A program made the position numbers and the translations under genes. From the IMG/VR virus record IMGVR_UViG_3300028048_000089, positions 51,329-115,328 of that record: a stretch of 64,000 nucleotides of DNA; one strand, written 5' to 3'. How positions within the stretch are numbered: the first letter of the stretch is position 1; each line of letters begins with the position of its first letter. This DNA is from a virus (taxonomy: Duplodnaviria; Caudoviricetes). The notes beneath the pieces were generated by a model. The model had not been told where the DNA came from and ran no database searches. It saw only the letters and a list, made by a program, of their open reading frames with translations. Positions 1 through 64,000 of this stretch are shown one piece after another.

Positions 1-3000
1 TCATAGAATGCATATGGAGACATTAAGTTTTCAGATTCAATTGCTTTAGCATTATCAATCTTGCAATTATAATAGAACTTATCGTTCTCAAGTGCTTCCA
101 TTAAATCTTCTGTAAGAGATTGCTCAGTAACAGATGAATTATTAACAGCATCAGCAAATTCTTTAAGTGCTAATTCTTTATTTAAACCAGAGATGAAATC
201 AAGAGTTCCAATTGTAAGTGTACCAGAAACACCATTATTCTCAATAGTCATTCTCGCTTGACCACTTGTACTTGTTCTATGTAATTCAATAATATTAATA
301 CCTTCATTTAGGGCAACTGGTGAACCATAAGTTTCATCCGTATTATAATGTTTACCATTATATGGACCAGTAGCAAATTTTACTTGTGCAGTAGAACCAC
401 CAGTCTTGAATAAATAAATCATAATAAGACCAAATTCATCACTACCATCTCTAGAAATTAATGGTAAATCAAATGTATAAGTAGTACCAGAAGTATCTTG
501 ACTATCTAATTTATATGTTGCATAACCTTCAAGATTTCTTAAAGGTGTTTGTGGCTCGTTATCCCCATCTAATGCAACTTCATAGCAATACATAGTTACT
601 GGATATGTAGGTACATTACCACTATCAGTTTTAACAGTAACAGAAGTATCAATTAAACCACCATCATTATGCATTTCTGTATTAAGATTAAAGTTTTGTC
701 CATTTGTATTTAAAATAACAGGATTACTAACTCCATCAAGAGTAAATGAAACTGATTGTCTTGTAGAAGTTGGTGTTTCAAGACCATCATTAATAATTTG
801 AGACTCATCTCTTGTTACATTAACATGTAGTCTTGTTCTTGCTTTCCATCCACCTTCCGAAATGGATAAATTATCAAGTGTTTCTGAAGGGTCACCATCA
901 AAACCATAATGAATAATTACATCATCAGGAACAGGAGTTAGTTCATTACTATTAATAACAAAGGAAGAGATTGAACTACCTTCTTTAACAGTAATACTAA
1001 GTGTATCATCTTCAGTTAATGTTAATATATTATTTTCAACGATTGTAAATGGAGTAGTAGAAGAGAAACTAAGTGTTTTCCACTTATCTTTTAATGCTAA
1101 CATACCCATTTCTAAAACATCAGATAAATCAACAACATCAGCAGTAATTGTTTCTAAATTTGTTAACTTTGAACTTATCTTTGTACCGCTACCTAAAGTA
1201 ACAAGTTGTGTTTCAGCTGCATCTGTATAGAAGAAGTATTCACCTTCTTTTAAGATTGCTTCACCGCCAGTTGTACTTGACCACTCATCACTTGTGAATA
1301 ATCTATTTGTAGAGTTATTTCTTAACCAATAACATTTAGTCTTTTTATTTAAAATTACTTTATTGACTTTAGAAATTTCAATAGATTCTTGAGCAGTTAA
1401 AGCCCAGAAAAATTCTGTTTGGTTATTATTTTTAGTATTAACCTGTTTAAAAGCACTTCTGTTGTAAATAGAGTAATCACTTGATTGATATGTATTTGGA
1501 GTTGCAAACAAATCAAAACCAACAGGTTTAATGATTTGGCCCTCTACATACATTTCACATTTCCATGTATCATTTTCAGTGAATCCCATATAAAGAATTT
1601 CACCTGCTTGTAATTGATAAATAGTATTTGCCTTAATAGGATTATTTACATCATGAATAGCACTAATAAATCTAAAATAACAATATGCAGGATAAGTTAA
1701 TTCAGTAATAACATTTGGAGCAATAAATTGAACTGCTTCATTCTTATATAACGGAGTAGTAACATTTGGTGTTAATGTTAAATTAAGGTCAGTTTTAATG
1801 CTCTTAACATGTTCATTAATCATGTTCTTGCCTGAAATTTCTTTTTGACCTAATTCAAATTCAAATCTATCATCATAATCAAATAGAGAAACATTGCCAT
1901 TTAAAATATTCTTTGCTAAAATATCAACATAGAAATCAGAACCATCAACAGAAACTAAAGGAACTTCTAAACCATTTCTCTTTAAAATATATGTAGTTAA
2001 TTCAGGTTCCATTAAACTCACATAATTAATTCTCTTATCTGCTTTTTGAATGCTTTCAACTAAAGAATCATAAGGAATTTCATAACCATAATCAACTCTT
2101 CTAGCATTAAAGTCTTCAATTAATTGATGAATGACATTTGTATCAATTTCAACAACTTCATAAGCATTAACTTTATAATTAGTTGTTAATCTACCATCTA
2201 AAGATAATTTATTCTTGATAGCATAAATATCATTTGCTTCTAAAGTTTTATAGTCATGAGAAATTGTTTTATTTTCTTCAATTGCTCTCTCAATTTCAGA
2301 TGTAACTGTTTTACCTGCAGGAGTTAATGGCAAGAATGAGTTGTCATACACTTCTATATCAGAGTATGAGAAAATTGGTGCTAATGGATAGCAACATAAT
2401 TGATAAGCATTTAATTTAGTTGCATCAGTAACATTAATTGTTGTTTCACCTAATTCATCATAAGAAACAACTCTCTTTGTATAGTTAATATCATTTCTTC
2501 TATCACTAACTTGAACATTAGAGACTAGCGGAAATACATCATCTGAATCATAAGCATTGTAAATAGCATTTGAATAATCCCTACAAGTTGTTAAAGTATT
2601 GAAAGTACCGATTGTCTTCTTGAAGTTATTATATGCTTCATTGATTGATTCAGGACTTGCACCATTAATTGTTGCACTGTAATTTCTAACATAAAGATTA
2701 TCTTCTGCATTTTCATCAGCACCTTTTAATGAATTCCAGCTATCAGAGGTGGTACTATCTAAAGCATTAATTGTGTTAGCAGAAACATTACCATTATAAC
2801 CATCAGTTAAGATATATCTCACATAGAGACCATTACCAATTAAAGATGCAATATCTTTTGGAAATTCAATGTAAGGAAGTTCTCTATTTGAATCATAACC
2901 AAATTTAAAACATCTAGTCATTGGTTCTACATCATTTAAAGTTTTTTCAACTCTCCAAAATTCACCTGTATATGGATATTCTAAAATAAAGACACCATTT

Positions 3001-3602
3001 TGAGCAACATTTGTTTCTGGGAAATAGATTCTATTATTATCATCTAAATTACTTAATTGAATAAGTGGTTTATTTTCATTTGTTGTAACATCACCACTTG
3101 TATTAACTTGTAATTCTCTTAAATAACCTTGCATGACAGGACATGTTTGAACATCATTTTGTTTACTTAAAGTACAATTTCTAGTTGCAATAAAAGAAAT
3201 AGCAGTATCTTCATCTTTGCTTGTAAATACTGTTTCTAAAGCAGGAAAAGTAATTGGGGTATCTAACTCACCAACATAAGTTAAAGTAAGATTTGTGGTA
3301 GCAGCTACAAAATATTTCATTGAGTACCCAAGCATACCACAAAGTTTTCTCATTGAAGAATCTTGAGTACAAGAAGTAATAAAATCTTCTAAGATATTTT
3401 TATCAATGTTATAATTTAATTTATCTCCAATAAAAGCAACAAGTTTAGTTAAAACAACACCTGGGTCTGATTCATTAGAAGTTTCAGGGTCCCATCTATT
3501 GGTAAGATTTTGAATTTCTCTTACTAATTCTGGATAAATAGTTGCAAAATCTTTATCTATGTAACTTTTATTTGAAATTCTTAATTCTTCATTTGTAATC
3601 AT
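1..3602 (-). CDS. Baseplate wedge protein (T4 gp6-like), runs off the left edge of the window
   Basis: Absent from the ORF track because no stop falls in the window. ATG at 3602 gives MITNEELRISNKSYIDKDFATIYPELV...SNESDPGVVLTKLVAFIGDKLNYNID, the typical gp6/baseplate-J N-terminus. It directly follows a gp25-like gene. Confidence 0.85.
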   Translation of the reverse strand, partial: MITNEELRISNKSYIDKDFATIYPELVREIQNLTNRWDPETSNESDPGVVLTKLVAFIGDKLNYNIDKNILEDFITSCTQDSSMRKLCGMLGYSMKYFVAATTNLTLTYVGELDTPITFPALETVFTSKDEDTAISFIATRNCTLSKQNDVQTCPVMQGYLRELQVNTSGDVTTNENKPLIQLSNLDDNNRIYFPETNVAQNGVFILEYPYTGEFWRVEKTLNDVEPMTRCFKFGYDSNRELPYIEFPKDIASLIGNGLYVRYILTDGYNGNVSANTINALDSTTSDSWNSLKGADENAEDNLYVRNYSATINGASPESINEAYNNFKKTIGTFNTLTTCRDYSNAIYNAYDSDDVFPLVSNVQVSDRRNDINYTKRVVSYDELGETTINVTDATKLNAYQLCCYPLAPIFSYSDIEVYDNSFLPLTPAGKTVTSEIERAIEENKTISHDYKTLEANDIYAIKNKLSLDGRLTTNYKVNAYEVVEIDTNVIHQLIEDFNARRVDYGYEIPYDSLVESIQKADKRINYVSLMEPELTTYILKRNGLEVPLVSVDGSDFYVDILAKNILNGNVSLFDYDDRFEFELGQKEISGKNMINEHVKSIKTDLNLTLTPNVTTPLYKNEAVQFIAPNVITELTYPAYCYFRFISAIHDVNNPIKANTIYQLQAGEILYMGFTENDTWKCEMYVEGQIIKPVGFDLFATPNTYQSSDYSIYNRSAFKQVNTKNNNQTEFFWALTAQESIEISKVNKVILNKKTKCYWLRNNSTNRLFTSDEWSSTTGGEAILKEGEYFFYTDAAETQLVTLGSGTKISSKLTNLETITADVVDLSDVLEMGMLALKDKWKTLSFSSTTPFTIVENNILTLTEDDTLSITVKEGSSISSFVINSNELTPVPDDVIIHYGFDGDPSETLDNLSISEGGWKARTRLHVNVTRDESQIINDGLETPTSTRQSVSFTLDGVSNPVILNTNGQNFNLNTEMHNDGGLIDTSVTVKTDSGNVPTYPVTMYCYEVALDGDNEPQTPLRNLEGYATYKLDSQDTSGTTYTFDLPLISRDGSDEFGLIMIYLFKTGGSTAQVKFATGPYNGKHYNTDETYGSPVALNEGINIIELHRTSTSGQARMTIENNGVSGTLTIGTLDFISGLNKELALKEFADAVNNSSVTEQSLTEDLMEALENDKFYYNCKIDNAKAIESENLMSPYAFY

Positions 3603-3608
3603 ATTCTA

Positions 3609-3983
3609 CTACCTTTCTTCATCTTTAAACAAAACAAGGTCATACATATTTGTTGTAAAGTCTAAATTATTAATTGCTTTAAATTTAATAATAACATCTT
3701 TTCCTTGTTGCTCAATTTTAATATCTTTTCTTTGAACAGTAATTTGAGGTGCAAATGCTAATAATTGAGTATATATTTCATCAATCAAAATATCTCTCAA
3801 CACATAATTATTTTGGTCAAATATAAATCTTTTCAACCTAATACCATAAAAAGGGTCTCCAAAAAGTTCACCCTTTTCGCATTGTAAAAGTAATCCAATA
3901 TCTTGAAGAGATGCTTTATTAGAATCTCTTTCAATATTAGTACTACATTGATTAAACATGTGTGGAAACTTAATTGAATTCAT
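3609..3983 (-). CDS. Baseplate wedge / sheath initiator (T4 gp25-like)
   Basis: KGELFGDPFYGIRLKRFIFD motif of the GPW/gp25 family; 124 aa; directly upstream of the gp6-like gene. Confidence 0.9.
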   Translation of the reverse strand: MNSIKFPHMFNQCSTNIERDSNKASLQDIGLLLQCEKGELFGDPFYGIRLKRFIFDQNNYVLRDILIDEIYTQLLAFAPQITVQRKDIKIEQQGKDVIIKFKAINNLDFTTNMYDLVLFKDEER

Positions 3984-4034
3984 ATAATTTTCATTTTAAA
4001 TTTTTAAAAATCTATCACTTAATTTAGCATCTTT

Positions 4035-4457
4035 TTATTTTAATCTATAGACATCCATTACAGATGAGGATGCTGTAATTGTTAATGGTACATTGCTTGT
4101 GTTACCTACTTTATCTATTGTAGTCGGAGATACAGAAATTCTTTGATTGTCTATAAGAACTTTGGTATATAACCCTACAGGACCAGTTATACCTATTGAA
4201 GCTGTTGATATGCCAATAAACTGAGAATAATTAGTTATATGAAATGCTCCATAATACTTTGTACCATTAATGGTCACATAAGATGAAAAGCTTTTTAAAT
4301 TAATAAAGTAAGTAACTCCATATTCTAAATCATATGTATCTGTATTTGTAGCTACTTTTGTGTAAGTAGAATCAGCTACTATAGTTTGATTATCTATGTA
4401 TTCTTTAATTGCTTCTAAAGAATGACCATCTAATAATTTATTTTCTATACTACCCAT
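4035..4457 (-). CDS. Hypothetical tail/baseplate-associated protein
   Basis: 140-aa ORF with an AGGAGG RBS inside the baseplate module; no recognised motif. Confidence 0.5.
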   Translation of the reverse strand: MGSIENKLLDGHSLEAIKEYIDNQTIVADSTYTKVATNTDTYDLEYGVTYFINLKSFSSYVTINGTKYYGAFHITNYSQFIGISTASIGITGPVGLYTKVLIDNQRISVSPTTIDKVGNTSNVPLTITASSSVMDVYRLK

Positions 4458-4471
4458 AATTACCTCCTATA

Positions 4472-6877
4472 TTATGAAACACTGCTAGTGCCATTTAATA
4501 TAGCTAATGCTTCTGCTTTTGTATATACACCGCTTAAAGTTCTATTACTTATTATTATAGTTGATGCATATAAACTACTTGCATGAAAAGAAGCAAAACT
4601 ATTTGTACTTACCCAATTTTGAGTTGCTATTTCCTCACCATCATAATAAGCACCACCACCACTAGTATCAATATAAAGAGGTCCACCACCAGTAAGTAAA
4701 TTTACATCACCATCATAGAAATTAAACCCTTGGAAATTTGTACCAGCTAATAAAAGCCCAATATTATTTCCATATATATCTTCTGCATAAAAACTATTTG
4801 TTCCAAGATTAACATCTTTTGAAGCACCAGAATATGGAACATAATTCTCTGCTATACTAGAAGAAGTAGCATATTCAGATAAATTCATATTAATGACAGA
4901 ACTATTACTAGCATTAGCTGTAAATGTACCGATAGTAGAACTATTTAATTGAATTGTTAATGTAGCATCATTAATTTGATTAACAGTTGCCACTTCATTA
5001 CCATTATAAGTAAATTGGCCTACTGTTGTTAGAGCAATACCTGACCTACCATATTTACTAGTATTATTTATTTCAAAATACCCTGCAGTACCAATACCAA
5101 ATGTTGTATATTCACCATCCCAATATAAATTAGCACCATCATTAGTATCTCCAATATAAACATTAGAAGTATTTACTTCATCAGCATAAATAGCAAAGAA
5201 TGGATTACTTCTATTACCAAGCATAGCATTATTTACACTTGGAATAATATTACCATAAAGACTTGTTGTGCCTGAAAGTAGAATATAATTATATAAGTCC
5301 GATTGTAATGCTAATACACCAGATTGACTTGGTAAAATAACCGATGCATTACTTGAGGTTGTAGAATTTGGTCCAAGAGTTGTGTAATGTTGGTTACTTC
5401 CATCACCTGTATAAAATAATATATGAGTAGATGAAGAAGATAAGCCTAAGTTAATAGCTTTATCAAAATCAACAAAACCAGTTGCATGAAGCATTCCAGT
5501 TGTTAATTTTTTATTACCTAAATCAACAGCTTTTGTTGCACCACTATAAGGTACATAATTTGAATATAAATCTTTAATTACACCATAAGTGCTAGAAGTA
5601 GCATATGGAACATGAATTTCACTTACATTAGAACTAGATGCAATACTTAAACCACTATTAAATCTTGGTTCATGGTAATAGTTTGACATAGCTATTTTAG
5701 AGTAATAATAATTATTACTACCTAAGTTATATACTTTTGCATATAATTCTTTATTAAATTCAACAAAATCTGGTGTGTATTCTGTTGCTGAAGATAAAAC
5801 TGAATAAGTTCTATTTATAAGGTCTTTTGCTAAGTTATAATAATCGCTATCAAATTTATAATTAGAATCAGGTCCAAATATCGGAGTATTGTTTAAATAT
5901 TTACCATAAATAGAGGTATTATAACCAACATCGGTATCTCCTAATTCTAATTGGTTTTCATCAGCATAATATTGAGGTGAAACAGCAATAGGAATTAAAT
6001 CCCTTGTACTTATAGTTAAAACCCCATTTTCATCTTTAAATCTAAAAGCATAGAAATAAGTATAAACTGTAGCTAAATAAAGATAATAATCAAACCCATC
6101 CATATGGACTATTTCTACTGGATAGCATTCTAAATCAAGTTCACTAAAGAATGGACCTCTAGGAATATCAATTTTAGTATCCATGGCGATAACAATGTCT
6201 CTAAAATCAGATGTTAATGTATATACTTCACCCTCAACACCTGCAACATCCTCATTTGAGAATGTATGAATTGACATCTTTTTATTTAAAATATTTTGTA
6301 AATCAGTTTGATTACTTAAAGTACCTTGAATATCTCCCCAATTAACTGAAGCAGGACTATAAACAATAGGATTACCAGTATTTGGAGTTAATGTTAAATT
6401 ATTGCCAGAGACAGAAGCACTAACAAGATAATTGTCAGGTTCACCACCACCTCCACCAGACGCACTGATGACATTATTTTCAATTGTGATATTATTACCA
6501 GGAATTAATGTATCTTGCTTAGAATCAAATTTTCTAAATGCACTTAAAATTTCGGAGTAATCAACATCTCCAATAGTTGTATTCTTAGGTAATCTAGCAC
6601 TATTTTGTACATCAAGAGATTCTAAATTAGCATGACCTCTTGGTTCATTTTCATTTAAAGATAATTTACCTAAAATAACAACTTTCTCTGCTTGATGCTC
6701 TTCAAAGCCAACATAAACAACATCTCCTACTCTATATTCTTCAGAGATTGCTGGATTATCTGAAAGAGTTGCTATAATTTTACCTGTCCTAATACCTGCA
6801 GACTCTAAATAAGGCACTCTAACAGCATAAGTATTTGAATTGATTATTCTTTCTAAAATAATTGCTTTTGTAATCAT
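4472..6877 (-). CDS. Baseplate central spike (gp5/gpV-like N-terminus) with a long fibre-like C-terminal extension
   Basis: N-terminal YAVRVP...YRVGDVVYVGFE...VVILGKL resembles the gp5/gpV OB-fold. The rest has fibre-type segments (KQDTLIPGNNITIENNVISA, WGDIQGTLSNQTDL, two YVPYSGA repeats). It follows the hub gene. Confidence 0.7.
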   Translation of the reverse strand: MITKAIILERIINSNTYAVRVPYLESAGIRTGKIIATLSDNPAISEEYRVGDVVYVGFEEHQAEKVVILGKLSLNENEPRGHANLESLDVQNSARLPKNTTIGDVDYSEILSAFRKFDSKQDTLIPGNNITIENNVISASGGGGGEPDNYLVSASVSGNNLTLTPNTGNPIVYSPASVNWGDIQGTLSNQTDLQNILNKKMSIHTFSNEDVAGVEGEVYTLTSDFRDIVIAMDTKIDIPRGPFFSELDLECYPVEIVHMDGFDYYLYLATVYTYFYAFRFKDENGVLTISTRDLIPIAVSPQYYADENQLELGDTDVGYNTSIYGKYLNNTPIFGPDSNYKFDSDYYNLAKDLINRTYSVLSSATEYTPDFVEFNKELYAKVYNLGSNNYYYSKIAMSNYYHEPRFNSGLSIASSSNVSEIHVPYATSSTYGVIKDLYSNYVPYSGATKAVDLGNKKLTTGMLHATGFVDFDKAINLGLSSSSTHILFYTGDGSNQHYTTLGPNSTTSSNASVILPSQSGVLALQSDLYNYILLSGTTSLYGNIIPSVNNAMLGNRSNPFFAIYADEVNTSNVYIGDTNDGANLYWDGEYTTFGIGTAGYFEINNTSKYGRSGIALTTVGQFTYNGNEVATVNQINDATLTIQLNSSTIGTFTANASNSSVINMNLSEYATSSSIAENYVPYSGASKDVNLGTNSFYAEDIYGNNIGLLLAGTNFQGFNFYDGDVNLLTGGGPLYIDTSGGGAYYDGEEIATQNWVSTNSFASFHASSLYASTIIISNRTLSGVYTKAEALAILNGTSSVS

Positions 6878-6886
6878 TCAACTCTC

Positions 6887-8167
6887 CTAGATAAGTTCAT
6901 CTAAGTCTTCTGCTTTATCAACTCTTAAAAGACTTAAAGTGGTTCTAAAACCATCATAGCCAACATTATCAACTTGCTTTGTAACAACATATAGACCAGA
7001 ACTAATATGTCTTCTTCCATAGAAATATACATTAAGTCTAATATGTGTCATAAGAATTGCAGGTCTTAATAAACCTTTAATAGTAATTTTTGCTTTAATT
7101 GGAAATTCTGTTACTTTTGTCCACCAACTCTTTTCTGCCTCAGTAGCAACTCTATAAGCATTTGAACTTCCTAAAATTGGTGCATATACTTCTTCTAATT
7201 CACCTCTATCATTAATTCTTTGTACATATTGGTCTGTATTTAATTTTTCATAGAAATTATAGAAAATTGTATAACCTTCATCATCTTCAACATCAAAACT
7301 TGTAACAATGTTTTGAGAAGGATAACCAATATCTAATTCATATGCTAAAGGCATATTTTTTGCATGTGTAACATAAACAATCTTAAAGAATGGTCCTTTA
7401 AATTTTCCACTAACATCATCTTCACATACTAATGAATACATACCATCTTTTGTCAAACTAGAAGATTTTGATGCCTTCATGATATTAACTAAGTATAATA
7501 AGTACTCAATTGGTGAAATATTTGTTCTTGCTTCAACATCAACTTCAACATCAGTTTCAGGAATAAGACCTTCTTGTTCAACTAAACTTTTATCACTCAT
7601 TCCATAAAAAACTTCTTGAAGTCCATAAGAACTATCATATAATAATTTTTTAATTAATGCACTTGCTTTATGTCTACCAACCCAGTCAGTACTTGTGAAA
7701 CTAAAAGCACCAACACTTAATAATTTACCTGTACTTACAGCACTAACAACATAATCAATTTTAGAAGATGATGCTGTCATTCTTTGTCTAACTTTAAGAA
7801 TAATTGCTTCTTCATCTCTATAACAGAAAGTAGGTGCAGATAAATCACCATAACTAAATTTAATTTTTCTTGTTTTACTAACACTACTAAAAACTTTATA
7901 GAAGAAGTTAGGGTCATCTGCTTCTGTCACAGGATAAGATAAATTTAAAGTATATTTATTGACTACACCATTAATCTTTTCAATTGTTAATGATTGAACA
8001 TAGTTTGGATATTTAATTTTATTGATTGTAAAAACACCACTAGCATCAAAACCATTAGTACTTACTTTATCATACACACCAAAAGTATATTTACCAATTG
8101 TGATTTTGATAAATGGAGTTTCAACTCTACTTGTATTTGATAATAAGTTAATTGGTTTTGTTGCCAT
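6887..8167 (-). CDS. Baseplate hub protein (T4 gp27 / late control D-like)
   Basis: 426 aa; C-terminal SGLYVVTKQVDNVGYDGFRTTLSLLR is typical of hub proteins; lies between LysM-like and spike genes. Confidence 0.7.
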   Translation of the reverse strand: MATKPINLLSNTSRVETPFIKITIGKYTFGVYDKVSTNGFDASGVFTINKIKYPNYVQSLTIEKINGVVNKYTLNLSYPVTEADDPNFFYKVFSSVSKTRKIKFSYGDLSAPTFCYRDEEAIILKVRQRMTASSSKIDYVVSAVSTGKLLSVGAFSFTSTDWVGRHKASALIKKLLYDSSYGLQEVFYGMSDKSLVEQEGLIPETDVEVDVEARTNISPIEYLLYLVNIMKASKSSSLTKDGMYSLVCEDDVSGKFKGPFFKIVYVTHAKNMPLAYELDIGYPSQNIVTSFDVEDDEGYTIFYNFYEKLNTDQYVQRINDRGELEEVYAPILGSSNAYRVATEAEKSWWTKVTEFPIKAKITIKGLLRPAILMTHIRLNVYFYGRRHISSGLYVVTKQVDNVGYDGFRTTLSLLRVDKAEDLDELI

Positions 8168-8178
8168 TTAGTTTTCCT

Positions 8179-8502
8179 TTACACTTGTTTGAATGTGATA
8201 TTACTTAAAGACGGAACTTTAAGTGTTTTATATTTACCAAATAATTTGATAAATGGGTCTTGAATCTTATTATAGTCAGCAATAATCCAGAATAAGTCTG
8301 GTCTACCATAATAATGTTCTGCTAATGAATCTAAAGTGTCTGATTCTTTAATTTTATGAAGAACAAATGTTACATTGTCATCTAATTGAGAAGTAATACC
8401 ATAGATATATTTTTTATCTTTAGAATGATAATAGAATGGAAAGGCTGCATATCTAGAAATATAAGGATATGATTTTTTTGATTTATCTTTTAATACATCC
8501 AT
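8179..8502 (-). CDS. LysM-like baseplate protein (T4 gp53 / P2 gpX-like)
   Basis: HKIKESDTLDSLAEHYYGRPDLFWIIADYNKIQDP motif. Confidence 0.85.
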   Translation of the reverse strand: MDVLKDKSKKSYPYISRYAAFPFYYHSKDKKYIYGITSQLDDNVTFVLHKIKESDTLDSLAEHYYGRPDLFWIIADYNKIQDPFIKLFGKYKTLKVPSLSNITFKQV

Positions 8503-8511
8503 AATAGTCTC

Positions 8512-9084
8512 CTATTCAAACTTCTCTCTAAATGCTCTTGTAACACCTCTAAATGAACCTTCTTTTGCAACACTAACTGCATCATATGGTTCAACTTCAT
8601 AGACACTAAAGTTAAGAACTACTTGAGCATATCTATCATCATCTAAAATTGGTTTTTGATATTCAATAGAGACACCGCTATTGACAACACCTTTAATGAA
8701 GATGTCTTTACCAAATTTAATAGCAATCATTGGAGGAACAACACTCTTATTTGTTGCTTGATATTTAGGTAAAGCAATTGCCTGTAACTTTCTAATTAAA
8801 GACTCAACGAAATCTTCACCATCTTCAAGTCCCCATTTAGCAAAGTCAATGTTCATATCTTGCACCATATCTCTATGAAGATGTAATTGAACTTGAACTT
8901 CTCTAGGACCACTGTGACTATAAGTGAAGACAGGTGCAGTTCTACTTAATGCATTTTGAGAAGCAAAATTTGAACCCATCTTGTCCATTACTGAATCAGG
9001 CCATTCAGGTAATAATAACCACTCATCTGTGTGATATAAGTATAAAACATTTGTAATTGTTGGAGTTGTTGCATTACTAGGCAT
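8512..9084 (-). CDS. Tail tube initiator / baseplate-tube junction protein (gp48/gp54-like)
   Basis: SRTAPVFTYSHSGPREV and PPMIAIKFG motifs; position between tape measure and LysM genes. Start moved to ATG 9084, which has a GGAGG RBS. Confidence 0.6.
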   Translation of the reverse strand: MPSNATTPTITNVLYLYHTDEWLLLPEWPDSVMDKMGSNFASQNALSRTAPVFTYSHSGPREVQVQLHLHRDMVQDMNIDFAKWGLEDGEDFVESLIRKLQAIALPKYQATNKSVVPPMIAIKFGKDIFIKGVVNSGVSIEYQKPILDDDRYAQVVLNFSVYEVEPYDAVSVAKEGSFRGVTRAFREKFE

Positions 9085-10510
9085 AAATACCTCCCAAAGC
9101 ATCTAATACTCTTAATGCTTTTACTTCTCTAGAAGACTTATCTACTTTGTTATCAAGTTCATTTTTAAGTGATTGTAAGATACTTTCAACATCTTTATCC
9201 ACATAACATAATAAGTCTTTGTAAATATCTCTATACATGAAATCACCATCATGACCATGTGTTGAAATATATTTATAAATCCACTTGTTAATATCTTCTG
9301 ACCATTTACCATAGATATCAAATGTGAAGTCTTTATCATAACCAGCAATTAAGATTTGAACTCTCTTAATATTGCTAATAATTTCATCAATATGTGTAAT
9401 TACATTATCAGATAAATATTCTCTTAATCTATCAGATAATAAATATTTTTCATGTGTTTGATATGCAAGTAATTTAAGTCTTGTTAAATAATCATAGTTG
9501 CCAACGGCATTTACAACTGGAGATACCCAATTATCACCATCGCTAAACAAGACAGTAAATTGATGGTTTACTTCACTATAGTCACAACTATCAACTAAAA
9601 CGGAATCTGCTTTCTCCGTGTCAATATCATTGAAAAACCAAGTATGTGTATCACCATTCACATAAACACCACCAGGTATGTGTTCAAAGAATGCATTTCC
9701 TAAATACTCACCATCTTCAGTTACAATAACATCAGAGTTCTTTCTATAATCACCTTCTAACAATACAATGTTATCAGTATATGATGTAGGAAGAATTATA
9801 AATAATTTTAAGTTATCTTCTTGTTTAATTTGTTCTTCTTCAGTTAATTCAGGTGAATGTAACAACACAGGTTTACTAAATGTTAATCCTGCATCATAAG
9901 TAACAAATGTTTTTGCTTCAATACTATCTGAAGAAGTTGAAGGTTTATCTGTCATTTGAATATATTTATTGTGAGAATAAAACCCATAAAACATTGAAAT
10001 ACTATTTTGATATTCAAGAGACAATGTGTAATCAGTATTTGCTCTCACAGGAATCATAAAGATATGATAATCAGCATTTGTTGTAACTACATAATTACTA
10101 GTAGCATCTGCATAAATCTCAATATCAATGTTAGAAGCAGATTGATTACTAAAGCAATTATACATAGGCATTAAATTTAAACCTAAATAATCTTTAATAA
10201 ATCTTAAATATTTACCAAGATATTCATGAGTATATGAATCATAGTAATTATTTCTAATTTCAAGATGTTTAGTAAGATTTAAAACTTCATCATCATATTT
10301 ATAATCACAAACTTTTTTATAGCCAGTAACTTTATTAGTACCATCAACAGAAGTAGCAATACGAATCTCTTCAAAATCTCTATCTATATAATATTCACCA
10401 ACATAAAATTTACTATCATCTTTCTTAACTTTACATGTAGGTAAATTGAAAGAATGAAGCAATTCTTTTATATGACCAACATATATATTATTATCATTAA
10501 ATTTAATCAT
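9077..10510 (-). CDS. Hypothetical virion (baseplate-region) protein
   Basis: 477-aa ORF coupled to the tape measure and tube-initiator genes. Confidence 0.5.
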   Translation of the reverse strand: MIKFNDNNIYVGHIKELLHSFNLPTCKVKKDDSKFYVGEYYIDRDFEEIRIATSVDGTNKVTGYKKVCDYKYDDEVLNLTKHLEIRNNYYDSYTHEYLGKYLRFIKDYLGLNLMPMYNCFSNQSASNIDIEIYADATSNYVVTTNADYHIFMIPVRANTDYTLSLEYQNSISMFYGFYSHNKYIQMTDKPSTSSDSIEAKTFVTYDAGLTFSKPVLLHSPELTEEEQIKQEDNLKLFIILPTSYTDNIVLLEGDYRKNSDVIVTEDGEYLGNAFFEHIPGGVYVNGDTHTWFFNDIDTEKADSVLVDSCDYSEVNHQFTVLFSDGDNWVSPVVNAVGNYDYLTRLKLLAYQTHEKYLLSDRLREYLSDNVITHIDEIISNIKRVQILIAGYDKDFTFDIYGKWSEDINKWIYKYISTHGHDGDFMYRDIYKDLLCYVDKDVESILQSLKNELDNKVDKSSREVKALRVLDALGGIYA

Positions 10511-10519
10511 ATCAATCTC

Positions 10520-12655
10520 CTAGATAGTATAACCATAGTTATTATGGTTCAAGTCACTCACTTCAAATTCACCATCTAATCTTTCTCTAATGTCATTCAA
10601 AACTTGTAAAATTGAACTAACATTTTTATCAATGTTTGGAAGTAATTCTGCTTGAGATTCATCTGTTTGTGGTTGTAATGTCTCATTATTTTGGGCACTC
10701 TCCATGTTTCCTTGTAATGTTTGTTGATAGATATCTCCACCAGCTGCACCGCCAACAAATCCTGATGCAGAAGTTGCTAAACCACTAACAAGAGAAGTTA
10801 AACCACTACCTCTTGAAATAGCAGTATTACCTTGATTAATACCTAATTTTGTAAGCATTGAAGTAGGTGCTAATGAAGAACCAAGGCCACTAATGACATC
10901 ACCAATCATGCCCAAAGAGCCAATACCAACAATACCTAATTTCATTAATTGTTCAACAGTGGCATTCATATCAAGCATACCACCTGTACCAACAGTTAAT
11001 GCTTCAATGGCAGGAATATTGATACCCCCTGTAGTTGATTCAATTAAATCTGCAACTCTCCAAATAGCTGCTAATGCAGGATTAGATGCAATGCTAGATG
11101 CTAAAGAGAAGAATGAATTATCAAATAAATTTTGTACCATTTCTGCAGTAGAAATTCTTCCAGGTAAAGCAGCCATTTGTTGACCTAAAGCACCATACAT
11201 ACCACCAAATGATAGCATGTTATTGTTAATGCCTTTGAAACTACTTGAAAGTTGTTGAGCAGCTCTAATATCAGAAATGTTAAGACCAAATGTTTGTGCT
11301 AAACTAGACCTTACAACATTGTTTTTATTTGAACCAATTTCAACCATGTAATTAGCAATTGCATTTAATAATGTATTTGTATTAGAAGCATTAAGACCAT
11401 TGTTTAATAAATTACCAATATCTAAACCACTTCTACTAGCAGCTATTGTTAAAAGACCTTGCATAGATGAATTACCAAATCCTTCAACATTACCACTTCC
11501 TAAATAACCTAATGCTTGTGCTAATTGAGTTGCAGTATTTTCTGATAAACCAGTACCAACTAAAGCACCTAACCATTTTTGAACAACATATTCAAATTCA
11601 GTAGAAGCCTGCATTGTCATTTGAGAAGATGCTTCAACTAATGCCTCTTCAACACTATCAAAAGTTGTACTTAAATATTCTGTATTTTCAACCATTTGAT
11701 TCAAGAATCTAGTTAAGTATGCTTCCATACCTAATCTAGCAGCTGTTGAATCACTTTGTTGTAATCTAATAATTCTTAATAAAGCAGAATTAGAAGCATC
11801 AAATGTATCAGCAATATCTTCTTTAACTGATTGTAAGAATGCTCTTTGTTCAACATTAGCTGCAATACCAGCCTTAACTAAAGCATCTAAGTTATTTAAC
11901 ATTGTTTCAGTTCTTACATAAGGTTGTATGCCGACAGAAGAAGTTAATCTATTCTCTAAAACACCAAATAAGTTACCTGATGCAAACTTAGCTGCATTAT
12001 CCCCCGCTCTTAAACCACCAAGACTAGAACCTTGCAATCTAGCATTAATTCCACCTTGATATTTAGCATATGTACTAATACCATTATTAACTGCATTCAA
12101 AGTAGCACTCATAGTGGCTTGCATTGCTTTATTTAATGCAGTTTGTTTTTTCTGTTCTTTTAAAGTTTGTTCAGCAAGAGCTAACTCTGCCTCTCTTCTC
12201 TTTTTATCTTCTTTTTGGTCAGCAGTAATATTTCCTTCTGCTTCAAGTTTTTCATAAAGTTTTATCCATGCTTGATTGTCTTCTTTATTTTTAACTGCTT
12301 GGTCTTTCTTTGCTTGTTGAACAGATTTCTTAGAGTCTTCTACTTGTTGCTTGTAGATTTTATTTTGCATCTCTAATCTTTGCTTATAATCTGCTTCATT
12401 TCTTTCTTCAATGAGATGCTTTTGATACTCTTCAATATTTTTAATGCCAGCCTTTCTAAGTTCTTGCTCTTCTCTAATCCAATTATTAATTGCTCGCTTC
12501 ATTTCTCTTTCTTGTTCAGCGGCAACTTTCTTGGCACCTTCAAGTCTTAGTCTATTTGCAGTTTCAATATTCTTTTTCTCTGCCTTGAAAAAATCATCCA
12601 ATGTCTTGAACTCATCTTTACTCATTAAACTAACATCTTGTTTTGTGTCTGGCAT
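10520..12655 (-). CDS. Tail tape measure protein
   Basis: 711 aa; charged coiled-coil N-terminus followed by Ala/Gly/Leu-rich helical sequence; downstream of tube and chaperone genes. Confidence 0.75.
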   Translation of the reverse strand: MPDTKQDVSLMSKDEFKTLDDFFKAEKKNIETANRLRLEGAKKVAAEQEREMKRAINNWIREEQELRKAGIKNIEEYQKHLIEERNEADYKQRLEMQNKIYKQQVEDSKKSVQQAKKDQAVKNKEDNQAWIKLYEKLEAEGNITADQKEDKKRREAELALAEQTLKEQKKQTALNKAMQATMSATLNAVNNGISTYAKYQGGINARLQGSSLGGLRAGDNAAKFASGNLFGVLENRLTSSVGIQPYVRTETMLNNLDALVKAGIAANVEQRAFLQSVKEDIADTFDASNSALLRIIRLQQSDSTAARLGMEAYLTRFLNQMVENTEYLSTTFDSVEEALVEASSQMTMQASTEFEYVVQKWLGALVGTGLSENTATQLAQALGYLGSGNVEGFGNSSMQGLLTIAASRSGLDIGNLLNNGLNASNTNTLLNAIANYMVEIGSNKNNVVRSSLAQTFGLNISDIRAAQQLSSSFKGINNNMLSFGGMYGALGQQMAALPGRISTAEMVQNLFDNSFFSLASSIASNPALAAIWRVADLIESTTGGINIPAIEALTVGTGGMLDMNATVEQLMKLGIVGIGSLGMIGDVISGLGSSLAPTSMLTKLGINQGNTAISRGSGLTSLVSGLATSASGFVGGAAGGDIYQQTLQGNMESAQNNETLQPQTDESQAELLPNIDKNVSSILQVLNDIRERLDGEFEVSDLNHNNYGYTI

Positions 12656-12668
12656 ATTTCTACCTCAA

Positions 12669-12971
12669 CTACTTCTTGCTATTTCTCTTTTCTTGAAGTG
12701 TTTGTAGTTCTTTTTCTACTGCTTTTTGTTTCTCATTATATTCATCTAATAAGAATTTAATCAGTAATTCTCTTTCTTTTGGAGTTATCTTCAATACATC
12801 AGCATAAGATGTATTCATATTTTTACTAATAAGATAACACTCTTGAACTACTCTCTTATATCTTTCAGGACCATATGGTTTACCACTTTCAGTTAATTTC
12901 GGGTCCAAAAAATTCTGGTTGGAGGCGAAAGTTAGTGACAACTTCATATCCACAATTTGGACATTTTGCAA
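12669..12971 (-). CDS. Tail/baseplate assembly chaperone, second part (T4 gp51-like); start uncertain, possibly reached by frameshift
   Basis: Overlaps the 3' end of 12889..13638 and has no convincing RBS. YLISKNMNTSYADVLKITPKERELLIKFL resembles gp51/GT-type chaperone tails. Confidence 0.6.
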   Translation of the reverse strand: MQNVQIVDMKLSLTFASNQNFLDPKLTESGKPYGPERYKRVVQECYLISKNMNTSYADVLKITPKERELLIKFLLDEYNEKQKAVEKELQTLQEKRNSKK

Positions 12972-13638
12972 CTACTGAAGTGTCTAACCCTACCTTTCCA
13001 TTAAGTTCATTACCTTTATTTAAGATATACAATGTATCTTTCATAGGTAACTCTCTTACAAATTTTTCTTTAGCAACATCATTAAGTTGTTTATTATCAA
13101 CTTTACCAATTAATGACATTACTGTAAACATAAACTCATAATTTGTATTAAGTTTAGTTTTCTTTTTCATATCCTTTGCTTTTGATTTAACAGCATCAAT
13201 CATTCTAGGTGTTTGTAAACTTAACTTAATAACTTTCTTTGTTTCAGGAAGAGTAATTTCTAAGTCAAGACCTTTTTCTTCATCAAATTCTTGAACTGTT
13301 TCTGTATCAAGATTGACAGAAGAACTAACAACTTCACCACAGTTAGGACATTGAATGACCATTTTGTATTCTGGTCCATAAGTAACAACTCTTAACTTGT
13401 GTAATAAGAATTGATAATCACCTAAACACATATCATAAGAAGAAATTGGTAAATCTTCTATAATACATGCATCAATGATTTCAGCCATTGTTTCATGCTC
13501 TAATTCATTATATGCCAACCTTTTCATTTCTTCTTCAGTTGTCATACTTCTTAGAGTAACTACAGGGTTAAATTTTTCTGCATAGAGTAACCCTTTTGAT
13601 GGGAGTGTAAACTTTTCTTGAATTGTGATTGAACCCAT
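12889..13638 (-). CDS. Baseplate hub / tail assembly chaperone (T4 gp26-like)
   Basis: LPSKGLLY...LRSMTTEEE start, two CPNCG knuckles and a terminal EFF, all features of gp26-like proteins. Confidence 0.75.
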   Translation of the reverse strand: MGSITIQEKFTLPSKGLLYAEKFNPVVTLRSMTTEEEMKRLAYNELEHETMAEIIDACIIEDLPISSYDMCLGDYQFLLHKLRVVTYGPEYKMVIQCPNCGEVVSSSVNLDTETVQEFDEEKGLDLEITLPETKKVIKLSLQTPRMIDAVKSKAKDMKKKTKLNTNYEFMFTVMSLIGKVDNKQLNDVAKEKFVRELPMKDTLYILNKGNELNGKVGLDTSVVAKCPNCGYEVVTNFRLQPEFFGPEIN

Positions 13639-13640
13639 AA

Positions 13641-14132
13641 TTAGTCTTCCTCCACATCATTTAATTTAGCAGCATCTCTATATCTCTGTGCTAGTATTAA
13701 TCTCACCATAGCAGATATAGAAATTGATAAATATTCTGCTTCTGCCTCTAGTTGTTTTCTTAAATTGTCAGGGAGTTGAAATCCAATAATTTTTAAATCT
13801 TTTTGTTGTTTATATTCATCTGGTAATGATTGTCTATCCCCCTCACCACCTTGCTTCACATTATATCCAATTGAACTATCCCTGGCATGTAATGTTTCAA
13901 TCCAATACTTTTCTCTTGCCTTTAAAATATCATTAGTTGAACACCACTCTAAGATTTCACGCCTAAAATTAGATGTTCCAAATTCTCTTAAAGCGACCTT
14001 AATTTTTGAACCGCTTCCCCAATAATTCTCATCAACAAAAGAACCTTTTTTCTTTCCTACATAAATCTTTCCATTAACTAGATTTGTGATTTTGTAAATA
14101 TAACCAAATTTTGTATTAACAATATCATCCAT
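13641..14132 (-). CDS. Free-standing GIY-YIG endonuclease with a C-terminal ribbon-helix-helix-like domain
   Basis: GYIYKITNLVNGKIYVGK...YWGSG...REKYWI...GYN is a Seg-like GIY-YIG domain. The tail IIGFQLPDNLRKQLEAEAEYLSISISAMVRLIL has an RHH pattern. Confidence 0.85.
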   Translation of the reverse strand: MDDIVNTKFGYIYKITNLVNGKIYVGKKKGSFVDENYWGSGSKIKVALREFGTSNFRREILEWCSTNDILKAREKYWIETLHARDSSIGYNVKQGGEGDRQSLPDEYKQQKDLKIIGFQLPDNLRKQLEAEAEYLSISISAMVRLILAQRYRDAAKLNDVEED

Positions 14133-14237
14133 ATTATATATTTCCTTTCATTAAATTTAGCATTACAAAAATTTAAAAATAAGCACATAAAAAATTATAT
14201 TTTTAAAAATATATTTTACATCTTTTTAATACAAAAA

Positions 14238-14268
14238 CAAAAAAGAAGTCAGCTAAGACTTCTTTTTT
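14238..14268 (-). terminator. Intrinsic terminator after the tail tube gene
   Basis: aaaagaagtc-agctaa-gacttctttt inverted repeat flanked by A/T tracts. Confidence 0.8.
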
Positions 14269-14295
14269 CTTTAAGAGTAATAATTACTTAATCAA

Positions 14296-14886
14296 TTATT
14301 CTGCTTCATCAGGAAGCATAGGAATTGCTTTATCATAAATGATAGTAGCAGTAACTGTTTTCTTATCATTGGTTTCATTGCTGAATGGGTCTTCACTAAG
14401 GCCACTAATCCAACAACCAATTAATCTCCACTTTCTAATAACGTCATCATAGTCAGGAGAGTATTCATATAAATAACAATCATGTTTATAGTTATTCATT
14501 CTATGAACTTTTTCAGTTCTAACATCATAAGCTTGTGCTTGCCAAGCCAATAAAACTGATTTTGTTCTAGCACCCATAAAGTCATTTAAGACTAATTGAT
14601 GATTATCAAAGGTTGGAACACCAGCAACATGCATAGTGTTGTTGCCTCTCTTAACATCAATGACACCAAGAGTGAAATGTGGAACTGAAGAACTAACAAC
14701 AGAAACTCTTAATGTTTCTTGACCATTTGTGATGTAATTGCTTTCTTCTGTTAAGCCACTTTCTTTAACGCCCGCTCTTAAAATTCTATCAATATCTGTA
14801 ACAACAAATTCAAAGTTATTACTTCTTGCAGGTTCATAAAGTTGTGGATTATCAGCAAGATGATATGTACCCATATTTTCTGGCAT
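14296..14886 (-). CDS. Tail tube protein (T4 gp19-like)
   Basis: 196 aa directly after the sheath; YEPARSNNFEF, RKWRLIGCWISGL and TATIIYDKA patterns. Confidence 0.88.
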   Translation of the reverse strand: MPENMGTYHLADNPQLYEPARSNNFEFVVTDIDRILRAGVKESGLTEESNYITNGQETLRVSVVSSSVPHFTLGVIDVKRGNNTMHVAGVPTFDNHQLVLNDFMGARTKSVLLAWQAQAYDVRTEKVHRMNNYKHDCYLYEYSPDYDDVIRKWRLIGCWISGLSEDPFSNETNDKKTVTATIIYDKAIPMLPDEAE

Positions 14887-14905
14887 ATTGTATCTCTCCT
14901 TTTAA

Positions 14906-16111
14906 CTATTCAGTAACTGAAATTTCATCAGTTAATTCAATTGTGATATCAAAGTCTTCAACAGCTTCAATTGGAATCAAAGAAATTTTAGCACAAAGTC
15001 TTGCTTTCTTATTAGTAGGAATTCTGCTAATCTTATAATCTAAAATACCATTACCTGTTGACATTCTATCTAATGTTGGAAGAATGTAAGAGGTGAAGTT
15101 TGTCCAAAGAATTTCACTATTTTGTTCAAATGTATATTTATTTGCAGCATTGAAGGCCACTTTAGCAACTTCAGTAGAAAGAATTCTGCAATTTAAGAAG
15201 GAAGTCGCTTTTGTAACACCAGCACCAGATGTATCAGCTTCATTATCTCTCAATGTTCTATTACCCCAAATGAGATGACCAAATGGTCTTCTATAAGCAA
15301 TTGGATTGATAGCCACACCAACATTATCGCCTGCATCATCTAAGGCAACTTCGGCATTTTTACTTCTTGCTTGGAGCATTTCAATATCAGAACTATTATA
15401 TTCTTTAGCAACGGCAACTAATTCAGGAATAATACCTCTGAAAGAACCAGCAACAGCATACCACATTGGATTTTCTTTAACACTTCTTGCAAAGGCACAT
15501 AAGTAACCAAATGATGCAGGAAGATTTTCAATTTTTTCAATAGCAGCATCGCTCATGCTATTAAGGTTACCTGTCCATGTTGGAGCAAAGGCAGCTGCAA
15601 ATGTAGATGGTTCTTTTGTTGAGGTAAGGTTTAATGCTTTAGCACTTGTATTAATAGTTTCAATAGCAGTTCTATATTCACTAACAGCATTATTTTCAGT
15701 GGCAATATCAATTAAAGCAACAGCATCACATCTTGTAGCAGCGCATTTAATCATTTTAACACCGTCTTGAATACCTTGGAAAAATTGACCTGTAGTTAAG
15801 AATCTGACATTATATAAGTTTTTATCAGTTAAAATATCCCAATTAATAACTGCATCACTTGTTTCACTATCAGCAACCACACCTTCATATAAAACATGCA
15901 TACCAAGAGTTAATAAATGATAAGCCATTTTAGCACTTAATCCTTCTGCATAAGTACCATCATCTACTGCTTTCTTAAAAAGTGAAGCATTTGTAAATAA
16001 AACAGGGGCAACTGCTTTATCAGCAGGACCTGGAATATAAACAACATTTGGAGTTTCAGTTGAACTCACTCTGCCAGTATTATCAATTTCTGTAATTCTA
16101 ATTTTTGGCAT
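14906..16111 (-). CDS. Tail sheath protein (T4 gp18-like, compact)
   Basis: WYAVAGSFRG, AINPI, IWGNRTL, LNCRIL, FEQN and PIEAVEDFDI are conserved sheath motifs. Confidence 0.92.
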   Translation of the reverse strand: MPKIRITEIDNTGRVSSTETPNVVYIPGPADKAVAPVLFTNASLFKKAVDDGTYAEGLSAKMAYHLLTLGMHVLYEGVVADSETSDAVINWDILTDKNLYNVRFLTTGQFFQGIQDGVKMIKCAATRCDAVALIDIATENNAVSEYRTAIETINTSAKALNLTSTKEPSTFAAAFAPTWTGNLNSMSDAAIEKIENLPASFGYLCAFARSVKENPMWYAVAGSFRGIIPELVAVAKEYNSSDIEMLQARSKNAEVALDDAGDNVGVAINPIAYRRPFGHLIWGNRTLRDNEADTSGAGVTKATSFLNCRILSTEVAKVAFNAANKYTFEQNSEILWTNFTSYILPTLDRMSTGNGILDYKISRIPTNKKARLCAKISLIPIEAVEDFDITIELTDEISVTE

Positions 16112-16187
16112 TTTTCTTTCTCCTTAATTAAACTTGTATATATCTAATTGTTTAAATATAATTTATCATTAAATTTAGCAATTAAAT

Positions 16188-16847
16188 TTATTTCTCTAAT
16201 ATATCATATGTCTCTAGCACTTCTGTAGGATTATTCTTCACTTCTACTTGAACACTAGAGATGACAAGATTATCTTTTACTGGTGCACTGAACAGATAAG
16301 CATTGTCAATTGTGAGATGCATTGTATATCTTGTAAATTGTCCAGGAACTAATCTCTCTGGAATATCACTATTGTCTTCAACATCTTCTTCAAGATACAC
16401 TGTAGATTCATGTAGAATCTTACAATCATTGTATGGAATTTCAATAGTGACATTTGGATAGTTAACGAAGTTGAACACAAAATTTCTCATGTATTCATCT
16501 GCTTCAGCCATGTGAGCAGTATAGATATCAAGTTGATAATCTAACTTCATTGGAATGGCATTTAATTTAATCATTGACTTCATTGGTACAAAGTTACCAT
16601 CTTTATCATATGCTTTAATTTTCATGCCATCATAACTTAATGGTTGTTTATTCCTATTCAACACATTAATTCTTGTTTTTCTAGATAATGCTATAAGAGG
16701 TAATTGGATTGGCCTATCATTTGCCTCATCAGCTTTCATCTTGAATAGTCTTGTTGTTTCTTCTGGTTTTAACACATGAATTTTATTGTCTTTAATCCAG
16801 TTTTGAAGTTTGTTAGCAAGTGCTTCATCATAGAATCTTACAGCCAT
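16188..16847 (-). CDS. Tail completion / terminator protein (T4 gp15-like)
   Basis: LPLIALSR...IPMKLDYQLDIYT pattern; immediately upstream of the sheath. Confidence 0.65.
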   Translation of the reverse strand: MAVRFYDEALANKLQNWIKDNKIHVLKPEETTRLFKMKADEANDRPIQLPLIALSRKTRINVLNRNKQPLSYDGMKIKAYDKDGNFVPMKSMIKLNAIPMKLDYQLDIYTAHMAEADEYMRNFVFNFVNYPNVTIEIPYNDCKILHESTVYLEEDVEDNSDIPERLVPGQFTRYTMHLTIDNAYLFSAPVKDNLVISSVQVEVKNNPTEVLETYDILEK

Positions 16848-17237
16848 CTATCTACCTCCTTTCATAATGTATAATTTGTATAATTCATTTATATGAGATT
16901 TAATATACTTAAATGCTCTATCTATAATATGTAAACCTTTAACTCTAAGATTACCATATTCAATTAATTTAAGAAGTGATATAATTTTCTCTTGACTTTT
17001 TTCATCATAAGTGTTATTATTAATACTTACTGTCCAGGTGTTATTATATTTATTGATTGAAAATGACATCTCTTTTAATATTGTCATAACATCAATCTTA
17101 TACTTATCTTTAAGAAATTCATTTATTCTTGTTAGATTACTTTCACTTGCAAATGAATGTATTTTAACTATCAATGCTTTAATAACATAATCTTGAATAA
17201 ACTTTTCACTAAATTGACCTTCTAGATATAATGTCAT
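16848..17237 (-). CDS. Hypothetical neck-region protein
   Basis: 129-aa ORF coupled to its neighbours. Confidence 0.5.
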   Translation of the reverse strand: MTLYLEGQFSEKFIQDYVIKALIVKIHSFASESNLTRINEFLKDKYKIDVMTILKEMSFSINKYNNTWTVSINNNTYDEKSQEKIISLLKLIEYGNLRVKGLHIIDRAFKYIKSHINELYKLYIMKGGR

Positions 17238-18142
17238 AGAACACCTAATTCTTTAATAACATCTGAAACAATTTCAGAGATATCATCAGCACTTAAATCT
17301 TTATACTTTGAATTAATAGTATTCTTTAATGCTTTTTTAAAGTCAGTATAGGAATCACCAGATTGAGTTTCCTTTTTAGCAGATTTTTTACTATTTAAAT
17401 CGGAATTAATTGAACCTGCAGCTAATAATTTTTGAAGAGTTGCTTCTGAATTAATTTTTCCATCTTGACCATTTACATAGAAGATATTATTAAGAAAACT
17501 TGCCCAATCTTCATCAGATAATTGATTACCACCAATTTGACTCAACACTTTATCAGCAACTTGATTAATAGCATTTGTCAAATCAAGATTTCTAATTTCT
17601 TGCCAATTCATTCTCTTTAAATTGTTAGGTTCTCTTAACCAATTCCAATATTCAACCATTTTGTCAACATTTTGAAATGTATATAATTCAGGGTTAAAAA
17701 GTATATTATTTAATTCATTTCTACCTTTACCCATTAAATCTTCTTTAGTAATTTCATCATTGGCATAAAGATTATTTAAATCAATCATGTTATTTCTTGT
17801 AAGAGAAGCATTAGGATTTTTATTATAAAACGCAGGTAAGAAGTTTAAGAATGGATTAATAATTTCTTTAAGACCTAACTCGGTACATAATTTAATTAAT
17901 ACATCTTTATATGGTTCAATGTTTTCCATACTAACATTTCCCCATTTATTATCTGTTGCCATTGATTGTCTTAAAAATATTTCAACTAAAGAATTTTCTT
18001 CTTCTGGTGTTGTTGCATATTTTTGTGCTTCAGATAACTTTGAAAAATTAATTTCACTATTGCCATCAGGATTCTTTACAAGAAGAATCTCTTTCATTTT
18101 TTCATTTAACTTATTAAATAGTTCTTGAATTTCATTATCCAT
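17234..18142 (-). CDS. Hypothetical neck-region protein
   Basis: Open frame; start moved to ATG 18142 (MDNEIQ), which has an AGGAG RBS. Confidence 0.5.
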   Translation of the reverse strand: MDNEIQELFNKLNEKMKEILLVKNPDGNSEINFSKLSEAQKYATTPEEENSLVEIFLRQSMATDNKWGNVSMENIEPYKDVLIKLCTELGLKEIINPFLNFLPAFYNKNPNASLTRNNMIDLNNLYANDEITKEDLMGKGRNELNNILFNPELYTFQNVDKMVEYWNWLREPNNLKRMNWQEIRNLDLTNAINQVADKVLSQIGGNQLSDEDWASFLNNIFYVNGQDGKINSEATLQKLLAAGSINSDLNSKKSAKKETQSGDSYTDFKKALKNTINSKYKDLSADDISEIVSDVIKELGVL

Positions 18143-18143
18143 A

Positions 18144-18644
18144 TTACTTCTCCTCATCATTTAATAAATTAAAGTCATTTTGTACATGTGAGAATTGACT
18201 ATCTTCAAAAGTACTTTCATACACAGGGGCAATTTTACAAGTAACATATGCAGGAGTTACTGCAATAGTACTCATATCTTCAACCATAAATAATCTTCCT
18301 TTTGCATCATCAAGACCACTAGGAACAATAAATAAAGCACCTCTTTGTAATCCTTTTAACTCATATGGTACTTGAATCAATGAAGCACTTTCATCAAGTT
18401 CAGCATTCCACCCCATTTTCTTCATAGTATATTGATTTGGATGTTCAACAAAAATACAACCAACTTGTTCAGGTGGATTGTAGAATGAATCCAATTCTCC
18501 ATATCCATTATAGCGTTTACTACCTTGTTTTGGAGACCTATAGATAACATTAATACCTATAAGTTTGACCATTTGTTCAAAATAGAATCTTTGAAGTTTT
18601 AGATTATTCTGATTTAGTAAAATGCCTGTATCTTTTTGTTCCAT
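18144..18644 (-). CDS. Head closure / neck protein (T4 gp14-like)
   Basis: 166 aa; YFEQMVKLIGINVIY start and TMKKMGW; lies between gp13-like and gp15-like genes. Confidence 0.55.
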   Translation of the reverse strand: MEQKDTGILLNQNNLKLQRFYFEQMVKLIGINVIYRSPKQGSKRYNGYGELDSFYNPPEQVGCIFVEHPNQYTMKKMGWNAELDESASLIQVPYELKGLQRGALFIVPSGLDDAKGRLFMVEDMSTIAVTPAYVTCKIAPVYESTFEDSQFSHVQNDFNLLNDEEK

Positions 18645-20374
18645 TATTTAATTTTAACTTTACCTTTAACTTCTTTATCTTTTGCTTTGTAACCATATGA
18701 TAAACTTTCACAAACTAAATTGCCATTATCATTTGTACAAACTAAATTAAATGTTCTTTTAGATTTACTGAATGTTTCATTCATACCAACAAATCTACAT
18801 CTGTTATTTTTAACACCTTTGTTATCTAAGACAAATGTAGTGTCTTTTGTGTTACCACTCTTGAATGTAATAACACCTTCAACAATAAGTTTATTGTCTT
18901 CTAAATTACAAGATGTCATTGTATATTTATCAACATTATTATAAGTTGCTTCAAGATATTTATTAACTAATGTATTAAATGTATCTTCAGATAAACCATT
19001 GAGTTCTAAAGATTCTTTAGCCATGATTGAAGGTCTTTTGTTTTCTTCTTCATCAGTAACTTCATCTTCAACTTTGTCTTCACCAACTTCATTGTTTGTG
19101 AGTTCATCTTCAACAGTAGCAGAAGAATTTTCAATTTCATCTTTACCAGTTGTTGGAGAAGGTTCTTCTTGAGGAATATCAAGAGTTGCAATTTGACCAA
19201 CTAATTCAAAACCATCTTTAGAGCCACAATGCGGACAAGTTTCACCAACATTGTAAACATCTGAATCTTCATCTTTTTCTAAGAGTTCAGGTTTCTTAAA
19301 GATAGGCGTTTTACAAACTGGACATCTTAACAATACATTACCGACATAAGAATCTTTTAATTCTTCAACTGTATCTGCATCAACATCAACAACTTGTTCA
19401 ATATGTTCATCATTGCCTTCTTCAATAAATTTCTTGCCTTCTTCAACTTCATCTTTATCTAATAAATCAACAACAAGGCCTTCATTTAAATCTTCATTGA
19501 ATTGTTCAATTGGATAATTCTTTCTTAAATCATTAATGCTACCTGCTTCAAGACCATTTTGTTTTAAGAATTCTTTAACATGTCTTAAAGTTGTTTGAGA
19601 AGAAGCCCAGCCTAAGTAACCTTTTCTTAATAGAGTTGCTTTACCATCTTTTGTAATTTTACAAACAGGAGTACCATAAGAATAAAGAATCTTTGTACCA
19701 TCTGGTCTTTCATCAACTTTTGCTTTACCATAGAATGATTTTCTTGAATCATATTCAGGAGCCATATCATGCACAGGTTCTTCTTTAAGATTACAAGATT
19801 CTTCAACTCTACCATTTTCACTATCCCAAATCTTTGTAGGATTACCATTCACATAATGTAATAATTCCCAATGTTTATCAGCCTTCTTTGATTCTAATGT
19901 TGCAATAAAATCATCAACATTATCAAGAGAAGAAAAGACTTGAGAATTTTTTGGATTAGCACCATCACTTAAAACATAATAATCTTCTTGAGATTCAGTA
20001 ACAACCACATCTTCTTTTAATAAAGTCGCACCATTGATAAAATCTTTCTTGGAGACTTCAATTGTGTTACCATCTTCACCTTTAAGAAGAATTGTATCAC
20101 TATAACCAATCTTATGACCACCATCTTTATCAGTGACAATTTCAAATTTATTGCCATTATAATCAACATGGTCACCAGTTCTAGCATAATAATATGCTTG
20201 ACCTTTGTCATACATATCTTTACCAGAAATATTAATTGTTTGAACAGATTCTTTAATTGTCTTCTTTTGAGAAGTCTTTCTTACTTTTTTAACTTCTTCT
20301 TTAACAACATCATCACTGATGTCATCTAATGCCTTAAAAGCATCAACAATAGTAATACCTTTTACTTCTTGCAT
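18644..20374 (-). CDS. Acidic multidomain putative internal head protein with a Zn ribbon
   Basis: Segments separated by IKES, LKED, LKEE, LNEG and KESLE motifs; CPVC/CPHC pair; SRKSFYGKAKV...YSYGT...SQTTLRHVKEF module. Confidence 0.6.
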   Translation of the reverse strand: MQEVKGITIVDAFKALDDISDDVVKEEVKKVRKTSQKKTIKESVQTINISGKDMYDKGQAYYYARTGDHVDYNGNKFEIVTDKDGGHKIGYSDTILLKGEDGNTIEVSKKDFINGATLLKEDVVVTESQEDYYVLSDGANPKNSQVFSSLDNVDDFIATLESKKADKHWELLHYVNGNPTKIWDSENGRVEESCNLKEEPVHDMAPEYDSRKSFYGKAKVDERPDGTKILYSYGTPVCKITKDGKATLLRKGYLGWASSQTTLRHVKEFLKQNGLEAGSINDLRKNYPIEQFNEDLNEGLVVDLLDKDEVEEGKKFIEEGNDEHIEQVVDVDADTVEELKDSYVGNVLLRCPVCKTPIFKKPELLEKDEDSDVYNVGETCPHCGSKDGFELVGQIATLDIPQEEPSPTTGKDEIENSSATVEDELTNNEVGEDKVEDEVTDEEENKRPSIMAKESLELNGLSEDTFNTLVNKYLEATYNNVDKYTMTSCNLEDNKLIVEGVITFKSGNTKDTTFVLDNKGVKNNRCRFVGMNETFSKSKRTFNLVCTNDNGNLVCESLSYGYKAKDKEVKGKVKIK

Positions 20375-20383
20375 ATTACTCTC

Positions 20384-22567
20384 CTATTTAACTTTACTTA
20401 CAGTATAAACATTTCTGTTATGATAAGAATCTTCTGGACTTGTTTCTTCTAATTGTTTCTTTTTATCCATACATTCTTTTCTAGAACCAACCATTATTCT
20501 ATCAATTTTAATTGGTCTACCAGAATGAGTATCTAAAACTTTAACATGCAAAGAATAAACATCATCTGCACCTTCTTTTAAAGATTCATTTTTCTTTGTC
20601 TTATATGCAACTAAAGGATAATGACTCTTTTCATGTTCCTGTTTTTTATCTTTATATTCAATAAAAAGTAATCCATTAGGAACCTCATAGTTATCTTCAA
20701 CTATATCATAGTATTTAATGTTATTCTCTTTAGCATAGTCTTCTAGATATTTATATGCTTCTTCATATGTATCAAATAAATCAATCTCATCACCATCTTC
20801 AGTTTCAATTGTTTTTGATTCTTCTAATGATTCTTCTACATCATCAAAGTCATCAATAATTCCTTTAACAACAGGAAGACCAAATTTAGATTCACCAACA
20901 TTTAAACCATTTTTATTTGTGATAACATATCTATCACCAGCATCAATAATGTTGTACCCTTTATATTTACACACAAAACCTTTGCCTCTTGATTCATCTA
21001 AAGATTCAGCTTTATCTTTTTTACCTAAACCCCAAGTATCAATGCCATCATAACCCCAAATAAGTTTATCATCTTCACTTTCAATTTCACCACTTGGAGA
21101 TACATAAACTTCAACTGAAGCAAAACCATCTCTATCAACTAATTTTCTAGCAGTTTCAATTGCTTCTTCTCTTGTAGCAAAATTGTCTGTGTAAATTTCA
21201 GAGATACCTTGGTCTCTTAAATCTTCATCTTCCCAATATTTAATATAAATTTCTTCAAAAGATTCTTTAATAGTATCTTCTTTACAACAATGCTTTTTAT
21301 AATGATTTCTTGCTTCAGGTTTTAAATTTTGTTTAGAAGAATCTTCACCTAAACTAACACTAGAAGTTTCAGAAGCATCATCACTTCCCATTGTGTGATT
21401 GAAGAATTCAGCTTCTCTTGCAGGGTCACCACAAAATCTAACTTTTACTTTTTTATCTTTCTTTTCATCTAAATCATCATTAAGAATCTTATAACCAGTT
21501 TCACCATTAGAAGCAGGACCCCAAGCAACACCAAGAGGAGTTAAACCAAATTCTTCTTTTAATTCTTGGAAAAACTTAGTAAATCTTTCAATTTGTTGTT
21601 CTCTAAAGTCATCTTCTAAATCATCAAGGTAATCTTCATGTTCAATATTAATATAGGCTGCTTCATAATATCCTGGTTCAATATCTAACATAACATCTTC
21701 AAGATTGAGGTTATATCCATATTGTTGTTCACCATCAACAACATCTGCATCCCAGGCCATTCTCTTTGTTTCTTCATTAAAGTCATAGAGTTTGTCTTTT
21801 AATCTTTCTTGTTCATCTTCATCTAAGATACACACCTTTTCTTCATCCCGATACTTTTGTTCAAAGGCATCTTTAGCATCTTCAAAAGCATCCCAATCTA
21901 TTTCACCATCTTCATTTTCAAATTGTTCTTCTTGAGGATAATCTGGATTATGATGCATATTCCAATAAAATTCATCAATTGTATAGAAAACTAATAATGG
22001 GAAATGTTCTGGACCTCTACCGAAATTAGAAGTACCTTCATCAAGTTTCTTTTCTTCTTTTTCGCACTTGATATTAGTTTCAAAATATCTCCAATCACCA
22101 TTTAAATCTCTCATATACCAATAAGTGATATCATCTCTTGGGTCAATAGCACCATTTTCAAAATCTTCTTTTGAGAAATCCCAAAGGTCACCATTATCAT
22201 AAGCATCACCAAACTTACTCATGTATTCTTTAATATTATGATTGAATTCAACACAAGCACCATTCACTACATCATTTGCAGATTCAATGAGATAATCTTT
22301 ACCAACATGATTACAAATTTCATCTATGATTGCTTTATCATCAATGCCACTCATCATAGCATCAAAAATATCCCAATAACCTGTAACTTGCCACCAAGCA
22401 GAATCTGGCCACACTCTTTCAATTGCATCTTGATAGGCAATCTCAAAAGGTTTTATCTTCATCAATTCATTGTAATCATTAATGTTACCATCAAAATGTA
22501 AACATTTGGCATTTAATTTCTCTCTAGCAGCATTTAATTCATTTCTTAAATTATCTAGTTTACTCAT
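20384..22567 (-). CDS. Acidic multidomain putative internal head protein
   Basis: Repeated linkers ESFEE, ESLDES, ESLEES and ESLKEG. Start moved to ATG 22567, which has an AAGGAG RBS. Confidence 0.6.
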   Translation of the reverse strand: MSKLDNLRNELNAAREKLNAKCLHFDGNINDYNELMKIKPFEIAYQDAIERVWPDSAWWQVTGYWDIFDAMMSGIDDKAIIDEICNHVGKDYLIESANDVVNGACVEFNHNIKEYMSKFGDAYDNGDLWDFSKEDFENGAIDPRDDITYWYMRDLNGDWRYFETNIKCEKEEKKLDEGTSNFGRGPEHFPLLVFYTIDEFYWNMHHNPDYPQEEQFENEDGEIDWDAFEDAKDAFEQKYRDEEKVCILDEDEQERLKDKLYDFNEETKRMAWDADVVDGEQQYGYNLNLEDVMLDIEPGYYEAAYINIEHEDYLDDLEDDFREQQIERFTKFFQELKEEFGLTPLGVAWGPASNGETGYKILNDDLDEKKDKKVKVRFCGDPAREAEFFNHTMGSDDASETSSVSLGEDSSKQNLKPEARNHYKKHCCKEDTIKESFEEIYIKYWEDEDLRDQGISEIYTDNFATREEAIETARKLVDRDGFASVEVYVSPSGEIESEDDKLIWGYDGIDTWGLGKKDKAESLDESRGKGFVCKYKGYNIIDAGDRYVITNKNGLNVGESKFGLPVVKGIIDDFDDVEESLEESKTIETEDGDEIDLFDTYEEAYKYLEDYAKENNIKYYDIVEDNYEVPNGLLFIEYKDKKQEHEKSHYPLVAYKTKKNESLKEGADDVYSLHVKVLDTHSGRPIKIDRIMVGSRKECMDKKKQLEETSPEDSYHNRNVYTVSKVK

Positions 22568-22577
22568 TTTAATCTCC

Positions 22578-23294
22578 TTAATCAACTGGATAGAATAAAT
22601 TACTATTATTTCTTAATATTTCTCTTAAATTTTCTAATTCTCTATTACCTTCTTCAAGTAATGTATCACCATCAATTGTGTATAAAGCATTACTTTGTTT
22701 TGCATAGGTTCTAATTCTACCTAATGCTCTCTTTGTTAATGCTAATGCATGTCTTTGAAGAATATCAATCCAATAATCATTCTTAATGTCATCAACATCT
22801 TCAAACAAAGGCACATATTCAATTACAATAGTAGAAGGAACTCCACTAGAAATATTTATATACAATTTGTTCTCATGCTTGTCTTCTCTAAAAGCCAAGT
22901 CTGTAGATTGTGTATTTCTAAGTTGTAATAATGTATTATAAGTCATGTAGTTGGTTAAGTAGTTATTTAAGTTATACATTGAACCACCATTACTATATGC
23001 TAACCACACTTGAGCATACATAGGGTCAACACTACTAATACCACCATTACCAGGACCTTGGTCACCAATGGCTGCATCTCTATAGACATTAACAATTGCA
23101 CTATGTTTAAAATCAGTTAAATCAATACAAGATGCAAAAGGAACTTGAACAAGTTTAGTTTCATCTATGTATCTTTGAATCTCTCTAAGAGATTGCATAA
23201 CTAACTTACCAATCATCTCATCAGTAATTTCTAATTCAAGAAGACCACCAGTTAACTCAAGTTTAATTGCTTCAATATAATCAGTTAATTGCAT
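22578..23294 (-). CDS. Neck / head-tail adaptor protein (T4 gp13-like)
   Basis: IKLELTGGLLELEI N-terminus and WIDILQRHALALTKRALGRIR...IDGDTLLEEGNRELENL C-terminus match gp13-like proteins. Confidence 0.8.
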   Translation of the reverse strand: MQLTDYIEAIKLELTGGLLELEITDEMIGKLVMQSLREIQRYIDETKLVQVPFASCIDLTDFKHSAIVNVYRDAAIGDQGPGNGGISSVDPMYAQVWLAYSNGGSMYNLNNYLTNYMTYNTLLQLRNTQSTDLAFREDKHENKLYINISSGVPSTIVIEYVPLFEDVDDIKNDYWIDILQRHALALTKRALGRIRTYAKQSNALYTIDGDTLLEEGNRELENLREILRNNSNLFYPVD

Positions 23295-23378
23295 TTATAT
23301 CATCTCCAAAAAGAATAGTATATCTATCATTAAATTTAGCAACTATATAAAATTGTATAATTTTAAGCACTATTTACA

Positions 23379-23410
23379 ATAAAAAGCAACCAAATAAATT
23401 TAGTTGCTTT
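23379..23410 (-). terminator. Intrinsic terminator after the tRNA
   Basis: Minus strand AAAGCAACTAAAT-TT-ATTTGGTTGCTTT followed by TTAT, immediately 3' of the tRNA CCA. Confidence 0.75.
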
Positions 23411-23414
23411 AAGT

Positions 23415-23490
23415 TGGTTACAGGGGGAGGACTTGAACCTCCGACCTCCAGGTTATGAGCCTGGTAAGCTACCTCTGCTATCACCCTGCG
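23415..23490 (-). tRNA. tRNA-Met(CAT), initiator type
   Basis: CGCAGGG...CCAGG-CTCATAA-CCTGG...GGAGG-TTCAAGT-CCTCC-CCCTGTA-A-CCA; 76 nt; C1xA72 mismatch; encoded CCA. Confidence 0.95.
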
Positions 23491-23672
23491 ATATCATCTT
23501 TAATAATTAGATTAGAATTGCCACTATCTAATCTCATTTGGGTTACATAAACACATAACGAATATAGTAGCAATTCTTTTTAATGCTCTTAATAACATAG
23601 TTTCTCCAATCTAGGTTTTAACGAGTTTTTTCTTCTCAATTAGAGCAAGATTGGCTATGACATTTGTATTTC

Positions 23673-23793
23673 GGCGGGGATGGAGAGGTATTGCACCTCA
23701 CAAACATTAAGATTCTTACACAGGACTTTTAATCATTTACCATGGACATGAAACCTTGTCGCTTAAATCATTTTCTACTTAAGTTACAACCCC
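23673..23793 (-). ncRNA. tRNA-like element (~120 nt, non-canonical)
   Basis: 5' GGGGTTG pairs with 3' CATCCCC-G-CC (one mismatch); T-arm-like GAGG-TGCAATA-CCTC; long D-like stem CTTAAGT/ATTTAAG; no clean anticodon arm. Confidence 0.45.
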
Positions 23794-23815
23794 AGAAAGA
23801 CTCCGAAGAGTCTTT
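23794..23815 (-). terminator. UUCG-capped hairpin, probable terminator or 3' boundary of the large RNA
   Basis: Minus strand AAAGACTC-TTCG-GAGTCTTT-CT. Confidence 0.65.
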
Positions 23816-24892
23816 ATTCATAGATGTTACTACTGTGTATCGTTCGTTTGCACAGGGTTAGATTTCTCTAACAAGGCAGGTAACTAGTCACGCTTTACAT
23901 AGGGTTTATGATTCTCACTACCTAATACGTTTGACATTCGCTCATTCTCATCAGTGACTCGTGCAGGATTTTATAACTATTGATAATAGTTCCCTGGACC
24001 CATGTCAGCTGGAACCTGCTTTTCTAAAAGTATTTTTCACCTAATTAGATGGTTTCTGTTTCTTATGTTTCTGTTGTTACCGTCTCCTACTGCTTTGGTA
24101 GATTGCTTCAGGTCAGTAGTCAACCTTTTGTTTAGAGGTCCGCTAACTCTAAACATAGAAAGGAGGTAAGGTTTATATTAACTCTATTGCTAGAGTAATA
24201 TACAAAGTTATTGACAATTTTTACTCTCCTCAGCAGTGTCTTAACAGTTATCTGGTAAGAGTAGGATTGCTCATGAGCCTCCGGCCTAATCGCGGTAGAT
24301 ATTTAATCATGAGTGTACTTGTTCCGATACATCATCACTGAATGTAGATTGTGAACCTCTCGGCAAACATTTTATTTATGTTTAATTTGAAGGCTCAACC
24401 CTTCTTGCAGGAGTAAATTCCTGGAGTTCCCTGGCTTTAATTTCTCTATACCATTCTACGCCATCTCTGGTAGGCACCAGCACATCTCCCTCATCTAAGG
24501 AAGATACAGGAAACGAACCCGTTATTTTTTCATAGATGGTTAATTACCTATTGCTAATGGTTATAAGCCAAACATTAGTGTAGTGACTGAAACTATACTA
24601 CTTTGTTCTAGATTTTACTCTAGTTACGGAGTTTAACCGCTTTTCTAATGCCAATAGGCTGAGGTAGTCCACTGACTTGCTTAATGCAAACAACATTCAG
24701 TACTGGGTGGTGGAACTATTTTTTTTAGTTAAGAATATTCACTTGTGTACTCTCCGCAACTTACGGGCTCTGTCTATTCTGCAGAAGACATTCCACGATT
24801 AGGAGTTTATGACGGTGTAGTAGATTGCGACTCTGTATCTTATATACCTCATATTTCAAAGGACTCAAAGACCCCGTCCATTCTTTCTTAAC
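23816..24892 (-). ncRNA. Large (~1.1 kb) structured non-coding RNA candidate (GOLLD-like or new class)
   Basis: No ORF in the track; visibly GC-richer than its flanks; own TATAAT promoter at 24899-24928; minus-strand GNRA hairpins (CTCTA-GCAA-TAGAG, GTTAGA-GAAA-TCTAAC); ends at a UUCG hairpin; next to a tRNA. Confidence 0.6.
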
Positions 24893-24898
24893 TATTAT

Positions 24899-24928
24899 AT
24901 TATACAAGATTTCTCTTGATAATACCAA
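24899..24928 (-). promoter_or_regulatory. Sigma70/SigA-type promoter for the ~1.1-kb RNA
   Basis: TTGGTA-N18-TATAAT on the minus strand. Confidence 0.55.
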
Positions 24929-24944
24929 CTTTTTTTATACATCT

Positions 24945-25510
24945 TATCATTCAATGAGTTCATGACTCTCACTGTTTTACTTACCATTTGATGTAAAGGA
25001 ATTTAACCTAAGCCTTAAAATAAGTTTGCTCATACTGATAGGATATCGGTGTCCTATTGTCATCAATTTTATAATCACACAAGTTTCCCACCATCTAAGA
25101 CAGTGACAAAGGATATTGTGTAATTAACATCATAAGGCACATCAATTAAGACATGCCCTTGAAAGTCCCAACATTAGTTGGCAATAGGTCCTTTATTATC
25201 CTATGTTTTAATCCATCGCATTAGTTTATCACTAGTCACAAGCAATAGATGAGGTATCCAAGATTTTTTCGTAATGTGCTTTACTTTCTCCACTTGGTTG
25301 GAAGATGTGAGAGACACCTTTTCAGTTCTTTGTCTTGAACAGATATTGCAGTAACATTATCTCACATTATGTAACCACTCAAGATTCCTATCCCTTTAAC
25401 GAATCTTCCTGGGGCATGTCTTCTCAATTAAGTTAGGTCTTCATGCTTGTCTAACAGCAGTTTTTTCTATAAACGAGATGTCGCCCGTTTTGCAAGAATG
25501 TTAACTTGCA
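24945..25510 (-). ncRNA. ROOL-like large structured RNA (~560 nt)
   Basis: ORF-free. Perfect 11-bp long-range helix between 25148-25158 and 25412-25422. Size and tRNA-adjacent phage context fit ROOL. The minus-strand TTAATTGAGAAGACATG...AAGATTCG...GGAATCTTGAGT...TGTGAGATAA resembles ROOL as I recall it (not verified by search). Confidence 0.6.
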
Positions 25511-25516
25511 CATATT

Positions 25517-25544
25517 ATTATACAATCTTTTTTCAAAATTGCAA
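25517..25544 (-). promoter_or_regulatory. Sigma70/SigA-type promoter for the ROOL-like RNA
   Basis: TTGCAA-N16-TATAAT on the minus strand. Confidence 0.55.
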
Positions 25545-25620
25545 TAATATTTTTAAAGAAAAGTATATAAAAACAATACCTCTCTTTTCATTTAATTTAG
25601 CACTTTGATTTTTAGGTATT

Positions 25621-25650
25621 AAAAAAGATGCATTATTTCAATGCATCTTT
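25621..25650 (-). terminator. Intrinsic terminator
   Basis: Minus strand AAAGATGCATT-GAAAT-AATGCATCTTT followed by TTT, just after the stop at 25664. Confidence 0.8.
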
Positions 25651-25663
25651 ATCTTCTTGTAAA

Positions 25664-26788
25664 CTACTTTTCAACTCTTGCTTTAAGTTCAATTGGTTTT
25701 CTTGCTTTAATATGACCTGTATTATGATTGTCTTCTTTCATATCTTTGACTGCACCAACAAGTTTTCTTTCTGGTGTATCTTTACCAAAATGTTTATCAA
25801 GAATGTCATCATCTGTATTCTTAATTACTTTTTTAAATAAAACATCCTCGTCATCATCTAGGTCATTCCAATCAACAGTGCCTAATTTAACATCATCTTC
25901 TGATTCATCTATAATATGATTGAAACCAAAGTCATCATCAAAATCAGTACTTTCAGAAATAGATTCACCAAAATCATCATCAATATCATCTAAAGCAATA
26001 TCATCAATGAATTCAGTATTTGAGACTTCAATCTTATCATCATCATTTTCTTTTGGTTCTTCTTTATCTTCATGCTTATAGATAGCATTTGGGTCTTTCT
26101 TAAGAACTTCTAAGAAATCTTTATGAGCAACTTCCTCTTCTTTAATATGATTTAATTGTTCAATAGCATTAGCATCTGCTTCTTTATCTAACATAGCAAT
26201 AATCTTGTCATAACCAGCAATTGCTTCATCTTCATCTTTAACTAAGAAATCAATTTTTTCTTCAAATGTTTCTAATTTTGGTTCTTTAGCATCTTCTTTA
26301 GGTTCTTCAACTTCTACTTCTGCTTCAACATCAATATCTTCAGCATCTTCTTTTAATGATTCATCAACAACTTCAAAATACTTATCAAAATCCTTTAGTA
26401 AGAAATCAGGGCCAATACTACCCCAAGTACCTAAATTTGTTTCAATCTTCCTATTGCCTCTAGTATCAACTTGTTTAGCATCATAGATACAACCTTTAGA
26501 CCATAATTCACCTTCTTCATCATCTTCCATGTAATCCTTAATGCATTTAACCTTGATTGTTGCTTTATCTTCTTTTAAAGATTCTTTAACTGCAACTAAA
26601 TCTTTGGTAGAGTCAATAATATCTTCTTTATTGAAAGAAATACCAGCATCACCTTTTAACCAAATAGCATCTTCATCATACTTTTTATTTAATTCTCTAA
26701 ATTGAGATAAAAGATGTTTATATTCATCATAATTGTCTTCTTCAATACCTAAGATATCAAAAATTTCCTTATCAGTTAAATTTTTCAT
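25664..26788 (-). CDS. Acidic multidomain putative internal head protein
   Basis: Two ESLKED linkers; DEDEAIAGY...HIKEEEVAH segment has a ferritin-like helix-pair pattern. Confidence 0.6.
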   Translation of the reverse strand: MKNLTDKEIFDILGIEEDNYDEYKHLLSQFRELNKKYDEDAIWLKGDAGISFNKEDIIDSTKDLVAVKESLKEDKATIKVKCIKDYMEDDEEGELWSKGCIYDAKQVDTRGNRKIETNLGTWGSIGPDFLLKDFDKYFEVVDESLKEDAEDIDVEAEVEVEEPKEDAKEPKLETFEEKIDFLVKDEDEAIAGYDKIIAMLDKEADANAIEQLNHIKEEEVAHKDFLEVLKKDPNAIYKHEDKEEPKENDDDKIEVSNTEFIDDIALDDIDDDFGESISESTDFDDDFGFNHIIDESEDDVKLGTVDWNDLDDDEDVLFKKVIKNTDDDILDKHFGKDTPERKLVGAVKDMKEDNHNTGHIKARKPIELKARVEK

Positions 26789-28308
26789 TAGTCTTCATCC
26801 TCCACATCATTGAGCATTTCATCATCTGCATCTTTATGAGCATCAGCTATACTAGCACAGATAGAGAAAATGTCATTACATAAACTTTCAAAAGCAACTT
26901 CCCAATTTGCATCTTGAGGAGTACAATATTCTTCTAAGACTTTCCATTGGTCATATGTATAAATTAATTCATCATCAATTGCTTGATAAATATCTTCATC
27001 ATCAGAGAAGTTATCAACTCTTCCAATAATAGAAGCAACAACATCTAAGAATTCAAAACTAGAACTATAATCAAAATATTCAGCAATAACATCTTTATAA
27101 GGAGATGTACTATATTCTTTATCTTCTTTAATCACTTCTTTTTCTTCTTTTAAAGATTCATCTGCTTCTTTTACTTTCTTTTTTCTTCCAACTTTTACAA
27201 TTAATTTATGATTATCATCTAATTCAAATTCATCAATAACTTCATCATCATTGAGAGGGTCTGTAAATCCTAGTTCATAACCTTTTTTATCATATAAGAC
27301 ATATTGACAATAACCACCATCATCTTCGTCAAATGCATCAAAATAAACATAACAACCATCTTCATAAGTTCCAATTTGTTCTGACATAGTTTCACCAGAT
27401 TCTGCATCATTTATTTCGTTGCATCTTTCAACAAAGTTAGAACCTACTTCATAAGTTAAAGTTAAAGAGGTTGATTCTTTCTTTTCTTCTTTTAATTTCT
27501 TTGGTAATTCAATATTAACTGATAAGAAAATAGGGAGTGATGAATCAACTAAGTCTTGTGCAGAATCAAAATGTTTAAATGCTTTTTTGAAATCATCCTT
27601 TTCTTCTTTTGTATCTTCTAAATAACCCCAAGAAATTTGATTATCAATTATATCATTAATATTTGTTAAATCAACACTACCATCTTTATTAAATTTAAAA
27701 TCATAGTCAACATCAAAAGTTCTAACTTTTAAATTATTTTTTGATGTTTCAACATTATAATCATCTTCAAGAGCATCTTTAATAGCATTGATAATTGCAC
27801 TCATAGAATCAGCATCTTCTTCAACTTCAATGTTATCAATTTCTTCTTGACTCATACCTTCATCAGGCAATTTTTCAGGGTCATAAGGATTACCTTTGTT
27901 TTCAGCATCACCAAAACCAATGACTTCACCATTAGGTTTAATTTCTAAATCTTTAACACTATTGAAATCATCTAATAACCAACCAGCAAGTTTTTCATAG
28001 TCTTCATTTGGAGTAATACCTGTAGTTTCACAAATGATGTCACCTGTTTTACTATCCCATGGCATAAACCAACCATCTGGTGTATCATCTTTATTAATTA
28101 ACATGATACCAGCACATAATGCCCAATCTGGATTATCAGTGGCTTGAATAGCATCATCTCTGATTTCATCTCCCCAACCTTCTTCCCAAAGAACTACGGC
28201 ACCAAGACCATTGCCTAAGTCATACCAACCACCAACATAGTCTTGATTATTTTTAAGGAATTCAACTTCCTCTTTTAACCATTTTGCAAGTTCTTTAATA
28301 TCATTCAT
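26788..28308 (-). CDS. Acidic multidomain putative internal head protein
   Basis: KLKEEKKES and KVKEADESLKEEKEVIKED linkers; late-promoter motif upstream. Confidence 0.6.
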   Translation of the reverse strand: MNDIKELAKWLKEEVEFLKNNQDYVGGWYDLGNGLGAVVLWEEGWGDEIRDDAIQATDNPDWALCAGIMLINKDDTPDGWFMPWDSKTGDIICETTGITPNEDYEKLAGWLLDDFNSVKDLEIKPNGEVIGFGDAENKGNPYDPEKLPDEGMSQEEIDNIEVEEDADSMSAIINAIKDALEDDYNVETSKNNLKVRTFDVDYDFKFNKDGSVDLTNINDIIDNQISWGYLEDTKEEKDDFKKAFKHFDSAQDLVDSSLPIFLSVNIELPKKLKEEKKESTSLTLTYEVGSNFVERCNEINDAESGETMSEQIGTYEDGCYVYFDAFDEDDGGYCQYVLYDKKGYELGFTDPLNDDEVIDEFELDDNHKLIVKVGRKKKVKEADESLKEEKEVIKEDKEYSTSPYKDVIAEYFDYSSSFEFLDVVASIIGRVDNFSDDEDIYQAIDDELIYTYDQWKVLEEYCTPQDANWEVAFESLCNDIFSICASIADAHKDADDEMLNDVEDED

Positions 28309-28366
28309 ATTAAATTTCTCCTATATATAGTAAAATTATATACTTTATCATTTAATTTAGCAAGAA

Positions 28367-31300
28367 TTACTTCTTATTAATAATAAAATCTTTTTTATAA
28401 ATAGTTTCTTTATAGTTACCGTTATCATCAAAAGAACCAATGGCATCTTGGCCATGCTCTAAAGCAAACTTCTCTGCTTCTGGTCTATCTTTAAATAATT
28501 TATTTAATCCACAACTTGCTTGTGCATCTCCATCTGTACTACTCCAAGTACCTATTGAGTCAGCAATTGCTGATTCTTCACTACTTTGTAGTTCATTTAA
28601 TGCCTTTATAAATTCATCTTTATTTATTTCACTAATTCTTTTATTCCAATCTTTACTCTTAAATTCAACACTATAGGCGCTCTTTAATACATCTTTTCCA
28701 GATAAATCTTCACCTGTATTTTTATCAAAAGTTCCACCGTTGTTTGAAAGAGTTGCATTATAAATCTTTTCACACACTTCTTTACTAAAGTCTTCTTCTA
28801 AGTGTTCTAGAGAAAGTTCTTTACTAACACATTGTTTTCTTAAATCTTTTAAGTTATCTAAGTAACCTAAATTTCTAAATTCTTTAAAGACTAAATTACC
28901 AAGACCATATTCACCATCGCTTGCAATAGAGGATTTTCTTAAATCATAAATATCTTCAATAAAGTCTTCAATACTTTCAGCAGTTGGTTCACCATTAATT
29001 AAATTAAAGTATTTATCTTCCCATTCCATGAAGAGTTTATCAAATGCACTCTCATCTAAATCAGGAATATCTTTTTGTTCAGGTTTCTTTAACCAACCAT
29101 TATTTAAGGAATAAATGCCATTACTTTTTGCTTGTGGTTCATCCATTTCAACATAGATTTCACTTGGAATACCTTTGATTTTAATATCATAATTCTTATT
29201 AAACATACTTCTATAAGCACTATATAATAAAGGATATAAATCATCTGGGCATTCTAAACCACTTGAATCTGCAATTAAGTGAATATCTAAATCACTATCT
29301 TTTGTATAGTTATAAGAAACATTACTACCTAATAAAACAATATCTTTAAGAGTAAATCTAATACCATCTTCATTTAGTTCTCTAATAAATTGATAAGCAA
29401 TTTGTTCAATCTTATCTTTAATTTCAGGTTTTAATTCTTCACCATCAAAGAGTTTAGGATTTAATTCATCATGTTTTTCAATATCTTCATCAATAAGAGA
29501 TTTATCTAAATCAACAAAGAAATTATCGCCATCCCAACCATAATTAATTACTTCATAATCTTTGTCATTATAATTAATTATATATGTTAAAATTGGTTTA
29601 CTTTCATCTTTTCTAACATTATAGTTAGCATTTGTAAGGATTTCAAAGACATCTTTACCACTTGGTTTATCAATTAGAATATTGTGTTTTTCAATACCTT
29701 CTTTAATTTCATTTGTTTTAGTATATCTTTCTGGTGAACCAAATTTTTTAATTAAATACTCTTCGGGACATCCAAATATCGCTCTAAGTGGTCCAGTCCA
29801 TTGGGGTGCTAGAGGGTCAGACCTTGGGCACTCTCTACGATAAGGACAATCTTTACAACTAAATGCAACATGTTTTTCAATATCTTCTTCTATAGACTCT
29901 TGTTTTTTATTCTCACCCCAACCTAAAATAGTAATGTTTGTAGCAGGTTTGTTTGTCTTTCTATTAGATACTAAATCATCTTGACCAAGAACAATATCAA
30001 ACCAATATTGAGGTGCTTGAGATAAATCAGGTTCATATAGAGCATCAGTTGTACTATATGGGTCATTTGTATAAACACTATATCTATACTTGTCTCCTAA
30101 ATCATATTCTTGTTTTCTTAATGAAGAAACATCTCTAGGTTTTGCCCAGCCATTATTTTTAAGTATTTCAGTTGCTTGTTTAATTGATAATGGAGTAAAA
30201 ATACAATTTTGATTACCTAAGTCAAAATGTATTTCTTTTGCTCTTAAATCTGAAGGAAGAATCTTCAACAATTCTTTATTTGCAGTTGCATCATTAATAC
30301 CAGACACACCAATAATACCTTCTTCTAAGTCATCACCAGGATTAAAATCAATTTCAACTTTCTTTAATTGACCATCTTCTTGCTCATCCCATTTAACTTT
30401 TTCAACATTAGAAAGATTAATGCCCATTTCATTAGGAATAACATCTAAAGGTAAAGGACATTCTTCTGCATCTTTTTCAATATTCTCATTATCTCTAACT
30501 TGAATCTCTTTAACTTCTTCTTTTAATTCTTTGCCATATTTTTTAACATATGCTCTCGCATCTTCAATAGAATCAAAATCAGAAGTTGAATTAGCCCAAC
30601 CTCTATTCATCCATCTATTTGTTGCAGGATTAAAATCTTGGGTTCTAAAATAAACTTGATAAATAACTTTATCTTTACCTTTTCTAGCAACACCATTTAC
30701 TGTCTTGAAATTATGTTGAATTGTCTTAACAATTTTATATTCATTTGTTTCTTCAACAACTTCATCATTTGTATCTTCTTCTAAAGATTCATTTTTATTT
30801 TGTTTGCCTAATTTAAAATCATATTCAAATAATAAATCTAAAACAACAGGATTAGATGTTAATCTACTTTGTTTTTGATTAAATACTAAACCTTCACTAT
30901 AATCATCAATTGTTTGACCAGTATTCTTGTCATAAGACCACTCTAAGAATTCTTTTGGCATATCTTTAACAATATCTTCTTTTGTAGAAATATCTGCAAT
31001 CCAAGAACTCCAAGATTTATTTGCTTGATAATTAATTTCAACATCTGTACCATCTCTTTTATTTAAAGCATCAACTTTTTCTTGAGTTGACTTCATTAAA
31101 GAATCACCTGCAACAACAGTAATATTTGTAATTGCTCTTCTCAACCAAGCAAGTAATTCTTCAATATCACCTTTATAAGATTTCTCTATAACACCAGAAT
31201 ACTTTCTTAAAGTTTTCATACTTGCATCTTTTAACAATCTTTTGTATTCATCATAGTATGCAAGTTCAAATTCTGTTAAAGCAATACCTTCTTTTATTTG

Positions 31301-32434
31301 CTTCTCTAAATACTTAAAGTAAGTTTTATTCTTTGCAAGTATATCATTTCTTGCTTCTTGCTTTGCTCTATCAACATCACTCATTGATTGTGCTGGCTCA
31401 TCTTCAATTTCAAAAGTTGGTTCATCTTCAACTTTATATTTGTCTAATAAAGCATTAACATCTGCATCATCACTAGAGATAAGACCATTTTCAACACATG
31501 TTTTAACTGAAACACTTTTACCATTAGAAAGAGTTAATAATGTATCTTCATCATCTTCTTCAACTTCTTCAATTGTAACATCATCACCTTTATAAGTAAC
31601 TTTTTTACCAACTAATGAATCACCTGCAGACTCATAGATATCAGACTTATTAGCAATTCTCTTATCAACAAGCTCTTTAGCTGCATCAATATCTTTCATA
31701 CTACCAACTAAAGTACCTTTTGGGTCATAAACTTTCCAGTAGTTTTTCATATTTGTAAAAAGATTATAACCAGGATGATATACAAGTTTATAGTCTTTGT
31801 ACATTTGAACTTCTTTATCTTCTTCTAAAGAACAGTCTTCTTCTTTAACAACTTTCTTTTTGCCTTTTTTAGGACCTTTGAATTGAACAAAGTAAGCAGT
31901 ATGGTCAATTGCAAATCTATCATCATCTGACCAATAATCAACATCATCATAATGTTTACTTAGAATTTCCCAAGCTGCTCTTGCTTCAGATTCAAAAGAA
32001 TATCTAAATATATCTTCCTTTGTGAAATTATTAGTTTCTCTCTTTAATTCATCATATACTTGTTTCTTATTGAAAGGTTTAGCATCATCCATGTAGTCTT
32101 CCTCCATATTAAATGAATCATTAGTTTCTTTACCAAGTTTATTAATATCAACTTTAGTTGTGTCTTCTTTAACAATATCTCCATAAGATAAACTCTCATG
32201 AGCGATAACAACTTTATCAACTAAGTTTTCACCACCTGGTATTCTATATACATTATAACCATTATTTTCTGCTATGTCAATTACTTCTGAAGAGGATAAA
32301 CCATAATTATTAGTAATCTCCTCAATATCAAAATAAGATGGTACTTCTCTTCCATCAGCATAAGTATGTGTTAATTCATCCATAACACTTAATATGACAT
32401 CATATTCTGTTGCTTCTTGTAATCTTTTTCTCAT
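28367..32434 (-). CDS. 1355-aa polyvalent protein containing a Pol-beta-superfamily nucleotidyltransferase domain
   Basis: DIVLLGSNVSYNYTKDSDLDIHLI (GS...DxD) near 29270-29345; about a dozen [LIV]xE[ED] linkers between unrelated segments. Confidence 0.75.
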   Translation of the reverse strand: MRKRLQEATEYDVILSVMDELTHTYADGREVPSYFDIEEITNNYGLSSSEVIDIAENNGYNVYRIPGGENLVDKVVIAHESLSYGDIVKEDTTKVDINKLGKETNDSFNMEEDYMDDAKPFNKKQVYDELKRETNNFTKEDIFRYSFESEARAAWEILSKHYDDVDYWSDDDRFAIDHTAYFVQFKGPKKGKKKVVKEEDCSLEEDKEVQMYKDYKLVYHPGYNLFTNMKNYWKVYDPKGTLVGSMKDIDAAKELVDKRIANKSDIYESAGDSLVGKKVTYKGDDVTIEEVEEDDEDTLLTLSNGKSVSVKTCVENGLISSDDADVNALLDKYKVEDEPTFEIEDEPAQSMSDVDRAKQEARNDILAKNKTYFKYLEKQIKEGIALTEFELAYYDEYKRLLKDASMKTLRKYSGVIEKSYKGDIEELLAWLRRAITNITVVAGDSLMKSTQEKVDALNKRDGTDVEINYQANKSWSSWIADISTKEDIVKDMPKEFLEWSYDKNTGQTIDDYSEGLVFNQKQSRLTSNPVVLDLLFEYDFKLGKQNKNESLEEDTNDEVVEETNEYKIVKTIQHNFKTVNGVARKGKDKVIYQVYFRTQDFNPATNRWMNRGWANSTSDFDSIEDARAYVKKYGKELKEEVKEIQVRDNENIEKDAEECPLPLDVIPNEMGINLSNVEKVKWDEQEDGQLKKVEIDFNPGDDLEEGIIGVSGINDATANKELLKILPSDLRAKEIHFDLGNQNCIFTPLSIKQATEILKNNGWAKPRDVSSLRKQEYDLGDKYRYSVYTNDPYSTTDALYEPDLSQAPQYWFDIVLGQDDLVSNRKTNKPATNITILGWGENKKQESIEEDIEKHVAFSCKDCPYRRECPRSDPLAPQWTGPLRAIFGCPEEYLIKKFGSPERYTKTNEIKEGIEKHNILIDKPSGKDVFEILTNANYNVRKDESKPILTYIINYNDKDYEVINYGWDGDNFFVDLDKSLIDEDIEKHDELNPKLFDGEELKPEIKDKIEQIAYQFIRELNEDGIRFTLKDIVLLGSNVSYNYTKDSDLDIHLIADSSGLECPDDLYPLLYSAYRSMFNKNYDIKIKGIPSEIYVEMDEPQAKSNGIYSLNNGWLKKPEQKDIPDLDESAFDKLFMEWEDKYFNLINGEPTAESIEDFIEDIYDLRKSSIASDGEYGLGNLVFKEFRNLGYLDNLKDLRKQCVSKELSLEHLEEDFSKEVCEKIYNATLSNNGGTFDKNTGEDLSGKDVLKSAYSVEFKSKDWNKRISEINKDEFIKALNELQSSEESAIADSIGTWSSTDGDAQASCGLNKLFKDRPEAEKFALEHGQDAIGSFDDNGNYKETIYKKDFIINKK

Positions 32435-32467
32435 AATTTAGTTCTATCTTAAAATTTAGCATAAATG

Positions 32468-35400
32468 CTATTCTTCATCATACTTTTCAAAATCATCATA
32501 TGCTTTATTTATATCAGGTAACCCTTTAATTGTAGGGAAAGTATCTCTCAAATCACCTTTATGCCAACATTCACCACCCATGGCATCCATACCATTATTA
32601 AATGGTGTACCATAGCCAACATGTGGGAAATCAGTCTCATCAAATAAACACCAATTTTCATCATCTACATATTCTAAAGCATATTTAGAATTCTTATTTT
32701 TCTTATTTAAGAAGAAATATATTGTTGCATCAAAGTCTTTTGTATGATGATTAAAATCAACTCTACCTTGGTCTGAATTGTTTCCAGTTATGCACCATTC
32801 AGTGCCTTTACCGTATTTAACAGATGCTTCATAGGTATTAATTTTTAAAACTAACCAATTATCATCTTCATATATTTTTTCAGAACCTGCTTTGCCTAAT
32901 TTATTTATCTCTCTTCTTGTTGGAGTTTGTTCAACATCATCTAATGCAGTTTTCAAACTATTAATTGCACTATCATGTGCCCATTCTTCATAGTTTGAAA
33001 TATCAGAGTATTCTTGAGCCCTTTTATACCTATCTTTAAGATTTAAAAGTTGCTTCTCATTTCCCATCCAATAATAAATATCTTTTGCTCTATCTGGTAA
33101 TCTATCTTTCAATTTAAAAAATCTATTAGCAAGTTCATCTCCTGCCCATTGTCTAAACTTTTCTATATCTTGCTTAGATTCATTTAGAGATTCACTAAAG
33201 AAACCACCTCTAATATATGCTTGATTAATTGCTCTAATAATATCATCAGCATCACTTACATCTAAATCAAATAACTCATCACCTACAGACGTATAGACTG
33301 CTAAAAGATTTTCTCCTTTACTATCTACTTTCTCTTCTGGGAATATATCATACCAATAAAATTTTCCTTCTGGTTCAAATAAGTCTTTTCTATCTAATAT
33401 CTTTCTAATTGCATTAAGTTGTTCTGGTGTAGGTCTTGCTTTATCTGGCATACTTAAATATGGGTAAGTAACATTCATTTTTATACAATTATCATAAATA
33501 GCATTTAGATTGTACCCTTTTTGATATGCCCAATCTTCAAAATCACTATGTTCATATATTGGGTCTTCTCCTACTTCATCCCAATATTCTTGAGCATTAT
33601 CTGGATTTAAGAAATGACCATTAGGAAGAATATAAGTTGACCACATATAAAGTTCTTCTTGTCCAAATTCTTTATCTAAAGCATCTAGAACATTATCTTT
33701 AACATCTTCATGTAAAGATTCTTTAATATTGTCATATTTGATGTTATATTTATCAGCATTCTGTTTTAATTCAGCATTAATGTTACTGTTAAAAATGTTA
33801 GGGAACTCATTTGTAGAATGAGCACCTTTAATGCTCACTATTTCTAAGACATTACTTAAGTCATATGATGACACACCAATTTCATCTAAGAAAACTATGT
33901 CATCATCATAATGATAATATGCTTTGCTTATTGTTTTAGTTTTATTAAAATTTTTAGCAACTGCATATCTACCCTTTGCAACTGCTACAATATCTTCCTT
34001 ATTAAATTTACATTTCAATGTTATTCTGTTTTTGTATATTCTGAATCTATAATAATCAGTATAGAACAGTATTATTTTTGTATTTCTATCAGTAACATTA
34101 TCAAAATGCACCCAATCATTATCATCAGGAATCCACTGACCCTCAATAACATCACCACTAAATAGTCTATAGAACTCATCATTTGTTATAGTTCTATAGC
34201 AAATAACCTCATCAGATAAATCATCTCTACTTATTGGTGTTGAAATTTCTATATCTTTGTTAAAAGTTTCTTCCTCTAATGATTCACCAAAGAAACCTCT
34301 AGACATAGCAAATTTAACATCACTTATAATCTCATCACTTGTAGGGTTATTAAATTGTAAGTCCCATTTTTGATGAGCATAATTTGTACCTACAAATGCT
34401 TGAATATCATAAATCTTCTTTGAGTATTTATTCTTAAGAATGTAATCAACAAAATCTTGTAATGAGTTTAGTTGACTTGAAGTTATTGAACTATAAGGAA
34501 TAACAAAGTACGCTCTATCTTCAATATCAGCTTTTGAGCCATCGTTAACTCTTATCAATTTAAAGAATCTAGTAAAGAAGTTTGTTAAGTTAGAAGTATC
34601 AAACTCATTTTCTATTTCTTGCTCATTAAGACCTTCAATATCCATTAAACATTGAAAAGCTAAATCACCATGCATTTCAAATCTTTTACCAGATAATAAA
34701 TACTTACCATCTGGCATAATAAATGCAGGACCACAAGATTGATATGTATTACTTACTAAATCAGGATATTTTTTACATATATCTTCCAAAGTAAATGAAA
34801 ACTCATCGCCCTTAATTTCTACTTCTTCATTCATATGTTTAAAATAATGAACTTGTTGAAGTCTCTTTTCAGCTTCTTTCTTAGTATCATAAGTTCCTAA
34901 GTTCTTAGTTCCATCTTCACTTTGAACTTGATATTTACCATTATTTAATTTAACTATTTTTTCATTTAGTTGTTTAAATTCATCTAAACTATATATTTCT
35001 AAATTGTGAGGTTTAGCATTCTTCTTTAACCAAATTTCATTTTCTGGGTACTGTTTATTTGCACTATAATAAACATAAGTATGCTGAGTTAATTTCCAAT
35101 CAACATCTTCTTCATTAATTTCTCCTACTAGAATAGTCTTAAAATTATTTCTATTAATGAAATTCTTATCTATTGTCCAATGTACACCTAAGTTATTTAA
35201 ATCAATTTGGTTTTTATCCTTCCAAAGTAACCCTCTATAAACTTTTAAAGGAAACTTTAGATTATTGCAAAAATCAACAACACTATCAAAATCATCCTCA
35301 TGGTCTTGAGTTGTCTTAGTGGCTAAATCTTTTTGAGAGTCTCCCATATTTTTAAAGTATCTCATTTGCTGATTGAAAAAATTCTTTTTAACTTCCTTTT

Positions 35401-38400
35401 TATTGGTGTTATATTCTTTTAAAGGCTCACTAAAGAACCCACCTCTAATATAGGCTCTATTAATTGCTTTAATAATATCATTTGCATCACTTACATTTTC
35501 TTTACTCATTAGAGAATAGCCAGCATATAATTCATTAAATTTATCTTCATCATGATGTGGATATTCTTTGTTTATCTTCTTAGCATATTTATTTACTCTA
35601 TCTATATGAGCATGAGTTCTTTCATCAAACTTCTTTTGATAATCTTCTTTGTCTATCTTCTCAGTTAAATAGCCTCTACCATATGCTTCTTTACACTTCT
35701 TAAGAATCTCATCTGTTGTATAATCACTATCATAATATGTCTTAGGTGCATAACTTTTAAAACCAACAGTTAATTTATGATGAAATCTAAAATACCAATC
35801 TAACCACATTAAAAGTGAATTCCATTGAGTTTCATTAGGCCTATCATCTGGTAACCAAATATATTCTTCAAAACCACCATTGACTCTAATACAACCTAAT
35901 CTTTCTAATTCTGGTGTTTCAACTTGCCAAAAATCTTCTTTTGCATAACCTTTATCATATAAGAATTGTTGAACATCTCTATGAGTAGCACTACCTGAAG
36001 CACTATATTTACTTACTGGTATCTTACTTCTCCAAATAGTTAGAAATTTTCCATCTGGCATAATATAACTTGGACCATCAATTGGTCTATCACTTGTACC
36101 TATTTCTTTTTCTGCAAATTCAATAGTACTCATATCAGCATCTTCATTCATATGCTTAAACATCTCAACATCTTTAAGTCTCTCCTCTGCTTCTTTCTTA
36201 GTATCATAAGTACCTAAGTTCTTTCCTTTTTCACTTTGAACTTGCCACTTACTTCCCTTTTTAACTATTTTTTCATCTAACTTTTTAGTTTCAATAATAG
36301 GTTTGGTATTGAACACTACAAAGGTAGTTTCTCCACTATGTTCCCAACACATACCATCAAAACCTAATTCAACTAAATGTTCTTTGAAATCTTTACTTAA
36401 AATATCTTTTTCAGTTATTTCTCTATTAAAGAACTTTTTGGCTTCTTCAAATACATCATTTGTTTCCAAATCATATATTTTAGAAGTATCTAAAATGCAA
36501 GTAAAGATGTTTTTACCATGTTCTTTCGCATACTTTTTATCAGTAGTGAACCAAACACCAGGTTCAGTTTTAATATGAGTTAAATCAAACTTGTCTATAT
36601 CACTATTAGTTCCGTGATAAACCATTATCACCTTATTATCTTTATTTTCGTTAGCAACTTTTTTAACTATTTTTTCTTTAAGAGATTCTCCTGCTTTAGC
36701 ATGTATATTACCACCTTTTCTAGGTTCCATAATTTTCTTAAATGTACCAGGTTTTAAATCATAAACAACTGTACCATAACCAAAATTATCAAGACCACTA
36801 AGTCCTTGAGCATCTTTATTAAGATGTGTAACATCAACACCTTCATAACCAAGGCCTTTCATAAGCATTGTAGATATAGAATCTTCACTATTACTTTCAT
36901 ATGCTTTATGAATAATATCTAAAAGAGTTTTTTCATTAACATTAAACATCTTACTTAATGTTTTCAATGCATACTTTAAACCTGAAATATTTCTTGCTTT
37001 ATAATGTATAGCATCTTCAACATGCTTTTCAATTTCACCTGATTTCATTGTGTCAATGTCTTTCCAAACATATTCTTCAAGGCCATATTTAGCAATAAAC
37101 TCTTTAACAAGTTTTCTATAATTATCTAATGACTTGTCTTGTTCTTTTACAGCATCTTCATAATCTTCACTATCATCGGATAAATCATCTAAATCATCAA
37201 AATCTAAATCAATGTCATCATCGTCTAAATCTTCATCAACAAGAGTCCAACCAATATTAAATAATTCATCATCTAATGCTTCTTCATCAAAATTAGAATT
37301 TAACCAAGTATCTAAACTTGGTTCATAACCATCATTAATTTCTTTTAATGTATCATGTAATCTATAAGCACTATCATTATCTTTTGGTTTATAGAGATTA
37401 TAATTATCTAATTCAATTTCATATATTGGTCTACTTGGTTCATAATCATACTTCTTTATCTTGTTATCTTTATCTAAACCATAAGGCCCTTCTTTACCAA
37501 CAAAATAGAAACCAGTACCAAAATGACCAGTACCTCTACCACCCATCATCTTTCTAGTATCTGTTTTCTTGGCATAATCTAAGTCACCCCAAGTGATTGC
37601 TTTCTCTTCATTTAAATCTTCATTTATGTGGTCTGCATATTTATAGTCTTTTATTTCTTTAGGCTCACCTAATGCTTTATAAAGTTGTGTATTTTCTAAA
37701 GAATTTTTATTTACTTGTGACCATTCTTTAGTTACATCTACAATTCTAGTATTTTCATAATCATACTCTCTTCCTGTAGAATAGTCAACAAAAATATTTA
37801 TCTTTTTATCATAAGGAACGACATTTAAGTAAACATTATTGGCTTTATTATAATCTCCACTAATATATCCATATTGTTTAGCATACGCAATCATATCTGC
37901 ATGTGTATTTCCATATGGGCTTCCTATTAACCACAATTCTTCTCCATTTACATGAACACCAACTAATTTAAGTGCTCTCTTACTGTTTAAGATTTTATTC
38001 TTAATTTCATAAGGAGAAGAGGAAATTAAAATTCCTGTTTGCTCTATTTCTTTTAAACTTTCATCTAGAGATTCTTCAATAACTTTAACAACTGAAGTAA
38101 AAGGAATAATGCCATGATATTCTACTGTTGAATCATTATCCAAAACATTCTCATCTATAAACAACTTTTCTTTATCTAATTTATTGGTATCTATTTTCAA
38201 TACAATAATATTGTCTGCATATTTATCATAATCTTCAACGTCATCTAACCATTCTGCAGTTTCAGCATAAGAATAAGCAACATCTTTATCTAAAGCAAGA
38301 TAAACAACACCTCTACCTTTACTATCAGACCACATTTTTCTTCCTGTATTTCCAAGACCTTTCTCTTTAATTGATTTTAAGAATGGCTTATATGTCGCAT

Positions 38401-40255
38401 GATATAGATATTGTGGTAATTCAAAATCCACTTCTTCATCTAATGATTCATTTACTTTACCTAAAACTTTAACTTGGTCAAATAAACCAAATGTTTCAAC
38501 ATTCTTGTCATTTATACTATCATATTCAATTGCTTTAATTCCATTGTAACCTAAACCTTCTAAGATTCTCTTGAAAGCCATTGACCTTACAACTGGTCTT
38601 ATAGCAAGTCTATATGGATTAACACTATACTCATCAGCAACATTGTCAATTACTTTTCTAATTGCATCTTCACTAATGTTTAATCTTCTAATAATTGCAG
38701 TAAATTCTCTAGAGAACTTTAAAGGAGTTGAAGGAATCATATCAAACACTCTAGCATCAGTTTTACCTACATCTAAAAGATTTCCTAGAGTTGCACTACA
38801 TTTATAAACATAACCATTACCTAAGGCAAATGTTTTAGCATAATCATAATCTTTTGTAATCCAATTTATAGGTCTATTTAGATAACCTTCAATATCTTCA
38901 ACAGAACCGTGAAAATAGACATCCTCAGACACTTTTTCGCTTTCATTGAGATTTTCATCATAATTTTTATTAAACCTGCTTAAATAGTCTTTTGAGAGAC
39001 CTAAACCATTTAATACACTACTTGAGATATCTCCACTCTTAATATCAAAAATTAATCTATTTGCTAACATAATAGGAAATACATACAATCTTCCAGGATG
39101 TACATGTTCTAATTCATCTGCATCAAAACTATTGATAAAGAAGTCATCAAGTTCACCATCTGACCAATCACTAATGCCACATCTATTGTTTGCCCACATG
39201 AATAATTCAGTATAGTCTTTTATAGGTGAGATTAACCAACCATCATAATCTTCTTCTAGAACTATATATTCTGCTTCATTTTCTAAAGTATATTTAAGTG
39301 AATTTAATTTTTCTTCTTTTGTATTACCGCTAAGAGAGGCTAATTCATAACCAGCAAGTGCAGGTAAGTCACCATCCCACATAGAATCTTCATCAAATTC
39401 TTCACCTGTTATTCTTTTATACTCTTCTGGTGTTATATCTCCATTAGCACATGCTTCAAATTCAAGATAACCATCTGGAATCATATCATCAACCGCAGTT
39501 AAAAGGTCATTAAGTTCATCTCTACTATAAATTTCACATTCATTGCCTGTATTATCTGTAAAAGTTTCTTGAATAATTTGCTTTAAAACATTACTATCAA
39601 TTCTTTTATTCATAATAGCATTAACTAAAATGTTGCTATTACTTTCATTTTTATAATCTGCTTTAATTTCATCAATAACAGGAGCATTAGGAATATATGG
39701 AATACCTACATCTTCAGCATTAAAAATTTCACAACTATTATCTGGATATACTGCTAATGCATATTTAGTATCTTTGTTAATAAAGAAATAGAATCTTACG
39801 CCATTTTGTGAATAATATTGGTCAAAGTAACCTGCGCCTTCTTCTCCATTAGCCCATCTCTTTGAACCACTAATACACCACTTAGTACCTTTACCATACT
39901 TAGCACTTGCTTCATAGTTTGTAATCTCATATACTTTCCAGTCATTATCAGAATACACTAATCTAGCACCATCTTTTTCTTTATCTTTAAGTGCAGTCTT
40001 TTCTCTATGCTGTTTTAAAAGTTCATCCACATATTTCTTCAAATCATCTGGAGTACTATTTTTCATCCAGTAATAGAAGTCATTGTATGGTGATTTAATT
40101 CTTGGTTTTAAGAAAATAAAGTTCTTAACTAGACTATTAGCAAACATCTCTTTATCATCATCTAGGATAAATTTTTGAGTTGTATTATTAAGAATCCAGT
40201 TTTTAAACTTCTCTTGGTCTTCTTTTGCTTCTATGATAATTTTCTCTTTTGGCAT
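32468..40255 (-). CDS. ~2600-aa polyvalent protein with multiple ADP-ribosyltransferase-like and repeated domains
   Basis: YFHGS, YLYHAT, VYHGT, GTGFYF, VYRGL and CYRTI ART-like starts; three [ML]PDG-type repeats; two KYGKGTxWCI domains. Start moved to ATG 40255 (AAGGA RBS) because the longer start overlaps the late promoter. Confidence 0.75.
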   Translation of the reverse strand: MPKEKIIIEAKEDQEKFKNWILNNTTQKFILDDDKEMFANSLVKNFIFLKPRIKSPYNDFYYWMKNSTPDDLKKYVDELLKQHREKTALKDKEKDGARLVYSDNDWKVYEITNYEASAKYGKGTKWCISGSKRWANGEEGAGYFDQYYSQNGVRFYFFINKDTKYALAVYPDNSCEIFNAEDVGIPYIPNAPVIDEIKADYKNESNSNILVNAIMNKRIDSNVLKQIIQETFTDNTGNECEIYSRDELNDLLTAVDDMIPDGYLEFEACANGDITPEEYKRITGEEFDEDSMWDGDLPALAGYELASLSGNTKEEKLNSLKYTLENEAEYIVLEEDYDGWLISPIKDYTELFMWANNRCGISDWSDGELDDFFINSFDADELEHVHPGRLYVFPIMLANRLIFDIKSGDISSSVLNGLGLSKDYLSRFNKNYDENLNESEKVSEDVYFHGSVEDIEGYLNRPINWITKDYDYAKTFALGNGYVYKCSATLGNLLDVGKTDARVFDMIPSTPLKFSREFTAIIRRLNISEDAIRKVIDNVADEYSVNPYRLAIRPVVRSMAFKRILEGLGYNGIKAIEYDSINDKNVETFGLFDQVKVLGKVNESLDEEVDFELPQYLYHATYKPFLKSIKEKGLGNTGRKMWSDSKGRGVVYLALDKDVAYSYAETAEWLDDVEDYDKYADNIIVLKIDTNKLDKEKLFIDENVLDNDSTVEYHGIIPFTSVVKVIEESLDESLKEIEQTGILISSSPYEIKNKILNSKRALKLVGVHVNGEELWLIGSPYGNTHADMIAYAKQYGYISGDYNKANNVYLNVVPYDKKINIFVDYSTGREYDYENTRIVDVTKEWSQVNKNSLENTQLYKALGEPKEIKDYKYADHINEDLNEEKAITWGDLDYAKKTDTRKMMGGRGTGHFGTGFYFVGKEGPYGLDKDNKIKKYDYEPSRPIYEIELDNYNLYKPKDNDSAYRLHDTLKEINDGYEPSLDTWLNSNFDEEALDDELFNIGWTLVDEDLDDDDIDLDFDDLDDLSDDSEDYEDAVKEQDKSLDNYRKLVKEFIAKYGLEEYVWKDIDTMKSGEIEKHVEDAIHYKARNISGLKYALKTLSKMFNVNEKTLLDIIHKAYESNSEDSISTMLMKGLGYEGVDVTHLNKDAQGLSGLDNFGYGTVVYDLKPGTFKKIMEPRKGGNIHAKAGESLKEKIVKKVANENKDNKVIMVYHGTNSDIDKFDLTHIKTEPGVWFTTDKKYAKEHGKNIFTCILDTSKIYDLETNDVFEEAKKFFNREITEKDILSKDFKEHLVELGFDGMCWEHSGETTFVVFNTKPIIETKKLDEKIVKKGSKWQVQSEKGKNLGTYDTKKEAEERLKDVEMFKHMNEDADMSTIEFAEKEIGTSDRPIDGPSYIMPDGKFLTIWRSKIPVSKYSASGSATHRDVQQFLYDKGYAKEDFWQVETPELERLGCIRVNGGFEEYIWLPDDRPNETQWNSLLMWLDWYFRFHHKLTVGFKSYAPKTYYDSDYTTDEILKKCKEAYGRGYLTEKIDKEDYQKKFDERTHAHIDRVNKYAKKINKEYPHHDEDKFNELYAGYSLMSKENVSDANDIIKAINRAYIRGGFFSEPLKEYNTNKKEVKKNFFNQQMRYFKNMGDSQKDLATKTTQDHEDDFDSVVDFCNNLKFPLKVYRGLLWKDKNQIDLNNLGVHWTIDKNFINRNNFKTILVGEINEEDVDWKLTQHTYVYYSANKQYPENEIWLKKNAKPHNLEIYSLDEFKQLNEKIVKLNNGKYQVQSEDGTKNLGTYDTKKEAEKRLQQVHYFKHMNEEVEIKGDEFSFTLEDICKKYPDLVSNTYQSCGPAFIMPDGKYLLSGKRFEMHGDLAFQCLMDIEGLNEQEIENEFDTSNLTNFFTRFFKLIRVNDGSKADIEDRAYFVIPYSSITSSQLNSLQDFVDYILKNKYSKKIYDIQAFVGTNYAHQKWDLQFNNPTSDEIISDVKFAMSRGFFGESLEEETFNKDIEISTPISRDDLSDEVICYRTITNDEFYRLFSGDVIEGQWIPDDNDWVHFDNVTDRNTKIILFYTDYYRFRIYKNRITLKCKFNKEDIVAVAKGRYAVAKNFNKTKTISKAYYHYDDDIVFLDEIGVSSYDLSNVLEIVSIKGAHSTNEFPNIFNSNINAELKQNADKYNIKYDNIKESLHEDVKDNVLDALDKEFGQEELYMWSTYILPNGHFLNPDNAQEYWDEVGEDPIYEHSDFEDWAYQKGYNLNAIYDNCIKMNVTYPYLSMPDKARPTPEQLNAIRKILDRKDLFEPEGKFYWYDIFPEEKVDSKGENLLAVYTSVGDELFDLDVSDADDIIRAINQAYIRGGFFSESLNESKQDIEKFRQWAGDELANRFFKLKDRLPDRAKDIYYWMGNEKQLLNLKDRYKRAQEYSDISNYEEWAHDSAINSLKTALDDVEQTPTRREINKLGKAGSEKIYEDDNWLVLKINTYEASVKYGKGTEWCITGNNSDQGRVDFNHHTKDFDATIYFFLNKKNKNSKYALEYVDDENWCLFDETDFPHVGYGTPFNNGMDAMGGECWHKGDLRDTFPTIKGLPDINKAYDDFEKYDEE
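33192..35496. repeat. 70-bp near-identical direct repeat (33192-33261 and 35427-35496)
   Basis: Encodes VSDADDIIRAINQAYIRGGFFSE and VSDANDIIKAINRAYIRGGFFSE. Confidence 0.9.
34824..36276. repeat. ~140-bp diverged direct repeat (34824-34965 and 36141-36276)
   Basis: Both copies encode EKIVK...QVQSE...KNLGTYDTKKEAExRL...FKHMNE. Confidence 0.9.
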
Positions 40256-40446
40256 AATAAAATCCTTTATTTTGTTAATCAATAAATTTAGCATGATAAA
40301 TGTATTTTAATTTGAATGTTTTACTCACGCGTGTACATACGCGTATAATAGCTTTATATAGCTTATATATAATATATACATACAGTTATATAACAGTTAC
40401 AAAAGAATTATATCAAAAGAAATACTACAAAGAAAAGTTTAAATAA

Positions 40447-40472
40447 GAAAAAAGCACTATTTCTAGTGCTAT
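40447..40472 (-). terminator. Intrinsic terminator
   Basis: Minus strand AGCACTAG-AAA-TAGTGCT-TTTTTC after the stop at 40497. Confidence 0.7.
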
Positions 40473-40496
40473 TCTTTAACTTTAATATTTAATATC

Positions 40497-41417
40497 TTAA
40501 CCCCTTCTATAAGCATATAGATTATTGCCGAGGTCAATTTCATCACCATCGTAGGTGGCAAGGAAGTGGGCAATGCCATCTTCACTGATGCATTCTTCAA
40601 CTAAACTATCTAAGTCAATAAGATTATTATCTACAACAACTTGTGATAATTCTTCATTACTATAGATATCTTTAACAAAATCTTCAACATCCATATTAGA
40701 ACAGAGATAATCTAAGAATTCATCTTTCTTGTATTCTAAGTCAACACTACTGCTTAAGGTTTTTTCAGCCCATTCATCTTCACCATCAATAATGAAGTCA
40801 TCATCAGTTAAGATACCCGCATCAACCATTTCAGCAAGTAATCTATTATCATATTCAGCATCACCTTCAGATTCAATGTCATCAATATAACCTCTATAAT
40901 AATCATACATATCATCTTCAAATGCACTCCAGTCAATAAAGTTATCTAAGATATATGATTGGAAACTTTCAGAGAATGCTTCTAAACCCATTTCATCATA
41001 GATTTGTTCAATTTCTTCAGTAGCAGCGTCATATGCTTCATCATAGGTGCCAACCCAATATTCACCTTCAGGAGTAATAAAGTTATGACCATCACCCCAA
41101 GAACTTAATTCAATATCTTCTTCATTAACACCTAAATGTTCAGCCAATGCTTTAATGATAAATTGAGTATCATCATCTTGAATATCATCTTCTCTTAATT
41201 TTAAATCTTCGTTCATATTGTTTTCCTCACTAGAATTATTATATGCATCAAAATCTACATTGTCAATATTAAAATCTTGTCTTACTCTTTTATGTTCACT
41301 TGGAATAAAGTCAACAAAAACAGTACAAGTATCTCCATCAATTTCTTCTAAGATACCTTCTTTGTTATCCCAAACACTATTAGTATTTTTAATTTTAACT
41401 TTTTGTCCAATATTCAT
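40497..41417 (-). CDS. Acidic two-domain putative internal head protein (SH3/KOW-like N-terminus)
   Basis: MNIGQKVKIK...EGILEEI...CTVFVDF, then linker MNEDLKLRED, then a domain ending DGIAHFLATYDGDE. Confidence 0.55.
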   Translation of the reverse strand: MNIGQKVKIKNTNSVWDNKEGILEEIDGDTCTVFVDFIPSEHKRVRQDFNIDNVDFDAYNNSSEENNMNEDLKLREDDIQDDDTQFIIKALAEHLGVNEEDIELSSWGDGHNFITPEGEYWVGTYDEAYDAATEEIEQIYDEMGLEAFSESFQSYILDNFIDWSAFEDDMYDYYRGYIDDIESEGDAEYDNRLLAEMVDAGILTDDDFIIDGEDEWAEKTLSSSVDLEYKKDEFLDYLCSNMDVEDFVKDIYSNEELSQVVVDNNLIDLDSLVEECISEDGIAHFLATYDGDEIDLGNNLYAYRRG

Positions 41418-41419
41418 AA

Positions 41420-41773
41420 TTAATCAATGTCATCATATTCAGCATTTTTTCTTGCTTGATATTCTGCTTCTTCTCTATCTAGTTCAATGTCTTCTTCAAC
41501 TTTTTCTTTGAATTCTTCAAATGCATCTTCTTTACATTTATCTTTAAACCATTCTTCCATATCAGATTCAACAGCATCAAAAACACCAAATTCAACAAGA
41601 GTATTCCAGATGTCATTGTCTTTGCCATCAATGTTAATCATTTGTCTATCAAACCATTCTCTAACACCTTCAATGAATGTATCAAATGGAATTTCATAGA
41701 AGTAACTATCTTTATGGCCTTTGTATTCAAATTCTGGATAGTAAACTTCGTATCTTGTTTTGTCATCTTTCAT
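41420..41773 (-). CDS. Acidic hypothetical protein
   Basis: 117-aa ORF coupled to both neighbours. Confidence 0.55.
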   Translation of the reverse strand: MKDDKTRYEVYYPEFEYKGHKDSYFYEIPFDTFIEGVREWFDRQMINIDGKDNDIWNTLVEFGVFDAVESDMEEWFKDKCKEDAFEEFKEKVEEDIELDREEAEYQARKNAEYDDID

Positions 41774-43347
41774 TATTCTTCACCTTCTTCTTCAGATTCT
41801 TCTGCTTCTTCTTCAATTAATTCTTTAATATAATCTATTGCATCATCATAAGAATCAAATTTGTGAGTATCTAAGACATTTTGAACCATATCAACATCTT
41901 GACCTAATTCATTAGCAATGCTTTCTGCCCAATCACTTGAATCTTCTTCATATGGGTCACCATATTCTTCAGTTAAGTCTTCAGCATATTGCTCTAACCA
42001 TCTATATAAGTTACCATCAAGTTCATCATAAGCAGCTTTATTTAAGCCATCAATATACACATAACCATTAACTTCAACACTTGCATTATAACAACCAGCA
42101 TTTTCACACCAAGATTCAACTTCCCATTGAATGTCTCTTTCACTAATATTACCTTTTTCTAAGTGTGCATCTAATTCACTAGGAATATCAGCATCAGTTT
42201 CATATGTAGGAACAAGACCTTCATCATCTAACCATCTTTCAACATCTCTATAATCAATATCTAACATATCAGAGGTTTCTTTTGCTAATAATGTTGGATT
42301 TGCTTTAATAGTATCAACAGCAAACTTCTTCATATCTTCAACCCAACGGTCATAGTAATTACCATCATAATTATTTTCAGCTGAGATAAGAACAGCATCC
42401 CAGAATGGTGTTTCATCATCAATTTCAACATTCATAAGGAACTTCGCAGCTGGACCTGCAGTTTCAATACCATAGTCTTCAAACCATCTATCACCATCAT
42501 TGAACCATCTATATTCAATTTTATTAACTGCTCTGAGGATTTCACCTGCAAGAGTATCACATTTACCACTATCTGGAACTAACACATCAAATAAATGTTC
42601 AAATGACCAATCATCACCAATTGTTTTAACAATTTCATCAGCTTTTGCTTTAAGTTCATTTTCTTTAGCAATTTTGGCATCTCTTTCTGCTCTTTGTTGT
42701 GCAACTTTATCTCTTCTTGCTTTCATTCTTGCTTCAAAGTCAGCTCTTTCTCTTTCTTCTTCAGCATCTAATTCATCATCACTCATGATACCATCATCAT
42801 CAGGTGCTTCAGTTAAAGTTTCTTTGTCTTCATTTAAAGAATCATTTAATAAATGGTCTTGTGCTTGAGTAGAAAGAGATTTACACATTTTTTCTTTATC
42901 TTCTTTAGACATTTTAGCAACTCTTTCTTTTGCTTCTTTTTCATCTGCACATGTACCAAAAGCAACTAATTTATCAACTAAATCTTTATCACTACAAGAT
43001 TCTTTTAAGTCTTCATCTAAAAATAAGAAGTTCTTAACAATCTCACCATTCTTTTTACAAATACAATAACCTACTGAGTTAATATCATAAGTAAAATCTA
43101 CTAAATCTTCTACATCATCAAAATCAGCTTCAAATGGACCTTTAACAATGCCATAAGAGCCTTCAACACCCTTCTTGACATAATCATTTACAAATACTTC
43201 AGCTTCTTCTAAAGATTCAGTAGCAAATTGGTCATCATCATAAAAAGAAAGTTTGCCACCATAGACATTATCATATTTATATGCATCATATTCTTTATCA
43301 TCAGGATTTAATAAAATACCTGTTTCAACTTCATAATACTTTTTCAT
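41773..43347 (-). CDS. Acidic multidomain putative internal head protein
   Basis: LDEDLKES and DSLNEDKETLTEA linkers; LVPDSGKCDTLAGEILRA...RWFNDGD module; late-promoter motif upstream. Confidence 0.6.
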   Translation of the reverse strand: MKKYYEVETGILLNPDDKEYDAYKYDNVYGGKLSFYDDDQFATESLEEAEVFVNDYVKKGVEGSYGIVKGPFEADFDDVEDLVDFTYDINSVGYCICKKNGEIVKNFLFLDEDLKESCSDKDLVDKLVAFGTCADEKEAKERVAKMSKEDKEKMCKSLSTQAQDHLLNDSLNEDKETLTEAPDDDGIMSDDELDAEEERERADFEARMKARRDKVAQQRAERDAKIAKENELKAKADEIVKTIGDDWSFEHLFDVLVPDSGKCDTLAGEILRAVNKIEYRWFNDGDRWFEDYGIETAGPAAKFLMNVEIDDETPFWDAVLISAENNYDGNYYDRWVEDMKKFAVDTIKANPTLLAKETSDMLDIDYRDVERWLDDEGLVPTYETDADIPSELDAHLEKGNISERDIQWEVESWCENAGCYNASVEVNGYVYIDGLNKAAYDELDGNLYRWLEQYAEDLTEEYGDPYEEDSSDWAESIANELGQDVDMVQNVLDTHKFDSYDDAIDYIKELIEEEAEESEEEGEE

Positions 43348-43375
43348 AGTAAAATCTCCTATTAAGTCAATAAAT

Positions 43376-43528
43376 TTAGCAATAAAAATTATCTTTATGC
43401 TTTATTTTTCTGCTATATTTTGTTTTATCTCTAAAGATATTTGCTCTTGTAGTCTTTTGCACATTAAAATGTAACTCATTTCTAAGTTTAGTTTGGTCTA
43501 CCTTAATGTGAATAGTTTCTTTTTTCAT
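43376..43528 (-). CDS. Small basic protein with an ArfA-like C-terminal motif
   Basis: 50 aa from ATG 43528, ending FRDKTKYSRKIKHKDNFYC; directly behind a consensus promoter. Confidence 0.5.
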   Translation of the reverse strand: MKKETIHIKVDQTKLRNELHFNVQKTTRANIFRDKTKYSRKIKHKDNFYC

Positions 43529-43538
43529 AAGCAATATT

Positions 43539-43567
43539 ATTATAAATATAAAATTAATTATTGTCAA
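43539..43567 (-). promoter_or_regulatory. Sigma70/SigA consensus promoter
   Basis: Perfect TTGACA-N17-TATAAT. Confidence 0.85.
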
Positions 43568-43657
43568 CTAACAATTTATTTTTAAGCATTAGTAGTTACT
43601 TTTTGAGATAGGTTCTCATAAATGATATATAAGCACATAAAAAAGAAGCATTAGTCT

Positions 43658-44455
43658 TTATAGACCATACTTCTTCTTAAATTCATCATATTCTTCTCTT
43701 GTACACCAACCATGCCACAATGCTTTCTCATACCAATCATTTTTTCGTAAAACTTCTTTTGTAATTGGTGTAAATATATTTATTGAGTAATTACCTTTTT
43801 TAAATTCTTCTATGTATCTATTACTTCTCTTTAGCATCATATCCCAATTTCTTATTTCATCATTAGCCCAGGTACTTGGAGCTGATTCATTAGGATTATT
43901 AAATTGTATATGCTTAACATTGGTTATATGAAATTCTAATTCTGGATATTTATAGTGTAATAAGCAAGACCATATTAAATCTTCAAACCCCTCATTTTTT
44001 TGAGGGTCAATATCAACCATTGGTTCTTTCTCATAAATATATCTAGAAATCGCACATAAATTTAATTGAGCATTTTCATATTGAATAAAACAAAACCCAT
44101 TTGGATGATTATCCATTTCATCTAGATAATTTGTTGTTGCTTCAACTGTTGATTCAATTATACAATCATCATCACACATGATTAAATAATCGTAATTTGA
44201 TTCTAAAAATTTTTCTCTTAATGTTTTTCTTGCTTTGAGAATACCTAACTTTGAATAGTAAAAAACATTTGCATTTATTGAATCAGGCAATTTATAATCT
44301 TTCCAGTTTTGGGCAATAATTATAATTGGAATACCTTTAAAGTAGATGTCTAATTGCTTAAACAGTCTTTCTAGTCTATCTATTCTTTGAGTTCTTGCTT
44401 CTTCATTATCTGGTAACCAAGAAACTATTCCAATTACTTTATTTAATTTATTCAT
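43658..44455 (-). CDS. GT-A fold glycosyltransferase-like protein
   Basis: IIIIAQNW...LGILKARKTL...YDYLIMCDDD and GFED motifs; paralog of 56165..56803. Confidence 0.7.
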   Translation of the reverse strand: MNKLNKVIGIVSWLPDNEEARTQRIDRLERLFKQLDIYFKGIPIIIIAQNWKDYKLPDSINANVFYYSKLGILKARKTLREKFLESNYDYLIMCDDDCIIESTVEATTNYLDEMDNHPNGFCFIQYENAQLNLCAISRYIYEKEPMVDIDPQKNEGFEDLIWSCLLHYKYPELEFHITNVKHIQFNNPNESAPSTWANDEIRNWDMMLKRSNRYIEEFKKGNYSINIFTPITKEVLRKNDWYEKALWHGWCTREEYDEFKKKYGL

Positions 44456-45125
44456 TATTTGTTTCCTCTTTAATTTGAAATAATTTACAAATTTCTCTTT
44501 TAAATTTACTTTTATTTTCCTCTATATTATCTTCATCAAGTTTTTCAAGCATTATAGCTTTAAGTTTATACTTATCAATATAGTAATTAAATTCATCTGA
44601 ATATTCATTTAAATAGTGCTTAGTATTATCTTTAGGTTGAATTGTTTGAACAAATATTACTCTATTTAATATTTCATAATTCTTAAATAAATTCAACAAT
44701 TCAGTTACACCTAAGTGATTAACTTCATGAGTTGAGTCATTAATGAACCAGTTATTAAATGTGAAGATGAAAAAATAATCGTCATTTGTTTTGCATTTAT
44801 TTAGAAAATAATTAAATGTATTAATTCGTTTAGTTAATTCTAATTTATACTTAGTTGTAAATGGATTATTGTGTAATATCTCTACAAAATTAAAATCATA
44901 TAATAAAGGATATGAATCTTGTGGTGTAATATATTTATTCCTTGTTGAATACCCTGAAGAATATAATATCTCAAAATATTTATTTAGAAATAAAGCCTCT
45001 ATAGCATCAGTACCTTTTATTAATACATTATCTATAGGGCCTTTGAATTGACGATTTTTACCAAGTAGCACAATACTCGCACAATTGCTTCCTATTGACA
45101 TGAATTTTAAATCTTCAAATTTCAC
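44448..45125 (-). CDS. Putative papain-like peptidase (DUF1796-like)
   Basis: N-terminal FMSIGSNC...GPIDN, then LH...KRINTF, as in that family; GTG start. Confidence 0.45.
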   Translation of the reverse strand: MKFEDLKFMSIGSNCASIVLLGKNRQFKGPIDNVLIKGTDAIEALFLNKYFEILYSSGYSTRNKYITPQDSYPLLYDFNFVEILHNNPFTTKYKLELTKRINTFNYFLNKCKTNDDYFFIFTFNNWFINDSTHEVNHLGVTELLNLFKNYEILNRVIFVQTIQPKDNTKHYLNEYSDEFNYYIDKYKLKAIMLEKLDEDNIEENKSKFKREICKLFQIKEETNNE

Positions 45126-45160
45126 AATAAAAGTCCTTTCATTAGTTCTTTAAATTTAGC

Positions 45161-45186
45161 AAAAAGAGATGCTTATCACATCTCTC
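45161..45186 (-). terminator. Intrinsic terminator ending the early-gene island
   Basis: AGAGATG-TGATAAG-CATCTCT-TTTT, immediately followed by a late-promoter motif. Confidence 0.75.
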
Positions 45187-45199
45187 TTATTTTTTATTG

Positions 45200-45376
45200 T
45201 TAATAAGGATAACAATGACACTTATTTTTTGTATCATAAATACTTAATGCATATTGAGGGCATTCCCATTCTGCCCACCTAACATATTGTCTTGCTTCTT
45301 TTAGTGTATTAAATGGTAGTTCACCAATAGCTGAATGATAAACTATATATCTATTAGGGTATCTAGGTTTAGCCAT
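45200..45376 (-). CDS. Small hypothetical protein (58 aa, below the ORF track cutoff)
   Basis: MAKPRYPNRYIVYHSAIGELPFNTLKEARQYVRW..., with a GGAGGAG RBS. Confidence 0.6.
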   Translation of the reverse strand: MAKPRYPNRYIVYHSAIGELPFNTLKEARQYVRWAEWECPQYALSIYDTKNKCHCYPY

Positions 45377-45397
45377 TATTTAATCTCCTCCACTTCT

Positions 45398-45748
45398 TCA
45401 TAGTTTAAATAATTCCAATTCCCCTGTTTCATGATTTTGATAATAAATCTTATATTCATCTTTAGTAAAATTACTTCTTATATAGATTCTATCTTCATCA
45501 TAGGATATTATACAATTTCCAAATATTGTTACATGATTTTTTGTATCAAATAAAATATTTTCATTAGCATGAATATCTGTTAGAAGAGTATTGTATATTT
45601 TATGAATACTGTTTTTAATTTTGTAGTCAGTCCAAAGTGCATAGGCATTGTTAAGAGAATAATCAGTTTCTTCCTTATCATCAACAGACCATTCATGCCA
45701 ACTTAATGTATTGAATCTATAATCAATATGTAAACAAATATCACTCAT
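45398..45748 (-). CDS. Hypothetical protein
   Basis: ORF in the tightly packed early operon. Confidence 0.55.
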   Translation of the reverse strand: MSDICLHIDYRFNTLSWHEWSVDDKEETDYSLNNAYALWTDYKIKNSIHKIYNTLLTDIHANENILFDTKNHVTIFGNCIISYDEDRIYIRSNFTKDEYKIYYQNHETGELELFKL

Positions 45749-45749
45749 A

Positions 45750-46160
45750 TTATTCTAACTCTTCCATTGTCAATGCCCAAGTTTTGCCATAGTCTTTGAA
45801 ATGTCTTGGTTTGAGTTGTGTATCACTAAAAGTTAATAATATCTCTCTACTATGTAATCTTGTTATTCTAAATTGATTTATAAATAAAAGTTCTTTTAAA
45901 TCATCATTATCAAGTTTTAAGTATATCCCATTCGTCAATGCTCTAACTAAAGTCAATAAATCAATACCAAGTTCTTCTTCATTATCTTCTAATTGACCAA
46001 GTTTGTTTAAACAATCATCATAAGAAATATCTCTCTTTGGACAAAAATAATCAGTAGTAATATAGTCTTTATTTGGTTTTGCCAATTCAACTTCCCAATC
46101 TTGATAATGTCTTGTTAATCTTGTATTATTGTTAATATCTTTTCCATATACATTTTTCAT
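45750..46160 (-). CDS. Hypothetical phage protein
   Basis: KLGQLEDNEEELG and terminal DYGKTWALTMEEL, patterns familiar from Bacillota phage proteins. Confidence 0.6.
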   Translation of the reverse strand: MKNVYGKDINNNTRLTRHYQDWEVELAKPNKDYITTDYFCPKRDISYDDCLNKLGQLEDNEEELGIDLLTLVRALTNGIYLKLDNDDLKELLFINQFRITRLHSREILLTFSDTQLKPRHFKDYGKTWALTMEELE

Positions 46161-46354
46161 AGCAATTCCTCTTCTTCATCATCTTCTTTCTCATTTATTG
46201 AATAGAAGATTCTATATTGACCACAATTAGTATAAACTATTTGTTCAACTTTATACCCATCTTTTTCTATTGCTTCACACTCATCACAAACATCTCTTAA
46301 ACTTCCAAGTTCGTATTCATCAATATTTATATTTGCACAATACCAATGTTTCAT
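46157..46354 (-). CDS. Hypothetical protein
   Basis: 65 aa with ATGA overlaps on both sides. Confidence 0.55.
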   Translation of the reverse strand: MKHWYCANINIDEYELGSLRDVCDECEAIEKDGYKVEQIVYTNCGQYRIFYSINEKEDDEEEELL

Positions 46355-46773
46355 AATAATACCTCTTTCAATTCTTCCTTGTGTTCAAAACCATAATCAG
46401 TTAGCAATATTGCACCACTACTTTTAGCAACATAGAAACATTTTTTAATAGTCTCTAATTCTTTGAGTTGCTTATAGCAAGAATTACCTAAATCTTGGTA
46501 ATCTTTCATTACTTGTTCTAGGTCTTGCCTTACTTCTTCACATTCTTTAAGTTCTTCTTTAATGATTGATAAGCATTCTTTAAAATAGTCATACATTTGT
46601 TCAGACCATTTATCTTTATATTCTTCAATAAGTATTTCAAAGTCTTTTATGGGGTTTTCTTTTGCCATATCTTTTGTGCATAAACCCATTTCAACATTAA
46701 CCTCTAAACCATTTAAGGTATTAGAAACACCAGTTTTATAGTCACTAGGTTCTAAATTATTCTTGTCTTTCAT
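46351..46773 (-). CDS. Hypothetical coiled-coil protein
   Basis: AGAGGT RBS; loosely similar to 46950..47297 and 47294..47758. Confidence 0.55.
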   Translation of the reverse strand: MKDKNNLEPSDYKTGVSNTLNGLEVNVEMGLCTKDMAKENPIKDFEILIEEYKDKWSEQMYDYFKECLSIIKEELKECEEVRQDLEQVMKDYQDLGNSCYKQLKELETIKKCFYVAKSSGAILLTDYGFEHKEELKEVLL

Positions 46774-46789
46774 AATAATACCTCTTTTA

Positions 46790-46957
46790 TTAACTTACTA
46801 AATCATAGATACCTAGTTTTTCTTTAATTTCAAAGAGAGTGTTAGCAGATTCAACATCATATCTATCTCTTCTTCTAACTTCAACAAATGCTTCTGCAGC
46901 TTTAAAAATTGCTTGTAATAAACTTAATTCTTCTTCTGTAAAATCTTCTTTAGTCAT
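46790..46957 (-). CDS. Small hypothetical protein (55 aa, below the ORF track cutoff)
   Basis: MTKEDFTEEELSLLQAIFKAAEAFVEVRRRDRY..., with an AGAGGT RBS; fills the gap between neighbours. Confidence 0.6.
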   Translation of the reverse strand: MTKEDFTEEELSLLQAIFKAAEAFVEVRRRDRYDVESANTLFEIKEKLGIYDLVS

Positions 46958-47297
46958 AATCTAATACCTCTTTTAATGAATTAATAATTTCTTGGTTTTG
47001 CTTTAAAATTAAATTATATACGATACATGTTTCACCTCTTCGTGCAATTAAGTAACCACCAACTATTTTTATATCAAATAAAGATATAAGAATCTCTAAT
47101 GCTTTTTTATTTCTTAAATAAGATGTTTCAAGATTATTAATTCTATCTTCAAGCATTTTGATATAATCATCTTGTGTTTCTTTTTCTTCAAGTTCTTGTT
47201 TAATGATGTCAAAGTCTTTATTGATTCTTTCATCTTCTCCACATTCCATATCATGAATGTGTCTAATTGTTTTTAATTTATCTAAACCTTCGCTCAT
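46950..47297 (-). CDS. Hypothetical coiled-coil protein
   Basis: Start moved to ATG 47297 (MSEGLD), with RBS and ATGA overlap. Confidence 0.55.
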   Translation of the reverse strand: MSEGLDKLKTIRHIHDMECGEDERINKDFDIIKQELEEKETQDDYIKMLEDRINNLETSYLRNKKALEILISLFDIKIVGGYLIARRGETCIVYNLILKQNQEIINSLKEVLDYD

Positions 47298-47758
47298 GAT
47301 AACACCTCTTTCAATAAGTAATATTCTTCTCTTGTTAACAATGGTTGTTTTTCTCCTTGATAACCAAATGAACGCTGACCACAAATAAACCAACTACTAG
47401 TGCTATTATATTCTTCTAAATAATCTTCATAAGACCAATCATCAACAACACAAGTATAAATAAAGTAATCAGCATCAACTCTTTTCTCTTTAATAACAAC
47501 TAATGCTCTTGAAATGTCTGCAGTATCTATTTTGAACTTTTGACAAATAACCCAATTGTTATGGAGAATGCGCCTCAATTCTTCAATATCTTCAATTCCG
47601 TATTGTTGCATATAAGTTTTAATTTCTTGATAATCTTTAAGTGCTTTTTCAATAATGTTAAACTCTTGACTAAAAAAGTTACCCATTGTAGTTTCACAAC
47701 CAAGAGACAATACTTTTGGCAGTTCTTTTAATAGTTCTAATACATCTAGCTCATTCAT
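47294..47758 (-). CDS. Hypothetical protein
   Basis: Start moved to ATG 47758 (MNELDV), with an AGGAG RBS; ends LTREEYYLLKEVL. Confidence 0.55.
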   Translation of the reverse strand: MNELDVLELLKELPKVLSLGCETTMGNFFSQEFNIIEKALKDYQEIKTYMQQYGIEDIEELRRILHNNWVICQKFKIDTADISRALVVIKEKRVDADYFIYTCVVDDWSYEDYLEEYNSTSSWFICGQRSFGYQGEKQPLLTREEYYLLKEVLS

Positions 47759-47787
47759 AACAATTCTAATTCTCCTTTTGCTAACTA

Positions 47788-48105
47788 CTAATACCACTTA
47801 ATCTCACCTTTGTATGCTTTATTCATAAAATCAATAATTTGTTCTTTATTCGTAAAGTATTCTATTTGAGATATATCTATTTCACTTCTTTTAACAATAG
47901 ATGCAGTTAACCAATTAATAATTTCAGCCTTTTCAAAATCAAATATTTGTGGAAAACCAAAAACTGGTTCATAGTCTTTATTAATTTTTTCACCTAAATC
48001 TTCTTGCAATTCATCTACCCGTTTTATTTCAAAACCTTGGGTTACAATATAACCATATAAAATTGCACCAATAGAACCATCTTTGAAATGAATAATACCT
48101 ATCAT
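47788..48105 (-). CDS. Hypothetical protein
   Basis: 105-aa coupled ORF. Confidence 0.5.
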   Translation of the reverse strand: MIGIIHFKDGSIGAILYGYIVTQGFEIKRVDELQEDLGEKINKDYEPVFGFPQIFDFEKAEIINWLTASIVKRSEIDISQIEYFTNKEQIIDFMNKAYKGEIKWY

Positions 48106-48494
48106 AACAATTTAAACCTCAAATCATCATTCAGTTTTGTTACAAAAATTAAACCTTTACTAGTCCAAATAGCACCATAAAATATATCAAACTTTTCTAT
48201 TGCTTCTTCACGGGTTAATTCTTCAAAATCATCATAGAAAACATCTCTTTCTTTATCATAGTGGTATTCTTCGTGAGCATCTTCTTGCTCACTTTCTTTT
48301 TCTCTTTCCCAATAATTTATCCAGATGCCTCTAAACTCATCACACAACTCTTCAATTGTGTCTGCAAATTTACATTTATTGTTCTGTCTATAACAAAATC
48401 TAATTCCTTTTTTTGTGGGATATATAAATTCAGTGCTTCTACTATTAGACTTCACTACTTCATAAATGCCACTTTCAGTTCTGATGTATTTCAT
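48102..48494 (-). CDS. Hypothetical protein
   Basis: 130 aa; first gene behind the promoter at 48515-48543. Confidence 0.55.
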   Translation of the reverse strand: MKYIRTESGIYEVVKSNSRSTEFIYPTKKGIRFCYRQNNKCKFADTIEELCDEFRGIWINYWEREKESEQEDAHEEYHYDKERDVFYDDFEELTREEAIEKFDIFYGAIWTSKGLIFVTKLNDDLRFKLL

Positions 48495-48514
48495 AGCAAT
48501 ACCTTCCTATTAAC

Positions 48515-48543
48515 ATTATAATGAGGAAAATGAATTTAGTCAA
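48515..48543 (-). promoter_or_regulatory. Sigma70/SigA-type promoter
   Basis: TTGACT-N17-TATAAT. Confidence 0.8.
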
Positions 48544-48676
48544 TAATTATTATTGTAAATTTATTCCTGTTATAAACAGAGGGATACTTCCTAATACTGG
48601 AATAAAGCCTGTATAACCCCAATAGTTAGGTCTCCACCACATTTTGTGTTCATTACTATAAATCATTACTTTCATA

Positions 48677-49276
48677 CTATTTCTCCTCAATATAACACCA
48701 ACCACTTCGTGGAGCACGAGTTAGTCTTGTGGCATAAAATAAATTCTTTACTCCATCAATGACCACATTCTTCTTTAAAAATATAAACTCACTAATCTCT
48801 TTTGGTTTATTAAAGATTTCCAATTTGGTAATGTGAATGGCATAACCATTATTTATATCGCCTAAATAGTCGCTTAATTGGTCGTAAGTAAGGCAACATT
48901 CTTTTAGTAATTCTTCTTGCTTTAATGTATCACTAGCAATTTCATATTCACTACCATAGCCGTCAACTTGGTATTCGTAAAGTCTTTCCACCTTATCGCA
49001 CCAAAATCTAGCGACTACTTTGCCATTGAGTTCACAACCAGGCCAAACTTTATCAATAGGTATTTCTTCAAACTCAACAAAATCTTCATCCCACCCATAG
49101 TCATTATAAGCACATTTTATGTGATGAACTAAACCTTTCTTTGAGTTCTTTGCCACATAAGTATATACCCAACCAACATAGTCTTTAGGAAACTTTTTTC
49201 TAATTAAAACAGATAAATCACCATTTAGTAAGTTACAGCTTTCTTTAGATGATAAAACTAAAATCATTACTTTCAT
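48677..49276 (-). CDS. ASCH/PUA-like domain protein
   Basis: GKVVARF, GYAIHITKLEIFNKPKEISEF and RAPRSGWCYI match the phage ASCH-like pattern; the N-terminal motif is degenerate. Confidence 0.6.
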   Translation of the reverse strand: MKVMILVLSSKESCNLLNGDLSVLIRKKFPKDYVGWVYTYVAKNSKKGLVHHIKCAYNDYGWDEDFVEFEEIPIDKVWPGCELNGKVVARFWCDKVERLYEYQVDGYGSEYEIASDTLKQEELLKECCLTYDQLSDYLGDINNGYAIHITKLEIFNKPKEISEFIFLKKNVVIDGVKNLFYATRLTRAPRSGWCYIEEK

Positions 49277-49289
49277 ATTTAATTCCAAA

Positions 49290-49799
49290 TTACTTACCAG
49301 TTGTATAAGTTAAGCTTTCTAATGTCTCATCTGAAACACTAAAACATGCAGGGCTAATAAACCAGTTAACCCAAGGGTTCTTATAATTGAATTGCCAAGT
49401 TTTAATTTCAACTTTAAACTTATAGACTCTATCATTATAATTTTCAACTTTTTTATAATAATCTTTAGTTTCTAACTTTTCAAAAGTAATATCAGAAGTA
49501 AAAGTTGTTTTACCATTATCTTCTGTAAGTAAATGATAACTTTCTAAGACATCTTTCTCATTTTTTAATTTGTTAACTTTTTCTTGATAAGCATAACCTA
49601 CGCTTTGAGCATAATATGGATTACTATGAATAATACAAACAATACCACAAATAAGTGCAATAAAACCTGAAATTGGTCCGATAATCCAACAAGCCATTGG
49701 ACCTGCATCATCACAATAGTAGTCCCACACTTTAACTAATAAAATACCTAAAGTGATGAGAATGACAAAAATACCAATAAAAATAAGTTCAAGAATCAT
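49290..49799 (-). CDS. Membrane protein with two N-terminal transmembrane helices
   Basis: Two hydrophobic stretches followed by a soluble domain. Confidence 0.65.
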   Translation of the reverse strand: MILELIFIGIFVILITLGILLVKVWDYYCDDAGPMACWIIGPISGFIALICGIVCIIHSNPYYAQSVGYAYQEKVNKLKNEKDVLESYHLLTEDNGKTTFTSDITFEKLETKDYYKKVENYNDRVYKFKVEIKTWQFNYKNPWVNWFISPACFSVSDETLESLTYTTGK

Positions 49800-49802
49800 A
49801 GA

Positions 49803-50471
49803 TTAATTTACCCCCTTAACTAACCCTGCTTTAACCATATCTCTATATTTACATTTACATTTAATAAGTTTATGTTTGTTATCATAGAGTTGAATATCTC
49901 TTGGAACTAAAACTAAGCCTTCCATTTCATGTTTACCACCATTAAGGGTTGACATGTGATGCTCAGCAACATAAGCTTTTGCTTCATCAAGAGTACCTTC
50001 AAAACAAACGGGTACAGACGGTAAACCAAGTTTATTAGCAACATCATCTACATTTGCTCTATTTAAGTCAAAGCCTGCAATATTAACATCAAAGACGATG
50101 AAACTAACATCAGTTCCATTTTCTACATAATCACCACCAGACTTTTGAATTCCAGCACCAAAACCTTCACCAAAGATATAAACTTCCGATTCTCCAAAGA
50201 TTTGTTCAAAGACATATTCCATTTCTGGAGTCATAAATAAATCTTTTAAATATTTATCAAGTTTTGGAGGTATTTGTGCTTTGTCAGTATGCCCAGCAAT
50301 TTCAATATCATGTCCATCCCAGTGAACTCTAATATTAGTACCATCTATTTTTTCAGTACCTTGCCAGATAATATTCTTCAATGTTTCATAAGGTTCATTT
50401 AAGCCGACAACAGTTCTAAACTTTTCATCAAACTTAAATATATTACCAATCTTTTGATATTCTTTTTCCAT
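49803..50471 (-). CDS. ATP-dependent RNA ligase (Rnl2-like)
   Basis: Motif I EKIDGTN, III FGEGFG, IIIa FDV, IV EGLVL, V KCK. Confidence 0.88.
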   Translation of the reverse strand: MEKEYQKIGNIFKFDEKFRTVVGLNEPYETLKNIIWQGTEKIDGTNIRVHWDGHDIEIAGHTDKAQIPPKLDKYLKDLFMTPEMEYVFEQIFGESEVYIFGEGFGAGIQKSGGDYVENGTDVSFIVFDVNIAGFDLNRANVDDVANKLGLPSVPVCFEGTLDEAKAYVAEHHMSTLNGGKHEMEGLVLVPRDIQLYDNKHKLIKCKCKYRDMVKAGLVKGVN

Positions 50472-50473
50472 AA

Positions 50474-50878
50474 TTATCTCCTCACAATATTAAGTAATTC
50501 TTTAGCACTAATCTTACATTCAAGAGTAACATCAATTCCTGCATCAACACAATCAATCGCTTGTTGTGAAATTGGAATTAACTTAAGCATTTCTAAGATG
50601 CCTTGTCTTCTACCATCTTCTTCTCGCCAAGATAATAATTTTTCATATTTATCACATTCGGCATTCCAAGCTTTTTGTGCTTCTCTTTCTGCTTTTTCAT
50701 TACTATCAATATAAACTGTACAACGACTGGCTGAAAGCACTTTACACTTAGGACATTCATAAATATAATCAGTGCAACCATAATAGTGTTGATAGTTGCT
50801 ACCACTCATATCTTCAACTCTTCTATTTGGCATAGAGCCACAGATTGGACATCTCTTTAAGGTAATTTCTTTTTTCAT
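50474..50878 (-). CDS. Lar-like (restriction alleviation) Zn-ribbon protein
   Basis: LKRCPICG...CPKC...EAQKAWN signature. Confidence 0.65.
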   Translation of the reverse strand: MKKEITLKRCPICGSMPNRRVEDMSGSNYQHYYGCTDYIYECPKCKVLSASRCTVYIDSNEKAEREAQKAWNAECDKYEKLLSWREEDGRRQGILEMLKLIPISQQAIDCVDAGIDVTLECKISAKELLNIVRR

Positions 50879-50905
50879 GGTATTAATACCCCATTTCTTA
50901 GTTAT

Positions 50906-50934
50906 ATTATAATGTAGTTGTATTAGGATTTCAA
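50906..50934 (-). promoter_or_regulatory. Sigma70/SigA-type promoter
   Basis: TTGAAA-N17-TATAAT. Confidence 0.75.
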
Positions 50935-50941
50935 GTATTAC

Positions 50942-51208
50942 TTAATTATCTTCACCTACATATTTATAAGGTTCATATTCATCATTGTTAGTTTTACGAA
51001 CATACCTATCATAATGATTTTGTCTATCATATTCTATAGAATCATGTAAATCATTTGCACATTCAGGACAACCATGTTCTCCACAATACATGAGCATATC
51101 ACCATATTTTACTTCTCTTCCACAATGAGGACAAATACATATATAGTTCATAATATCAATAATATCATCAGCTTCTTTAAGTACTTTAATTCTTCCAATG
51201 TGGTTCAT
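50942..51208 (-). CDS. Small Zn-finger protein
   Basis: CPHC...CPEC. Confidence 0.6.
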   Translation of the reverse strand: MNHIGRIKVLKEADDIIDIMNYICICPHCGREVKYGDMLMYCGEHGCPECANDLHDSIEYDRQNHYDRYVRKTNNDEYEPYKYVGEDN

Positions 51209-51462
51209 TTTATTAGTCCTTTCAATAGATTTTTATTATATAAATCATTACAATCATAAACTTTGTTATTTTCTAACCAACCAGAAGATTTAAGTTTTTC
51301 TACCTCACTATCTCCAAGCCAATGTCTAACAATTAGATTATTATCAGCTGTAACATAACTAACATAGTTATCATTACTTGATTTACCGATAGCAACTAAT
51401 TTTAATTTATTATGTCTTCTAAAATTTGCCCAATCAGGACCTTGCAATCTTTTAATTATCAT
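51205..51462 (-). CDS. Hypothetical protein
   Basis: 85-aa coupled ORF. Confidence 0.5.
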   Translation of the reverse strand: MIIKRLQGPDWANFRRHNKLKLVAIGKSSNDNYVSYVTADNNLIVRHWLGDSEVEKLKSSGWLENNKVYDCNDLYNKNLLKGLIK

Positions 51463-52009
51463 TTAAAATACCTACAGCTTTCTTTGCTAATTTCATATTT
51501 AACGCATCTTTATAAAAGTCAGTTCTAATCTGTTCTTTGATGTAATATGGTTTAATGTCAGCAATATCATCATCAAGAATAACAAAACTTTCTACATCAT
51601 GAGTACTAATCCATTCAGCAATTTCAGCACCTCTATCACAAGTGTATTTAATTCCTTTTTGATTAATACTTACATTATAACAATCTTCTTCTTTAAAACC
51701 TAATTGATTCAATCTCTTTATAGATACACCACTACAAGTTTTATCATAGATTTTAAACCCATAAGGCTCAAAGTGTTGATTTAACTTATCAATTCTTTCA
51801 GGACTAAATCTCCATGTAGAAGATAATACAATCTTAGCATCAGTATTTTTAACAATATATGATAAAGCATTTAAAGTATCTTCATATGGCATATCCCAAT
51901 CAAACCACTCTTGTTCAGTAATTAAACCATTTTTGTGTAGGTTATTTAATTGAACTGCTCTATTCTCGGAGTTCATCACACCATCAATATCTAAAAATAT
52001 CACTTTCAT
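51452..52009 (-). CDS. HAD-family phosphatase (Swiss-army-knife RNA repair-like)
   Basis: IFLDIDGV, IVLSSTWR, RGAEI and FVILDD motifs. Confidence 0.85.
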   Translation of the reverse strand: MKVIFLDIDGVMNSENRAVQLNNLHKNGLITEQEWFDWDMPYEDTLNALSYIVKNTDAKIVLSSTWRFSPERIDKLNQHFEPYGFKIYDKTCSGVSIKRLNQLGFKEEDCYNVSINQKGIKYTCDRGAEIAEWISTHDVESFVILDDDIADIKPYYIKEQIRTDFYKDALNMKLAKKAVGILNDN

Positions 52010-52012
52010 AAT

Positions 52013-52651
52013 CTAATTTGGGTCAAATGCAGAGCAACAATGAGTTTCACCTAATTTAAGATTCCAATAATTGCATAAATCATCTTCACAATTACTATGT
52101 TTACAATGACTACAAATATGTTCTTTATATAATTTACAAATCTTTTCATTTAATTCATCTTTTAAAGGCTTAACCACTTCTTCATATTTATCAAAATATT
52201 TTTGTCTATTTAATCTTCTTTGTTCAGCCAAAGCCTTTAATTTTTTATTATTTTCATTTGCTTGTATAGAAGTAATAGCTTTTTGTTCAAAAGTACCATC
52301 ATCTTTAAATAAATATGTAATACCACAAAAACTTGCTTTATCTTCTACAATACCATCTCTATATTTATATTTCTTGTCATTAAAATAAGTGATGATATCT
52401 TTAACTCTATTAATTCTAAAATAGTGATGGTACATAGTATCACCAAAATTAGTTTCATAAGATTGTCTAAATTTATAACCTTCTTCAACTACAACAGAAC
52501 CATCTTCATTAACTTGTTTAATAGTAGTAAAAGTAAATTTGTCAGTATCAGGATATTTTGAAGTACCAAATGTACCAAAAGTTTCTCCACAAATAACAAC
52601 TCTTTCACCAACTTCAAACTTTAATTGTGCTTCAATATTTTTCTTAGCCAT
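52013..52651 (-). CDS. Hypothetical protein with a Cys-rich C-terminus
   Basis: 212 aa; GAGGT RBS; promoter directly upstream. Confidence 0.55.
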   Translation of the reverse strand: MAKKNIEAQLKFEVGERVVICGETFGTFGTSKYPDTDKFTFTTIKQVNEDGSVVVEEGYKFRQSYETNFGDTMYHHYFRINRVKDIITYFNDKKYKYRDGIVEDKASFCGITYLFKDDGTFEQKAITSIQANENNKKLKALAEQRRLNRQKYFDKYEEVVKPLKDELNEKICKLYKEHICSHCKHSNCEDDLCNYWNLKLGETHCCSAFDPN

Positions 52652-52671
52652 ATTACTTACCTCACAGTTAT

Positions 52672-52700
52672 ATTATAAATTTATAGAGTAATTGTGTCAA
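52672..52700 (-). promoter_or_regulatory. Sigma70/SigA consensus promoter
   Basis: Perfect TTGACA-N17-TATAAT. Confidence 0.85.
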
Positions 52701-52923
52701 TAAATTTCTTATCTAACATAATATTTCTAGAGTTAGGACAACCAAATAATTGTTTAGTTGTAAGTTTTTCTTTTCTAGTCATATAAGAAGTTGCAACAAC
52801 TCTATTTGCATGTTTAGAGACACCTTTTTTCATGTCAAGCATTAAATCATCAAGAGACTCATAAGCTCTACTGACAGATGCTTCTCCGTTATCAAAATAG
52901 ACAACACCATAATAATAAGTCAT
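52681..52923 (-). CDS. Hypothetical protein
   Basis: Start moved to ATG 52923 (MTYYYG), with a GGAGG RBS. Confidence 0.55.
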   Translation of the reverse strand: MTYYYGVVYFDNGEASVSRAYESLDDLMLDMKKGVSKHANRVVATSYMTRKEKLTTKQLFGCPNSRNIMLDKKFIDTITL

Positions 52924-52955
52924 AATTAAAACCTCCACTTAGTATTACTACAACT

Positions 52956-52984
52956 ATTATACATCTACATCAAACTATTGTCAA
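52956..52984 (-). promoter_or_regulatory. Sigma70/SigA consensus promoter
   Basis: Perfect TTGACA-N17-TATAAT. Confidence 0.85.
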
Positions 52985-53129
52985 TAAAAAAGATGTTTTT
53001 CAACATCCATTTCCTTCAGTATATACAGTTTTTGACTTTTAAATAACAGTTAATATATAGTTATTCTATATTATTATACAATATATTTTATTTACATTAA
53101 TGCAAAATTACTAAAATTGTAAAGTAAAT

Positions 53130-53160
53130 AAAAAAAGAGGACCCTTTATAGGACCCTCTT
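53130..53160 (-). terminator. Intrinsic terminator after the major capsid gene
   Basis: AAGAGGGTCCT-ATAA-AGGGTCCTCTT-TTTTT. Confidence 0.85.
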
Positions 53161-53187
53161 AAGTATTAGTTAATAAGTGGTAGTCAA

Positions 53188-54546
53188 TTAGTTGCCACTG
53201 ACAACATTGACATCAACAGGTTGTGCTTCATCAACAACTTCACCAGCAACTAATAAAGCAGTGTTTAAAAGTTTGAGGTCATATAATGTTGAGAAACCTT
53301 GACTATTGCCACCATCAGCAAATTGTAATAAGGCTGTTGGAACGATTGCCATATATGGAGCATAAACAGCAGCAGATGTAGCTAAATCATCACCATTGAA
53401 ACCTAAGACAAATTTACCTTTTTCAATAGCTGGGGAGACAAAGACTTTTAAGCCATTGAGTGTACCAGCAAAGTATGGGCCAGCAATTTTACCACGGGAA
53501 GCTTCTTTCCAACCTCTCATTAATGGGAGCATGACTTTGACATCAGATGCACAAATCATGTAGTTGGCAGCATGTTTACCGGTGCGGTCATAGATGATTC
53601 TAGAACCATTTTCTAAGACTTCAGAGAATGATTCATAGTGTTCAGCAAGACTAATACCGTTTGGACGTCTCTTATTGAACTTTAAGGTTTCATCCACTGG
53701 AGCAGATTCGGCTAAGAGTTTAACAACTTCAGTGTCAATTTCATAGGATAATTCACCAACGGCTTGAGTTTGGAGTAATTTACCTAAGTCAATGTTATTT
53801 TCTTGTTGAGCTTGGAAAGCAGCCATTTGAGAGTAGTAAATAGCAATACGTCTTGGTTTGGCTTCTAAGGCGATTCTTTCAACTCTAACATTGTAAATTG
53901 GGAGGTCATGTTGTGGGATTAAGGTTTGGTCATATAAGTATTTAACTTTGACTTTACCAGAAGCACCTTCAACTTTGATTTCACCAAGTTCCCAGTTAAT
54001 AACAGTGATTGTAGCACCAGAATCAGCACCAACTAATTGTGGGGCAAATCTCTTATCAACAGGTGTCCAGGCTAAGACGGCTTTACCTTCGGCATCAAGT
54101 GTAACTTCTTCAGCAACAGCAGTGGAAGTGTAGTTCATTCTATCTTCGGTCATTGGACCTAAAGCAAATGGACTATTGAATTCGTCACCTTGTTTGATAC
54201 CACCTTTATTACTACCAGCAACAAACTTGTAGTATTGGATGGAACCTGTGAAGGATGGCATTGGTTGAACGATAACTAAATCGTTAGCAATGAGGTTTGG
54301 AAGAACGACTGTAGTAACATCTAAACAGAACTTTTTGAAGTTACCCATGTCAGCTCTTTGTGTACCAACAGAGTTGGCAAATGCTTCGTTCATTTTGAAT
54401 TTGATGAATTCAGAACTATTATTTAAAACTTTAGCGATTGTTTCTTTTTGGGCTAAGTTTAAGGAAGCATTTTCATGATTTTTAGCATAAACGCTTTCAG
54501 AGACAGCTAATCTTCTCTTATAAGCTTCAGTTAATGAAGTATTCAT
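53188..54546 (-). CDS. Major capsid protein (T4 gp23-like)
   Basis: LIANDLVIVQPMPSFTGSI, EAKPRRI, ELSYEIDTEV and AAVYAPYMAI are gp23-family motifs. Start moved to ATG 54546 (MNTSLTEA), with an AGGAG RBS. Codon usage differs from neighbours, as expected for a highly expressed gene. Confidence 0.95.
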   Translation of the reverse strand: MNTSLTEAYKRRLAVSESVYAKNHENASLNLAQKETIAKVLNNSSEFIKFKMNEAFANSVGTQRADMGNFKKFCLDVTTVVLPNLIANDLVIVQPMPSFTGSIQYYKFVAGSNKGGIKQGDEFNSPFALGPMTEDRMNYTSTAVAEEVTLDAEGKAVLAWTPVDKRFAPQLVGADSGATITVINWELGEIKVEGASGKVKVKYLYDQTLIPQHDLPIYNVRVERIALEAKPRRIAIYYSQMAAFQAQQENNIDLGKLLQTQAVGELSYEIDTEVVKLLAESAPVDETLKFNKRRPNGISLAEHYESFSEVLENGSRIIYDRTGKHAANYMICASDVKVMLPLMRGWKEASRGKIAGPYFAGTLNGLKVFVSPAIEKGKFVLGFNGDDLATSAAVYAPYMAIVPTALLQFADGGNSQGFSTLYDLKLLNTALLVAGEVVDEAQPVDVNVVSGN

Positions 54547-54592
54547 TATTTTCTCCTTAATTAAATTATTGTAATATGATTTTATTTTATTA

Positions 54593-56083
54593 TTAGACAG
54601 TTTCAGCAACACCCATAAGTGTATCATCTACAAAGTCATCTGTATCTTGACTTATTGGTGCTTTTTCTTTACTACTAATCTTCATTTGGACTTTTCTGTC
54701 CACATTGAATGGTAATTTACTTATGTTAAGTTCATAACTTTGAATGCTTTCACAAACTCTATCAATATCATCAAGTGTATAAGAATTACTTAATTTACCT
54801 TTGATTTCATCAGCGGCAATACCCATATTCTTTGCTCTTAACTCAATATATTTATTGACAGCAGAATTGGCTAATTTCTTATAACCTTCTTTGATTTTGT
54901 CTGATTTTGCAACCTTTGTTTGTAACTCTTCAATAAGTTTATTTGAATTGTTTAACTTCTCATCATAAGATTCTTTAAGAGCATTAACTTCTTTTTCATG
55001 GTCAGTCTTTAAACTGTTCATGCTTTCAGTAAGTTTTGTTGTAGATTCATTCTCTGCAACTTTCTTTGCTTCTTCATTCTCTTTTGTGAGAGTGTCAATA
55101 ACTTGACTCTTTTGTTTAAGTTCTTCTTCTAAAGTTGAAACCTTTTTAGAAAGTTCTCTAGAATTTTTAGCAATAGTTGTAAGTCTAATAACTGTAGATT
55201 TACTTCTTTCTAAGTCTTCTTCTAACTTGCTAACTTTAACATCATTAACTGCGGCTTGCTCTAAGAGTTCTTTGATTTTGCCTTCTAATTCAGAATTCTT
55301 ACTAAGTGCTTCTTGTAAGTTCTTGATTAATTCTGCGGACCCATCATCAATGGCATCAGTAGTTTTTTCAACAACATTTGTAACTGTAGAATCACTAACT
55401 TCTATATTCTCTTCCACTTCTGGATTTGAAACTTCTTTTGGTTCCTCAACATCAATATTGAGGTTATGTAATGCTTCTTCCATTACTTTTCTATCTTCAT
55501 CACTTGCTTTTTCAAGTGATTCACATAATGCTTGTTTCATTGTCTTTTGTTTACTAAGACCTTCAGTGAATTGTAATCTAGCACTTTCAACTGCAGGGAC
55601 TAACACAATGTCAAAGCATTCACAATCGTATGTTTCAGGGTCAACTGCTTCTTCACCATCCTCATCAGTGTATAAATCACCAGTGCCTCTAGATGAAATA
55701 CCTAAAGTTGAACCATAATCACATAAAGTCTTTAAGATTCTTCCATTTGGAGTATCTAAGATATCTAAGTAGGCAATAAGTCTACCATCTTTATCTTTCT
55801 TTGGTGGTTCAGGCATACTAACAGCAATCTTTTCCATATCAATTTCTGTTCTATCTTCTGGGTGGCCTAATTCACCATACATGACTTTATTATTGAATTT
55901 TTCTTTCATGATTGGGTTATTGAAAACATTTTCCCACAATTCTTCAGAATACTTTCTTCCGTTTCTTGTAGGATTAACAACATCAGCAACAGGACCATAA
56001 AGTCTACCTAAAATGTGTCTCTTTTGCTTTTCTTCTGTTGTTAAATCTTCAAATGCCAACATCTCTCTAATTTTATCACTCAT
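54593..56083 (-). CDS. Prohead protease (T4 gp21-like) fused to a coiled-coil scaffold domain
   Basis: TRNGRKY, GELGHP, LDTPNGRIL, GISSRGTG and FDIVLVPA, followed by ~300 aa of charged coiled coil. Confidence 0.92.
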   Translation of the reverse strand: MSDKIREMLAFEDLTTEEKQKRHILGRLYGPVADVVNPTRNGRKYSEELWENVFNNPIMKEKFNNKVMYGELGHPEDRTEIDMEKIAVSMPEPPKKDKDGRLIAYLDILDTPNGRILKTLCDYGSTLGISSRGTGDLYTDEDGEEAVDPETYDCECFDIVLVPAVESARLQFTEGLSKQKTMKQALCESLEKASDEDRKVMEEALHNLNIDVEEPKEVSNPEVEENIEVSDSTVTNVVEKTTDAIDDGSAELIKNLQEALSKNSELEGKIKELLEQAAVNDVKVSKLEEDLERSKSTVIRLTTIAKNSRELSKKVSTLEEELKQKSQVIDTLTKENEEAKKVAENESTTKLTESMNSLKTDHEKEVNALKESYDEKLNNSNKLIEELQTKVAKSDKIKEGYKKLANSAVNKYIELRAKNMGIAADEIKGKLSNSYTLDDIDRVCESIQSYELNISKLPFNVDRKVQMKISSKEKAPISQDTDDFVDDTLMGVAETV

Positions 56084-56164
56084 TTATTTTATTTCCCTCC
56101 TAATTTGGAAGTTTAATTAATATATAAATGTATGAGAAAACTCTCATCTAATTAATTTAGCAAA

Positions 56165-56803
56165 TTAATTTAAATTTTTTATTAATTCTTCGGTTTTCTC
56201 TAACATTTTCTTGTTATCTTGATTTGTATGCCATGTAGATAAACTATCATCTGTAGATATACTTTCTTCACTCAATGAATATTTATTAAATATATATCTC
56301 TTGTCAGGAAATCTTTTTCTCAAAGCATTTACAAATACTCTATCTTCAAACCCTTCTTCTAGTTCAGGATTCACATCTATAAAATCTTGTTTCTCAAATA
56401 CTTCTCTAGATATAGCAAACAATTTTAGTAATGTACCTTGAAATTCATAAAACAATCCAGGATTATACTCTATTTGTTCTAAATATTTTTTACCATCTTC
56501 ATCATTACCACATATTATACTATCATCATCTAGCATAATAAGATTATCATAATCACTTTCTAAAAAGATTCTTCTTAATTCTTTTCTAGCATTTACAATG
56601 CCAAGTTTATCATCATATCTATAAATAGTTGCCCAAGGAACTCTAACTAGTTCTGATTTCCAATTTTGTGCAATAATGATGACAGGTAGTTGAAACAAGT
56701 TATAACACTTACTTAATAGATTAAATAATAAACACAATCTTTTATTCTTTTTCTCAACATTATCAGGAAGATAACTAATTATACCTATTACTGTTTTCTG
56801 CAT
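56165..56803 (-). CDS. GT-A fold glycosyltransferase-like protein
   Basis: VIIIAQNW...LGIVNARKEL...YDNLIMLDDD...GFED; paralog of 43658..44455; start moved to ATG 56803. Confidence 0.7.
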   Translation of the reverse strand: MQKTVIGIISYLPDNVEKKNKRLCLLFNLLSKCYNLFQLPVIIIAQNWKSELVRVPWATIYRYDDKLGIVNARKELRRIFLESDYDNLIMLDDDSIICGNDEDGKKYLEQIEYNPGLFYEFQGTLLKLFAISREVFEKQDFIDVNPELEEGFEDRVFVNALRKRFPDKRYIFNKYSLSEESISTDDSLSTWHTNQDNKKMLEKTEELIKNLN

Positions 56804-56813
56804 AGTGAGAATA

Positions 56814-57275
56814 TTATCTTCTCCCTTGTACAGTCTCAAATGCAATAATGTCTGCTTTAATTAATCTAATAAGTTTAAGTGCAGAAGTAATATCATAATC
56901 AGTATAATATTTATTTAATACTCTAGTAACTTCTTCTGCTCTAGCATGTTTAAAGAATAATTGTTTATTATCTAATTTCTTTGCAAATAAATTAACTTGA
57001 AGAGCATATGCATGAAGAGTGGTTATAATTGTTTCAACATCATCAACATCTTTTACAATGTTTTTATATAAAGGACTCTTCTTGCTATTATAGTTCTTTC
57101 TCATTCTTTCATAGAATTGGACAATCTCTAATGGTCTATTATCATTAATAAACTTAATTGTAGAGAGTTCAATCCCAGGAGTTGTAAGAGTATTCTTAAT
57201 TTGTTGTGATGCTCCTGCAACTCCTCTCTTTTCTAATTCGGTTAACAATAAAACTAAATCGTTCTTTTGTATCAT
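56814..57275 (-). CDS. Hypothetical head-module protein
   Basis: 153-aa helical ORF with an AAGGA RBS, between portal and protease. Confidence 0.55.
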   Translation of the reverse strand: MIQKNDLVLLLTELEKRGVAGASQQIKNTLTTPGIELSTIKFINDNRPLEIVQFYERMRKNYNSKKSPLYKNIVKDVDDVETIITTLHAYALQVNLFAKKLDNKQLFFKHARAEEVTRVLNKYYTDYDITSALKLIRLIKADIIAFETVQGRR

Positions 57276-57320
57276 ATATAATAAATCCTTTCAATTGATT
57301 GTAATACTATGCATTACCAG

Positions 57321-58460
57321 TTAAATGTTTGTTTTCTTTAATTTATTGGAAATCTTTCTTTTTGTTTCTTCAGTAATATGCTTACCCCTCATACCATCAC
57401 CAAATCTCTTTCTTGTTTCCTCAGTAATTAATCTACCTAGAACATACCCTTCTGGACATTCATAGGCTCTGGTATTTTTAATTCCGTTATTGTACCAATT
57501 TAATTTTCCTAAAGGTAACTTTCCATTCTTCCACCCTTCTTTTAAATAATCATTTAACTCTTCCTTTTTGATGTGTTTATTTACTTTACCATCATTTATC
57601 ACAATAGTTCCACCAGTTGTGTTGTAATCTTCAGGTTTTCTACCTGCATGAACTTTAGTTATCCACTCATCTTTAGTTATATTAGTAAGAATCATACCTG
57701 GTTGGTATCCTTCTGGAGGGACTTTGTCTTTCGGAATAAATTTATTTTCAACTCCATTGTTGTACCACTTACAATTAGAACTTCTTTTTCTAATTTTTTC
57801 CACTCTTTCTTTAGATAGTTTTTTACCTTTAAGAGAAATTTTATTTGCCTCACCAATCTTTTTTCTAGTTTCTTCAGAAACTTCATGATGTGTTCCTCTT
57901 AATTTAGAAGCAATTTTTTCTTTAGTCTCCTCGTTCATCTGATAGATTCTACCTAGTTGCCAACCTGCTTCTAGATATATATCTAATTTATCCTTATCTA
58001 TAATAGTGGTTACTACACCATTATTTATATGTATTCTACCTGTATATAATTTGCTTCTTAATTTAAGTGCTTCCTCTACTAACTCATTATAAGTTTCTAT
58101 TCCAGGCAATGCAGTATAATCTTTCCAATAATTCGTTGAATCTTGATTAGTGAAATCTCTATGCATTTTTATAAGTGAATTTAAACATAAACTTTTAAAC
58201 CAATCCACAGATGCACATTTATTTAAATAATAGTGTGCTAATAAATGGTCACTATGTGTAAGATTGACAATATTTTCTTTGCTATTATCAATAGGTAGTG
58301 AGCAGTGTTTATAATAACTTCTGGGAATGATGTGATGAGACTGAGTTTTAAATTTCTCCTTTTTTGTTTCTCTATTGTTTTCAATTATTTCACAATACTT
58401 GTCCAAATATTCATTATCTTCAACAATACCTAGTATTAATAGTTTTTCCTTGAGGGTCAT
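57321..58460 (-). CDS. Free-standing HNH homing endonuclease with NUMOD-type DNA-binding repeats
   Basis: HHIIPRS...NSKENIVNLTHSDHLLAH; repeated EETK/RxKI and WYNNG motifs; own late promoter. Confidence 0.88.
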   Translation of the reverse strand: MTLKEKLLILGIVEDNEYLDKYCEIIENNRETKKEKFKTQSHHIIPRSYYKHCSLPIDNSKENIVNLTHSDHLLAHYYLNKCASVDWFKSLCLNSLIKMHRDFTNQDSTNYWKDYTALPGIETYNELVEEALKLRSKLYTGRIHINNGVVTTIIDKDKLDIYLEAGWQLGRIYQMNEETKEKIASKLRGTHHEVSEETRKKIGEANKISLKGKKLSKERVEKIRKRSSNCKWYNNGVENKFIPKDKVPPEGYQPGMILTNITKDEWITKVHAGRKPEDYNTTGGTIVINDGKVNKHIKKEELNDYLKEGWKNGKLPLGKLNWYNNGIKNTRAYECPEGYVLGRLITEETRKRFGDGMRGKHITEETKRKISNKLKKTNI

Positions 58461-58512
58461 AGGATGCCTCCTTTAATGTATTCATTAAATTTAGCACCCT
58501 ATTTACCGACTC

Positions 58513-60387
58513 TTAATCATTATCAACCAGTGAGATTCCCATTTCATCAGGACTTGGTAAATAACTTGCTTCACCTTCAGTTGGTGCTTCTTCTGTAGGT
58601 TCTTCTACAGGTTCTTCTTCTGGCATTTCAAGAGTTGGTTCATTACTTGGAATTTCATTTGTAATGTTTATGTCAGGAGAAGATTCTTTTGGTGTGTCTT
58701 TTTTATTATCTTTATTGTCATCACCATTCTCTTCTTTTGCTTTCTCTTTAGCATCAATGTCTTCTTGTAGCAATGAAATAACTTCAGGGTCACTAACTGT
58801 TGATGCTAATAATGATTTTAAAATCTTAAGTTTAAGAATGTTATCATCAACAACAGCATTGACTTGAGACATAACATCTTGAACAACACCCATTTGATTT
58901 CTTGTATGTTCTCTTCTATCTAATTCTTCTTGAGTAACAGGAGTTTGCATTCTTAATCTAAATCTATTAATGTATGTTGAGTAACCTCTATCAATAAGAA
59001 TTAAATTAACATAGTCAGTTAACATTTGAATAAAGATATTTTGAATTGCTTTAATTTCTTTACCATATCTACTTGAGATAATTGTTAATGAACTACCACC
59101 ATTAAATCCTGTGCTATCATCAGTTAAGTTAAAGAATTGTTTAGGAACTCTCATATCTCCATAGAATTTATTTTGGAAATAATCTAAGTCATTTAAATTC
59201 TTTGGGTCATAATCTCCACCAAGAATTTGAGAAGTAACATTTCCTTGACCATTATGTACTGGTAAATAAAGTGTATTTTCAACAGGTCCTGGATTTGTGT
59301 ACTCTTGAATAGATTTACCAACTTGCATAGCAGATTTTTGTTCAATAAGTTGTTTTAATCTATCAACATAAAGCTTTGCTTGGTCTTTTGACATATCACC
59401 AATATCAATATTAAGAATTCTAATAATAGCAGATTTTGTTAATCTACTTAACAATACGGAGTTCTCTAATAAAGATAATTGTCTCCATGTTCTAAATTGA
59501 TTGTATAACAATGATTGACCTTTTCTAACTTTAAAGGTATTAATAGTAGTTGTTTTATCTTCATCATATTCTTTATCATCAGTAAAGATTGCAACTTCTT
59601 CAGGACATCTACTAGCATTATTATTATTTAAACAAGCATGAACGAAGTCTGTAGCATTATAGATATCAATATCATTTTGTTTAACTTTATAAAACATAGA
59701 ACTATACATGTCTTGATTTGTAATATTACTTTGAATATTAGTTGGTGCTTTAATGTAAGCCATTGTTTTACCATGTTTTGTTAATTCAAACATCTCACCA
59801 GGATTAGCAACCATTTCGGTGTAAAGTCTATAGTGGTCAGAATCCTTGTGTAAGTAAACATTAATATCTTCTTCTAATTTATCTTTAACATCTTCATTTA
59901 AAGCCTTAGAAGATTTGTTAAACATTTTATCATCATCTACATAGTCACTATCTCTAAATAATTGTAAATATAAATCACCATATTTAATTAAAGAATAGAC
60001 CCATTCATAAGCATGTTTATCAACATTTAAACTATCTATAATATAATTGACAAATTTACTTACATCATCATCACTACTTTCACACCATACAATTTGACCT
60101 TTTTCATTTGTTTCAATAACATCTTCAGTGTATGTTTCAAGTATAGCAGAAACTCTATCATCTTCCGCCATAGTGTCAATAAGAGAATAAACAGATTCTC
60201 TAGTTTGAGCAACATTACTAAAATTGTCAATAGCTGCCAAATCTATTGCACTTGATTGTATGGCGTCTAAAACTTGTAATGTAAATGAATCATCTACATC
60301 AACACCTATTTCTTGAGGCTCTTTTGGAACTGCTTTAACTTTCTTTCCAACAAGATTTGTATTGTCTTTAGTTTTATTATTTGGCAT
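58513..60387 (-). CDS. Portal protein (T4 gp20-like)
   Basis: LIKYGDLY, WRQLSLLENSVLLSRL, NIDIGDM and DLDYFQNKFYGDMRVPKQF; lies between terminase and protease. Confidence 0.93.
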   Translation of the reverse strand: MPNNKTKDNTNLVGKKVKAVPKEPQEIGVDVDDSFTLQVLDAIQSSAIDLAAIDNFSNVAQTRESVYSLIDTMAEDDRVSAILETYTEDVIETNEKGQIVWCESSDDDVSKFVNYIIDSLNVDKHAYEWVYSLIKYGDLYLQLFRDSDYVDDDKMFNKSSKALNEDVKDKLEEDINVYLHKDSDHYRLYTEMVANPGEMFELTKHGKTMAYIKAPTNIQSNITNQDMYSSMFYKVKQNDIDIYNATDFVHACLNNNNASRCPEEVAIFTDDKEYDEDKTTTINTFKVRKGQSLLYNQFRTWRQLSLLENSVLLSRLTKSAIIRILNIDIGDMSKDQAKLYVDRLKQLIEQKSAMQVGKSIQEYTNPGPVENTLYLPVHNGQGNVTSQILGGDYDPKNLNDLDYFQNKFYGDMRVPKQFFNLTDDSTGFNGGSSLTIISSRYGKEIKAIQNIFIQMLTDYVNLILIDRGYSTYINRFRLRMQTPVTQEELDRREHTRNQMGVVQDVMSQVNAVVDDNILKLKILKSLLASTVSDPEVISLLQEDIDAKEKAKEENGDDNKDNKKDTPKESSPDINITNEIPSNEPTLEMPEEEPVEEPTEEAPTEGEASYLPSPDEMGISLVDND

Positions 60388-60434
60388 ATAATCTCCTTTG
60401 TGAGTAATATATCATTAAATTTAGCATCATTTGA

Positions 60435-62226
60435 CTACATTGGATATAGAATATCATCATATGAACTGCTTACATTTTCATCTAAGTCTTTTGAACTAAA
60501 CCAGTCTCCCATTTTCTTTAATTCATTTTCAAGGTCAACGGTTATTTGTTTATGTATTGAGGTTTGTTTTTCATTAGAGTACAAAGTGAGTTCAGCATCT
60601 TCTCCATAATCATGAGCATACTCTTCTGCATGGCCACTTGCATTATAGATAGCACCACAAACGGCGTCGGCTTGGTCCTTACTACCTCTTTTACCACCAT
60701 CCGGGTGGTCAATCTTTCCGTTATTATTGTTAATCTCTAATTGTACTAATTCAGTATATAATAATTCTGTTTTATATAAAGAAAGTCTACCTTCATAAAT
60801 AACATTTTTAAGATATTGGTAAGGTCTACAAATTCCACCTTGTTCACCGGGAATTGATTCAACTCTATCAACTGATAAGATTTTACAATCAAACCCCTCA
60901 CCTGTTAAAATTTGTTGTAAGTCTGCAGATTGATAAGTATCGGTTGTAATACCCTTAACATTAAACCCTACTTTTCTTAACCATCTAACAAAGTTTCTAT
61001 TCTTTTCAAATGATATTTGCCTACCTGTTGGTGCTTGTATAGAAGTACTAAATGCAAGTTTAAACATTAAGTCTTTACCAGGGTTACCATCGCTTGTAGG
61101 TTTCTTACCAACAATCCATACACCAGCAATACCGGTTTTGTCTTTACTTTTAGACATATCTAGGTGTACATATAAAGGTTTATTCATGTATTCTTTATCT
61201 AGAACATCACCATTAAACCAATCATAGTATTGAGCAGTATCATCGGGGGCATCACCACAACTAATAATATCAGGAAGTGGGTTTTGTCTTTTAGCATCTA
61301 CAATATCAGATACTCTACTTGCGGATAAGAATTTATTAGAAGAAAAACTAGAGATACCTGCATAGTCACAAAGTACTCTTTCAAGACCAGTCTTAGCATC
61401 TGCTTCAAAATCTATAGGTATTTCTATTAATGTATAACCTTTTTCTCTATAGAATTCTAAGTTATCATAATCTTTTCTAGGAATAACCAGGTTATCTAGG
61501 AACTTATTACCTAAACCTACCCAGAATTTTTCTTTACTATATGTACCTTCAGGTTTAACTTTCCAAACAGGTTCATCAATAATTTTAACATTATCCCCTT
61601 CAGTTTCGGATAACTCTTTAATATAAGATTCCATAAATGATTGTTCACTTCTCTTAGAAGAAGCAACAACTAATAATGTTGGATTCTTACCCTTATAGAT
61701 AAATCTTGTCTTCATACCACCTTTAGCGGTATCAATCATATCTTTTGCTTTTTTCTTTTGAATCTCAACATCTTGATTCTTTAAAAAACTACTTATATAT
61801 TTCTATATTTAGACTATCTCTTAATCTTATATTGTTTTGTCCTTTATAAGACCCTTTGCACTTCAACTAAATCATTTCATATTTAGTTTACTCTACTCAC
61901 TTGTTCTAATAAGTATTTCTCTTATTATATGTTTTCGTTAGTCGTTACACCTTACATTTAAGTCTTGGCACGGTATTGAAGTTAATCGTTCACCGTTAGC
62001 ACGAATAGTATTCATACACCCTATATTTATAGGTTCACAAAGTTTTTCATATACATTTCTGCATAAGGAGACCAGTTTAGTTAATCTCATCAAAGAAGCA
62101 ATTATGAGAACACACACAATTACTCTTAGTTTTTATTAAAAAATTATTGTAGGGATAAGCATCAATAACATCATAGTACTGTTTAGGTATATCTAGTGTA
62201 TGATGTGTAATACTTTTTATCTTCAT
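60435..62226 (-). CDS. terL: Terminase large subunit, C-terminal gene (IntC + Walker B + nuclease); spliced join(62084..62226, 60435..61791)
   Basis: ATG 62226 gives MKIKSI...YYDV...NNF...CSHN/CFFDE. Removing the intron gives ...DEISFLKNQDVEIQKKKAKDMIDTAKGG, in frame with ORF 60435..61739 (nuclease motifs VHLDMS, KDQADA). Spliced length is 1500 nt. Confidence 0.9.
61792..62083 (-). mobile_element. Group I self-splicing intron (292 nt, no ORF) in terL
   Basis: P TGCTAACGGTGAA, Q AATACCGTGCC, R GTAACGACTA, S AAGAGATAGTCT; P1 GAGAT/GTCTC with U-G at the 5' splice site; P10 AAACTG/TAGTTT; terminal G at 61792; excision restores the reading frame. Confidence 0.92.
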
Positions 62227-63284
62227 ACCATAAGTTTCCTCCCCTTAACAAAACCTTCTGGGCATTTTTCACAATAAATTGCTATTTTACCATTATTGTA
62301 CCAATGATAGTTCTTAGGTAAATTTGATTTCATCTTAGATTTAATTCTACCCTTAATAAAGCCTTCAGGAACCATTTCATTAGGATGTAATCTTATTTCT
62401 CTTATTCCATTATTATAAATTATTCTACCCCTATTCTTTTCTTCAACAATTTTATGAGATTTTTTTAAATGTTGAAGATGAATATCAGACTTCTTTTTAC
62501 CTTTTAATGCTTTTGATACTTTTTCACCGAAGTTAGCTGGTTTCTTTTTACCAGTTAATATGCTTGAAATTTTTCTTTTAAATTCATCATTTCTAATTTT
62601 ACCTTTATTGCCTATTGATATCTGTTTTCGCGTTTCTTCTGATACTTCTTTATGGTATCTACCATTTTTTTCACCTTTATGTAATTCAGACCACTTTTCT
62701 GTATCATTTAATGAATTACCGCCTTGACCACCTTTATGTATATTATAACCAAATGCTTTATCTTGTGCTTTGTAAAGTTTTATATACAACTTCTCAAGTT
62801 CATTGAGTTCTTCTCTTGAATAGCCAAAACAAATTATTTCTCTTGTAATTACACCTTTTCCATATTTTTTTAGGTCTTCTTTCCATAATTTACCACTACC
62901 ATAGTAATGTATATCAAACTCAGACTTCTCTCGCTTCCCTATATAAACTCTATTTGTCTTAGTATTTACAAATTTATATATGTAACCAAATGGTTTTATA
63001 TTTTCATCAAATAGTTCATCATCTTCAGTTAAATCTTTAGCCATTTTATATGTACCATTCTTAAGCATGAATCTATGTGTTGGGGTACATTTAATAATAG
63101 AGCCGTCTTCAAGTTCAATTTGATATTCTTCATTTGTTTTTAAAGTTGGCTTTACTGTACAATGCTCACTAATGACCTCTTCACCTTGTTCATCAATGGA
63201 TATAACTTGAATATCTTTATCTACTAATGTATCCAATCTCTTAAGACCTTCTGTTGTTTTAATCATTGTCTCACCATCAAGACA
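62101..63284 (-). mobile_element. Split intein in terL: IntN fused to a GIY-YIG endonuclease (63284-62223) plus a separate 42-aa IntC (62226-62101)
   Basis: Block A CLDGETMI, block B IKCTPTHRF, GIY-YIG GYIYKF...VYIGK, then a stop. An overlapping ATGA restart encodes blocks F/G (YYDV...NF...SHN-C). Confidence 0.88.
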
Positions 63285-63911
63285 AAAGAAAATTGGACGA
63301 CCAATAACATCATCACTTTGAGAACCTATAATCAATTCTAAAGGGTCAGGAGGGTTCCAATATGGATTATTATTTCGTTGAGTCATTTTGCCCTTATTCA
63401 TAAACCAAGGGCTTTTTTGAATTGTCTTTTGAAACTTATCTGTTGCAATTGCTTCTGCTAAGTCTAACTTAATATTCATAAATGCAAAAGCAATCTTTTC
63501 TGTATTCTTAATATGATAATGTTCTAGAGGGTCTTTAAGACACATAACTCTATACATTAAATATGGACAAATAACACCACAAGCAATTTCAGATTTACCA
63601 ATGCCTCTAGCACCAGATTCTAATAATGTGTCATAGTCAGTAGCAATATTTGAAGGAAAAATATCTTTTAATTCTTTAAGCCAAAATGGATAAAGTTTAA
63701 GTTTACCTGAACCATCTTTCCAAGCATTTCCTAAATATTTATCATCATTTAAAAAGGTTTCAATGTCAACAGGTATTTCTTTATAATCTGCATAAAGCAA
63801 CTCCGCATATGTTCTAGAGGAGCCATCTTTAGCAAATTCTTTTAATATCTTTAGAACAGTATCTTTTTGCTGTTCATTTAAATTCTTTAGTAACTCTTTT
63901 GAATCGTCCAT
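62223..63911 (-). CDS. terL: Terminase large subunit, N-terminal gene (ATPase N-part + IntN + GIY-YIG)
   Basis: LYPFW, Walker A ESGARGIGKS, then VIGRPIFF/CLDG intein junction after residue 209. Confidence 0.92.
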   Translation of the reverse strand: MDDSKELLKNLNEQQKDTVLKILKEFAKDGSSRTYAELLYADYKEIPVDIETFLNDDKYLGNAWKDGSGKLKLYPFWLKELKDIFPSNIATDYDTLLESGARGIGKSEIACGVICPYLMYRVMCLKDPLEHYHIKNTEKIAFAFMNIKLDLAEAIATDKFQKTIQKSPWFMNKGKMTQRNNNPYWNPPDPLELIIGSQSDDVIGRPIFFCLDGETMIKTTEGLKRLDTLVDKDIQVISIDEQGEEVISEHCTVKPTLKTNEEYQIELEDGSIIKCTPTHRFMLKNGTYKMAKDLTEDDELFDENIKPFGYIYKFVNTKTNRVYIGKREKSEFDIHYYGSGKLWKEDLKKYGKGVITREIICFGYSREELNELEKLYIKLYKAQDKAFGYNIHKGGQGGNSLNDTEKWSELHKGEKNGRYHKEVSEETRKQISIGNKGKIRNDEFKRKISSILTGKKKPANFGEKVSKALKGKKKSDIHLQHLKKSHKIVEEKNRGRIIYNNGIREIRLHPNEMVPEGFIKGRIKSKMKSNLPKNYHWYNNGKIAIYCEKCPEGFVKGRKLMV

Positions 63912-63954
63912 GAAATCTTCACCAACTTATATACTACATTTAATTTAGCAAAAG

Positions 63955-63974
63955 AAAAAGGTGAATAATCACCT
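63955..63974 (-). terminator. Intrinsic terminator upstream of the terminase late promoter
   Basis: AAGGTGA-TTAT-TCACCTT-TTTC. Confidence 0.7.
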
Positions 63975-64000
63975 TATTTCTTAATATTTTTGAAATATGC

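Follow-up and report, generated by a model that had tools for sequence, protein, structure and literature searches.

What does a phage do with a series of giant multi-domain proteins that occupies about 25 kb of its genome, and what is the role of the short peptide that recurs between their domains? The phage in question is uncultivated, comes from the cattle gut and has a T4-type head and a genome of 115 kb; the window analysed here is a stretch of 64,000 nucleotides from it. As originally predicted, nine ORFs on the minus strand (576, 733, 374, 506, 1355, 2608, 306, 117 and 524 aa) make up the array, and the description of them as very acidic is borne out by a combined Glu and Asp content of 19-31%. 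The array has the capsid/portal module on one side and the tail genes on the other, a setting among portal, terminase and virion genes as is the case for polyvalent proteins, and encloses a head-tail adaptor gene. From its first gene to its last, it comprises the following features:

41773..43347, minus strand: 524-aa ORF, the array's first gene; ESLEE at 43204-43218, DSLNE at residue 169, EDLTE at residue 456
41420..41773, minus strand: 117-aa acidic ORF, motif-free
40497..41417, minus strand: 306-aa acidic ORF; DSLVE only, strict motif absent
32468..40255, minus strand: giant ORF, 2608 aa from the ATG at 40294 or 2595 aa from the ATG at 40255
38435-38449, 38060-38074, 38048-38062 and 36674-36688, minus strand: ESLxE linkers 1-4 of the seven in the giant ORF
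34271-34285, 33707-33721 and 33179-33193, minus strand: ESLxE linkers 5-7 of the giant ORF
38942-38956, 37607-37621, 36272-36283 and 36143-36154, minus strand: giant ORF junction variants ENLNE, EDLNE, KLDE and HMNE, respectively
28367..32434, minus strand: 1355-aa ORF; ESLEE at 30776-30790, ESIEE at 29885-29899, variants CSLEE (residue 202), SLIDE (979) and EHLEE (1210)
Residues 984-1209 of the 1355-aa ORF: nucleotidyltransferase-like module (phrog_36119, 2.7e-31)
26788..28308, minus strand: 506-aa ORF; ESLKE at 27145-27159, immediately N-terminal to the last (C-terminal) module
25664..26788, minus strand: 374-aa ORF; ESLKE at 26570-26584 and 26348-26362, ESISE at 25952-25966
22578..23294, minus strand: head-tail adaptor gene inside the array (phrog_211, head-tail adaptor Ad2, 4.6e-9)
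20384..22585, minus strand: 733-aa ORF (727 aa counted from ATG); three copies of ESLxE as linkers, at 20993-21007, 20819-20833 and 20573-20587 (minus strand)
18644..20374, minus strand: 576-aa acidic ORF, the array's last gene; strict ESLxE absent
Residues 198-287 of the 576-aa ORF: module matching the free-standing phage family phrog_4264 (3.6e-24, profile 6-89 of 93), flanked by NLKE and EDLNE

The giant ORF exists as described, with a doubtful start: the first ATG falls within a promoter motif, and translation likely begins at the ATG at 40255, giving 2595 aa. The embedded adaptor gene is structural rather than cargo, and the 117-aa ORF is assigned to the system by position alone. In the 733-aa ORF, the linkers separate modules of about 50-80 aa from one another in the C-terminal third.

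ESLxE is a real motif that is selected as a peptide, restricted to the array and located at module borders. Within 20384-43347, the acidic ORFs contain 15 copies, while 1000 composition-preserving shuffles gave an expectation of 0.33 +/- 0.57 and a maximum of 4, and permuted control motifs occur 0-1 times. The remaining 121 ORFs of the genome (28.6 k aa) contain none, compared to 0.96 expected, and a 3822-aa classical polyvalent protein from a temperate-phage contig, used as a negative control, also lacks it. The proposal that such motifs mark the whole array holds in its strict form for 6 of the 9 ORFs, the 576-, 306- and 117-aa ORFs being without it. The generic [LI]xE core is not enriched within the window (120 in the array versus 103 +/- 9 in shuffles; 406 versus 352 elsewhere) and arises by chance about once per 60 aa, which makes any cleavage map uncertain; the suggested "dozens of products" hinge on such degenerate LxE sites, which are individually uncallable. 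The further claim that the same motif occurs in the capsid, protease and portal proteins did not hold up as stated, as these carry just the generic [LIM]xE core, unenriched over shuffles in the window. The looser variants KLDE, HMNE and EDLNE draw no backing from window statistics, but are backed by the analysis of junctions across homologues given below.

A whole lineage of large phages from gut and rumen has conserved the ESLxE pattern. In the relative G001 (estimated to be 91% complete), which has the same protease family (51% identity), 16 of 20 ESLxE copies lie inside a syntenic array. A set of 150 representative metagenomic homologues contains 99 copies (4.1 +/- 2.0 expected) and 118 metagenomic homologues of a second ORF contain 143 (7.0 +/- 2.6 expected), the two sets being mutually related, such that these counts are not independent events. 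T4 gp21 cleaves after L/I-x-E (PMC9026906), and in the capsid-targeting sequence of IPIII, Asp replacing Glu at residue 10 blocks processing (PMC9026906). The array has the L/I-x-Glu sites without Asp at P1 expected of gp21-type substrates: the ratio of ESLxE to ESLxD is 15:0 for the array itself, 16:0 for G001 and 99:10 for the homologues, even though these sets contain Asp and Glu at roughly equal frequency. At the other subsites, Leu greatly exceeds Ile at P3, Ser is preferred to Thr at P4 and Glu to Asp at P5, while P2 is free. The Ser and Leu codon families of the linkers vary inside the window, and across genomes the Ser-Leu pair is written as TCT TTA, TCA TTA or, in a relative with 47.5% GC, TCG TTG; selection therefore acts on the peptide.

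Several lines of evidence place the motif at module borders. Internal HSP ends fall near it in 14 of 70 cases (4.3 +/- 2.2 at random), and in a search of 1.8 billion proteins match starts and ends coincide with the sites. Among homologues, 136 of 160 internal module starts (85%) have [LIMV]xE in front of them, compared to 29% of random positions; the control motifs LxK and LxD give 26% and 20%, LxD being depleted. For the 1355-aa ORF, HSPs from 118 homologues begin preferentially within residues 970-989 and stop preferentially within 1210-1219, and where the nucleotidyltransferase-like module starts, [LIMV]xE stands ahead of it in 93 of 103 cases. An AlphaFold model of residues 440-1400 of the giant ORF places ESLDE (616-620) exactly in a gap of pLDDT<50 between two domains, the double linker (741-749) at a fall in pLDDT from 96 to 59, and KLDE and HMNE in low-confidence stretches on either side of a DUF2188 domain (pLDDT ~90). 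Since 44% of modelled residues are of low confidence, only about 4 of 7 sites are informative. Confident domains stop at the sites, which lie at module borders and in low-confidence inter-domain stretches rather than inside confident folds; this favours the original prediction, for which motifs buried in folded domains would have been a refutation.

Comparison of relatives indicates that modules come and go between linkers. Strain X4 carries in-frame module deletions that span precisely linker to linker, with 10-17 nt shared at the joints; in the 374-aa ORF, 222 nt (26347-26568) are lost, corresponding to one module and one linker. An insert of about 245 aa in the 506-aa ORF, ending at the ESLKE linker, is missing from both G001 and strain X4, and homology between the 733-aa ORF and its G001 orthologue stops 10 aa before the first linker. 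The G001 counterpart of the 306-aa ORF is two separate genes, and in another relative, G003, ESLKE precedes a block matching the EDLNE-preceded module of the 576-aa ORF (a by-eye comparison, unaligned). Independent homology blocks A-G of the giant ORF are found in other proteins in shuffled order. The repeated linker also appears to be a breakpoint for module gain and loss.

The head module encodes a protease of the T4 gp21 family, and the array shares a promoter-like motif with structural genes:

54593..56083, minus strand: head-maturation protease, T4 gp21 family (Pfam Peptidase_S77; phrog_207, 1.1e-34)
53188..54546, minus strand: major capsid protein, Gp23 family (Pfam Gp23, 6.8e-30)
54385-54393, minus strand: predicted capsid maturation site KMNE-A (cut before the A)
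58513..60387, minus strand: T4-type portal protein (Pfam Portal_T4, 2.9e-41)
23327-23341, minus strand: promoter motif of the adaptor gene
28348-28362, minus strand: promoter motif of the 506-aa ORF
43367-43381, minus strand: promoter motif of the 524-aa ORF

The protease scores 33.5-33.9 bits for Peptidase_S77 (PF03420; cut-off 27), is the sole S77 match in the genome and lies within a T4-type head module, as would be expected for gp21-type substrates; a phmmer search of it against solved structures returned no gp21 entry. On its C-terminal side, the protease is fused to a long coiled stretch with the appearance of a scaffold. The N-terminal region of the capsid protein (~55 aa) contains two conserved [LM]xE sites, and when four relatives are aligned, SLTE/DLKE/RLLE and MNE/LTE/LNE are seen to be kept just before the conserved mature N-terminus. 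The promoter-like motif, TGCTAAATTWAATGA, has 16 copies where 2.35 would be expected, all of them on the minus strand. It lies ahead of the 506-, 1355-, 2608- and 524-aa ORFs, and elsewhere ahead of the adaptor, portal, terminase and tail genes.

The domain content of the array is that of polyvalent proteins. The giant ORF combines several unrelated domains (2-15 per polypeptide in the class), namely ART-PolyVal, a Tpt1/KptA-like ART fold and two DUF2188 domains. ART-PolyVal (PF18760; 1.2e-12, 49.2 bits, cut-off 31.2) is a signature domain of the class and forms an ART clade distinct from Alt/VIP2 (PMC5512222). Membership of the T4 Alt family was rejected on the basis of this Pfam assignment and of a fold search in which the ART-like module best matched Tpt1/KptA and DarT. 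LPD5 in the array ORFs remained below the Pfam cut-off (18.3 bits; cut-off 27). Pfam scans of the nine ORFs detected no peptidase domain, an embedded self-processing peptidase being a common but not obligatory theme of the class. Free-standing homologues of the modules carry short leaders (MKFRLVE, MKFRLLE, MKLNE) directly ahead of the domain, 5-10 N-terminal residues that end in an LxE-type core, and on one Portal_T4-bearing contig three successive genes begin with MKFRLLE, MKFTLVE and MRFRLCE; in sequence, these leaders resemble T4 capsid-targeting sequences. Only MPKEKIIIE (giant ORF), MRKRLQE (1355 aa) and MNDIKE (506 aa) fit in the window, where the loose pattern is non-specific (28 of 130 ORFs).

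From these observations we infer that the array encodes polyvalent cargo polyproteins, which would be transcribed along with the structural genes and enter the prohead. There, the phage's gp21-type (Peptidase_S77) protease would cut after the last Glu of (N/D)-E-S-L-x-E and also at weaker [LIMV]-x-E junctions. The freed modules, including several ADP-ribosyltransferase-fold domains, a nucleotidyltransferase-like domain and DUF2188 domains, would be ejected with the DNA and act on the host. We regard it as somewhat probable that these are packaged polyvalent polyproteins cut by the phage's own prohead protease into injected modules. This reading gains support from every in silico refutation test named in the original prediction, and is favoured because of the preference for Glu over Asp at P1, the leader-bearing homologues, the late-type promoters and the gp21-family protease; packaging, cleavage and injection would follow the course outlined above.

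Alternatively, the peptide could be recognised and left uncut. ESLxE would then be a docking peptide (a capsid-targeting or scaffold-binding tag, or an inter-domain cap) and the giant proteins would act intact, packaged or not, with the phage N4 virion RNA polymerase as an analogue. We consider this unlikely, even though the obligate substrates (capsid, scaffold and portal proteins) do without strict ESLxE, so that E-S at P5-P4 is dispensable for the enzyme and could serve another reader; a five-position specificity would suit any peptide reader, not a protease alone. Some polyvalent proteins are delivered unprocessed (PMC5512222), and some linker sites lie within predicted helices of the AlphaFold model. 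However, the motif terminates in L-x-E, the core that defines gp21 sites, the weaker junctions retain just this core, and the leaders of homologues end in it like the cleaved T4 targeting sequences (PMC9026906).

Cutting by a different protease, either a host enzyme after injection or a phage peptidase that is unrecognised or encoded in the missing 30%, seems to us quite improbable. Iyer et al. did propose non-prohead peptidases as processors of polyvalent proteins (PMC5512222), and as completeness of the genome copy is put at 70%, the missing part could encode another protease. On the other hand, the more complete G001 combines the same motif with the same protease family, the P3 and P1 residues fit gp21 specificity, and beyond the array, for which Pfam found no peptidase domain, the genome copy as a whole yields no match to MPTase-PolyVal (PF18818) and a single S77 protease.

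There is very little to recommend the view that the linker serves above all as a cassette junction at the DNA level, whose short repeats drive recombination while the peptide has no role. The strain X4 joints and the heavy shuffling of module order among homologues agree with it, but codons differ within and between genomes while amino acids are fixed, P5, P4, P3 and P1 are constrained while P2 is free, and Glu is retained over Asp; recombination at linkers is better seen as a by-product. Chance in Glu/Lys/Leu-rich proteins, in which acidic residues and generic LxE are indeed common, is rejected by the shuffles and permuted motifs and by replication of the enrichment in G001 and both homologue sets.

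Should the prohead protease indeed act on these junctions, the T4 pairing of a targeting sequence with a gp21 site would be extended from single small proteins to whole polyproteins. This would provide a release mechanism for polyvalent proteins without their own peptidase, and a simple rule would then suffice to predict from sequence alone which mature proteins an uncultivated phage injects, while the linker could be used to load several foreign proteins into T4-type capsids and free them separately. The module indels between linkers hint at how injected arsenals may evolve. More tentatively, and at slightly less than even chances, a T4-type prohead protease may have become a true polyprotein processor in a lineage of large gut and rumen phages, with a portable linker, (N/D)ESLxE-(S/D/E), cut ahead of its last residue, that admits any domain and doubles as a shuffling breakpoint, and with perhaps 25-40 effectors cut in the head: a cassette system, complete in itself, through which injected arsenals would evolve.

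How does the array compare with known systems? The concept of polyvalent proteins and the analogy to RNA-virus polyproteins have already been published (Iyer et al. 2017, PMC5512222), with a processing model based on peptidases embedded in the same protein, mainly the zincin-like MPTase (PMC5512222). The array shares with that class giant strings of unrelated effector domains including ART-PolyVal, a virion-gene context and predicted packaging and injection (PMC5512222), but no embedded peptidase was found here, and the regular pentapeptide junction fits a separately encoded prohead protease. Our literature search did not find a description of such systematic inter-domain linkers. With T4 IPI-III and Alt, it has in common a T4-type head and S77 protease, sites after L/I-x-E with Glu required (PMC9026906), short N-terminal leaders ending in the site, as seen on free-standing homologues of the modules, and an ADP-ribosyltransferase among the presumably injected cargo. 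In contrast, T4 cargo consists of separate small genes that shed terminal propeptides only, whereas the sites in the array are internal and repeated and join up to ~15 modules per chain; the cargo is very acidic, whereas T4 internal proteins are grouped with 'basic proteins' (PMC9026906), and no homology of array proteins to Alt or IP proteins was found. The T4 core proteins gp22, gp67 and gp68 are likewise acidic, prohead-internal and cut by gp21 at several L/I-x-E sites, but their cleavage yields scaffold debris, most of which exits the head, while the array pieces are folded enzyme-like domains.

In phiKZ, 201phi2-1 and SPN3US, many head-internal proteins are cut, some repeatedly, by a gp21-related protease (gp175/gp245) at a similarly short x-x-Glu site; theirs is A/S/G-x-E, however, and cleavage discards N-terminal propeptides instead of freeing a series of functional domains (PMC10052503, PMC5694885). 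Eukaryotic RNA-virus polyproteins also yield many functional proteins from a single translation product by way of a recurrent short consensus, whereas the presumed protease of the array is a capsid-maturation enzyme outside the polyprotein and the genome is dsDNA. We class the array as a variation on known polyvalent proteins joined to putative gp21-type processing.

Nine acidic ORFs on the minus strand between positions 18644 and 43347 (576, 733, 374, 506, 1355, 2608, 306, 117 and 524 aa) had been proposed to be capsid-cargo polyproteins cut at ESLxE linkers by the prohead protease of the phage. These ORFs are present as described, and six of them carry the linker in its strict form (P5 Glu, P4 Ser, P3 Leu, a free P2 and P1 Glu); the 576-, 306- and 117-aa ORFs contain no copy. 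All 15 copies of ESLxE in the whole genome lie inside the six array ORFs, where 1000 composition-preserving shuffles per protein gave 0.33 ± 0.57 for the array, with a maximum of 4. The motif is absent from the other 121 ORFs (28.6 k residues; 0.96 expected), and five permuted control motifs occur 0-1 times in the array and 0-3 times in other ORFs. The array shows no enrichment of the generic [LI]xE core (120 vs 103 ± 9), so the looser linker variants, like the copies of "the same motif" reported for the capsid, protease and portal proteins, are indistinguishable from chance within the window. The longer pattern [LIVMF]xE[EDSGAK], for which enrichment had been anticipated, was weakly enriched in the window and likewise outside the array, and both generic patterns were discarded as evidence.

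The same pattern recurs in related genomes. Of the 20 ESLxE copies in the IMG/VR genome G001 (161 kb, 91% complete, with a 51% identical protease), 16 lie in a syntenic acidic array directly downstream of its head genes; far from this array and near the contig end, at 156065-158788, a 907-aa acidic ORF with two ESLxE copies might likewise encode a cargo polyprotein. In G002, a 17-kb fragment, nine of the ten ES[LIM]xE copies fall in three neighbouring acidic ORFs. A third relative, G003 (47.5% GC, with a 50% identical protease), shares orthologous modules and has fewer ESLxE copies, and comparison of the printed sequences by eye places ESLKE, in its orthologue of the 576-aa ORF, ahead of a conserved block where the window has EDLNE. 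An exhaustive search with residues 440-1639 of the giant 2608-aa ORF against 1.84 billion representatives returned 1217 matches; the best 150 of these, which total 117 k residues and are clustered at 50% identity, contain 99 ESLxE copies vs 4.1 ± 2.0 in shuffles, and a second set, assembled separately but not independent of the first and made up of 118 homologues of the 1355-aa ORF (many on 100-225 kb contigs), contains 143 vs 7.0 ± 2.6. No ESLxE was found in a classical polyvalent protein of 3822 aa encoded on a temperate-phage contig (with resolvase and CI-like repressor), and no such array within 20 kb either side of the capsid gene of Bacillus phage HSE3. A complete 188-kb genome of a distant phage with an S77 protease (just 33% identical) shows neither ESLxE excess nor acidic array, indicating that the array is not a general feature of S77 phages.

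Several comparisons place the motif at module borders. Matches of the giant ORF to isolated phages (tblastn) are exactly the inter-motif pieces 619-740 and 2367-2555, and in the large search the best-matching stretches are delimited at residues ~616-621, 737-749, 889-897, 1203-1209, 1334-1341 and 1381-1386, all of them positions of the motif or a variant. Internal BLAST end-points in the window, G001 and G002 fell within -6 to +15 residues of a strict motif in 14 of 70 cases, vs 4.3 ± 2.2 for randomly placed motifs (14 was reached in 0 of 2000 trials). Among homologues, [LIMV]xE ends -10 to +4 residues from 85% of 160 internal module starts, vs 29% at random positions drawn from the same proteins, with the control tripeptides LxK (26%) and LxD (20%) at or below background; for a nucleotidyltransferase-like module it precedes 93 of 103 starts in otherwise unrelated contexts. 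Two stretches flanked by LxE variants, residues 984-1209 in the 1355-aa ORF and residues 198-287 in the 576-aa ORF, correspond exactly to PHROG families of free-standing proteins.

An AlphaFold model of giant-ORF residues 440-1400 is only partly informative because its mean pLDDT is 60, with 44% of residues below 50. The expectation that motifs fall in gaps between predicted domains was borne out where the model is readable: ESLDE 616-620 lies exactly in the gap of pLDDT<50 (model 176-183) separating two folded units, the double linker 741-749 lies at a fall in pLDDT from 96 to 59, and a DUF2188 domain (pLDDT 85-95) is bracketed by KLDE and HMNE; three other sites lie in poorly predicted regions. 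Foldseek matched the confident part to the tRNA 2'-phosphotransferase Tpt1/KptA and to DarT, both of ADP-ribosyltransferase fold, in agreement with a Pfam ART-PolyVal match (1.2e-12) and a weak PTS_2-RNA match. For module D, one homology block of the giant ORF, a protein-atlas look-up gave a weak ART-PolyVal lead only (score 0.89).

The viral record (115,328 bp, 29% GC, an estimated ~70% complete), whose final 64 kb form the window, carries nearly all its genes on the minus strand. Ten studies of the bovine and sheep gut contain near-identical DNA in their metagenomes and metatranscriptomes, and the phage is therefore an uncultivated one from the gut or rumen of ruminants. By the following matches its head module is of T4 type:

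Major capsid protein: Pfam Gp23, 6.8e-30
Protease, ORF 54593-56083: Peptidase_S77 (T4 gp21 family) above the curated cut-off, and PHROG "head maturation protease", 1.1e-34
Portal: Portal_T4, 2.9e-41

The protease ORF extends into a C-terminal part of ~300 residues, coiled and scaffold-like in appearance; a phmmer search against solved structures gave no gp21 match. By capsid protein the closest isolates are Bacillus HSE3, Listeria LIS04 and Bacillus SP-15 (~30% identity), and no nucleotide relatives emerged when the head genes were compared with 50,697 phage records by megablast. Other genes in and near this module are as follows:

43658-44455, directly upstream of the array, and 56165-56845, adjoining the protease gene and without Pfam or PHROG match: ORFs with alike N-termini (IGI[VI]S[WY]LPDN ... 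IIIAQNWK), possibly paralogues
51452-52009, between capsid gene and array: 185-aa protein carrying HAD_SAK_2 (2.2e-23), a domain of "Swiss army knife" RNA-repair proteins
57321-58460 and 62223-63911, within the head/packaging module: homing-endonuclease-like ORFs (HNH and GIY-YIG PHROG matches), the latter fused to or overlapping a terminase fragment

T4 gp21 cleaves after Glu in L/I-X-E, and T4 internal proteins carry a 10-residue capsid-targeting sequence ending in such a site, at which Asp in place of Glu blocks processing; Alt, an injected ADP-ribosyltransferase, is trimmed at both ends (PMC9026906). The capsid proteins of the window phage and of three relatives have [LM]xE conserved at two sites within an N-terminal region of ~55 residues that is comparable to the T4 gp23 propeptide: one reads SLTE, DLKE or RLLE and the other, immediately ahead of the conserved mature part, KMNE, LTE or LNE. 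In G003 the capsid-gene match of the genome search (44905-46272) contains one in-frame TAA; a sequencing error, an intervening element or splitting of the gene could each account for it.

Free-standing homologues of module D begin MKFRLVE, MKFRLLE, MKFKLVE, MKLNE or MKINE, with the domain directly after, so that a short shared leader with LxE at its end stands before the same modules when they are separate, and ESLxE when they are fused. This Rosetta-stone argument is the most telling point for a link to the protease. On an ENA contig that also has Portal_T4 and an ART-PolyVal gene, three consecutive genes (1364-4898) begin MKFRLLE/S, MKFTLVE/E and MRFRLCE/S (slash, proposed cut), making M[KR]F[RT]L[LVC]E a candidate capsid-targeting sequence of the lineage; inside the window the N-terminal leader pattern is non-specific. 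The first ATG of the giant ORF (start 40294) lies inside a promoter-like motif (40279-40293), and since an AAAGGA ribosome-binding site precedes the ATG at 40255, the protein probably starts there as MPKEK (2595 aa). It would then begin MPKEKIIIE/A, and the domain that comes next follows ESLNE/S elsewhere in the same protein.

We consider it the most likely reading, at somewhat better than even chances, that packaged polyproteins would be processed at their linkers by the S77 prohead protease. As a minimal site LxE is degenerate, and ES at P5-P4 is missing from the obligate protease substrates; that ESLxE is instead a recognition peptide which stays uncleaved seems unlikely to us. Cleavage of the junctions by another protease is, in our judgement, a distinctly slim prospect: the nine array ORFs showed no peptidase domain in Pfam scans, and MPTase-PolyVal had no match in the available genome (~70% complete).

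Motif specificity is sharp at four positions, with P2 free, in three sets in which Asp is about as common as Glu, and commoner in two of the three.

Residue counts at the four fixed positions of ESLxE
Position and residues: window array; G001 array; 150 homologues
P1 Glu:Asp: 15:0; 16:0; 99:10
P3 Leu:Ile: 15:2; 16:2; 99:8
P4 Ser:Thr: 15:1; 16:0; 99:6
P5 Glu:Asp: 15:2; 16:0; 99:9

The wider logo is (N/D)-E-S-L-(N/K/D)-E, then S/D/E. Within the window the motif uses TCT, TCA or AGT for Ser and TTA, CTA or CTT for Leu; Ser-Leu is TCA TTA in related genomes and TCG TTG in the 47.5% GC relative. These codons point to the peptide, rather than the DNA, as what is under selection at the linker.

Contigs from a bovine-gut DNA run hold a related strain whose in-frame changes are located at linkers. 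It lacks 26347-26568 (222 nt, 74 codons), exactly from one ESLKE to the next in the 374-aa ORF, and 36258-36659 (402 nt, 134 codons), by which an ART-PolyVal module is lost between ESLKE/KIVKK and KLDE/KIVKK; at 27164-27898, ~245 residues ending at ESLKE of the 506-aa ORF are swapped for 7 codons. Modules are thus gained and lost linker to linker. The joints share 10-17 nt, and repeated linker DNA probably aids this exchange, but a purely DNA-level cassette junction is a very remote prospect given that the codon data argue for selection on the peptide. Judged from these comparisons, the motif is real, peptide-selected and confined to array-type proteins, and throughout a phage lineage it sits at module junctions.

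The 15-nt motif TGCTAAATTWAATGA (<=2 mismatches) occurs 16 times vs 2.35 expected, on the minus strand only. As originally described, it stands ahead of four array transcription units; it also precedes adaptor, portal, terminase and tail genes, and from the identity of the genes it precedes we infer that it is a late promoter. Metatranscriptome contigs span the whole array, which is no proof of expression because DNA can be present in such libraries. The array is divided by a minus-strand stretch of 2.1 kb (23500-25660) that has no ORFs and is slightly richer in GC; it begins after a promoter-motif copy (25588-25602) and ends in a tRNA-Met (CAT) at 23415-23490, the sole Rfam match at E<=0.01; the matching place in G001 has only ~0.5 kb. 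The stretch may encode a large unclassified structured RNA.

Polyvalent proteins were defined by Iyer et al. in 2017, who predicted their packaging and injection, drew a comparison with the polyproteins of RNA viruses and suggested that embedded peptidases, chiefly MPTase, bring about their release (PMC5512222); a 2022 survey by Iyer et al. restates the same view. In the literature searched, with subscription journals mostly outside it, no regular inter-domain linker matched to a prohead protease is described. In phiKZ and SPN3US, gp21-like proteases cut many head-internal proteins after A/S-x-E (PMC10052503, PMC5694885), but there the cleavage removes propeptides.

Follow-up and report, generated by a model that had tools for sequence, protein, structure and literature searches.

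An abundant, modular phage RNA built around a conserved core, associated with tRNA genes and analogous to GOLLD and ROOL

What does a densely coding phage genome hold in a stretch of more than 2 kb that encodes no protein? The question is raised by a rumen myophage known from a 115-kb virus record of IMG/VR (29% GC; completeness about 70%). The window analysed here, a stretch of 64,000 nucleotides, corresponds to bases 51329-115328 of that record. Of 83 ORFs of at least 150 aa, 82 lie on the minus strand, and the public runs that contain the stretch derive from bovine and sheep gut samples. The interval 23816-24892 was originally predicted to specify a structured non-coding RNA of about 1.1 kb with its own promoter and terminator, being either a relative of GOLLD RNA, a new large RNA class, or several small RNAs in tandem. 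The coding gap behind this prediction is genuine: no ORF of 60 aa or more exists on either strand of the interval. The true gap is larger, covering 2369 nt (23295-25663), and is the sole one above 800 nt in the 115-kb record. The interval is also GC-richer, as had been noticed (0.37-0.41 versus 0.29 for the genome). A recoded gene was considered and rejected, because alternative readings of the stop codons (TAG, TGA or TAA as sense) open no long frame on the minus, coding strand of the gap. A decayed protein gene was likewise not found, since no frame opens and the RNA described below is transcribed and structured. The features of the locus are collected in Table 1.

Table 1. Features of the RNA locus and its surroundings, with positions in the window
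Feature	Position	Strand	Basis or remark
Tail sheath gene	14906-16111		myophage structural gene
T4 gp13-like neck protein gene	22578-23294		borders the ORF-free gap
Major head protein gene	53188-54627		myophage structural gene
Portal gene	58513-60387		myophage structural gene
Upstream RNA unit	24940-25544	minus	own promoter TTGCAA-16-TATAAT, 25544-25517 (promoter scan)
Promoter-like block	24894-24928	minus	-35 TTGGTA 24928-24923; consensus scan 10/12
5' domain	24727-24893	minus	MFE fold; closed by 9 bp, AGUUAAGAA (24893-24885) / UUCUUAACU (24735-24727)
Conserved core	24385-24716 (~330 nt)	minus	alignment of 14 full-length cores, RNAalifold, pair counts with controls
M1, GTTCCACCACCCAGTACTGAATGTTG	24716-24691	minus	core motif
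M2, AAGTCAGTGGACTACCTCAGCC	24678-24657	minus	core motif; small hairpin within
Core hairpin	24570-24558	minus	between M2 and AUAGGUAAUUAACC
AUAGGUAAUUAACC	24551-24538	minus	core motif
M3, AAAGCCAGGGAACTCCAGGA	24438-24419	minus	core motif
P1 helix	24716-24709 with 24432-24426	minus	M1 GUUCC.CC / M3 GG.GGAAC
H3 helix	24659-24652 with 24553-24546	minus	encloses variable domain
H4 helix	24540-24537 with 24453-24450	minus	encloses an 80-nt insert found in the window lineage only
H5 hairpin, CAGGA/UCCUG	24423-24408	minus	consensus fold
H6 terminal hairpin, loop GUUGAG	24404-24389	minus	family loop GUUGWG invariant
Module S1	24205-24367	minus	closed by ACAAU (24352-24348) / AUUGU (24218-24214); GUGA-loop hairpin 24346-24328
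Module S2	24107-24204	minus	12-bp GCAA hairpin 24202-24174; covarying hairpin 24154-24130
Module S3	23816-24106	minus	helix iii 3' strand 24092-24087; conserved stretch containing CUGAUGAG; GAAA hairpin 23872-23857
c(UUCG)g hairpin, AAAGACUC-UUCG-GAGUCUUU	23796-23815	minus	at the 3' edge of homology with relatives
tRNA-Met (CAU)	23490-23415	minus	ARAGORN and Rfam; 300 nt downstream of the RNA
Intrinsic terminator	23410-23383	minus	terminator scan; after tRNA-Met; first canonical one 3' of the RNA

Transcription of the gap was assessed from Logan contigs over 23200-25800, taken from two bovine metatranscriptomes of different studies (X2 and X3), one sheep metatranscriptome and one DNA run (X7), with k-mer depth as the measure. 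Three X2 contigs, all identical to the window, cover 23830-25463 seamlessly at a depth of 192-376, and their flanks lie at 2-6 (4.5 for an identical contig of the upstream gene, 25657-25800, and about 2 for the downstream gene). In X3 a single 1139-nt contig with 4 differences spans 23615-24750 at a depth of 258, against 2.6-2.9 on the flanks. RNA depth over the gap is 50-170-fold that of the flanking genes in these two bovine studies. DNA depth in X7 is flat at about 8 over genes and gap alike. Because DNA carry-over cannot yield a step of this size, the gap must be transcribed and its product must accumulate. The non-coding transcript that had been predicted is thus present, at metatranscriptome depths of 190-400 versus 0-6 on the flanks, and it is a very abundant RNA, far above the neighbouring mRNAs. 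The X2 tiling stops at 23830 and slightly past 25463, and at both points it adjoins Illumina adapter sequence in an orientation that fits a minus-strand RNA. Contigs of this kind cannot give the strand, the exact ends or the number of RNA species (one long RNA versus processed pieces), and coverage gaps (no X3 contig over 24903-25154, no X2 contig over 23548-23808) were not used as evidence. Contigs of X3 and X18 that break off at 24902 and 24905 are a faint pointer to a 5' end at best.

The RNA does not correspond to any family in Rfam. The cmscan search proposed with the original prediction was run with all 4227 families of Rfam 15: only tRNA was found in the window, the best other matches of the interval had E>2, and the gap gave nothing credible at E<=10. 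Group I and II introns, RNase P, tmRNA, 6S, SRP, OLE, HEARO and known ribozymes are among the Rfam families without a match. Thirteen related loci (see below) yielded tRNAs and weak chance matches only (E<=0.1-1). The suggested kinship with GOLLD did not hold, since the RF02032 model (gathering threshold 150 bits) finds nothing at E<=10 in the whole record, where 17 candidates were scored with Infernal, and nothing in the 13 related loci. The ROOL model (RF03087; gathering threshold 99.1 bits) likewise fails to match anywhere in the record at E<=10 (1 candidate scored), a result without positive control, as control genomes were also blank. The strings of motifs M1, M2 and M3 (see below) occur in no relevant paper of the literature searched. 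Some members of the family may be among the unnamed candidate RNAs, 8,495 in number, that PMC10690425 lists from IMG/VR.

ROOL was first described from cow rumen metagenomes; it is found in phages and prophages, often near tRNA genes, measures several hundred nt, contains many helices and reaches very high levels wherever it has been measured (Weinberg et al. 2017, PMC5737381). GOLLD is a large phage RNA located in or beside tRNA arrays and composed of a conserved and a variable part (Weinberg et al. 2009; Morgado et al. 2020, cited in 10.1101/2024.12.08.627333), and it assembles into a homo-oligomeric RNA-only cage (10.1101/2024.12.08.627333). Proximity to tRNA islands, rumen or phage origin and an abundance comparable to that of rRNA are recorded for the two RNAs (PMC5737381; 10.1101/2024.12.08.627333). 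The present RNA resembles ROOL in its rumen/gut and phage origin, its closeness to tRNAs and its high abundance, and GOLLD in being a large phage RNA in or beside tRNA arrays with a conserved and a variable part. A very divergent GOLLD or ROOL that the Rfam models miss would account for the common cow-rumen habitat, phage origin, tRNA vicinity, size, modular build and abundance (PMC5737381; 10.1101/2024.12.08.627333). It is nevertheless a very improbable explanation given that neither model matches at E<=10 in the record or at E<=0.1-1 in the 13 related loci, with the proviso stated above for ROOL. Unlike ROOL, the new family has motifs of its own (M1, M2, AUAGGUAAUUAACC, M3 and the GUUGWG loop) and a shorter core, of about 190-400 nt, with exchangeable flanking modules. 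With GOLLD no correspondence of sequence or helices was found. It is a modular, tRNA-associated phage RNA family analogous to GOLLD and ROOL and not a member of either.

Relatives of the locus were sought through its neighbours and through its own motifs. Among contigs carrying homologues of the neck protein (n=1403), L004-L009 and L073 have a corresponding gap free of ORFs, 0.85-2.9 kb long and in an equivalent position. The gap is absent from this position in L001, L003 and the P0015 contig, and the L003 contig carries the RNA elsewhere. A search of IMG/VR with flanking proteins returned two distant relatives only (L001 and L003), both gapless at the position. Since close relatives of the phage lack the locus (L003 at this position, the P0015 contig), the RNA is dispensable at this site. 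Comparison of the window with its relatives reveals short blocks of strong conservation, with spacers of variable length between them. A scan with a degenerate M3 pattern detected 40 loci in JGI/ENA metagenome contigs and 4 in IMG/VR, a subset of them with M1 and M2, and an M1 scan of IMG/VR added further member contigs of 36-214 kb, including the contig of L003. A motif scan of IMG/VR with the hairpin 24640-24621 gave 0 matches. Altogether, about 26 distinct rumen/gut phage contigs carry the 3' element of the core and 14 gave full-length cores. In GenBank phage records DNA similarity is limited to tRNA, and the core alone has no match at E<=1. The M3 pattern was also matched 14 times in 185,579 prokaryotic species genomes; all of these matches lack M1, M2 and H6 and were set aside as chance. 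The outcome of the M3 scan indicates that, at this stringency, the family is seen in viral and metagenome contigs only and not in cellular genomes. No conserved protein neighbour was found beyond close relatives.

The part common to these loci is a core in which the order M1-M2-M3 is constant in 14 distinct loci. The window contains M1, M2, AUAGGUAAUUAACC, M3, H5 and H6 in that order (24716-24389) and thus belongs to the family. The core would fold into a terminal helix pairing M1 with M3 (P1), two internal long-range helices (H3 and H4) and two 3' hairpins (H5 and H6). In the alignment of the 14 distinct cores (window part 24722-24379), 96.9% of the cells at paired positions can pair, versus 32-49% after the partners have been displaced by 1-3 columns. 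Compensatory changes occur in nine pairs, and the observed covariation score is reached by 0 of 500 shuffles. A covariance model of the core's 3' part, R1, was built from 10 sequences including the window. It finds 26 loci at E<1e-8, with exactly one copy in the window (81.7 bits, E 1.4e-21), a score that is partly high by construction because the window is among the 10 model sequences. In 32 R1 matches, 7 of 10 pairs carry compensatory changes, the alignment being fitted to the model, which favours structure. In seven loci H5 bears an extra domain that covaries (UGGGU/ACCCA, CAGGU/ACCUG, CGGGU/ACCCG, UAGGU/ACCUA), and in the core hairpin UGG/CCA is replaced by CAG/CUG in both the sheep-gut variant and L014. 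P1 is nearly invariant and therefore gains little support from covariation; its exceptions are a G-U pair in L077, an extra U in L075 opposite the otherwise bulged A, and a C-A mismatch in L074. The anticipated structured RNA with covariation among homologues is thus recovered, with compensatory changes in the core, in module S1 and in helix iii (see below). Folding energy is no guide here: in single-sequence folding, the z-scores of the modules (-0.2 to -2.0) are within the range of coding controls and no better.

The same alignments bear on the strand. One G-U pair invariant in 13 sequences, together with several wobbles, is compatible with the minus strand only, so that the predicted pairing fixes the orientation of the RNA. 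They also bear on a reading in which the locus acts as DNA (an origin, a packaging site or a recombination hotspot) or is the remnant of a decayed gene or mobile element, the RNA being incidental. The locus is indeed an insertion relative to L001 and L003, and its content is highly variable. This reading is already largely refuted, and we consider it hardly tenable, since the RNA exceeds its flanks 50-170-fold in two studies, compensatory changes preserve pairing, including G-U pairs that are possible on one strand only, and no frame opens under any code. That the gap specifies a new, expressed and structured RNA family is, by contrast, a conclusion in which we have high confidence.

M1 persists even where M3 has drifted. 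The long invariant stretches that are predicted to be unpaired, M1 above all (GUUCCACCACCYRGUACUGAAU), suggest a specific partner or tertiary or quaternary contacts.

In this phage the core is flanked by a 5' domain closed by a stem and, on the 3' side, by three modules, S1-S3, each of which folds on its own. The pairings proposed earlier for the 5' domain are found as described, GACGG (24878-24874) with CCGTC (24815-24811) and AGAAT (24884-24880) with ATTCT (24736-24732). The domain includes the GACGG/CCGUC pairing and one copy of CAAUCUAC. The repeat reported at the outset, GCAATCTAC, does occur twice (24828-24820 and 24106-24098). CAATCTAC has a third occurrence at 24351, so that the RNA holds 3 of the 4 copies on the minus strand of the window. 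No homologue of the 5' domain was detected in any fetched locus, and the domain is lineage-specific; it was found in X3 and X18 RNA contigs, with 2-3 differences. In L014 and L048 the promoter block (see below) lies directly before M1, and the 5' domain therefore looks like an insertion between promoter and core in the window.

The 3' modules are less private. All of S1-S3 are found in different combinations in other loci, and two of the three show covariation. S1 has homologues in L005, L028 and L071, and RNAalifold assigns it 41 pairs, 6 of them compensatory, among 4 sequences. S2 also holds ACCUCCUUUCU (24167-24157) and the 5' strand of helix iii (24119-24114), and it is conserved in L005, L008 and L009. 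S3 is 77% identical to L008 5517-5872, where a terminator follows immediately, and is partly present in L028 and L071. The two hairpins with GNRA loops noticed in the original prediction, GCAA at 24195-24182 in S2 and GAAA at 23871-23858 in S3, are both as described. RNAalifold results on S2 and S3 (4-5 sequences) were partly conflicting, and reliance was placed instead on helices with several complementary versions, taken directly from the alignments. One of these is helix iii, which bridges S2 and S3 and exists in five versions (window, L005, L008, L028 and L071): CUACUG/CAGUAG, ACUACUU/AAGUAGU, CCACUU/AAGUGG, CCAUUA/UAAUGG and ACACUA/UAGUGU. Combinations differ between loci. S1 is joined straight to S3 in L028 and L071, S2 occurs without S1 in L008 and L009, and L006 has none of the modules; L028 carries only the 3' half of the core, and in L040 the core is followed at once by a U8 terminator. 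Judged from these sequence comparisons, the locus is a kit consisting of a constant core and exchangeable folded parts. The 1.07-kb unit is one lineage's assembly of the shared core with accessory modules, inside a 1.7-kb RNA locus.

Such a build raises the possibility of a tandem array, in which the 5' domain (about 165 nt), the core (about 330 nt), S1, S2 and S3 are co-transcribed in the manner of a tRNA operon and cut into separate stable RNAs with their own roles, so that no functional RNA of 1.1 kb would exist as a single unit. The differing orders and combinations of modules (L028, L071, L008, L009, L006) fit this proposal, as do the occurrence of the core alone with its own promoter (L014, L048) or terminator (L040) and the self-closing of each module in predicted folds. 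Transcripts of tRNA operons are processed from precursors, and tRNA genes processed in this way are present in the same loci. Nevertheless, the sequence shows no processing sites, and neither a tRNA-like element nor a known ribozyme lies between the modules. One X3 contig runs through the core and S1-S3 and continues further, and those of X2 form an unbroken series, with the caveat that contigs cannot prove a single molecule. On this evidence a tandem array is unlikely, if worth keeping in mind. Of the two original alternatives, a new large RNA class and tandem small RNAs, each fits in part: the core of about 330 nt defines a new family, and the modules are arranged in varied orders and combinations among relatives.

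The extent of the transcript is a separate matter. The TATAAT promoter site predicted at 24899-24928 is present as stated and scored 10/12. It comprises two overlapping TATAAT hexamers (24904-24899 and 24899-24894), the site that was scored being TTGGTA-18-TATAAT at 24928-24899, and its spacer contains a 5-bp palindrome with a GAAA centre (24918-24905) that covaries between loci. L006, L014 and L048 share the conserved block, which in the last two is immediately 5' of M1. Overall, the promoter scan was weakly above chance (18 sites versus 10.7±4.0). The C(UUCG)G hairpin proposed as boundary and terminator is at its predicted place, 23815-23796. It lacks a U-tract and was not called in the terminator scan; the X2 contig stops 15 nt short of it, beside adapter sequence, and the X3 contig crosses it, reaching 23615. 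Because the U-tract is absent and the X3 contig passes through, the hairpin is not a strict terminator. The idea of a self-contained unit must also be abandoned, since RNA contigs continue on both sides, in X2 through the promoter-like block as far upstream as about 25463 and in X3 as far downstream as 23615. The upstream unit has an RNA depth of 190-290 in X2 and 46-234 in X3. Its block C (25302-25186) recurs just 5' of M1 in L004 and L047, and about 700 nt upstream in L073. Sigma-70-type promoters at 25544-25517 and 24928-24899 would drive the RNA, and the interval would represent most of a minus-strand ncRNA of about 1.1-1.7 kb. As the first canonical terminator comes only after tRNA-Met, the RNA and the tRNA may share transcripts.

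This neighbourhood is not peculiar to the window, as relatives recur in or near tRNA arrays. In L017 the core, at 187 nt the shortest, begins 6 nt beyond a tRNA, with further tRNAs downstream, and L016, L074 and L078 have arrays of at least 15 tRNAs within 0.8-2.5 kb. As for GOLLD, the window RNA has a phage location near tRNAs, with myophage structural genes on its flanks and tRNA-Met close by. Another precedent is provided by species 1 and 2 of T4 (rnaC and rnaD; NC_000866 70908-71171), stable RNAs of a myophage whose neck protein is of the gp13 type. Their genes come immediately behind tRNA genes, and they therefore probably originate from the same transcripts as the tRNAs. The position beside tRNAs is shared by some relatives only. 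The T4 RNAs differ in measuring 119-139 nt and in ending with a tRNA-like T-arm and acceptor, whereas the core described here exceeds them in size and lacks any tRNA-like part. ARAGORN and Rfam detected no tRNA-like element of the T4 type in 23796-24892, and R1 found no match in the T4 tRNA region (L070), where similarity by eye was also nil.

A possible link to translation is offered by the S2 tract ACCUCCUUUCU, which corresponds to the 3'-terminal sequence of Bacillota 16S rRNA. Exact copies are present in the window, L005, L008 and L009, and the 115-kb genome has it just once. The tract recurs in unrelated 3' regions of L016 (as AUCACCUCCUUUCUAU), L047 and L078, making 7 loci in all, and always on the sense strand, 150-550 nt 3' of the core. 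One could imagine a decoy or sponge, the 16S 3'-end copy binding Shine-Dalgarno sequences or titrating a nuclease or other factor specific for the 16S tail, so that translation is redirected alongside the phage tRNAs. Exactness and conservation in four loci, recurrence in three others on the sense strand and the single genomic copy agree with this scheme, and the association with tRNA arrays points to translation. Yet the tract is missing from about half of the family members, and a decoy can therefore not be the core function. Accessibility predictions are mixed, the tract having a predicted unpaired probability of 0.21-0.67 and pairing with a GGAGG just downstream in L016 and L047, and the phage's own genes use GGAG-type ribosome-binding sites. 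The idea that the core descends from the 3' minor domain of 16S rRNA was also rejected: local and global alignments to E. coli rrsH scored like shuffles (z -0.6 to 1.1). Overall, a decoy is improbable.

The best explanation overall, which we hold to be probable rather than assured, is that the locus produces an abundant ncRNA around a new-family core. This RNA may be made together with the phage tRNAs as a stable self-folded particle. Such a particle would be of the same kind as GOLLD, ROOL and T4 species 1 and 2. It would act on host translation or the tRNA machinery, or as an RNA-only assembly, and not as an mRNA leader. A mode of action as particle or scaffold is advanced tentatively, by analogy with these RNAs. 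A bolder version, which must be called doubtful, holds that this third large tRNA-linked phage RNA family engages the host tRNA/ribosome machinery through its invariant 5' element (GUUCC-ACCA-CC...GUACUGAAU) and its 16S-tail copy, or drives RNA-only assembly as in ROOL and GOLLD, and would thus constitute a new functional class present at rRNA-like levels in rumen communities.

To our knowledge, only few large structured RNAs of bacteria and phages have been described, and GOLLD and ROOL have no known function. Public rumen metatranscriptomes contain the RNA in abundance and may at present tally it among unassigned reads. Its modular build supplies natural deletion and swap variants for experiments, and the short core of L017 is a workable target for structure determination. 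A third, unrelated family that combines phage origin, tRNA neighbours and very high abundance would mark a general phage strategy instead of two curiosities.

A second ORF-free unit, which is expressed, lies on the minus strand upstream of the main RNA and carries a promoter of its own (see the table). Blocks of this unit are common to six related phage or metagenome loci (L004, L005, L008, L009, L047 and L073). One of them, block C, abuts M1, the 5' motif of the conserved core of the RNA family, in L004 and L047, and lies about 700 nt upstream of M1 in L073. A search with the ROOL model gave no match for the upstream unit.

Features of the RNA locus and of other parts of the window (window positions)
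Feature	Position	Strand
Upstream unit	24940-25560	minus
Promoter of upstream unit, TTGCAA-16-TATAAT	25544-25517	minus
Block C of upstream unit	25302-25186	
Copies of TGCTAAATT(TAATGATA)	25594-25602; 23333-23341	
Spacer palindrome	24905-24918	
Joined ends in X3 contig	24721-24902	
CUGAUGAG	23947-23954	
UUCG hairpin to tRNA-Met	23491-23795	
Homing-endonuclease-like ORF (562 aa)	62223-63911	

The promoter-like block directly before the 5' domain contains a 5-bp palindrome in its spacer, and the same block is found in L006, L014 and L048. The palindrome covaries among loci (CAAGA/TCTTG, CTATA/TATAG, CGATA/TATCG and CAGGA/TCTTG) around a centre of GAAA, GTAA or AAAA. It might serve as an operator, or form a hairpin in RNA whose transcription began farther upstream. 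In an RNA contig of X3, a bovine metatranscriptome run, position 24902 is joined back to 24721 via the letters CTA. This junction suggests that, in the X3 strain, the 5' domain is either duplicated in tandem or circular.

Within the main interval, CUGAUGAG, also present in L008 and followed by a conserved stretch, resembles a hammerhead core strand. Hammerhead models gave no match. Beyond the UUCG hairpin, the stretch of about 300 nt leading to tRNA-Met is covered down to 23615 by an X3 RNA contig (k-mer depth 258); ARAGORN and Rfam made no tRNA or other call within it, including 23675-23793.

The motif TGCTAAATT(TAATGATA), which resembles the MotA box of T4 middle promoters, is conserved in all relatives at a distance of about 45 nt upstream of the gp13-like neck gene. 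It is found as well where the RNA locus starts, following the terminator there.

Elsewhere in the window, an ORF with a match to homing-endonuclease families (phrog_314, E 1.9e-34) neighbours the genes for the portal and head proteins. In L006, a related contig, a c-di-GMP-I-GGC riboswitch-like element (534-609; 52.2 bits, under the gathering score of 59) is positioned upstream of a phage gene. L077, a 214-kb IMG/VR contig with a diverged core, has an ARAGORN-called tRNA-Pyl with a CUA anticodon (7879-7953), possibly an amber-suppressor tRNA.

Follow-up and report, generated by a model that had tools for sequence, protein, structure and literature searches.

Does the stretch between positions 24,945 and 25,602 in the genome of a cattle rumen phage specify a ROOL-like RNA, as an earlier note had proposed from resemblance, or is it part of an RNA of another kind? 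To our knowledge, only a handful of large structured RNAs of bacteria and phages are known, ROOL, GOLLD, OLE and raiA among them, and their functions are largely open. Each new class of large RNAs has opened up new biochemistry or structural biology. The window analyzed here is a stretch of 64,000 nt from a 115-kb phage record, and all positions refer to it.

Extent and Organization of the RNA Locus

The stretch from 25602 to 24945 makes up no more than the first quarter of a gap of 2,369 nt on the minus strand (23295-25663). This gap is the largest of the entire record, the runner-up measuring 781 nt, and its GC content is 0.35 vs. 0.29 record-wide. No ORF of more than 55 aa lies wholly inside it under translation table 11, so that the claim of an ORF-free unit holds, but not its supposed length of ~560 nt. 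Alternative genetic codes (TAG=Q or TGA=W) opened no minus-strand frame in the gap; the sole longer frames in such a reading comprise 80 and 100 aa and run on the strand opposite to the genes.

The locus can be divided into about four modules, termed units A to D (Table 1), with a -10-like box before each of A, B and C and a tRNA-Met at the end. The spacing of the units is ~600 nt (repeats at 599-618), and their description as four paralogous modules is based on short motifs common to them. A tandem duplication of units A and B was not significant at the sequence level (local alignment, z 1.29). Similarly, a search of the window with R1, the model of the conserved core of unit A, revealed no second copy and did not find units B, C and D. 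The 3' 250 nt of unit A have no homolog. Taken as a whole, the stretch is probably unit A of a non-coding RNA locus carried by the phage, which would extend on the minus strand from ~25585 to ~23500 and represent an uncatalogued structured-RNA family other than ROOL or GOLLD, a reading held with some, though not high, confidence.

Several elements named in the earlier note are present at the head of the locus, i.e., the two 5' hairpins, the upstream terminator and the TTGCAA/TATAAT promoter. The proposed 11-bp helix is indeed a perfect complement, pairing AAGACATGCCC (25422-25412) with 25158-25148, but it is not beyond chance, as perfect stems of at least 11 bp also arise in 10 of 100 dinucleotide-shuffled versions of the 591-nt unit. 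This helix is kept in no homolog, and its 5' arm overlaps and competes with the local GCATG/CATGC hairpin.

Table 1. Features of the RNA locus and of the conserved core of unit A (window positions)
Feature	Position	Strand	Remarks
Intrinsic terminator of upstream 374-aa gene	25624-25650	-	11-bp stem, then T-run
Phage promoter-like motif TGCTAAATTAAATGA	25588-25602	-	contains TGCTAAATT at 25594-25602
Sigma-70-type promoter TTGCAA-16-TATAAT heading unit A	25517-25544	-	10/12 matches
5' hairpin TGCAAG/CTTGCA	25509-25491	-	seen in sequence
5' hairpin AAACGGG/CTCGTTT	25490-25471	-	within 37-nt block 100% identical in L028
Local hairpin GCATG...CATGC	25413-25447	-	two pairs covary with L042 (ATATG/CATAT)
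Conserved core, unit A	25173-25316	-	covariation; model R1 145 bits
Core helix H1	25303-25299 with 25292-25288	-
Core pseudoknot	25297-25293 with 25262-25258	-	H1 loop pairs with downstream CUUGG
H2	25284-25281 with 25274-25271	-	second hairpin
Invariant ACCUCA	25255-25250	-	unpaired AUACCUCA of core
H3	25250-25242 with 25219-25211	-	long-range helix enclosing swappable inserts
H4	25202-25200 with 25188-25186	-	invariant GGAUAAUAnAGGACC (25201-25187) spans loop and 3' stem strand
3' arm of 11-bp helix	25148-25158	-	partner 25412-25422
3' part of unit A	24930-25172	-	lineage-specific (no blastn homolog); covered by RNA contigs
Second sigma-70-type promoter TTGGTA-18-TATAAT, heading unit B	24899-24928	-
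Unit B core, blocks 2a, 2b, 3a, 3b	24382-24726	-	second conserved folded module; precedes unit A in L042
Unit C, blocks 4 and 5	23822-24204	-	GCAA-loop hairpin 24195-24182; ACCTCCTTTCTA at 24167-24156
UUCG-loop hairpin (23814-23795) and unit D	23500-23814	-	UACCUC at ~23689; within 1,873-nt RNA contig, run X4
tRNA-Met (CAT), 3' end of RNA locus	23415-23490	-
Strong intrinsic terminator closing RNA locus	23383-23410	-	followed by TGCTAAATT copy 23333-23341, then adaptor gene 23294-22578

A Covarying, Pseudoknotted Core

The conserved core of unit A has a length of 145 nt (25316-25173) and contains 25 pairs in five helices, including a pseudoknot, with 99.3% of cells paired. Ten of these 25 pairs show compensatory changes on both sides, a number that was reached by none of 500 shuffles and compares with 0-1 in slid controls; nine of the ten are supplied by the divergent locus L040 alone, and the six sequences analyzed for covariation are also those on which the structure had been drawn by eye. 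RNAalifold independently recovers H1, H2 and H3. In addition, G-U pairs in H1 and H3 are compatible with the minus strand only, and the unpaired motifs of the core are invariant across six to seven sequences.

Model R1 assigns 145 bits to the core in the window and 127-157 bits to the five other training sequences, while L028, which is outside the training set, reaches 37 bits (E 2.7e-6). The elements that define the R1 family are all found in the window: H1, the loop pseudoknot, H2, ACCUCA, H3 around an insert, and H4 with GGAUAAUAnAGGACC. The inserts inside H3 are swapped between relatives, and some of them bear hairpins resembling tRNA T-arms. Core size across the family is ~115-145 nt, the minimal member being L040 with ~115-130 nt.

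Covariation was also seen in helices of units B and C. Unit B carries an invariant GUAC-centered palindrome, which reads CAGUACUG in three of six sequences; a long closing helix of this unit (24701-24687 with 24351-24337) was not seen in homologs. Single-sequence folding is modestly better than that of shuffles, with z scores of -2.16 for the minus and -2.06 for the plus strand.

Promoters and RNA Abundance

The phage motif occurs in 15 copies in the window, all of them on the minus strand (2.27 expected; 0 of 100 shuffles reach 15), and the remaining 51 kb of the record hold seven more. Fourteen of the 15 copies are located 19-71 nt ahead of a protein start, the sole exception being the TGCTAAATT copy at the head of unit A, which, as had been pointed out, has no protein gene behind it. 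The label “late” for this motif is itself inferred. A tandem of the phage motif TGCTAAATTWAATGA and a TATAAT -10 box heads five arrays, namely those of the window, L028, L032 (variant TGCTAAAAT), L033 and L041. The RNA would be transcribed from the phage-specific motif plus host-type TATAAT promoters.

Twenty sequencing runs from 11 studies were listed, eight of which are RNA runs. In RNA run X4, a 1,873-nt contig with a depth of 170 spans 23569-25438 and a 166-nt contig with a depth of 51 spans 25410-25574; the sole flank contig has a depth of 3.2. In RNA run X2, contigs cover 23830-24492 (depth 376) and 24687-25463 (depth 192), and the flanks are represented by six contigs from the same strain (0 other letters) at depths of 5-7.6. 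In these two rumen metatranscriptome studies, depths of 170-376 for gap contigs are found vs. 3-8 for same-strain flanking genes. Here, depth is a single value per contig that reveals neither the strand nor where transcripts start and end, nor whether there is only one of them, and RNA libraries may hold DNA. The DNA run X6 shows a flat depth of 6.7-10, and ~90%-identical pieces are present in the sheep run X19, the only one of the small-share runs taken into account. The shorter X4 contig reaches 52 nt upstream of the TATAAT box and ends 20 nt after the phage motif, which fits use of this motif, though contigs cannot map starts.

Because the helices covary and RNA contigs cover the locus, the existence of a real, structured and expressed non-coding RNA is supported. 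The depth values suggest that this RNA accumulates far above the neighboring messages.

Distribution and Genomic Neighborhoods

Homologs were identified in six other distinct phage-type contigs. The RNA is carried by four of 12 adaptor-linked metagenome loci, which represent three distinct sequences since L028 equals L029, while L040, L041 and L042 were found by means of a degenerate core pattern. A looser core pattern yielded no more than the same two contigs among viral contigs. When the gap was compared by blastn with 50,697 phage records, only tRNA-Met genes were hit (27 records, each covering at most 4% of the query), exact searches with a 21-mer and a 23-mer of the array gave no match in viral, metagenome or genome contigs, and the neighboring 374-aa gene has no relatives in viral contigs. 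Among 106 genomes of the order to which the carrier MAG belongs, the core is present in one, which is the MAG itself.

The module content of the loci is mosaic, and in L042 the order is changed, with blocks 2-3 before block 1. In the window, L028, L032 and L033, the RNA is located between cargo-type genes and the head-tail adaptor gene. The core adjoins a topoisomerase gene in L040 and is found near a cluster of nine tRNAs (1.7 kb upstream) with phosphoesterase- and primase-like genes in L041; a tRNA is present within 2 kb in three of the seven loci. L030 and L031, with adaptor proteins of 80% and 77% identity, lack the RNA at this position, and the core is absent from the two complete relatives G001 and G002. 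A role in virion assembly or RNA packaging, which had been suggested from the location among putative head cargo genes, is unsupported because the neighborhoods of the array vary and close relatives lack it. Three homing-endonuclease genes are situated in the window, and the phage genes include those for an RNA ligase (PF09414, E 9.7e-15) and for a HAD domain (PF18143, E 2.2e-23) known from “Swiss Army Knife” RNA-repair proteins.

In L040, the core begins the transcript, with TTGTAA-17-TATATT just upstream, and directly abuts an aptamer of the c-di-GMP-I-GGC type (RF03167, 56.5 bits, gathering score 59, E 3.3e-11). Downstream of the aptamer comes a terminator, within which the SD of a 431-aa gene is located. 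Such a position in a leader is as compatible with ligand binding or action in cis as with a role in trans. Of the seven loci, only L040 shows the arrangement expected for a riboswitch, a 5' leader whose expression platform precedes a gene; in the window, the array is separated from the next gene by a tRNA, a terminator and a separate promoter.

Tests Against Known RNA Families

A cmscan with Rfam 15 (4,227 families) identified tRNA as the sole family that explains any part of the gap. The best non-tRNA match was HPnc0260, which lies antisense over the tRNA and scores 38.5 bits vs. a gathering score of 59. The threshold for ROOL membership (RF03087) is 99.1 bits, and the ROOL model found nothing at the gathering score, nothing at E<=10 between 23000 and 26000 and nothing in the whole record; it gave a match in 0 of 14 control genomes, so that none of them served as a positive control. 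The GOLLD model, whose Rfam accession we take to be RF01998, gave no match in the window at E<=10. Neither model matched L028, L032 and L033 (E<=1) or L040-L042 (E<=0.1). The window was also free of matches to group I and group II intron models, the array of matches to riboswitch families at E<=10, and the OLE model gave no match. The ROOL assignment of the earlier note is therefore not upheld, for the window or for the six homologs. The ROOL-type context is present, in the form of a phage record with a tRNA-Met in the same gap, and comparative support for the fold is confined to one pseudoknot and four helices in the 145-nt core. Judged from these sequence searches, the RNA family appears to be previously uncatalogued.

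Similarity to the 16S rRNA 3' Tail

The sequence UACCUC is present in all four modules, and ACCTC occurs in five copies vs. 0.9 expected (P=0.003). In unit C, ACCUCCUUUCUA (24167-24156) is identical in 12 of 12 nucleotides to the 16S rRNA 3' tail of G014, a genome from the order of the sole MAG carrying the RNA; this likeness was noticed after the fact, and that order is at most a candidate for the phage host. In units A and B, the likeness comprises ACCUCA only, and L032 and L041 carry other CCUCC sites. Comparison of RNAduplex predictions with shuffles revealed no conserved internal partner for ACCUC. Isolated pairings exist between unit D and the leader at 25584-25574 (11/11, z -3.0) and once in L041 (z -2.45). 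A bS21 gene was found neither in the record, which is ~70% complete, nor among the 31 window ORFs scanned.

Proposed Function and Alternative Explanations

Our best guess for the function is a multivalent decoy or sponge: the abundant RNA would act in trans by displaying its conserved unpaired motifs in several copies. The favored target, proposed tentatively and by analogy to OLE with bS21, would be the translation-initiation machinery, which might be engaged via mimicry of the 16S 3' tail and its anti-Shine-Dalgarno sequence. The wider proposal is doubtful at present. It holds that rumen T4-type phages possess a new ornate and modular RNA class, a ~2-kb array of diverged, pseudoknotted modules among the most abundant transcripts, which would serve as a multivalent sponge for components of translation initiation (bS21, SD sequences, 16S-tail factors) or for a small signaling molecule. 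The latter option is included because the core is fused to a c-di-GMP-I-type aptamer in one relative.

A sponge for a small ligand, or riboswitch-like sensing of, for example, a nucleotide second messenger of host signaling or immunity by an array of aptamers, is unlikely on the present evidence. The pseudoknot and the many invariant unpaired nucleotides are aptamer-like, and the L040 leader places the core at the transcript start, next to an RF03167-type aptamer and ahead of a terminator/SD platform. However, this adjacency occurs in one of seven loci with an aptamer score just below the gathering score, most copies are followed by neither a gene nor an expression platform, and the window array matches no riboswitch family at E<=10. 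Comparably low is the probability of an RNA-only assembly, in which ~600-nt units would behave like ROOL or GOLLD, though outside both families, and self-assemble into a multimeric shell or scaffold during infection. The unit spacing of 599-618 nt, the ornate swappable inserts and the palindrome CAGUACUG of unit B, which could form a kissing contact, argue for such an assembly, as do the phage-borne, rumen-derived and tRNA-adjacent context reported for ROOL and GOLLD (in the account of PMC5737381) and the homo-oligomers described for ROOL, GOLLD and OLE (in that of PMC12286853). This is countered by the silence of the covariance models, by a minimal member, L040, of merely ~115-130 nt, and by the presence of a tRNA within 2 kb in only three of seven loci.

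T-loops are common tertiary motifs in many RNAs. The T-arm-like hairpins of the inserts (L042: CTTGG-TTCGATT-CCAAG; L032: AATGG-TTCAAAT-CCATT) could nevertheless indicate decoys or sacrificial substrates for RNA-targeting host defenses, such as anticodon or rRNA nucleases, working alongside phage tRNAs and RNA-repair enzymes. The tRNA-Met of the locus, the nine-tRNA cluster of L041 and the phage-encoded ligase (PF09414) and repair domain (PF18143) would suit this explanation, which we still regard as rather improbable: the modules yield no tRNA-like gene with either ARAGORN or the Rfam tRNA model, and the inserts bearing T-arms are the least conserved parts. Decaying or selfish DNA, i.e., an intron or mobile-element remnant that is transcribed yet functionless for the phage, would account for the patchy occurrence among close relatives, the variable genome position, the mosaic module content and the three homing-endonuclease genes in the window. 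It is very improbable in view of compensatory changes that preserve helices, unpaired motifs that are invariant across six to seven sequences, conserved promoters, very high RNA abundance and the lack of a match to group I and II intron models. Hardly credible at all is a divergent true ROOL, or an RNA packaged in the virion with cargo proteins. Size, rumen origin and tRNA neighbor would fit, as would the position between cargo-type genes and the head-tail adaptor gene in four loci (window, L028, L032, L033), but this location is not conserved, the conserved core consists of one pseudoknot and four helices, and the ROOL model remains silent in the window even at E<=10 as well as in the six homologs (E<=1 or E<=0.1).

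If the sponge reading is true, the RNA would constitute an RNA-based device for take-over or counter-defense, for which no described phage precedent was found in the literature. Practical handles for its study are the compact core (115-145 nt) backed by covariation, variants that differ naturally in length and carry swappable inserts, the very high in situ abundance in rumen RNA, and the leads provided by the 16S-tail mimic and the riboswitch fusion. The context resembling that of ROOL (rumen, phage, tRNA neighbor, ~600 nt) is common to unrelated RNA families, and context alone is therefore unfit for assigning membership.

Comparison With Known Systems

In phage T4, the RNAC and RNAD genes sit in the tRNA gene region. 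Their products are described as small RNAs of unknown function that belong to the late class (in the account of PMC9697503). The RNA described here likewise appears to be a non-coding RNA of a T4-type phage, without a known function and putatively expressed with late genes, but it forms an array in place of small single genes.

Tandem riboswitch or aptamer leaders are resembled by L040, where a single leader comprises the core, a GEMM-I-type aptamer and a terminator/SD platform. In contrast, the modules of the window and of five other loci have no expression platform or gene behind them and match no riboswitch model.

OLE, a large structured RNA of Bacillota, is reported to contain a sequence identical to the 16S 3' tail, which acts as an anti-SD mimic bound by bS21 (as presented in PMC12054373). 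The 12-nt identity to the 16S tail in unit C and the UACCUC in every module are comparable to this arrangement. As far as the same source describes it, the OLE mimic is paired with an SD-like strand, whereas ACCUC has no conserved partner here, nor was a bS21 gene found.

ROOL and GOLLD are described as large, ornate non-coding RNAs of unknown function from rumen and gut, which are encoded by phages or prophages and often located beside tRNA genes (as outlined in PMC5737381). The locus shares the phage-borne nature, the rumen origin and the tRNA neighbor, and its unit spacing of ~600 nt is close to the ROOL mean of 581 nt. It differs from both families in that the covariance models match neither the window nor its six homologs, and in its own architecture, a pseudoknotted core of 115-145 nt with swappable inserts and diverged modules that are repeated over a 2-kb array.

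An ORF-Free Stretch Among Structural Genes

Between a 374-aa gene (25664-26788) and the head-tail adaptor gene lies a 2,369-nt stretch (23295-25663, minus strand; hereafter the gap), in which no ORF exceeds 55 aa and no minus-strand frame opens when TAG is read as Q or TGA as W. It is the largest gap in the virus record, the runner-up measuring 781 nt, and its GC content of 0.35 (up to 0.37-0.40 in 200-nt windows) compares with 0.24-0.33 in the flanks. An earlier note had described 24945-25602 (here unit A) as an ORF-free unit: the absence of ORFs holds, but its extent was underestimated, as the unit is the first quarter of the gap, which holds an array of about four modules (units A-D). The hairpins, terminator, promoter-like phage motif, promoter and 11-bp helix described there are all present where they were placed, although the helix is not exceptional, 11 bp being reached in 10 of 100 dinucleotide shuffles.

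The virus record is linear (115,328 bp, about 70% complete, GC 0.29), the window covering its bases 51329-115328, and all long ORFs lie on the minus strand. Genes of the window were named from PHROGs and Pfam and include those for portal, prohead protease, major head protein, sheath, tube, baseplate hub and a 2,608-aa polyvalent protein with an ADP-ribosyltransferase domain. Homing endonuclease-type genes are interspersed with the structural genes, and two of the three have their own copy of the phage motif, TGCTAAATT. The presence of an RNA ligase and a HAD_SAK_2 domain, the HAD domain of the ‘Swiss Army Knife’ RNA-repair proteins, points to an RNA-repair module in the phage. A Lar-like match at 50474-50878 is weak and falls under the Pfam cut-off. 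Outside the window, a second tRNA-Met (CAT) gene of the record (G000:C1:9015-9091) adjoins a 528-nt ORF-free stretch (8819-9346).

Coordinates of features in the window and in related metagenome loci (L028, L041, L042)
Feature	Position	Strand	Remarks
Homing endonuclease-type genes	13641-14132, 57321-58460, 62223-63911		two GIY-YIG-like (phrog_314), one HNH-like
Head-tail adaptor	22578-23294	minus	PHROGs/Pfam
tRNA-Met	23415-23490	minus	followed by 12-bp terminator
TATATT box		minus	before unit C
Second TATAAT-type promoter	24928-24899	minus	heads unit B
H1	25303-25299 with 25292-25288	minus	unit-A core
Pseudoknot	25297-25293 with 25262-25258	minus	H1 loop CCAAG with CUUGG
H2	25284-25281 with 25274-25271	minus	unit-A core
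ACCUCA	25255-25250	minus	invariant, unpaired
H3	25250-25242 with 25219-25211	minus	encloses insert
H4	25202-25200 with 25188-25186	minus	unit-A core
GGAUAAUAnAGGACC	25201-25187	minus	invariant; covers H4 loop and 3' strand
RNA ligase (PF09414, E 9.7e-15, phrog_548) and HAD_SAK_2 (PF18143, E 2.2e-23)	49803-50471 and 51452-52009	minus	
Insert module	L041:2930-2997; L042 reversed locus 2194-2261; L028 about 2510-2529		AAGACUAAAC... stem on CGGGCCC/GGACCCG
Nine-tRNA cluster	L041:16-867		Ile, Thr, Leu, Asn, Asp, Cys, Val, His, Ser; 1.7 kb upstream of RNA array

RNA Abundance and Identity

Twenty public sequencing runs, drawn from 11 bovine or sheep gut studies, contain words of the gap, and 8 of these runs are recorded as RNA. 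Contigs of four runs were compared with 20500-28500, contig depth being a crude measure from which transcript ends are not mappable. In the RNA run X4, the gap is represented by a 1,873-nt contig (23569-25438, depth 170) and a 166-nt contig (25410-25574, depth 51), and the flanks by a single 244-nt contig of depth 3.2. In the RNA run X2, from a different study, depth is 376 at 23830-24492 and 192 at 24687-25463, against 5-7.6 for six flanking contigs of the same strain (0 differences). The DNA run X6 has similar depths in the gap (7.6-10.2) and in the flanks (6.7-10.4, with one 222-nt contig at 2.6); in the sheep RNA run X19, gap pieces match at ~90% identity and the flanks were not used. DNA carry-over can hardly account for an excess of 25- to 75-fold seen in two studies, and the gap is the source of an abundant RNA.

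The upstream end of the 166-nt contig falls 52 nt before the TATAAT box and 20 nt past the phage motif, and cover beyond it (bin 25573-25839) is near nil (0.38 in X4, 3.45 in X2). Position 23830, which precedes a UUCG-loop hairpin (23814-23795) by 16 nt, is the exact point at which the X2 contig joins an Illumina adapter; an X19 contig, from another study, terminates at the same base, while the X4 contig continues through it. These hints may reflect a discrete RNA end or a processing site.

The proposed ROOL identity was not borne out: Rfam RF03087, run against the full record, gave no match. Among all 4,227 Rfam 15 families, cmscan at the gathering score matched tRNA alone, and at E<=10 no ROOL, GOLLD, OLE, intron, riboswitch or ribozyme was found in 23000-26000; the RNA parts of six homologous loci likewise had no match (some at E<=1, others at E<=0.1). 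The same cmscan recovered tRNAs and a riboswitch aptamer, on which, and not on a known ROOL, its sensitivity was shown. Judged by these searches, the gap RNA is not ROOL.

Conserved Structure

Six unit-A cores were aligned, and our structure comprises five helices with 25 pairs. In the alignment, 99.3% of cells are paired and both sides have changed in 10 pairs, although most of the compensatory changes are supplied by the locus L040. None of 500 shuffles reached the percentage of cells paired, the pairs or cells changed on both sides or the covariation score; one reached the count of further pair types, and slid controls gave 0-1 pairs changed on both sides. A blind run of RNAalifold, which is incapable of pseudoknot prediction, recovered H1, H2 and H3. 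The covariance model of the core (R1) matched L028, which lies outside its sequences, at 37 bits (E 2.7e-6). Read on the opposite strand, the G-U pairs of H1 and H3 would turn into A-C mismatches; therefore, the RNA corresponds to the minus strand.

Helices of units B and C covary as well; in a unit-B hairpin, the sheep run shows natural variants with CAG/CTG in place of TGG/CCA, and the same paired change occurs in L028. The size of the H3 insert varies, L040 having a short hairpin and L032 and L042 ~130 nt. One insert module, housed by the unit-A helix H3 in L041, sits within a helix of unit B in L042 and L028, a swap of domains between different host helices.

Promoters

The window contains 15 copies of TGCTAAATT, all on the minus strand, where 2.27 are expected. 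The copy at the head of the array (25602-25588) matches the extended consensus TGCTAAATTWAATGA in full and, as had been noted earlier, is the only one without a protein gene behind it, the other 14 of 15 being situated 19-71 nt before a protein start. Because the remaining 51 kb, outside the window, hold 7 further copies, its reading as a late promoter is plausible yet unproven. The phage motif followed 30-70 nt on by a TATAAT box is kept in all five arrays that start after a gene (window, L028, L033, L041 and L032, the last with the variant TGCTAAAAT).

The leader 25584-25574, transcribed solely from the phage-motif promoter, is complementary (11/11) to the UACCUC-bearing part of unit D (23693-23683) across 1.9 kb (RNAduplex z -3.0). 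This complement may be meaningless, since by our estimate such a length is expected ~0.7 times by chance in 2.4 kb.

Relatives and Distribution

G001 and G002 are complete relatives of 180.8 and 217.6 kb whose adaptor proteins are 52% identical; in both, protein genes precede the adaptor gene, with neither gap nor tRNA. Adaptor relatives were found at 12 metagenome loci, of which L028, L029 (identical to L028), L032 and L033 carry 1.75-1.9 kb or more of ORF-free sequence that is patchily similar to the gap; L030 and L031 (adaptor identity 80% and 77%) have protein genes at this position. At L035:642-1374 and L038:252-1492, with adaptors ~60% identical, an AT-rich (GC 0.26-0.27), ORF-poor stretch precedes the adaptor gene at both loci; these stretches resemble each other (72-75% alike) and are unrelated to the array.

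A degenerate pattern of the best conserved block led to three further loci: L040, a 13-kb viral contig in which the core precedes a topoisomerase II gene; L041, within a 161-kb viral contig, where the array lies amid phosphoesterase- and primase-like genes; and L042, a 41.7-kb contig of a ‘Bacilli bacterium’ MAG. The gene neighbourhood of the array thus varies between loci. In L042, blocks 2-3 (unit B) stand ahead of block 1, which shows units A and B to be separable as modules.

Possible Functions and Comparison with Known RNAs

Our preferred reading is a trans-acting decoy or sponge, abundant and multivalent, with translation initiation ranked first as its target, while confidence in any specific mechanism is low. 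UACCUC occurs in all four modules and is invariant and unpaired in the unit-A and unit-B cores; ACCTC has 5 occurrences where 0.9 would be expected (P=0.003). A ligand-binding role of the core is another lead, suggested by the L040 leader (2615-2850). There, the core (2615-2742) begins the transcript just downstream of TTGTAA-17-TATATT and abuts a c-di-GMP-I-GGC-type aptamer (RF03167, 2741-2816, E 3.3e-11; 56.5 bits, slightly short of the gathering score, 59), followed by a terminator that incorporates the SD of a 431-aa gene. A connection with tRNA and RNA repair might be read from the RNA ligase, HAD_SAK_2 and near-perfect look-alikes of the tRNA T-arm in unit-A inserts (CTTGG-TTCGATT-CCAAG in L042, AATGG-TTCAAAT-CCATT in L032), at which ARAGORN called no tRNA.

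For the favoured decoy, unit C offers a candidate role as a 16S-tail mimic. Its hairpin CTCTA-GCAA-TAGAG is followed 14 nt later by ACCTCCTTTCTA (24195-24156, minus strand), a 12-nt identity to the 16S rRNA 3' tail (L046:1509-1498, minus strand) of G014, a genome from the order of the RNA-carrying MAG; L028 retains this with one change. No bS21 gene was found in the phage record, which is about 70% complete. The literature covered, with bioRxiv supplements and non-open journals outside its scope, describes ROOL, GOLLD, OLE and T4 RNAC/RNAD, and not the RNA of the window. The layout of GCAA hairpin and ACCTCCTTTCTA resembles 16S helix 45 with its anti-SD tail. OLE RNA carries a 16S-tail mimic that is bound by bS21 (PMC12054373).

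Follow-up and report, generated by a model that had tools for sequence, protein, structure and literature searches.

The giant gene and its modules

The window (the whole 64,000-nucleotide stretch analysed here, part of a 115-kb source record that is about 70% complete) carries on its minus strand an uninterrupted open reading frame at positions 32468..40294, which translates into 2608 amino acids. An AAAGGA ribosome-binding site lies 8 nucleotides upstream of an internal ATG at 40255, and the upstream ATG falls inside a promoter-like motif, TGCTAAATT, that follows a terminator hairpin ahead of the gene; 40255 is therefore the better start. The giant gene thus spans 32468..40255 (minus strand) and encodes 2595 residues, as does the database gene call, although residue numbering for the protein (‘P0001’) starts at 40294. 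The original prediction had placed one giant ORF at exactly 32468-40255; the gene is intact, the predicted end at 40255 is the preferred start, and every motif quoted was found where it had been located.

The same prediction divided the protein into about 15 modules, a division reproduced by BLAST breakpoints, by iterated profiles and by the positions of a recurrent linker with the consensus ES[LI]xE. BLAST alignments to 57 homologues, which carry the same modules in other orders, break at the same module boundaries, and such rearranged modules recur in no fewer than 33 related giant proteins. Iterated profiles additionally recovered three sets of internal repeats: a KYGKGTxWCI domain (two copies), a Y[IL][ML]P[DN]G domain (three copies) and a KIVK (DUF2188) unit (two copies).

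Read from the N-terminus (all coordinates on the minus strand), the protein begins with the first KYGKGTKWCI domain (M1, 39665..40228; profiles and hhalign) and an extension also found behind M1 in 19 homologues (M1b, 38945..39664; BLAST and profiles). Two ADP-ribosyltransferase (ART)-like modules, M2 (38441..38941) and M3 (38069..38431), precede a recurrent module that is present in 40 copies among the homologues (M4, 37619..38053). The ‘GHFGTG’ domain (M5, 36686..37618) and a further ART module (M6, 36284..36667) are followed by the first DUF2188 unit (M7, 36125..36283; Pfam and profiles), and then by the first YIMPDG domain together with a C-terminal piece ending AINRAYIRGGFF (M8 and M9, 35414..36124). 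The remainder comprises another ART module (M10, 34970..35413), the second DUF2188 unit (M11, 34814..34969; profiles and PADLOC), a FIMPDG domain (M12, 34280..34813), the CYRTI module (M13, 33719..34273), a YILPNG domain (M14, 33188..33709) and a second, KYGKGTEWCI domain (M15, 32471..33181), with M12, M14 and M15 all identified as repeat copies by profiles and hhalign.

Sequence and profile searches of the PDB with the whole protein, and with M1, M4, M5, M8 and M10, gave no significant match; the region gave no megablast match among GenBank phages, nor did M10, M13 or M5 plus M6 by tblastn. No match was obtained in the NCBIfam library, and the sole match in the PADLOC library was the DUF2188 unit. 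No Macro domain was found in the 115-kb record.

ADP-ribosyltransferase-like modules

Four to five of the modules have the fold of NAD+-using ARTs, and they are drawn from different clades: two are H-Y-E domains of the ART-PolyVal type, one resembles the NAD+ lobe of KptA, and another is a minimal R-[S/T]-ExE domain. Up to six had originally been proposed, among which M2, M3, M6 and M10 hold up, M5 is weakly ART/RES-like, and M13 finds no support.

M6 (motifs VYHGT, GVWFT, KYAK and GFDGMCWE) matches the Pfam family ART-PolyVal (PF18760) with an E value of 1e-12 and 49.2 bits, where the cut-off is 31.2, a match confirmed on the genome. M2 (YFHGS, INWIT, DYAK and GYNGIKAIE) is not itself reported directly by PF18760; hhalign pairs it with M6 at 99.7% (E 1e-25), and the stretch homologous to M2 in a related protein, P0018, matches PF18760 at 8e-15 (56 bits). 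The proposals that the VYHGT and YFHGS modules are ARTs are both borne out by these results. The His, Tyr-Ala and Glu that are invariant across ART-PolyVal family alignments are kept in M2 and M6 alike and, by analogy, would correspond to the His of strand 1, the Tyr after strand 2 and the acidic residue of strand 5. Judged by their sequences, both modules are ART-PolyVal ARTs of the H-Y-E type.

M3 (YLYHAT, SIKEKGL, VYLA and EYHG) is a different kind of domain. Its match to the KptA/Tpt1 family (PF01885) has an E value of 1.5e-3 and 17.7-19 bits, under the Pfam cut-off of 26 bits, and is confined to profile positions 97-127 of 177. That cut-off is exceeded in two related giant proteins, which score 29-31 bits for PF01885; in one (P0023) the match abuts and overlaps the M3 copy, and in the other (P0017) it falls where no M3 copy is detected. 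When the M3 family profile was compared with the PDB, all seven matches were Tpt1/KptA enzymes (best E 5.7e-3), and the alignment to 6e3a covers residues 95-128, with the motif that opens the NAD+ lobe (LYHGT, SI, GL) present. KptA/Tpt1 (PF01885; 6e3a, 8tfi and 9ld4) is thus the sole family matched by M3 in Pfam or the PDB, and shares with it the opening strand and helix (LYH[GA]T, SIK, GL). In contrast to those two-lobed enzymes, M3 is a single lobe of 120 residues between linkers, and it does not have the N-terminal RNA-binding lobe that bears a catalytic Arg and His. The YLYHAT module, predicted to be an ART, is accordingly one that matches only KptA/Tpt1 NAD+ lobes, and its sequence resembles such a lobe freed of its RNA-binding partner.

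M10 (VYRGL, GVHWT and ENEI) belongs to a family that lacks a Pfam model: the family has no Pfam match at E values up to 0.1, to any ART model or otherwise. A word-index search returned no standalone relatives and a single-protein scan of IMG/VR returned no match; an exhaustive search found 80 homologues, many of them standalone proteins of 130-200 residues. Across 40 family sequences Arg60 and Trp79 are invariant, Tyr59, Gly76, Glu124 and Glu126 are nearly so, and a Thr or Ser is conserved at position 80, immediately after Trp79. The AlphaFold2 model (pLDDT 97) consists of a three-helix N-terminal bundle followed by an ART core of about 95 residues, in which the Arg lies on strand 1, the W-T pair on strand 2, and the ExE motif opens a late strand (residues 56-62, 78-80 and 126-129).

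The fold of this model, combined with the conserved Arg, W-[T/S] and ExE, upholds the proposal that the VYRGL module is an ART, and points to an undescribed family within the R-S-E class. The additional label ‘Alt/Mod-like’ finds no support beyond the general R-S-E class; the top 50 viral structure matches include no Alt or Mod protein. The small toxin ARTs of the same class, namely the Rhs toxins TreX (8s2m/9gco) and TreTu (7zhl), and Scabin (5ewk), have no detectable sequence relationship to M10, which differs from them in its N-terminal helical bundle, in the replacement of the classical S-T-S by W-[T/S], and in being a phage protein family without a Pfam model.

The assignment is less firm for M5, the GTGHFGTGFYF module, which had also been proposed as an ART. 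Its AlphaFold2 model (pLDDT 85) displays an alpha/beta core of about 170 residues that is interrupted by a helical, acidic insert. By hhalign M5 scores 51% against M2 and at most 3.4% against the other modules compared, and of 38 occurrences 21 are next to an ART-PolyVal domain. The family is represented at no fewer than 103 IMG/VR loci, which were reached with an alignment as query (a single-protein scan returned nothing), and carries the motif [YF]-[HR]-x-G-D-L on strand 1. Among 69 distinct relatives scanned, the variable position of this motif is His in 49 and Arg in 9; it is Thr only in the window copy and in one close relative (L001). What survives of the proposal is therefore a core that is weakly ART/RES-like, in a copy that has neither the His nor the Arg of its family. 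RES-domain toxins that degrade NAD+ (MbcT, 6fkg; NatT, 8qnl; Xre-RES, 9r35; VPA0770, 8gug) are among the closest known systems. A resemblance of the LGYEGVDV segment in M5 to the ‘DGIDI’ of GH18 chitinases was set aside as chance.

Structure prediction followed by Foldseek, the check that had been proposed for such modules, was applied to M10 and M5. The modelling step yielded an ART fold for the former and a weak ART/RES-like core for the latter; the Foldseek step returned no PDB match at an E value of 1e-3 or better for either, and the M5 list was filled by matches to its helical insert.

The CYRTI module (M13) is not supported as an ART by sequence, profile or IMG/VR searches. It has no match in Pfam, PHROG or NCBIfam, scores 0.4% or less by hhalign against M2, M3, M6 and M10, and is present only in near-identical relatives, a protein search having returned just two fragments at about 90% identity and a single-protein scan of IMG/VR none. 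An ESM match to the rifampin ART Arr-ms (0.87, with 100 shared features) falls below the reliability line of that tool, and this lead was rejected as too weak. A broader hhalign comparison linked M10, M13 and M3 neither with ART-PolyVal nor with one another (0.1-13%), a null result that is little informative because ART clades are very divergent.

Several of these observations bear on whether the ART-like modules are catalysts at all. Most of them might instead be catalytically dead, serving as decoys that bind NAD+ or ADP-ribose or as structural padding within the head core, and the Thr of M5, at a site where 58 of the 69 relatives have His or Arg, would fit such a role, as would the missing RNA lobe of M3 and the Asn that M2 carries in GYNG where most relatives carry Asp. 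That Asp, however, is itself found in only 17 of 28 family members, and it is the Glu downstream that is invariant; moreover, the family-invariant residues are intact in M2 and M6 (His, Tyr-Ala and Glu) and in M10 (Arg, W-T and ExE). Loss of activity in most of the modules is, on this evidence, very unlikely, and M2, M6 and M10 are better regarded as putative active enzymes.

Head-gene neighbourhood

The genes around the giant gene identify the phage as a myovirus-type virus with a T4-like head, which probably infects a low-GC Gram-positive bacterium. The minus strand encodes, upstream, a Gp23-family major capsid protein (53188..54627; above the Pfam cut-off), a prohead core serine protease of the T4 gp21 family (Peptidase_S77) with a scaffold-like tail (54593..56083; 33.5 bits for PF03420, whose cut-off is 27, and phrog_207 at 1e-34) and a T4 gp20-type portal protein (58513..60387; Portal_T4, above the Pfam cut-off). 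Downstream of the giant gene lies a gp13-type neck protein (22578..23294, minus strand), identified by 56% identity to a PF26809-annotated gene of a relative (L087), and a terminase is also among the flanking genes. The protease gene is 14 kb upstream of the giant gene, and the capsid-to-neck synteny is kept in five relatives. Among cultured phages, the closest capsid proteins are those of Bacillus phage vB_BceM-HSE3, Listeria phage LIS04 and Bacillus phage SP-15, with identities of about 30%.

Other genes in the same interval share the ES[LI]xE linker. The immediate neighbour on the minus strand (28367..32434) encodes a modular protein of 1355 residues with two linkers and a weak LPD5 match, and is likely to be further cargo. 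Beyond it, within 20384..28308 of the same strand, lie genes for proteins of 733 (three sites), 374 (three sites) and 506 residues (one site), and a gene for 524 residues with one site is found at 41773-43347. Altogether, 16 of the 18 ES[LI]xE sites of the 115-kb record fall in six genes within positions 20384-43347 of the window, around the head-to-neck region.

The position of the giant gene among head genes could in principle be incidental, with its product acting late in the producing cell (for example to counter host defences, exclude superinfecting phages or shut off the host) rather than travelling in the virion; in line with this, domain searches found neither a MuF or portal fusion nor any known head-decoration domain in the giant protein. 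Against it stand the synteny across relatives, the late-promoter-like motif ahead of the gene, an N-terminus that resembles a T4 propeptide, and the frequency, about 44%, with which phage ARTs are found in packaging contexts (PMC9503650). Of the readings weighed here, such a purely intracellular role is the most improbable.

Comparison with known and predicted packaged effectors

‘Polyvalent’ proteins are predicted virion cargo, often with one to many ARTs (PMC5512222, PMC9503650), and ART-PolyVal is their commonest enzymatic domain, present in up to 12 copies (PMC5512222). Multi-ART polyvalent proteins are already described (Iyer 2017), and the giant gene is an elaborate new example. It contains ART-PolyVal among several unrelated effector domains, has mosaic relatives, and lies in the late/structural genes of a portal-terminase phage; the proteins of Iyer 2017 (PMC5512222) likewise are single polypeptides of extreme mosaicism with as many as about 15 effector domains, and are encoded among late structural genes of such phages, with packaging and injection as their predicted fate. 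The giant protein differs from them in mixing three ART clades (including the R-S-E type and the KptA-like lobe), in containing no MuF, SNF2 helicase, methylase, metallopeptidase or named LPD domain, and in possessing conserved Glu-ending linkers alongside a gp21-type protease.

The second point of reference is T4, in which Alt and the internal proteins IPI-III, an ART and small effectors, enter a prohead core of the gp23/gp21/gp20 type by means of a short N-terminal peptide, are trimmed after Glu by gp21 and are then ejected with the DNA (PMC9026906). T4 encodes each cargo protein in a separate gene and trims it at the ends only, whereas the giant gene holds about 15 modules together, none of them detectably a member of the Alt/VIP2 family.

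Multi-ART polyvalent proteins have hitherto been predicted cargo, with almost none studied at the bench; the module boundaries described above are clean, so these enzymes can be excised and tested. The protein also contributes two ART-like families, the minimal R-[S/T]-ExE domain and the GHFGTG domain, that have an entry in neither Pfam nor the PDB, and a KptA-like NAD+ lobe that is used outside RNA repair.

Linkers and the proposed processing

The ES[LI]xE linker occurs at six to seven sites in the giant protein, against 0.15 expected from shuffled sequences, in the fuller form [D/N/E]-E-S-L-x-E. On the minus strand these sites are ESLDE between M2 and M3 (38435..38449), a double ESLDESLKE between M3 and M4 (38048..38074), ESLKE between M5 and M6 (36674..36688), ESLEE between M12 and M13 (34271..34285), ESLHE between M13 and M14 (33707..33721) and ESLNE between M14 and M15 (33179..33193). 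In the 33 related proteins, 124 of 162 xS[LI]xE sites are located outside the interiors of domains, which contain just 39% of the residues. The bare L-x-E tripeptide is too common to be diagnostic by itself.

A second element is found at the extreme N-terminus, where the start backed by a ribosome-binding site yields the short (L/I)-x-E sequence pattern MPKEKIIIE (40229..40255, minus strand), ending I-I-E; in at least 15 close homologues the first 6-24 residues end in [ILV]-x-E. The T4 gp21 protease prefers to cleave at a Glu end with Leu or Ile at P3. In T4 it cuts after Glu behind a short motif and removes propeptides of 7-65 residues, that of Alt, a packaged ART, among them; proteins are directed to the T4 capsid by a 10-residue peptide (PMC9026906). 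On this analogy, MPKEKIIIE is a candidate propeptide or capsid-targeting peptide; against this, the neighbouring putative cargo genes have N-termini that follow the propeptide pattern only loosely.

Linkers that end in Glu, encoded by a phage that also has a gp21-type protease, suggest a polyprotein that is cut into pieces, and the original idea that a single precursor delivers several modifiers fits this context of head genes, protease and linkers. The reading that we favour, with rather better than even confidence, is that the giant protein is a polyvalent cargo protein with four ART modules of three clades, which would be cut by the prohead protease, ejected, and act on the host by way of NAD+. 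The protein would be made late and drawn into the prohead core by its MPKEKIIIE propeptide; the gp21-family protease would cut after Glu at the L-x-E linkers to give roughly ten pieces; these would be ejected along with the DNA, and the ART pieces might then modify host proteins or nucleic acids with host NAD+ as infection begins, in the manner of T4 Alt.

A competing account accepts the multi-ART cargo and holds that it stays whole, with ES[LI]xE providing flexible spacers or in-frame recombination joints. There is precedent, as the N4 virion RNA polymerase is packaged unprocessed and polyvalent proteins are treated as single polypeptides (PMC5512222). Module order is heavily reshuffled exactly at the linker joints, and the linkers are biased at the level of DNA: GAA TCT TTA predominates, and the linker Ser codon is TCT or TCA at 16 of 17 sites and AGT, the commonest Ser codon with a background of about 40%, only once. 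Given that bias, the linkers may persist partly as recombination joints rather than as protease sites. Nevertheless, the linker is kept at the peptide level despite variation at its x position and in synonymous codons (TCT/TCA/AGT for Ser; TTA/CTA/CTT/ATT/ATA at the next position), its end conforms to the gp21 preference, and it is restricted to phages with this head type, being absent from distant polyvalent proteins of other phage types that share modules; a gp21-family protease is, furthermore, encoded nearby. We consider an intact chain unlikely, if far from negligible.

A broader form of the favoured processing model is possible, and is put forward tentatively: that the gp21-type protease makes more than 20 ejected effectors, of at least three ART clades, from the giant gene and its five linker-bearing neighbours (about 6,100 residues in all), with each linker acting both as a cleavage site and as an in-frame recombination joint for cargo cassettes. 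Processing by a T4-type prohead protease at a Glu-ending linker would constitute a testable route from one gene to many injected effectors. If the processing model is true, the linker would offer a simple tag in the sequence by which to find phage cargo genes in metagenomes, and phage heads could be loaded with several proteins on the same natural design.

Gene boundaries and modular organization of the giant protein

The giant open reading frame extends on the minus strand from 40294 to 32468 and encodes 2608 amino acids. The ATG at 40294 falls within a TGCTAAATT motif, downstream of a terminator-like hairpin; the ATG at 40255 is preceded, 8 nucleotides upstream, by an AAAGGA ribosome-binding site. 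The latter position is where the original prediction had ended the gene, in agreement with this ribosome-binding site and with the database gene call, which likewise yields 2595 amino acids. Residue numbers are counted here from 40294 (protein P0001); subtracting 13 gives the count from the likely start at 40255.

The protein is a mosaic. BLAST alignments against 57 homologues (1,448-4,007 amino acids) break at recurring points, and pieces of the chain recur among those homologues with altered order and copy number. Iterated profiles and hhalign comparisons identify modules M1 and M15 (numbered from N to C terminus; the ‘KYGKGTxWCI’ domain) as one domain (probability 100%), M8, M12 and M14 (the ‘Y[IL][ML]P[DN]G’ domain) as another (99.8-100%), M9 as a C-terminal piece of an M8-type domain, and the KIVK repeats M7 and M11 as DUF2188 units. 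Together, the breakpoints, profiles and hhalign comparisons reproduce the approximately 15 modules that had been proposed. Searches of PDB sequences with the M1, M4 and M8 profiles returned no match.

Candidate ADP-ribosyltransferase modules

Up to six modules (M2, M3, M5, M6, M10 and M13) had been proposed as ADP-ribosyltransferases (ARTs). M6 (‘VYHGT’) is an ART-PolyVal domain by its Pfam match (E 1.2e-12; 49.2 bits versus a cut-off of 31.2). M2 (‘YFHGS’) is not reported directly by Pfam; its reciprocal profile retrieval with M6 (1e-14 and 1e-27), an hhalign probability of 99.7% between the two, and the match to PF18760 (8e-15) of the homologous stretch in the related giant protein P0018 place it in the same family. 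The histidine of YHG[ST], a tryptophan, a Tyr-Ala pair and a downstream glutamate are invariant or nearly so in the family alignments and are kept in both modules; the aspartate of GYDG is not invariant in the family (17 of 28) and is replaced by asparagine in M2. ART-PolyVal has been described as an H-Y-D type ART, of which a polyvalent protein contains between one and twelve copies (Iyer et al., PMC5512222).

M3 (‘YLYHAT’) matches positions 97-127 of the Pfam PTS_2-RNA (KptA/Tpt1) profile below its cut-off (E 1.5e-3). The same family is matched at 29-31 bits in two related giant proteins, P0023 and P0017; in the former the match abuts and overlaps the M3 copy, and in the latter the M3 profile finds no copy of the module. 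When a six-sequence M3 profile was compared with the PDB, all seven matches were Tpt1/KptA chains (best E 5.7e-3), with the alignment beginning where the NAD+ lobe opens. Since M3 comprises 120 residues flanked by two linkers, it leaves no room for an RNA-binding lobe, and we call it a predicted ART domain related to the NAD+ lobe of KptA, rather than a KptA.

Word-based searches returned no relatives of M10 (‘VYRGL’); an exhaustive HMMER search recovered 80, of which many are standalone and 130-200 amino acids long. An alignment of 40 sequences shows Arg60 and Trp79 to be invariant, and Tyr59, Gly76, Glu124 and Glu126 nearly so; the resulting signature consists of YR, G-x-x-W-[T/S] and E-x-E, in that order. 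No member of the family matches the Pfam ART models, and the M10 profile matches no PDB sequence. AlphaFold predicts, with very high confidence (pLDDT 97), three N-terminal helices and a core of ~95 residues, with Arg60 in strand 1, W-T in strand 2 and ExE at the entry to a late strand. On a second look, all 50 of the 50 matches listed were ARTs, and DRAT (0.93) emerged as an independent lead from a language-model search. The viral structure matches listed are uncharacterised phage proteins, with no Alt or Mod among them. The ART assignments in the original prediction are upheld for M2, M6, M10 and, as KptA-like, M3.

M13 (‘CYRTI’) has near-identical relatives only (87-88% in the giant proteins P0017 and P0026, plus two fragments). 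It matched nothing in any family library scanned and reached at most 0.4% by hhalign against the other ART modules; its sole lead, Arr-ms (0.87), falls under the reliability line of the search tool.

M5 (‘GHFGTG’; 36686-37618, minus strand) is the most widespread module of the giant protein, occurring in distant polyvalent proteins and in at least 103 IMG/VR loci (viral contigs), many of the latter with a ~170-residue version that is without the central helical, acidic insert. Across 52 sequences, R28, T30, G31, H32, G34, G36, Y38, T250, G260, D277 and G282 are invariant; the first seven form the loop R-x-T-G-H-F-G-T-G-x-Y-F, which is followed by S-T, LGYEG[VI]D and YG[ST]V[IV]YD. No PDB sequence was matched, and Pfam reported no family over either of the two copies scanned (that of the window and that of P0036). 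Upstream of the glycine loop lies [YF]-[HR]-x-G-D-L, with histidine in 49 and arginine in 9 distinct sequences, an alternation characteristic of the first strand in ARTs. The C-terminal LGYEG[VI]D resembles the LG[YF]DG[IM] of ART-PolyVal, the M5 core aligns with M2 at 51% by hhalign (other modules compared, at most 3.4%), and M5 has an ART-PolyVal domain as its immediate neighbour in 21 of 38 cases. On balance, M5 is probably an ART/RES-like NAD+-utilising domain. In the window, as in its close relative L001, the strand-1 histidine or arginine is a threonine, so that this copy may be altered or inactive. The GHFGTG domain merits a family description of its own.

Genomic setting

The window covers the rightmost 64 kb of an IMG/VR virus record of 115,328 bp, whose completeness CheckV estimates at ~70%. 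GC content is ~29%, and the minus strand carries nearly all genes. Upstream of the giant gene lie a T4 gp20-type portal, a Peptidase_S77 (T4 gp21 family) prohead protease with a fused scaffold-like tail, and a Gp23-family capsid, each above its Pfam cut-off; on the downstream side is a gp13 neck-protein homologue, 56% identical to a gene annotated with PF26809. The order capsid, giant gene, more large genes, gp13 is kept in five relatives. The closest cultured capsids (27-31% identity) belong to myoviruses of Bacillus, Listeria and Streptococcus, which makes a low-GC Gram-positive host a reasonable guess, no more. The maturation site of T4 gp23 is L-T-E-A, and the capsid reading frame (53188-54627, minus strand) carries S-L-T-E-A close to its N-terminus (MNTSLTEAYK).

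The large terminase is apparently divided between two minus-strand reading frames (60435-61739 and 62223-63911), in the upstream one of which the ATPase part runs on into an intein-like start (CLDGETMIKT) and then a tail that resembles a homing endonuclease and bears NUMOD-type repeats. An HNH/NUMOD-like frame of 379 residues (57321-58460) separates the portal and protease genes. The sole long stretch free of reading frames (23381-25602), between putative cargo genes and the neck gene, holds a tRNA (23422-23487, minus strand) as its only Rfam match at E <= 0.01; neither ROOL nor any other family of large RNAs matched.

Linkers and proposed processing

The motif ES[LI]xE occurs in the giant protein at six non-overlapping sites (seven if a double site is counted), versus 0.15 expected. 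The whole 115-kb record contains 18 sites, 16 of them in six minus-strand genes at 20384-43347 that encode 733, 374, 506, 1355, 2608 (the giant protein) and 524 residues (~6,100 in total); one lies in a 1,200-residue frame at the left edge of the window, and the genes for capsid, portal, protease and terminase contain no site. Rather than a single odd gene, the six genes appear to be a modular cargo-gene array. Among 33 related giant proteins, 124 of 162 xS[LI]xE sites fall outside domain interiors, which make up 39% of residues, and the consensus is [D/N/E]-E-S-L-x-E-[S/D]. The ES[LI]xE motif is absent from the distant polyvalent proteins of other phage types that share M5. The N-termini of close relatives resemble MKDVFIVE, MNNFILE, MKYIILE and MPKEKIIIE.

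The cleavage motif of T4 gp21 is (L/I)-x-E. That protease cuts after the glutamate behind a short motif and strips propeptides of 7 to 65 residues, with the packaged ART Alt among its substrates; for head targeting in T4, an N-terminal peptide of 10 residues is enough (PMC9026906). From this precedent, together with the number, distribution, position and lineage restriction of the linkers and the N-termini, we infer that the giant protein would be a head-targeted polyprotein, cut at its ES[LI]xE linkers. Its putative packaging is rather likely; putative cleavage at the linkers is an even call. Against cleavage sites, 16 of the 17 linker serines are encoded by TCT or TCA, whereas AGT is the commonest serine codon of the linker genes. 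It follows that the linkers have a common origin at the DNA level as well, and they could be maintained as recombination joints. Both readings of the linker, as cleavage site and as recombination joint, are compatible with each other.

Relation to described polyvalent proteins

Polyvalent proteins with several ARTs have already been described, with packaging and injection predicted (PMC5512222, PMC9503650), and thus the kind is already known; the general reading of the original prediction, a delivered precursor of multiple ARTs, matches them, with packaging here putative. Four features of the present system are absent from the portions of those two accounts considered here: three ART clades in one chain, including an ART of R-S-E type; a lone KptA-like lobe as a cargo module; the ART-like families of M10 and M5, for which no Pfam model is detectable; and a conserved, glutamate-ending linker in a lineage with T4-type heads.

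The modular 1355-residue neighbour (28367-32434, minus strand), with a weak match to the polyvalent-protein-associated domain LPD5 (E 0.003) and a strong match of residues 984-1209 to phrog_36119, of unknown function, is probably a second polyvalent protein. At locus L004, a distant polyvalent protein free of ES[LI]xE linkers (P0042, 3474 residues) carries a GHFGTG and ART-PolyVal pair and a C-terminal Peptidase_M23 domain, and, in a phage of another type, its gene comes immediately before those for holin and endolysin.
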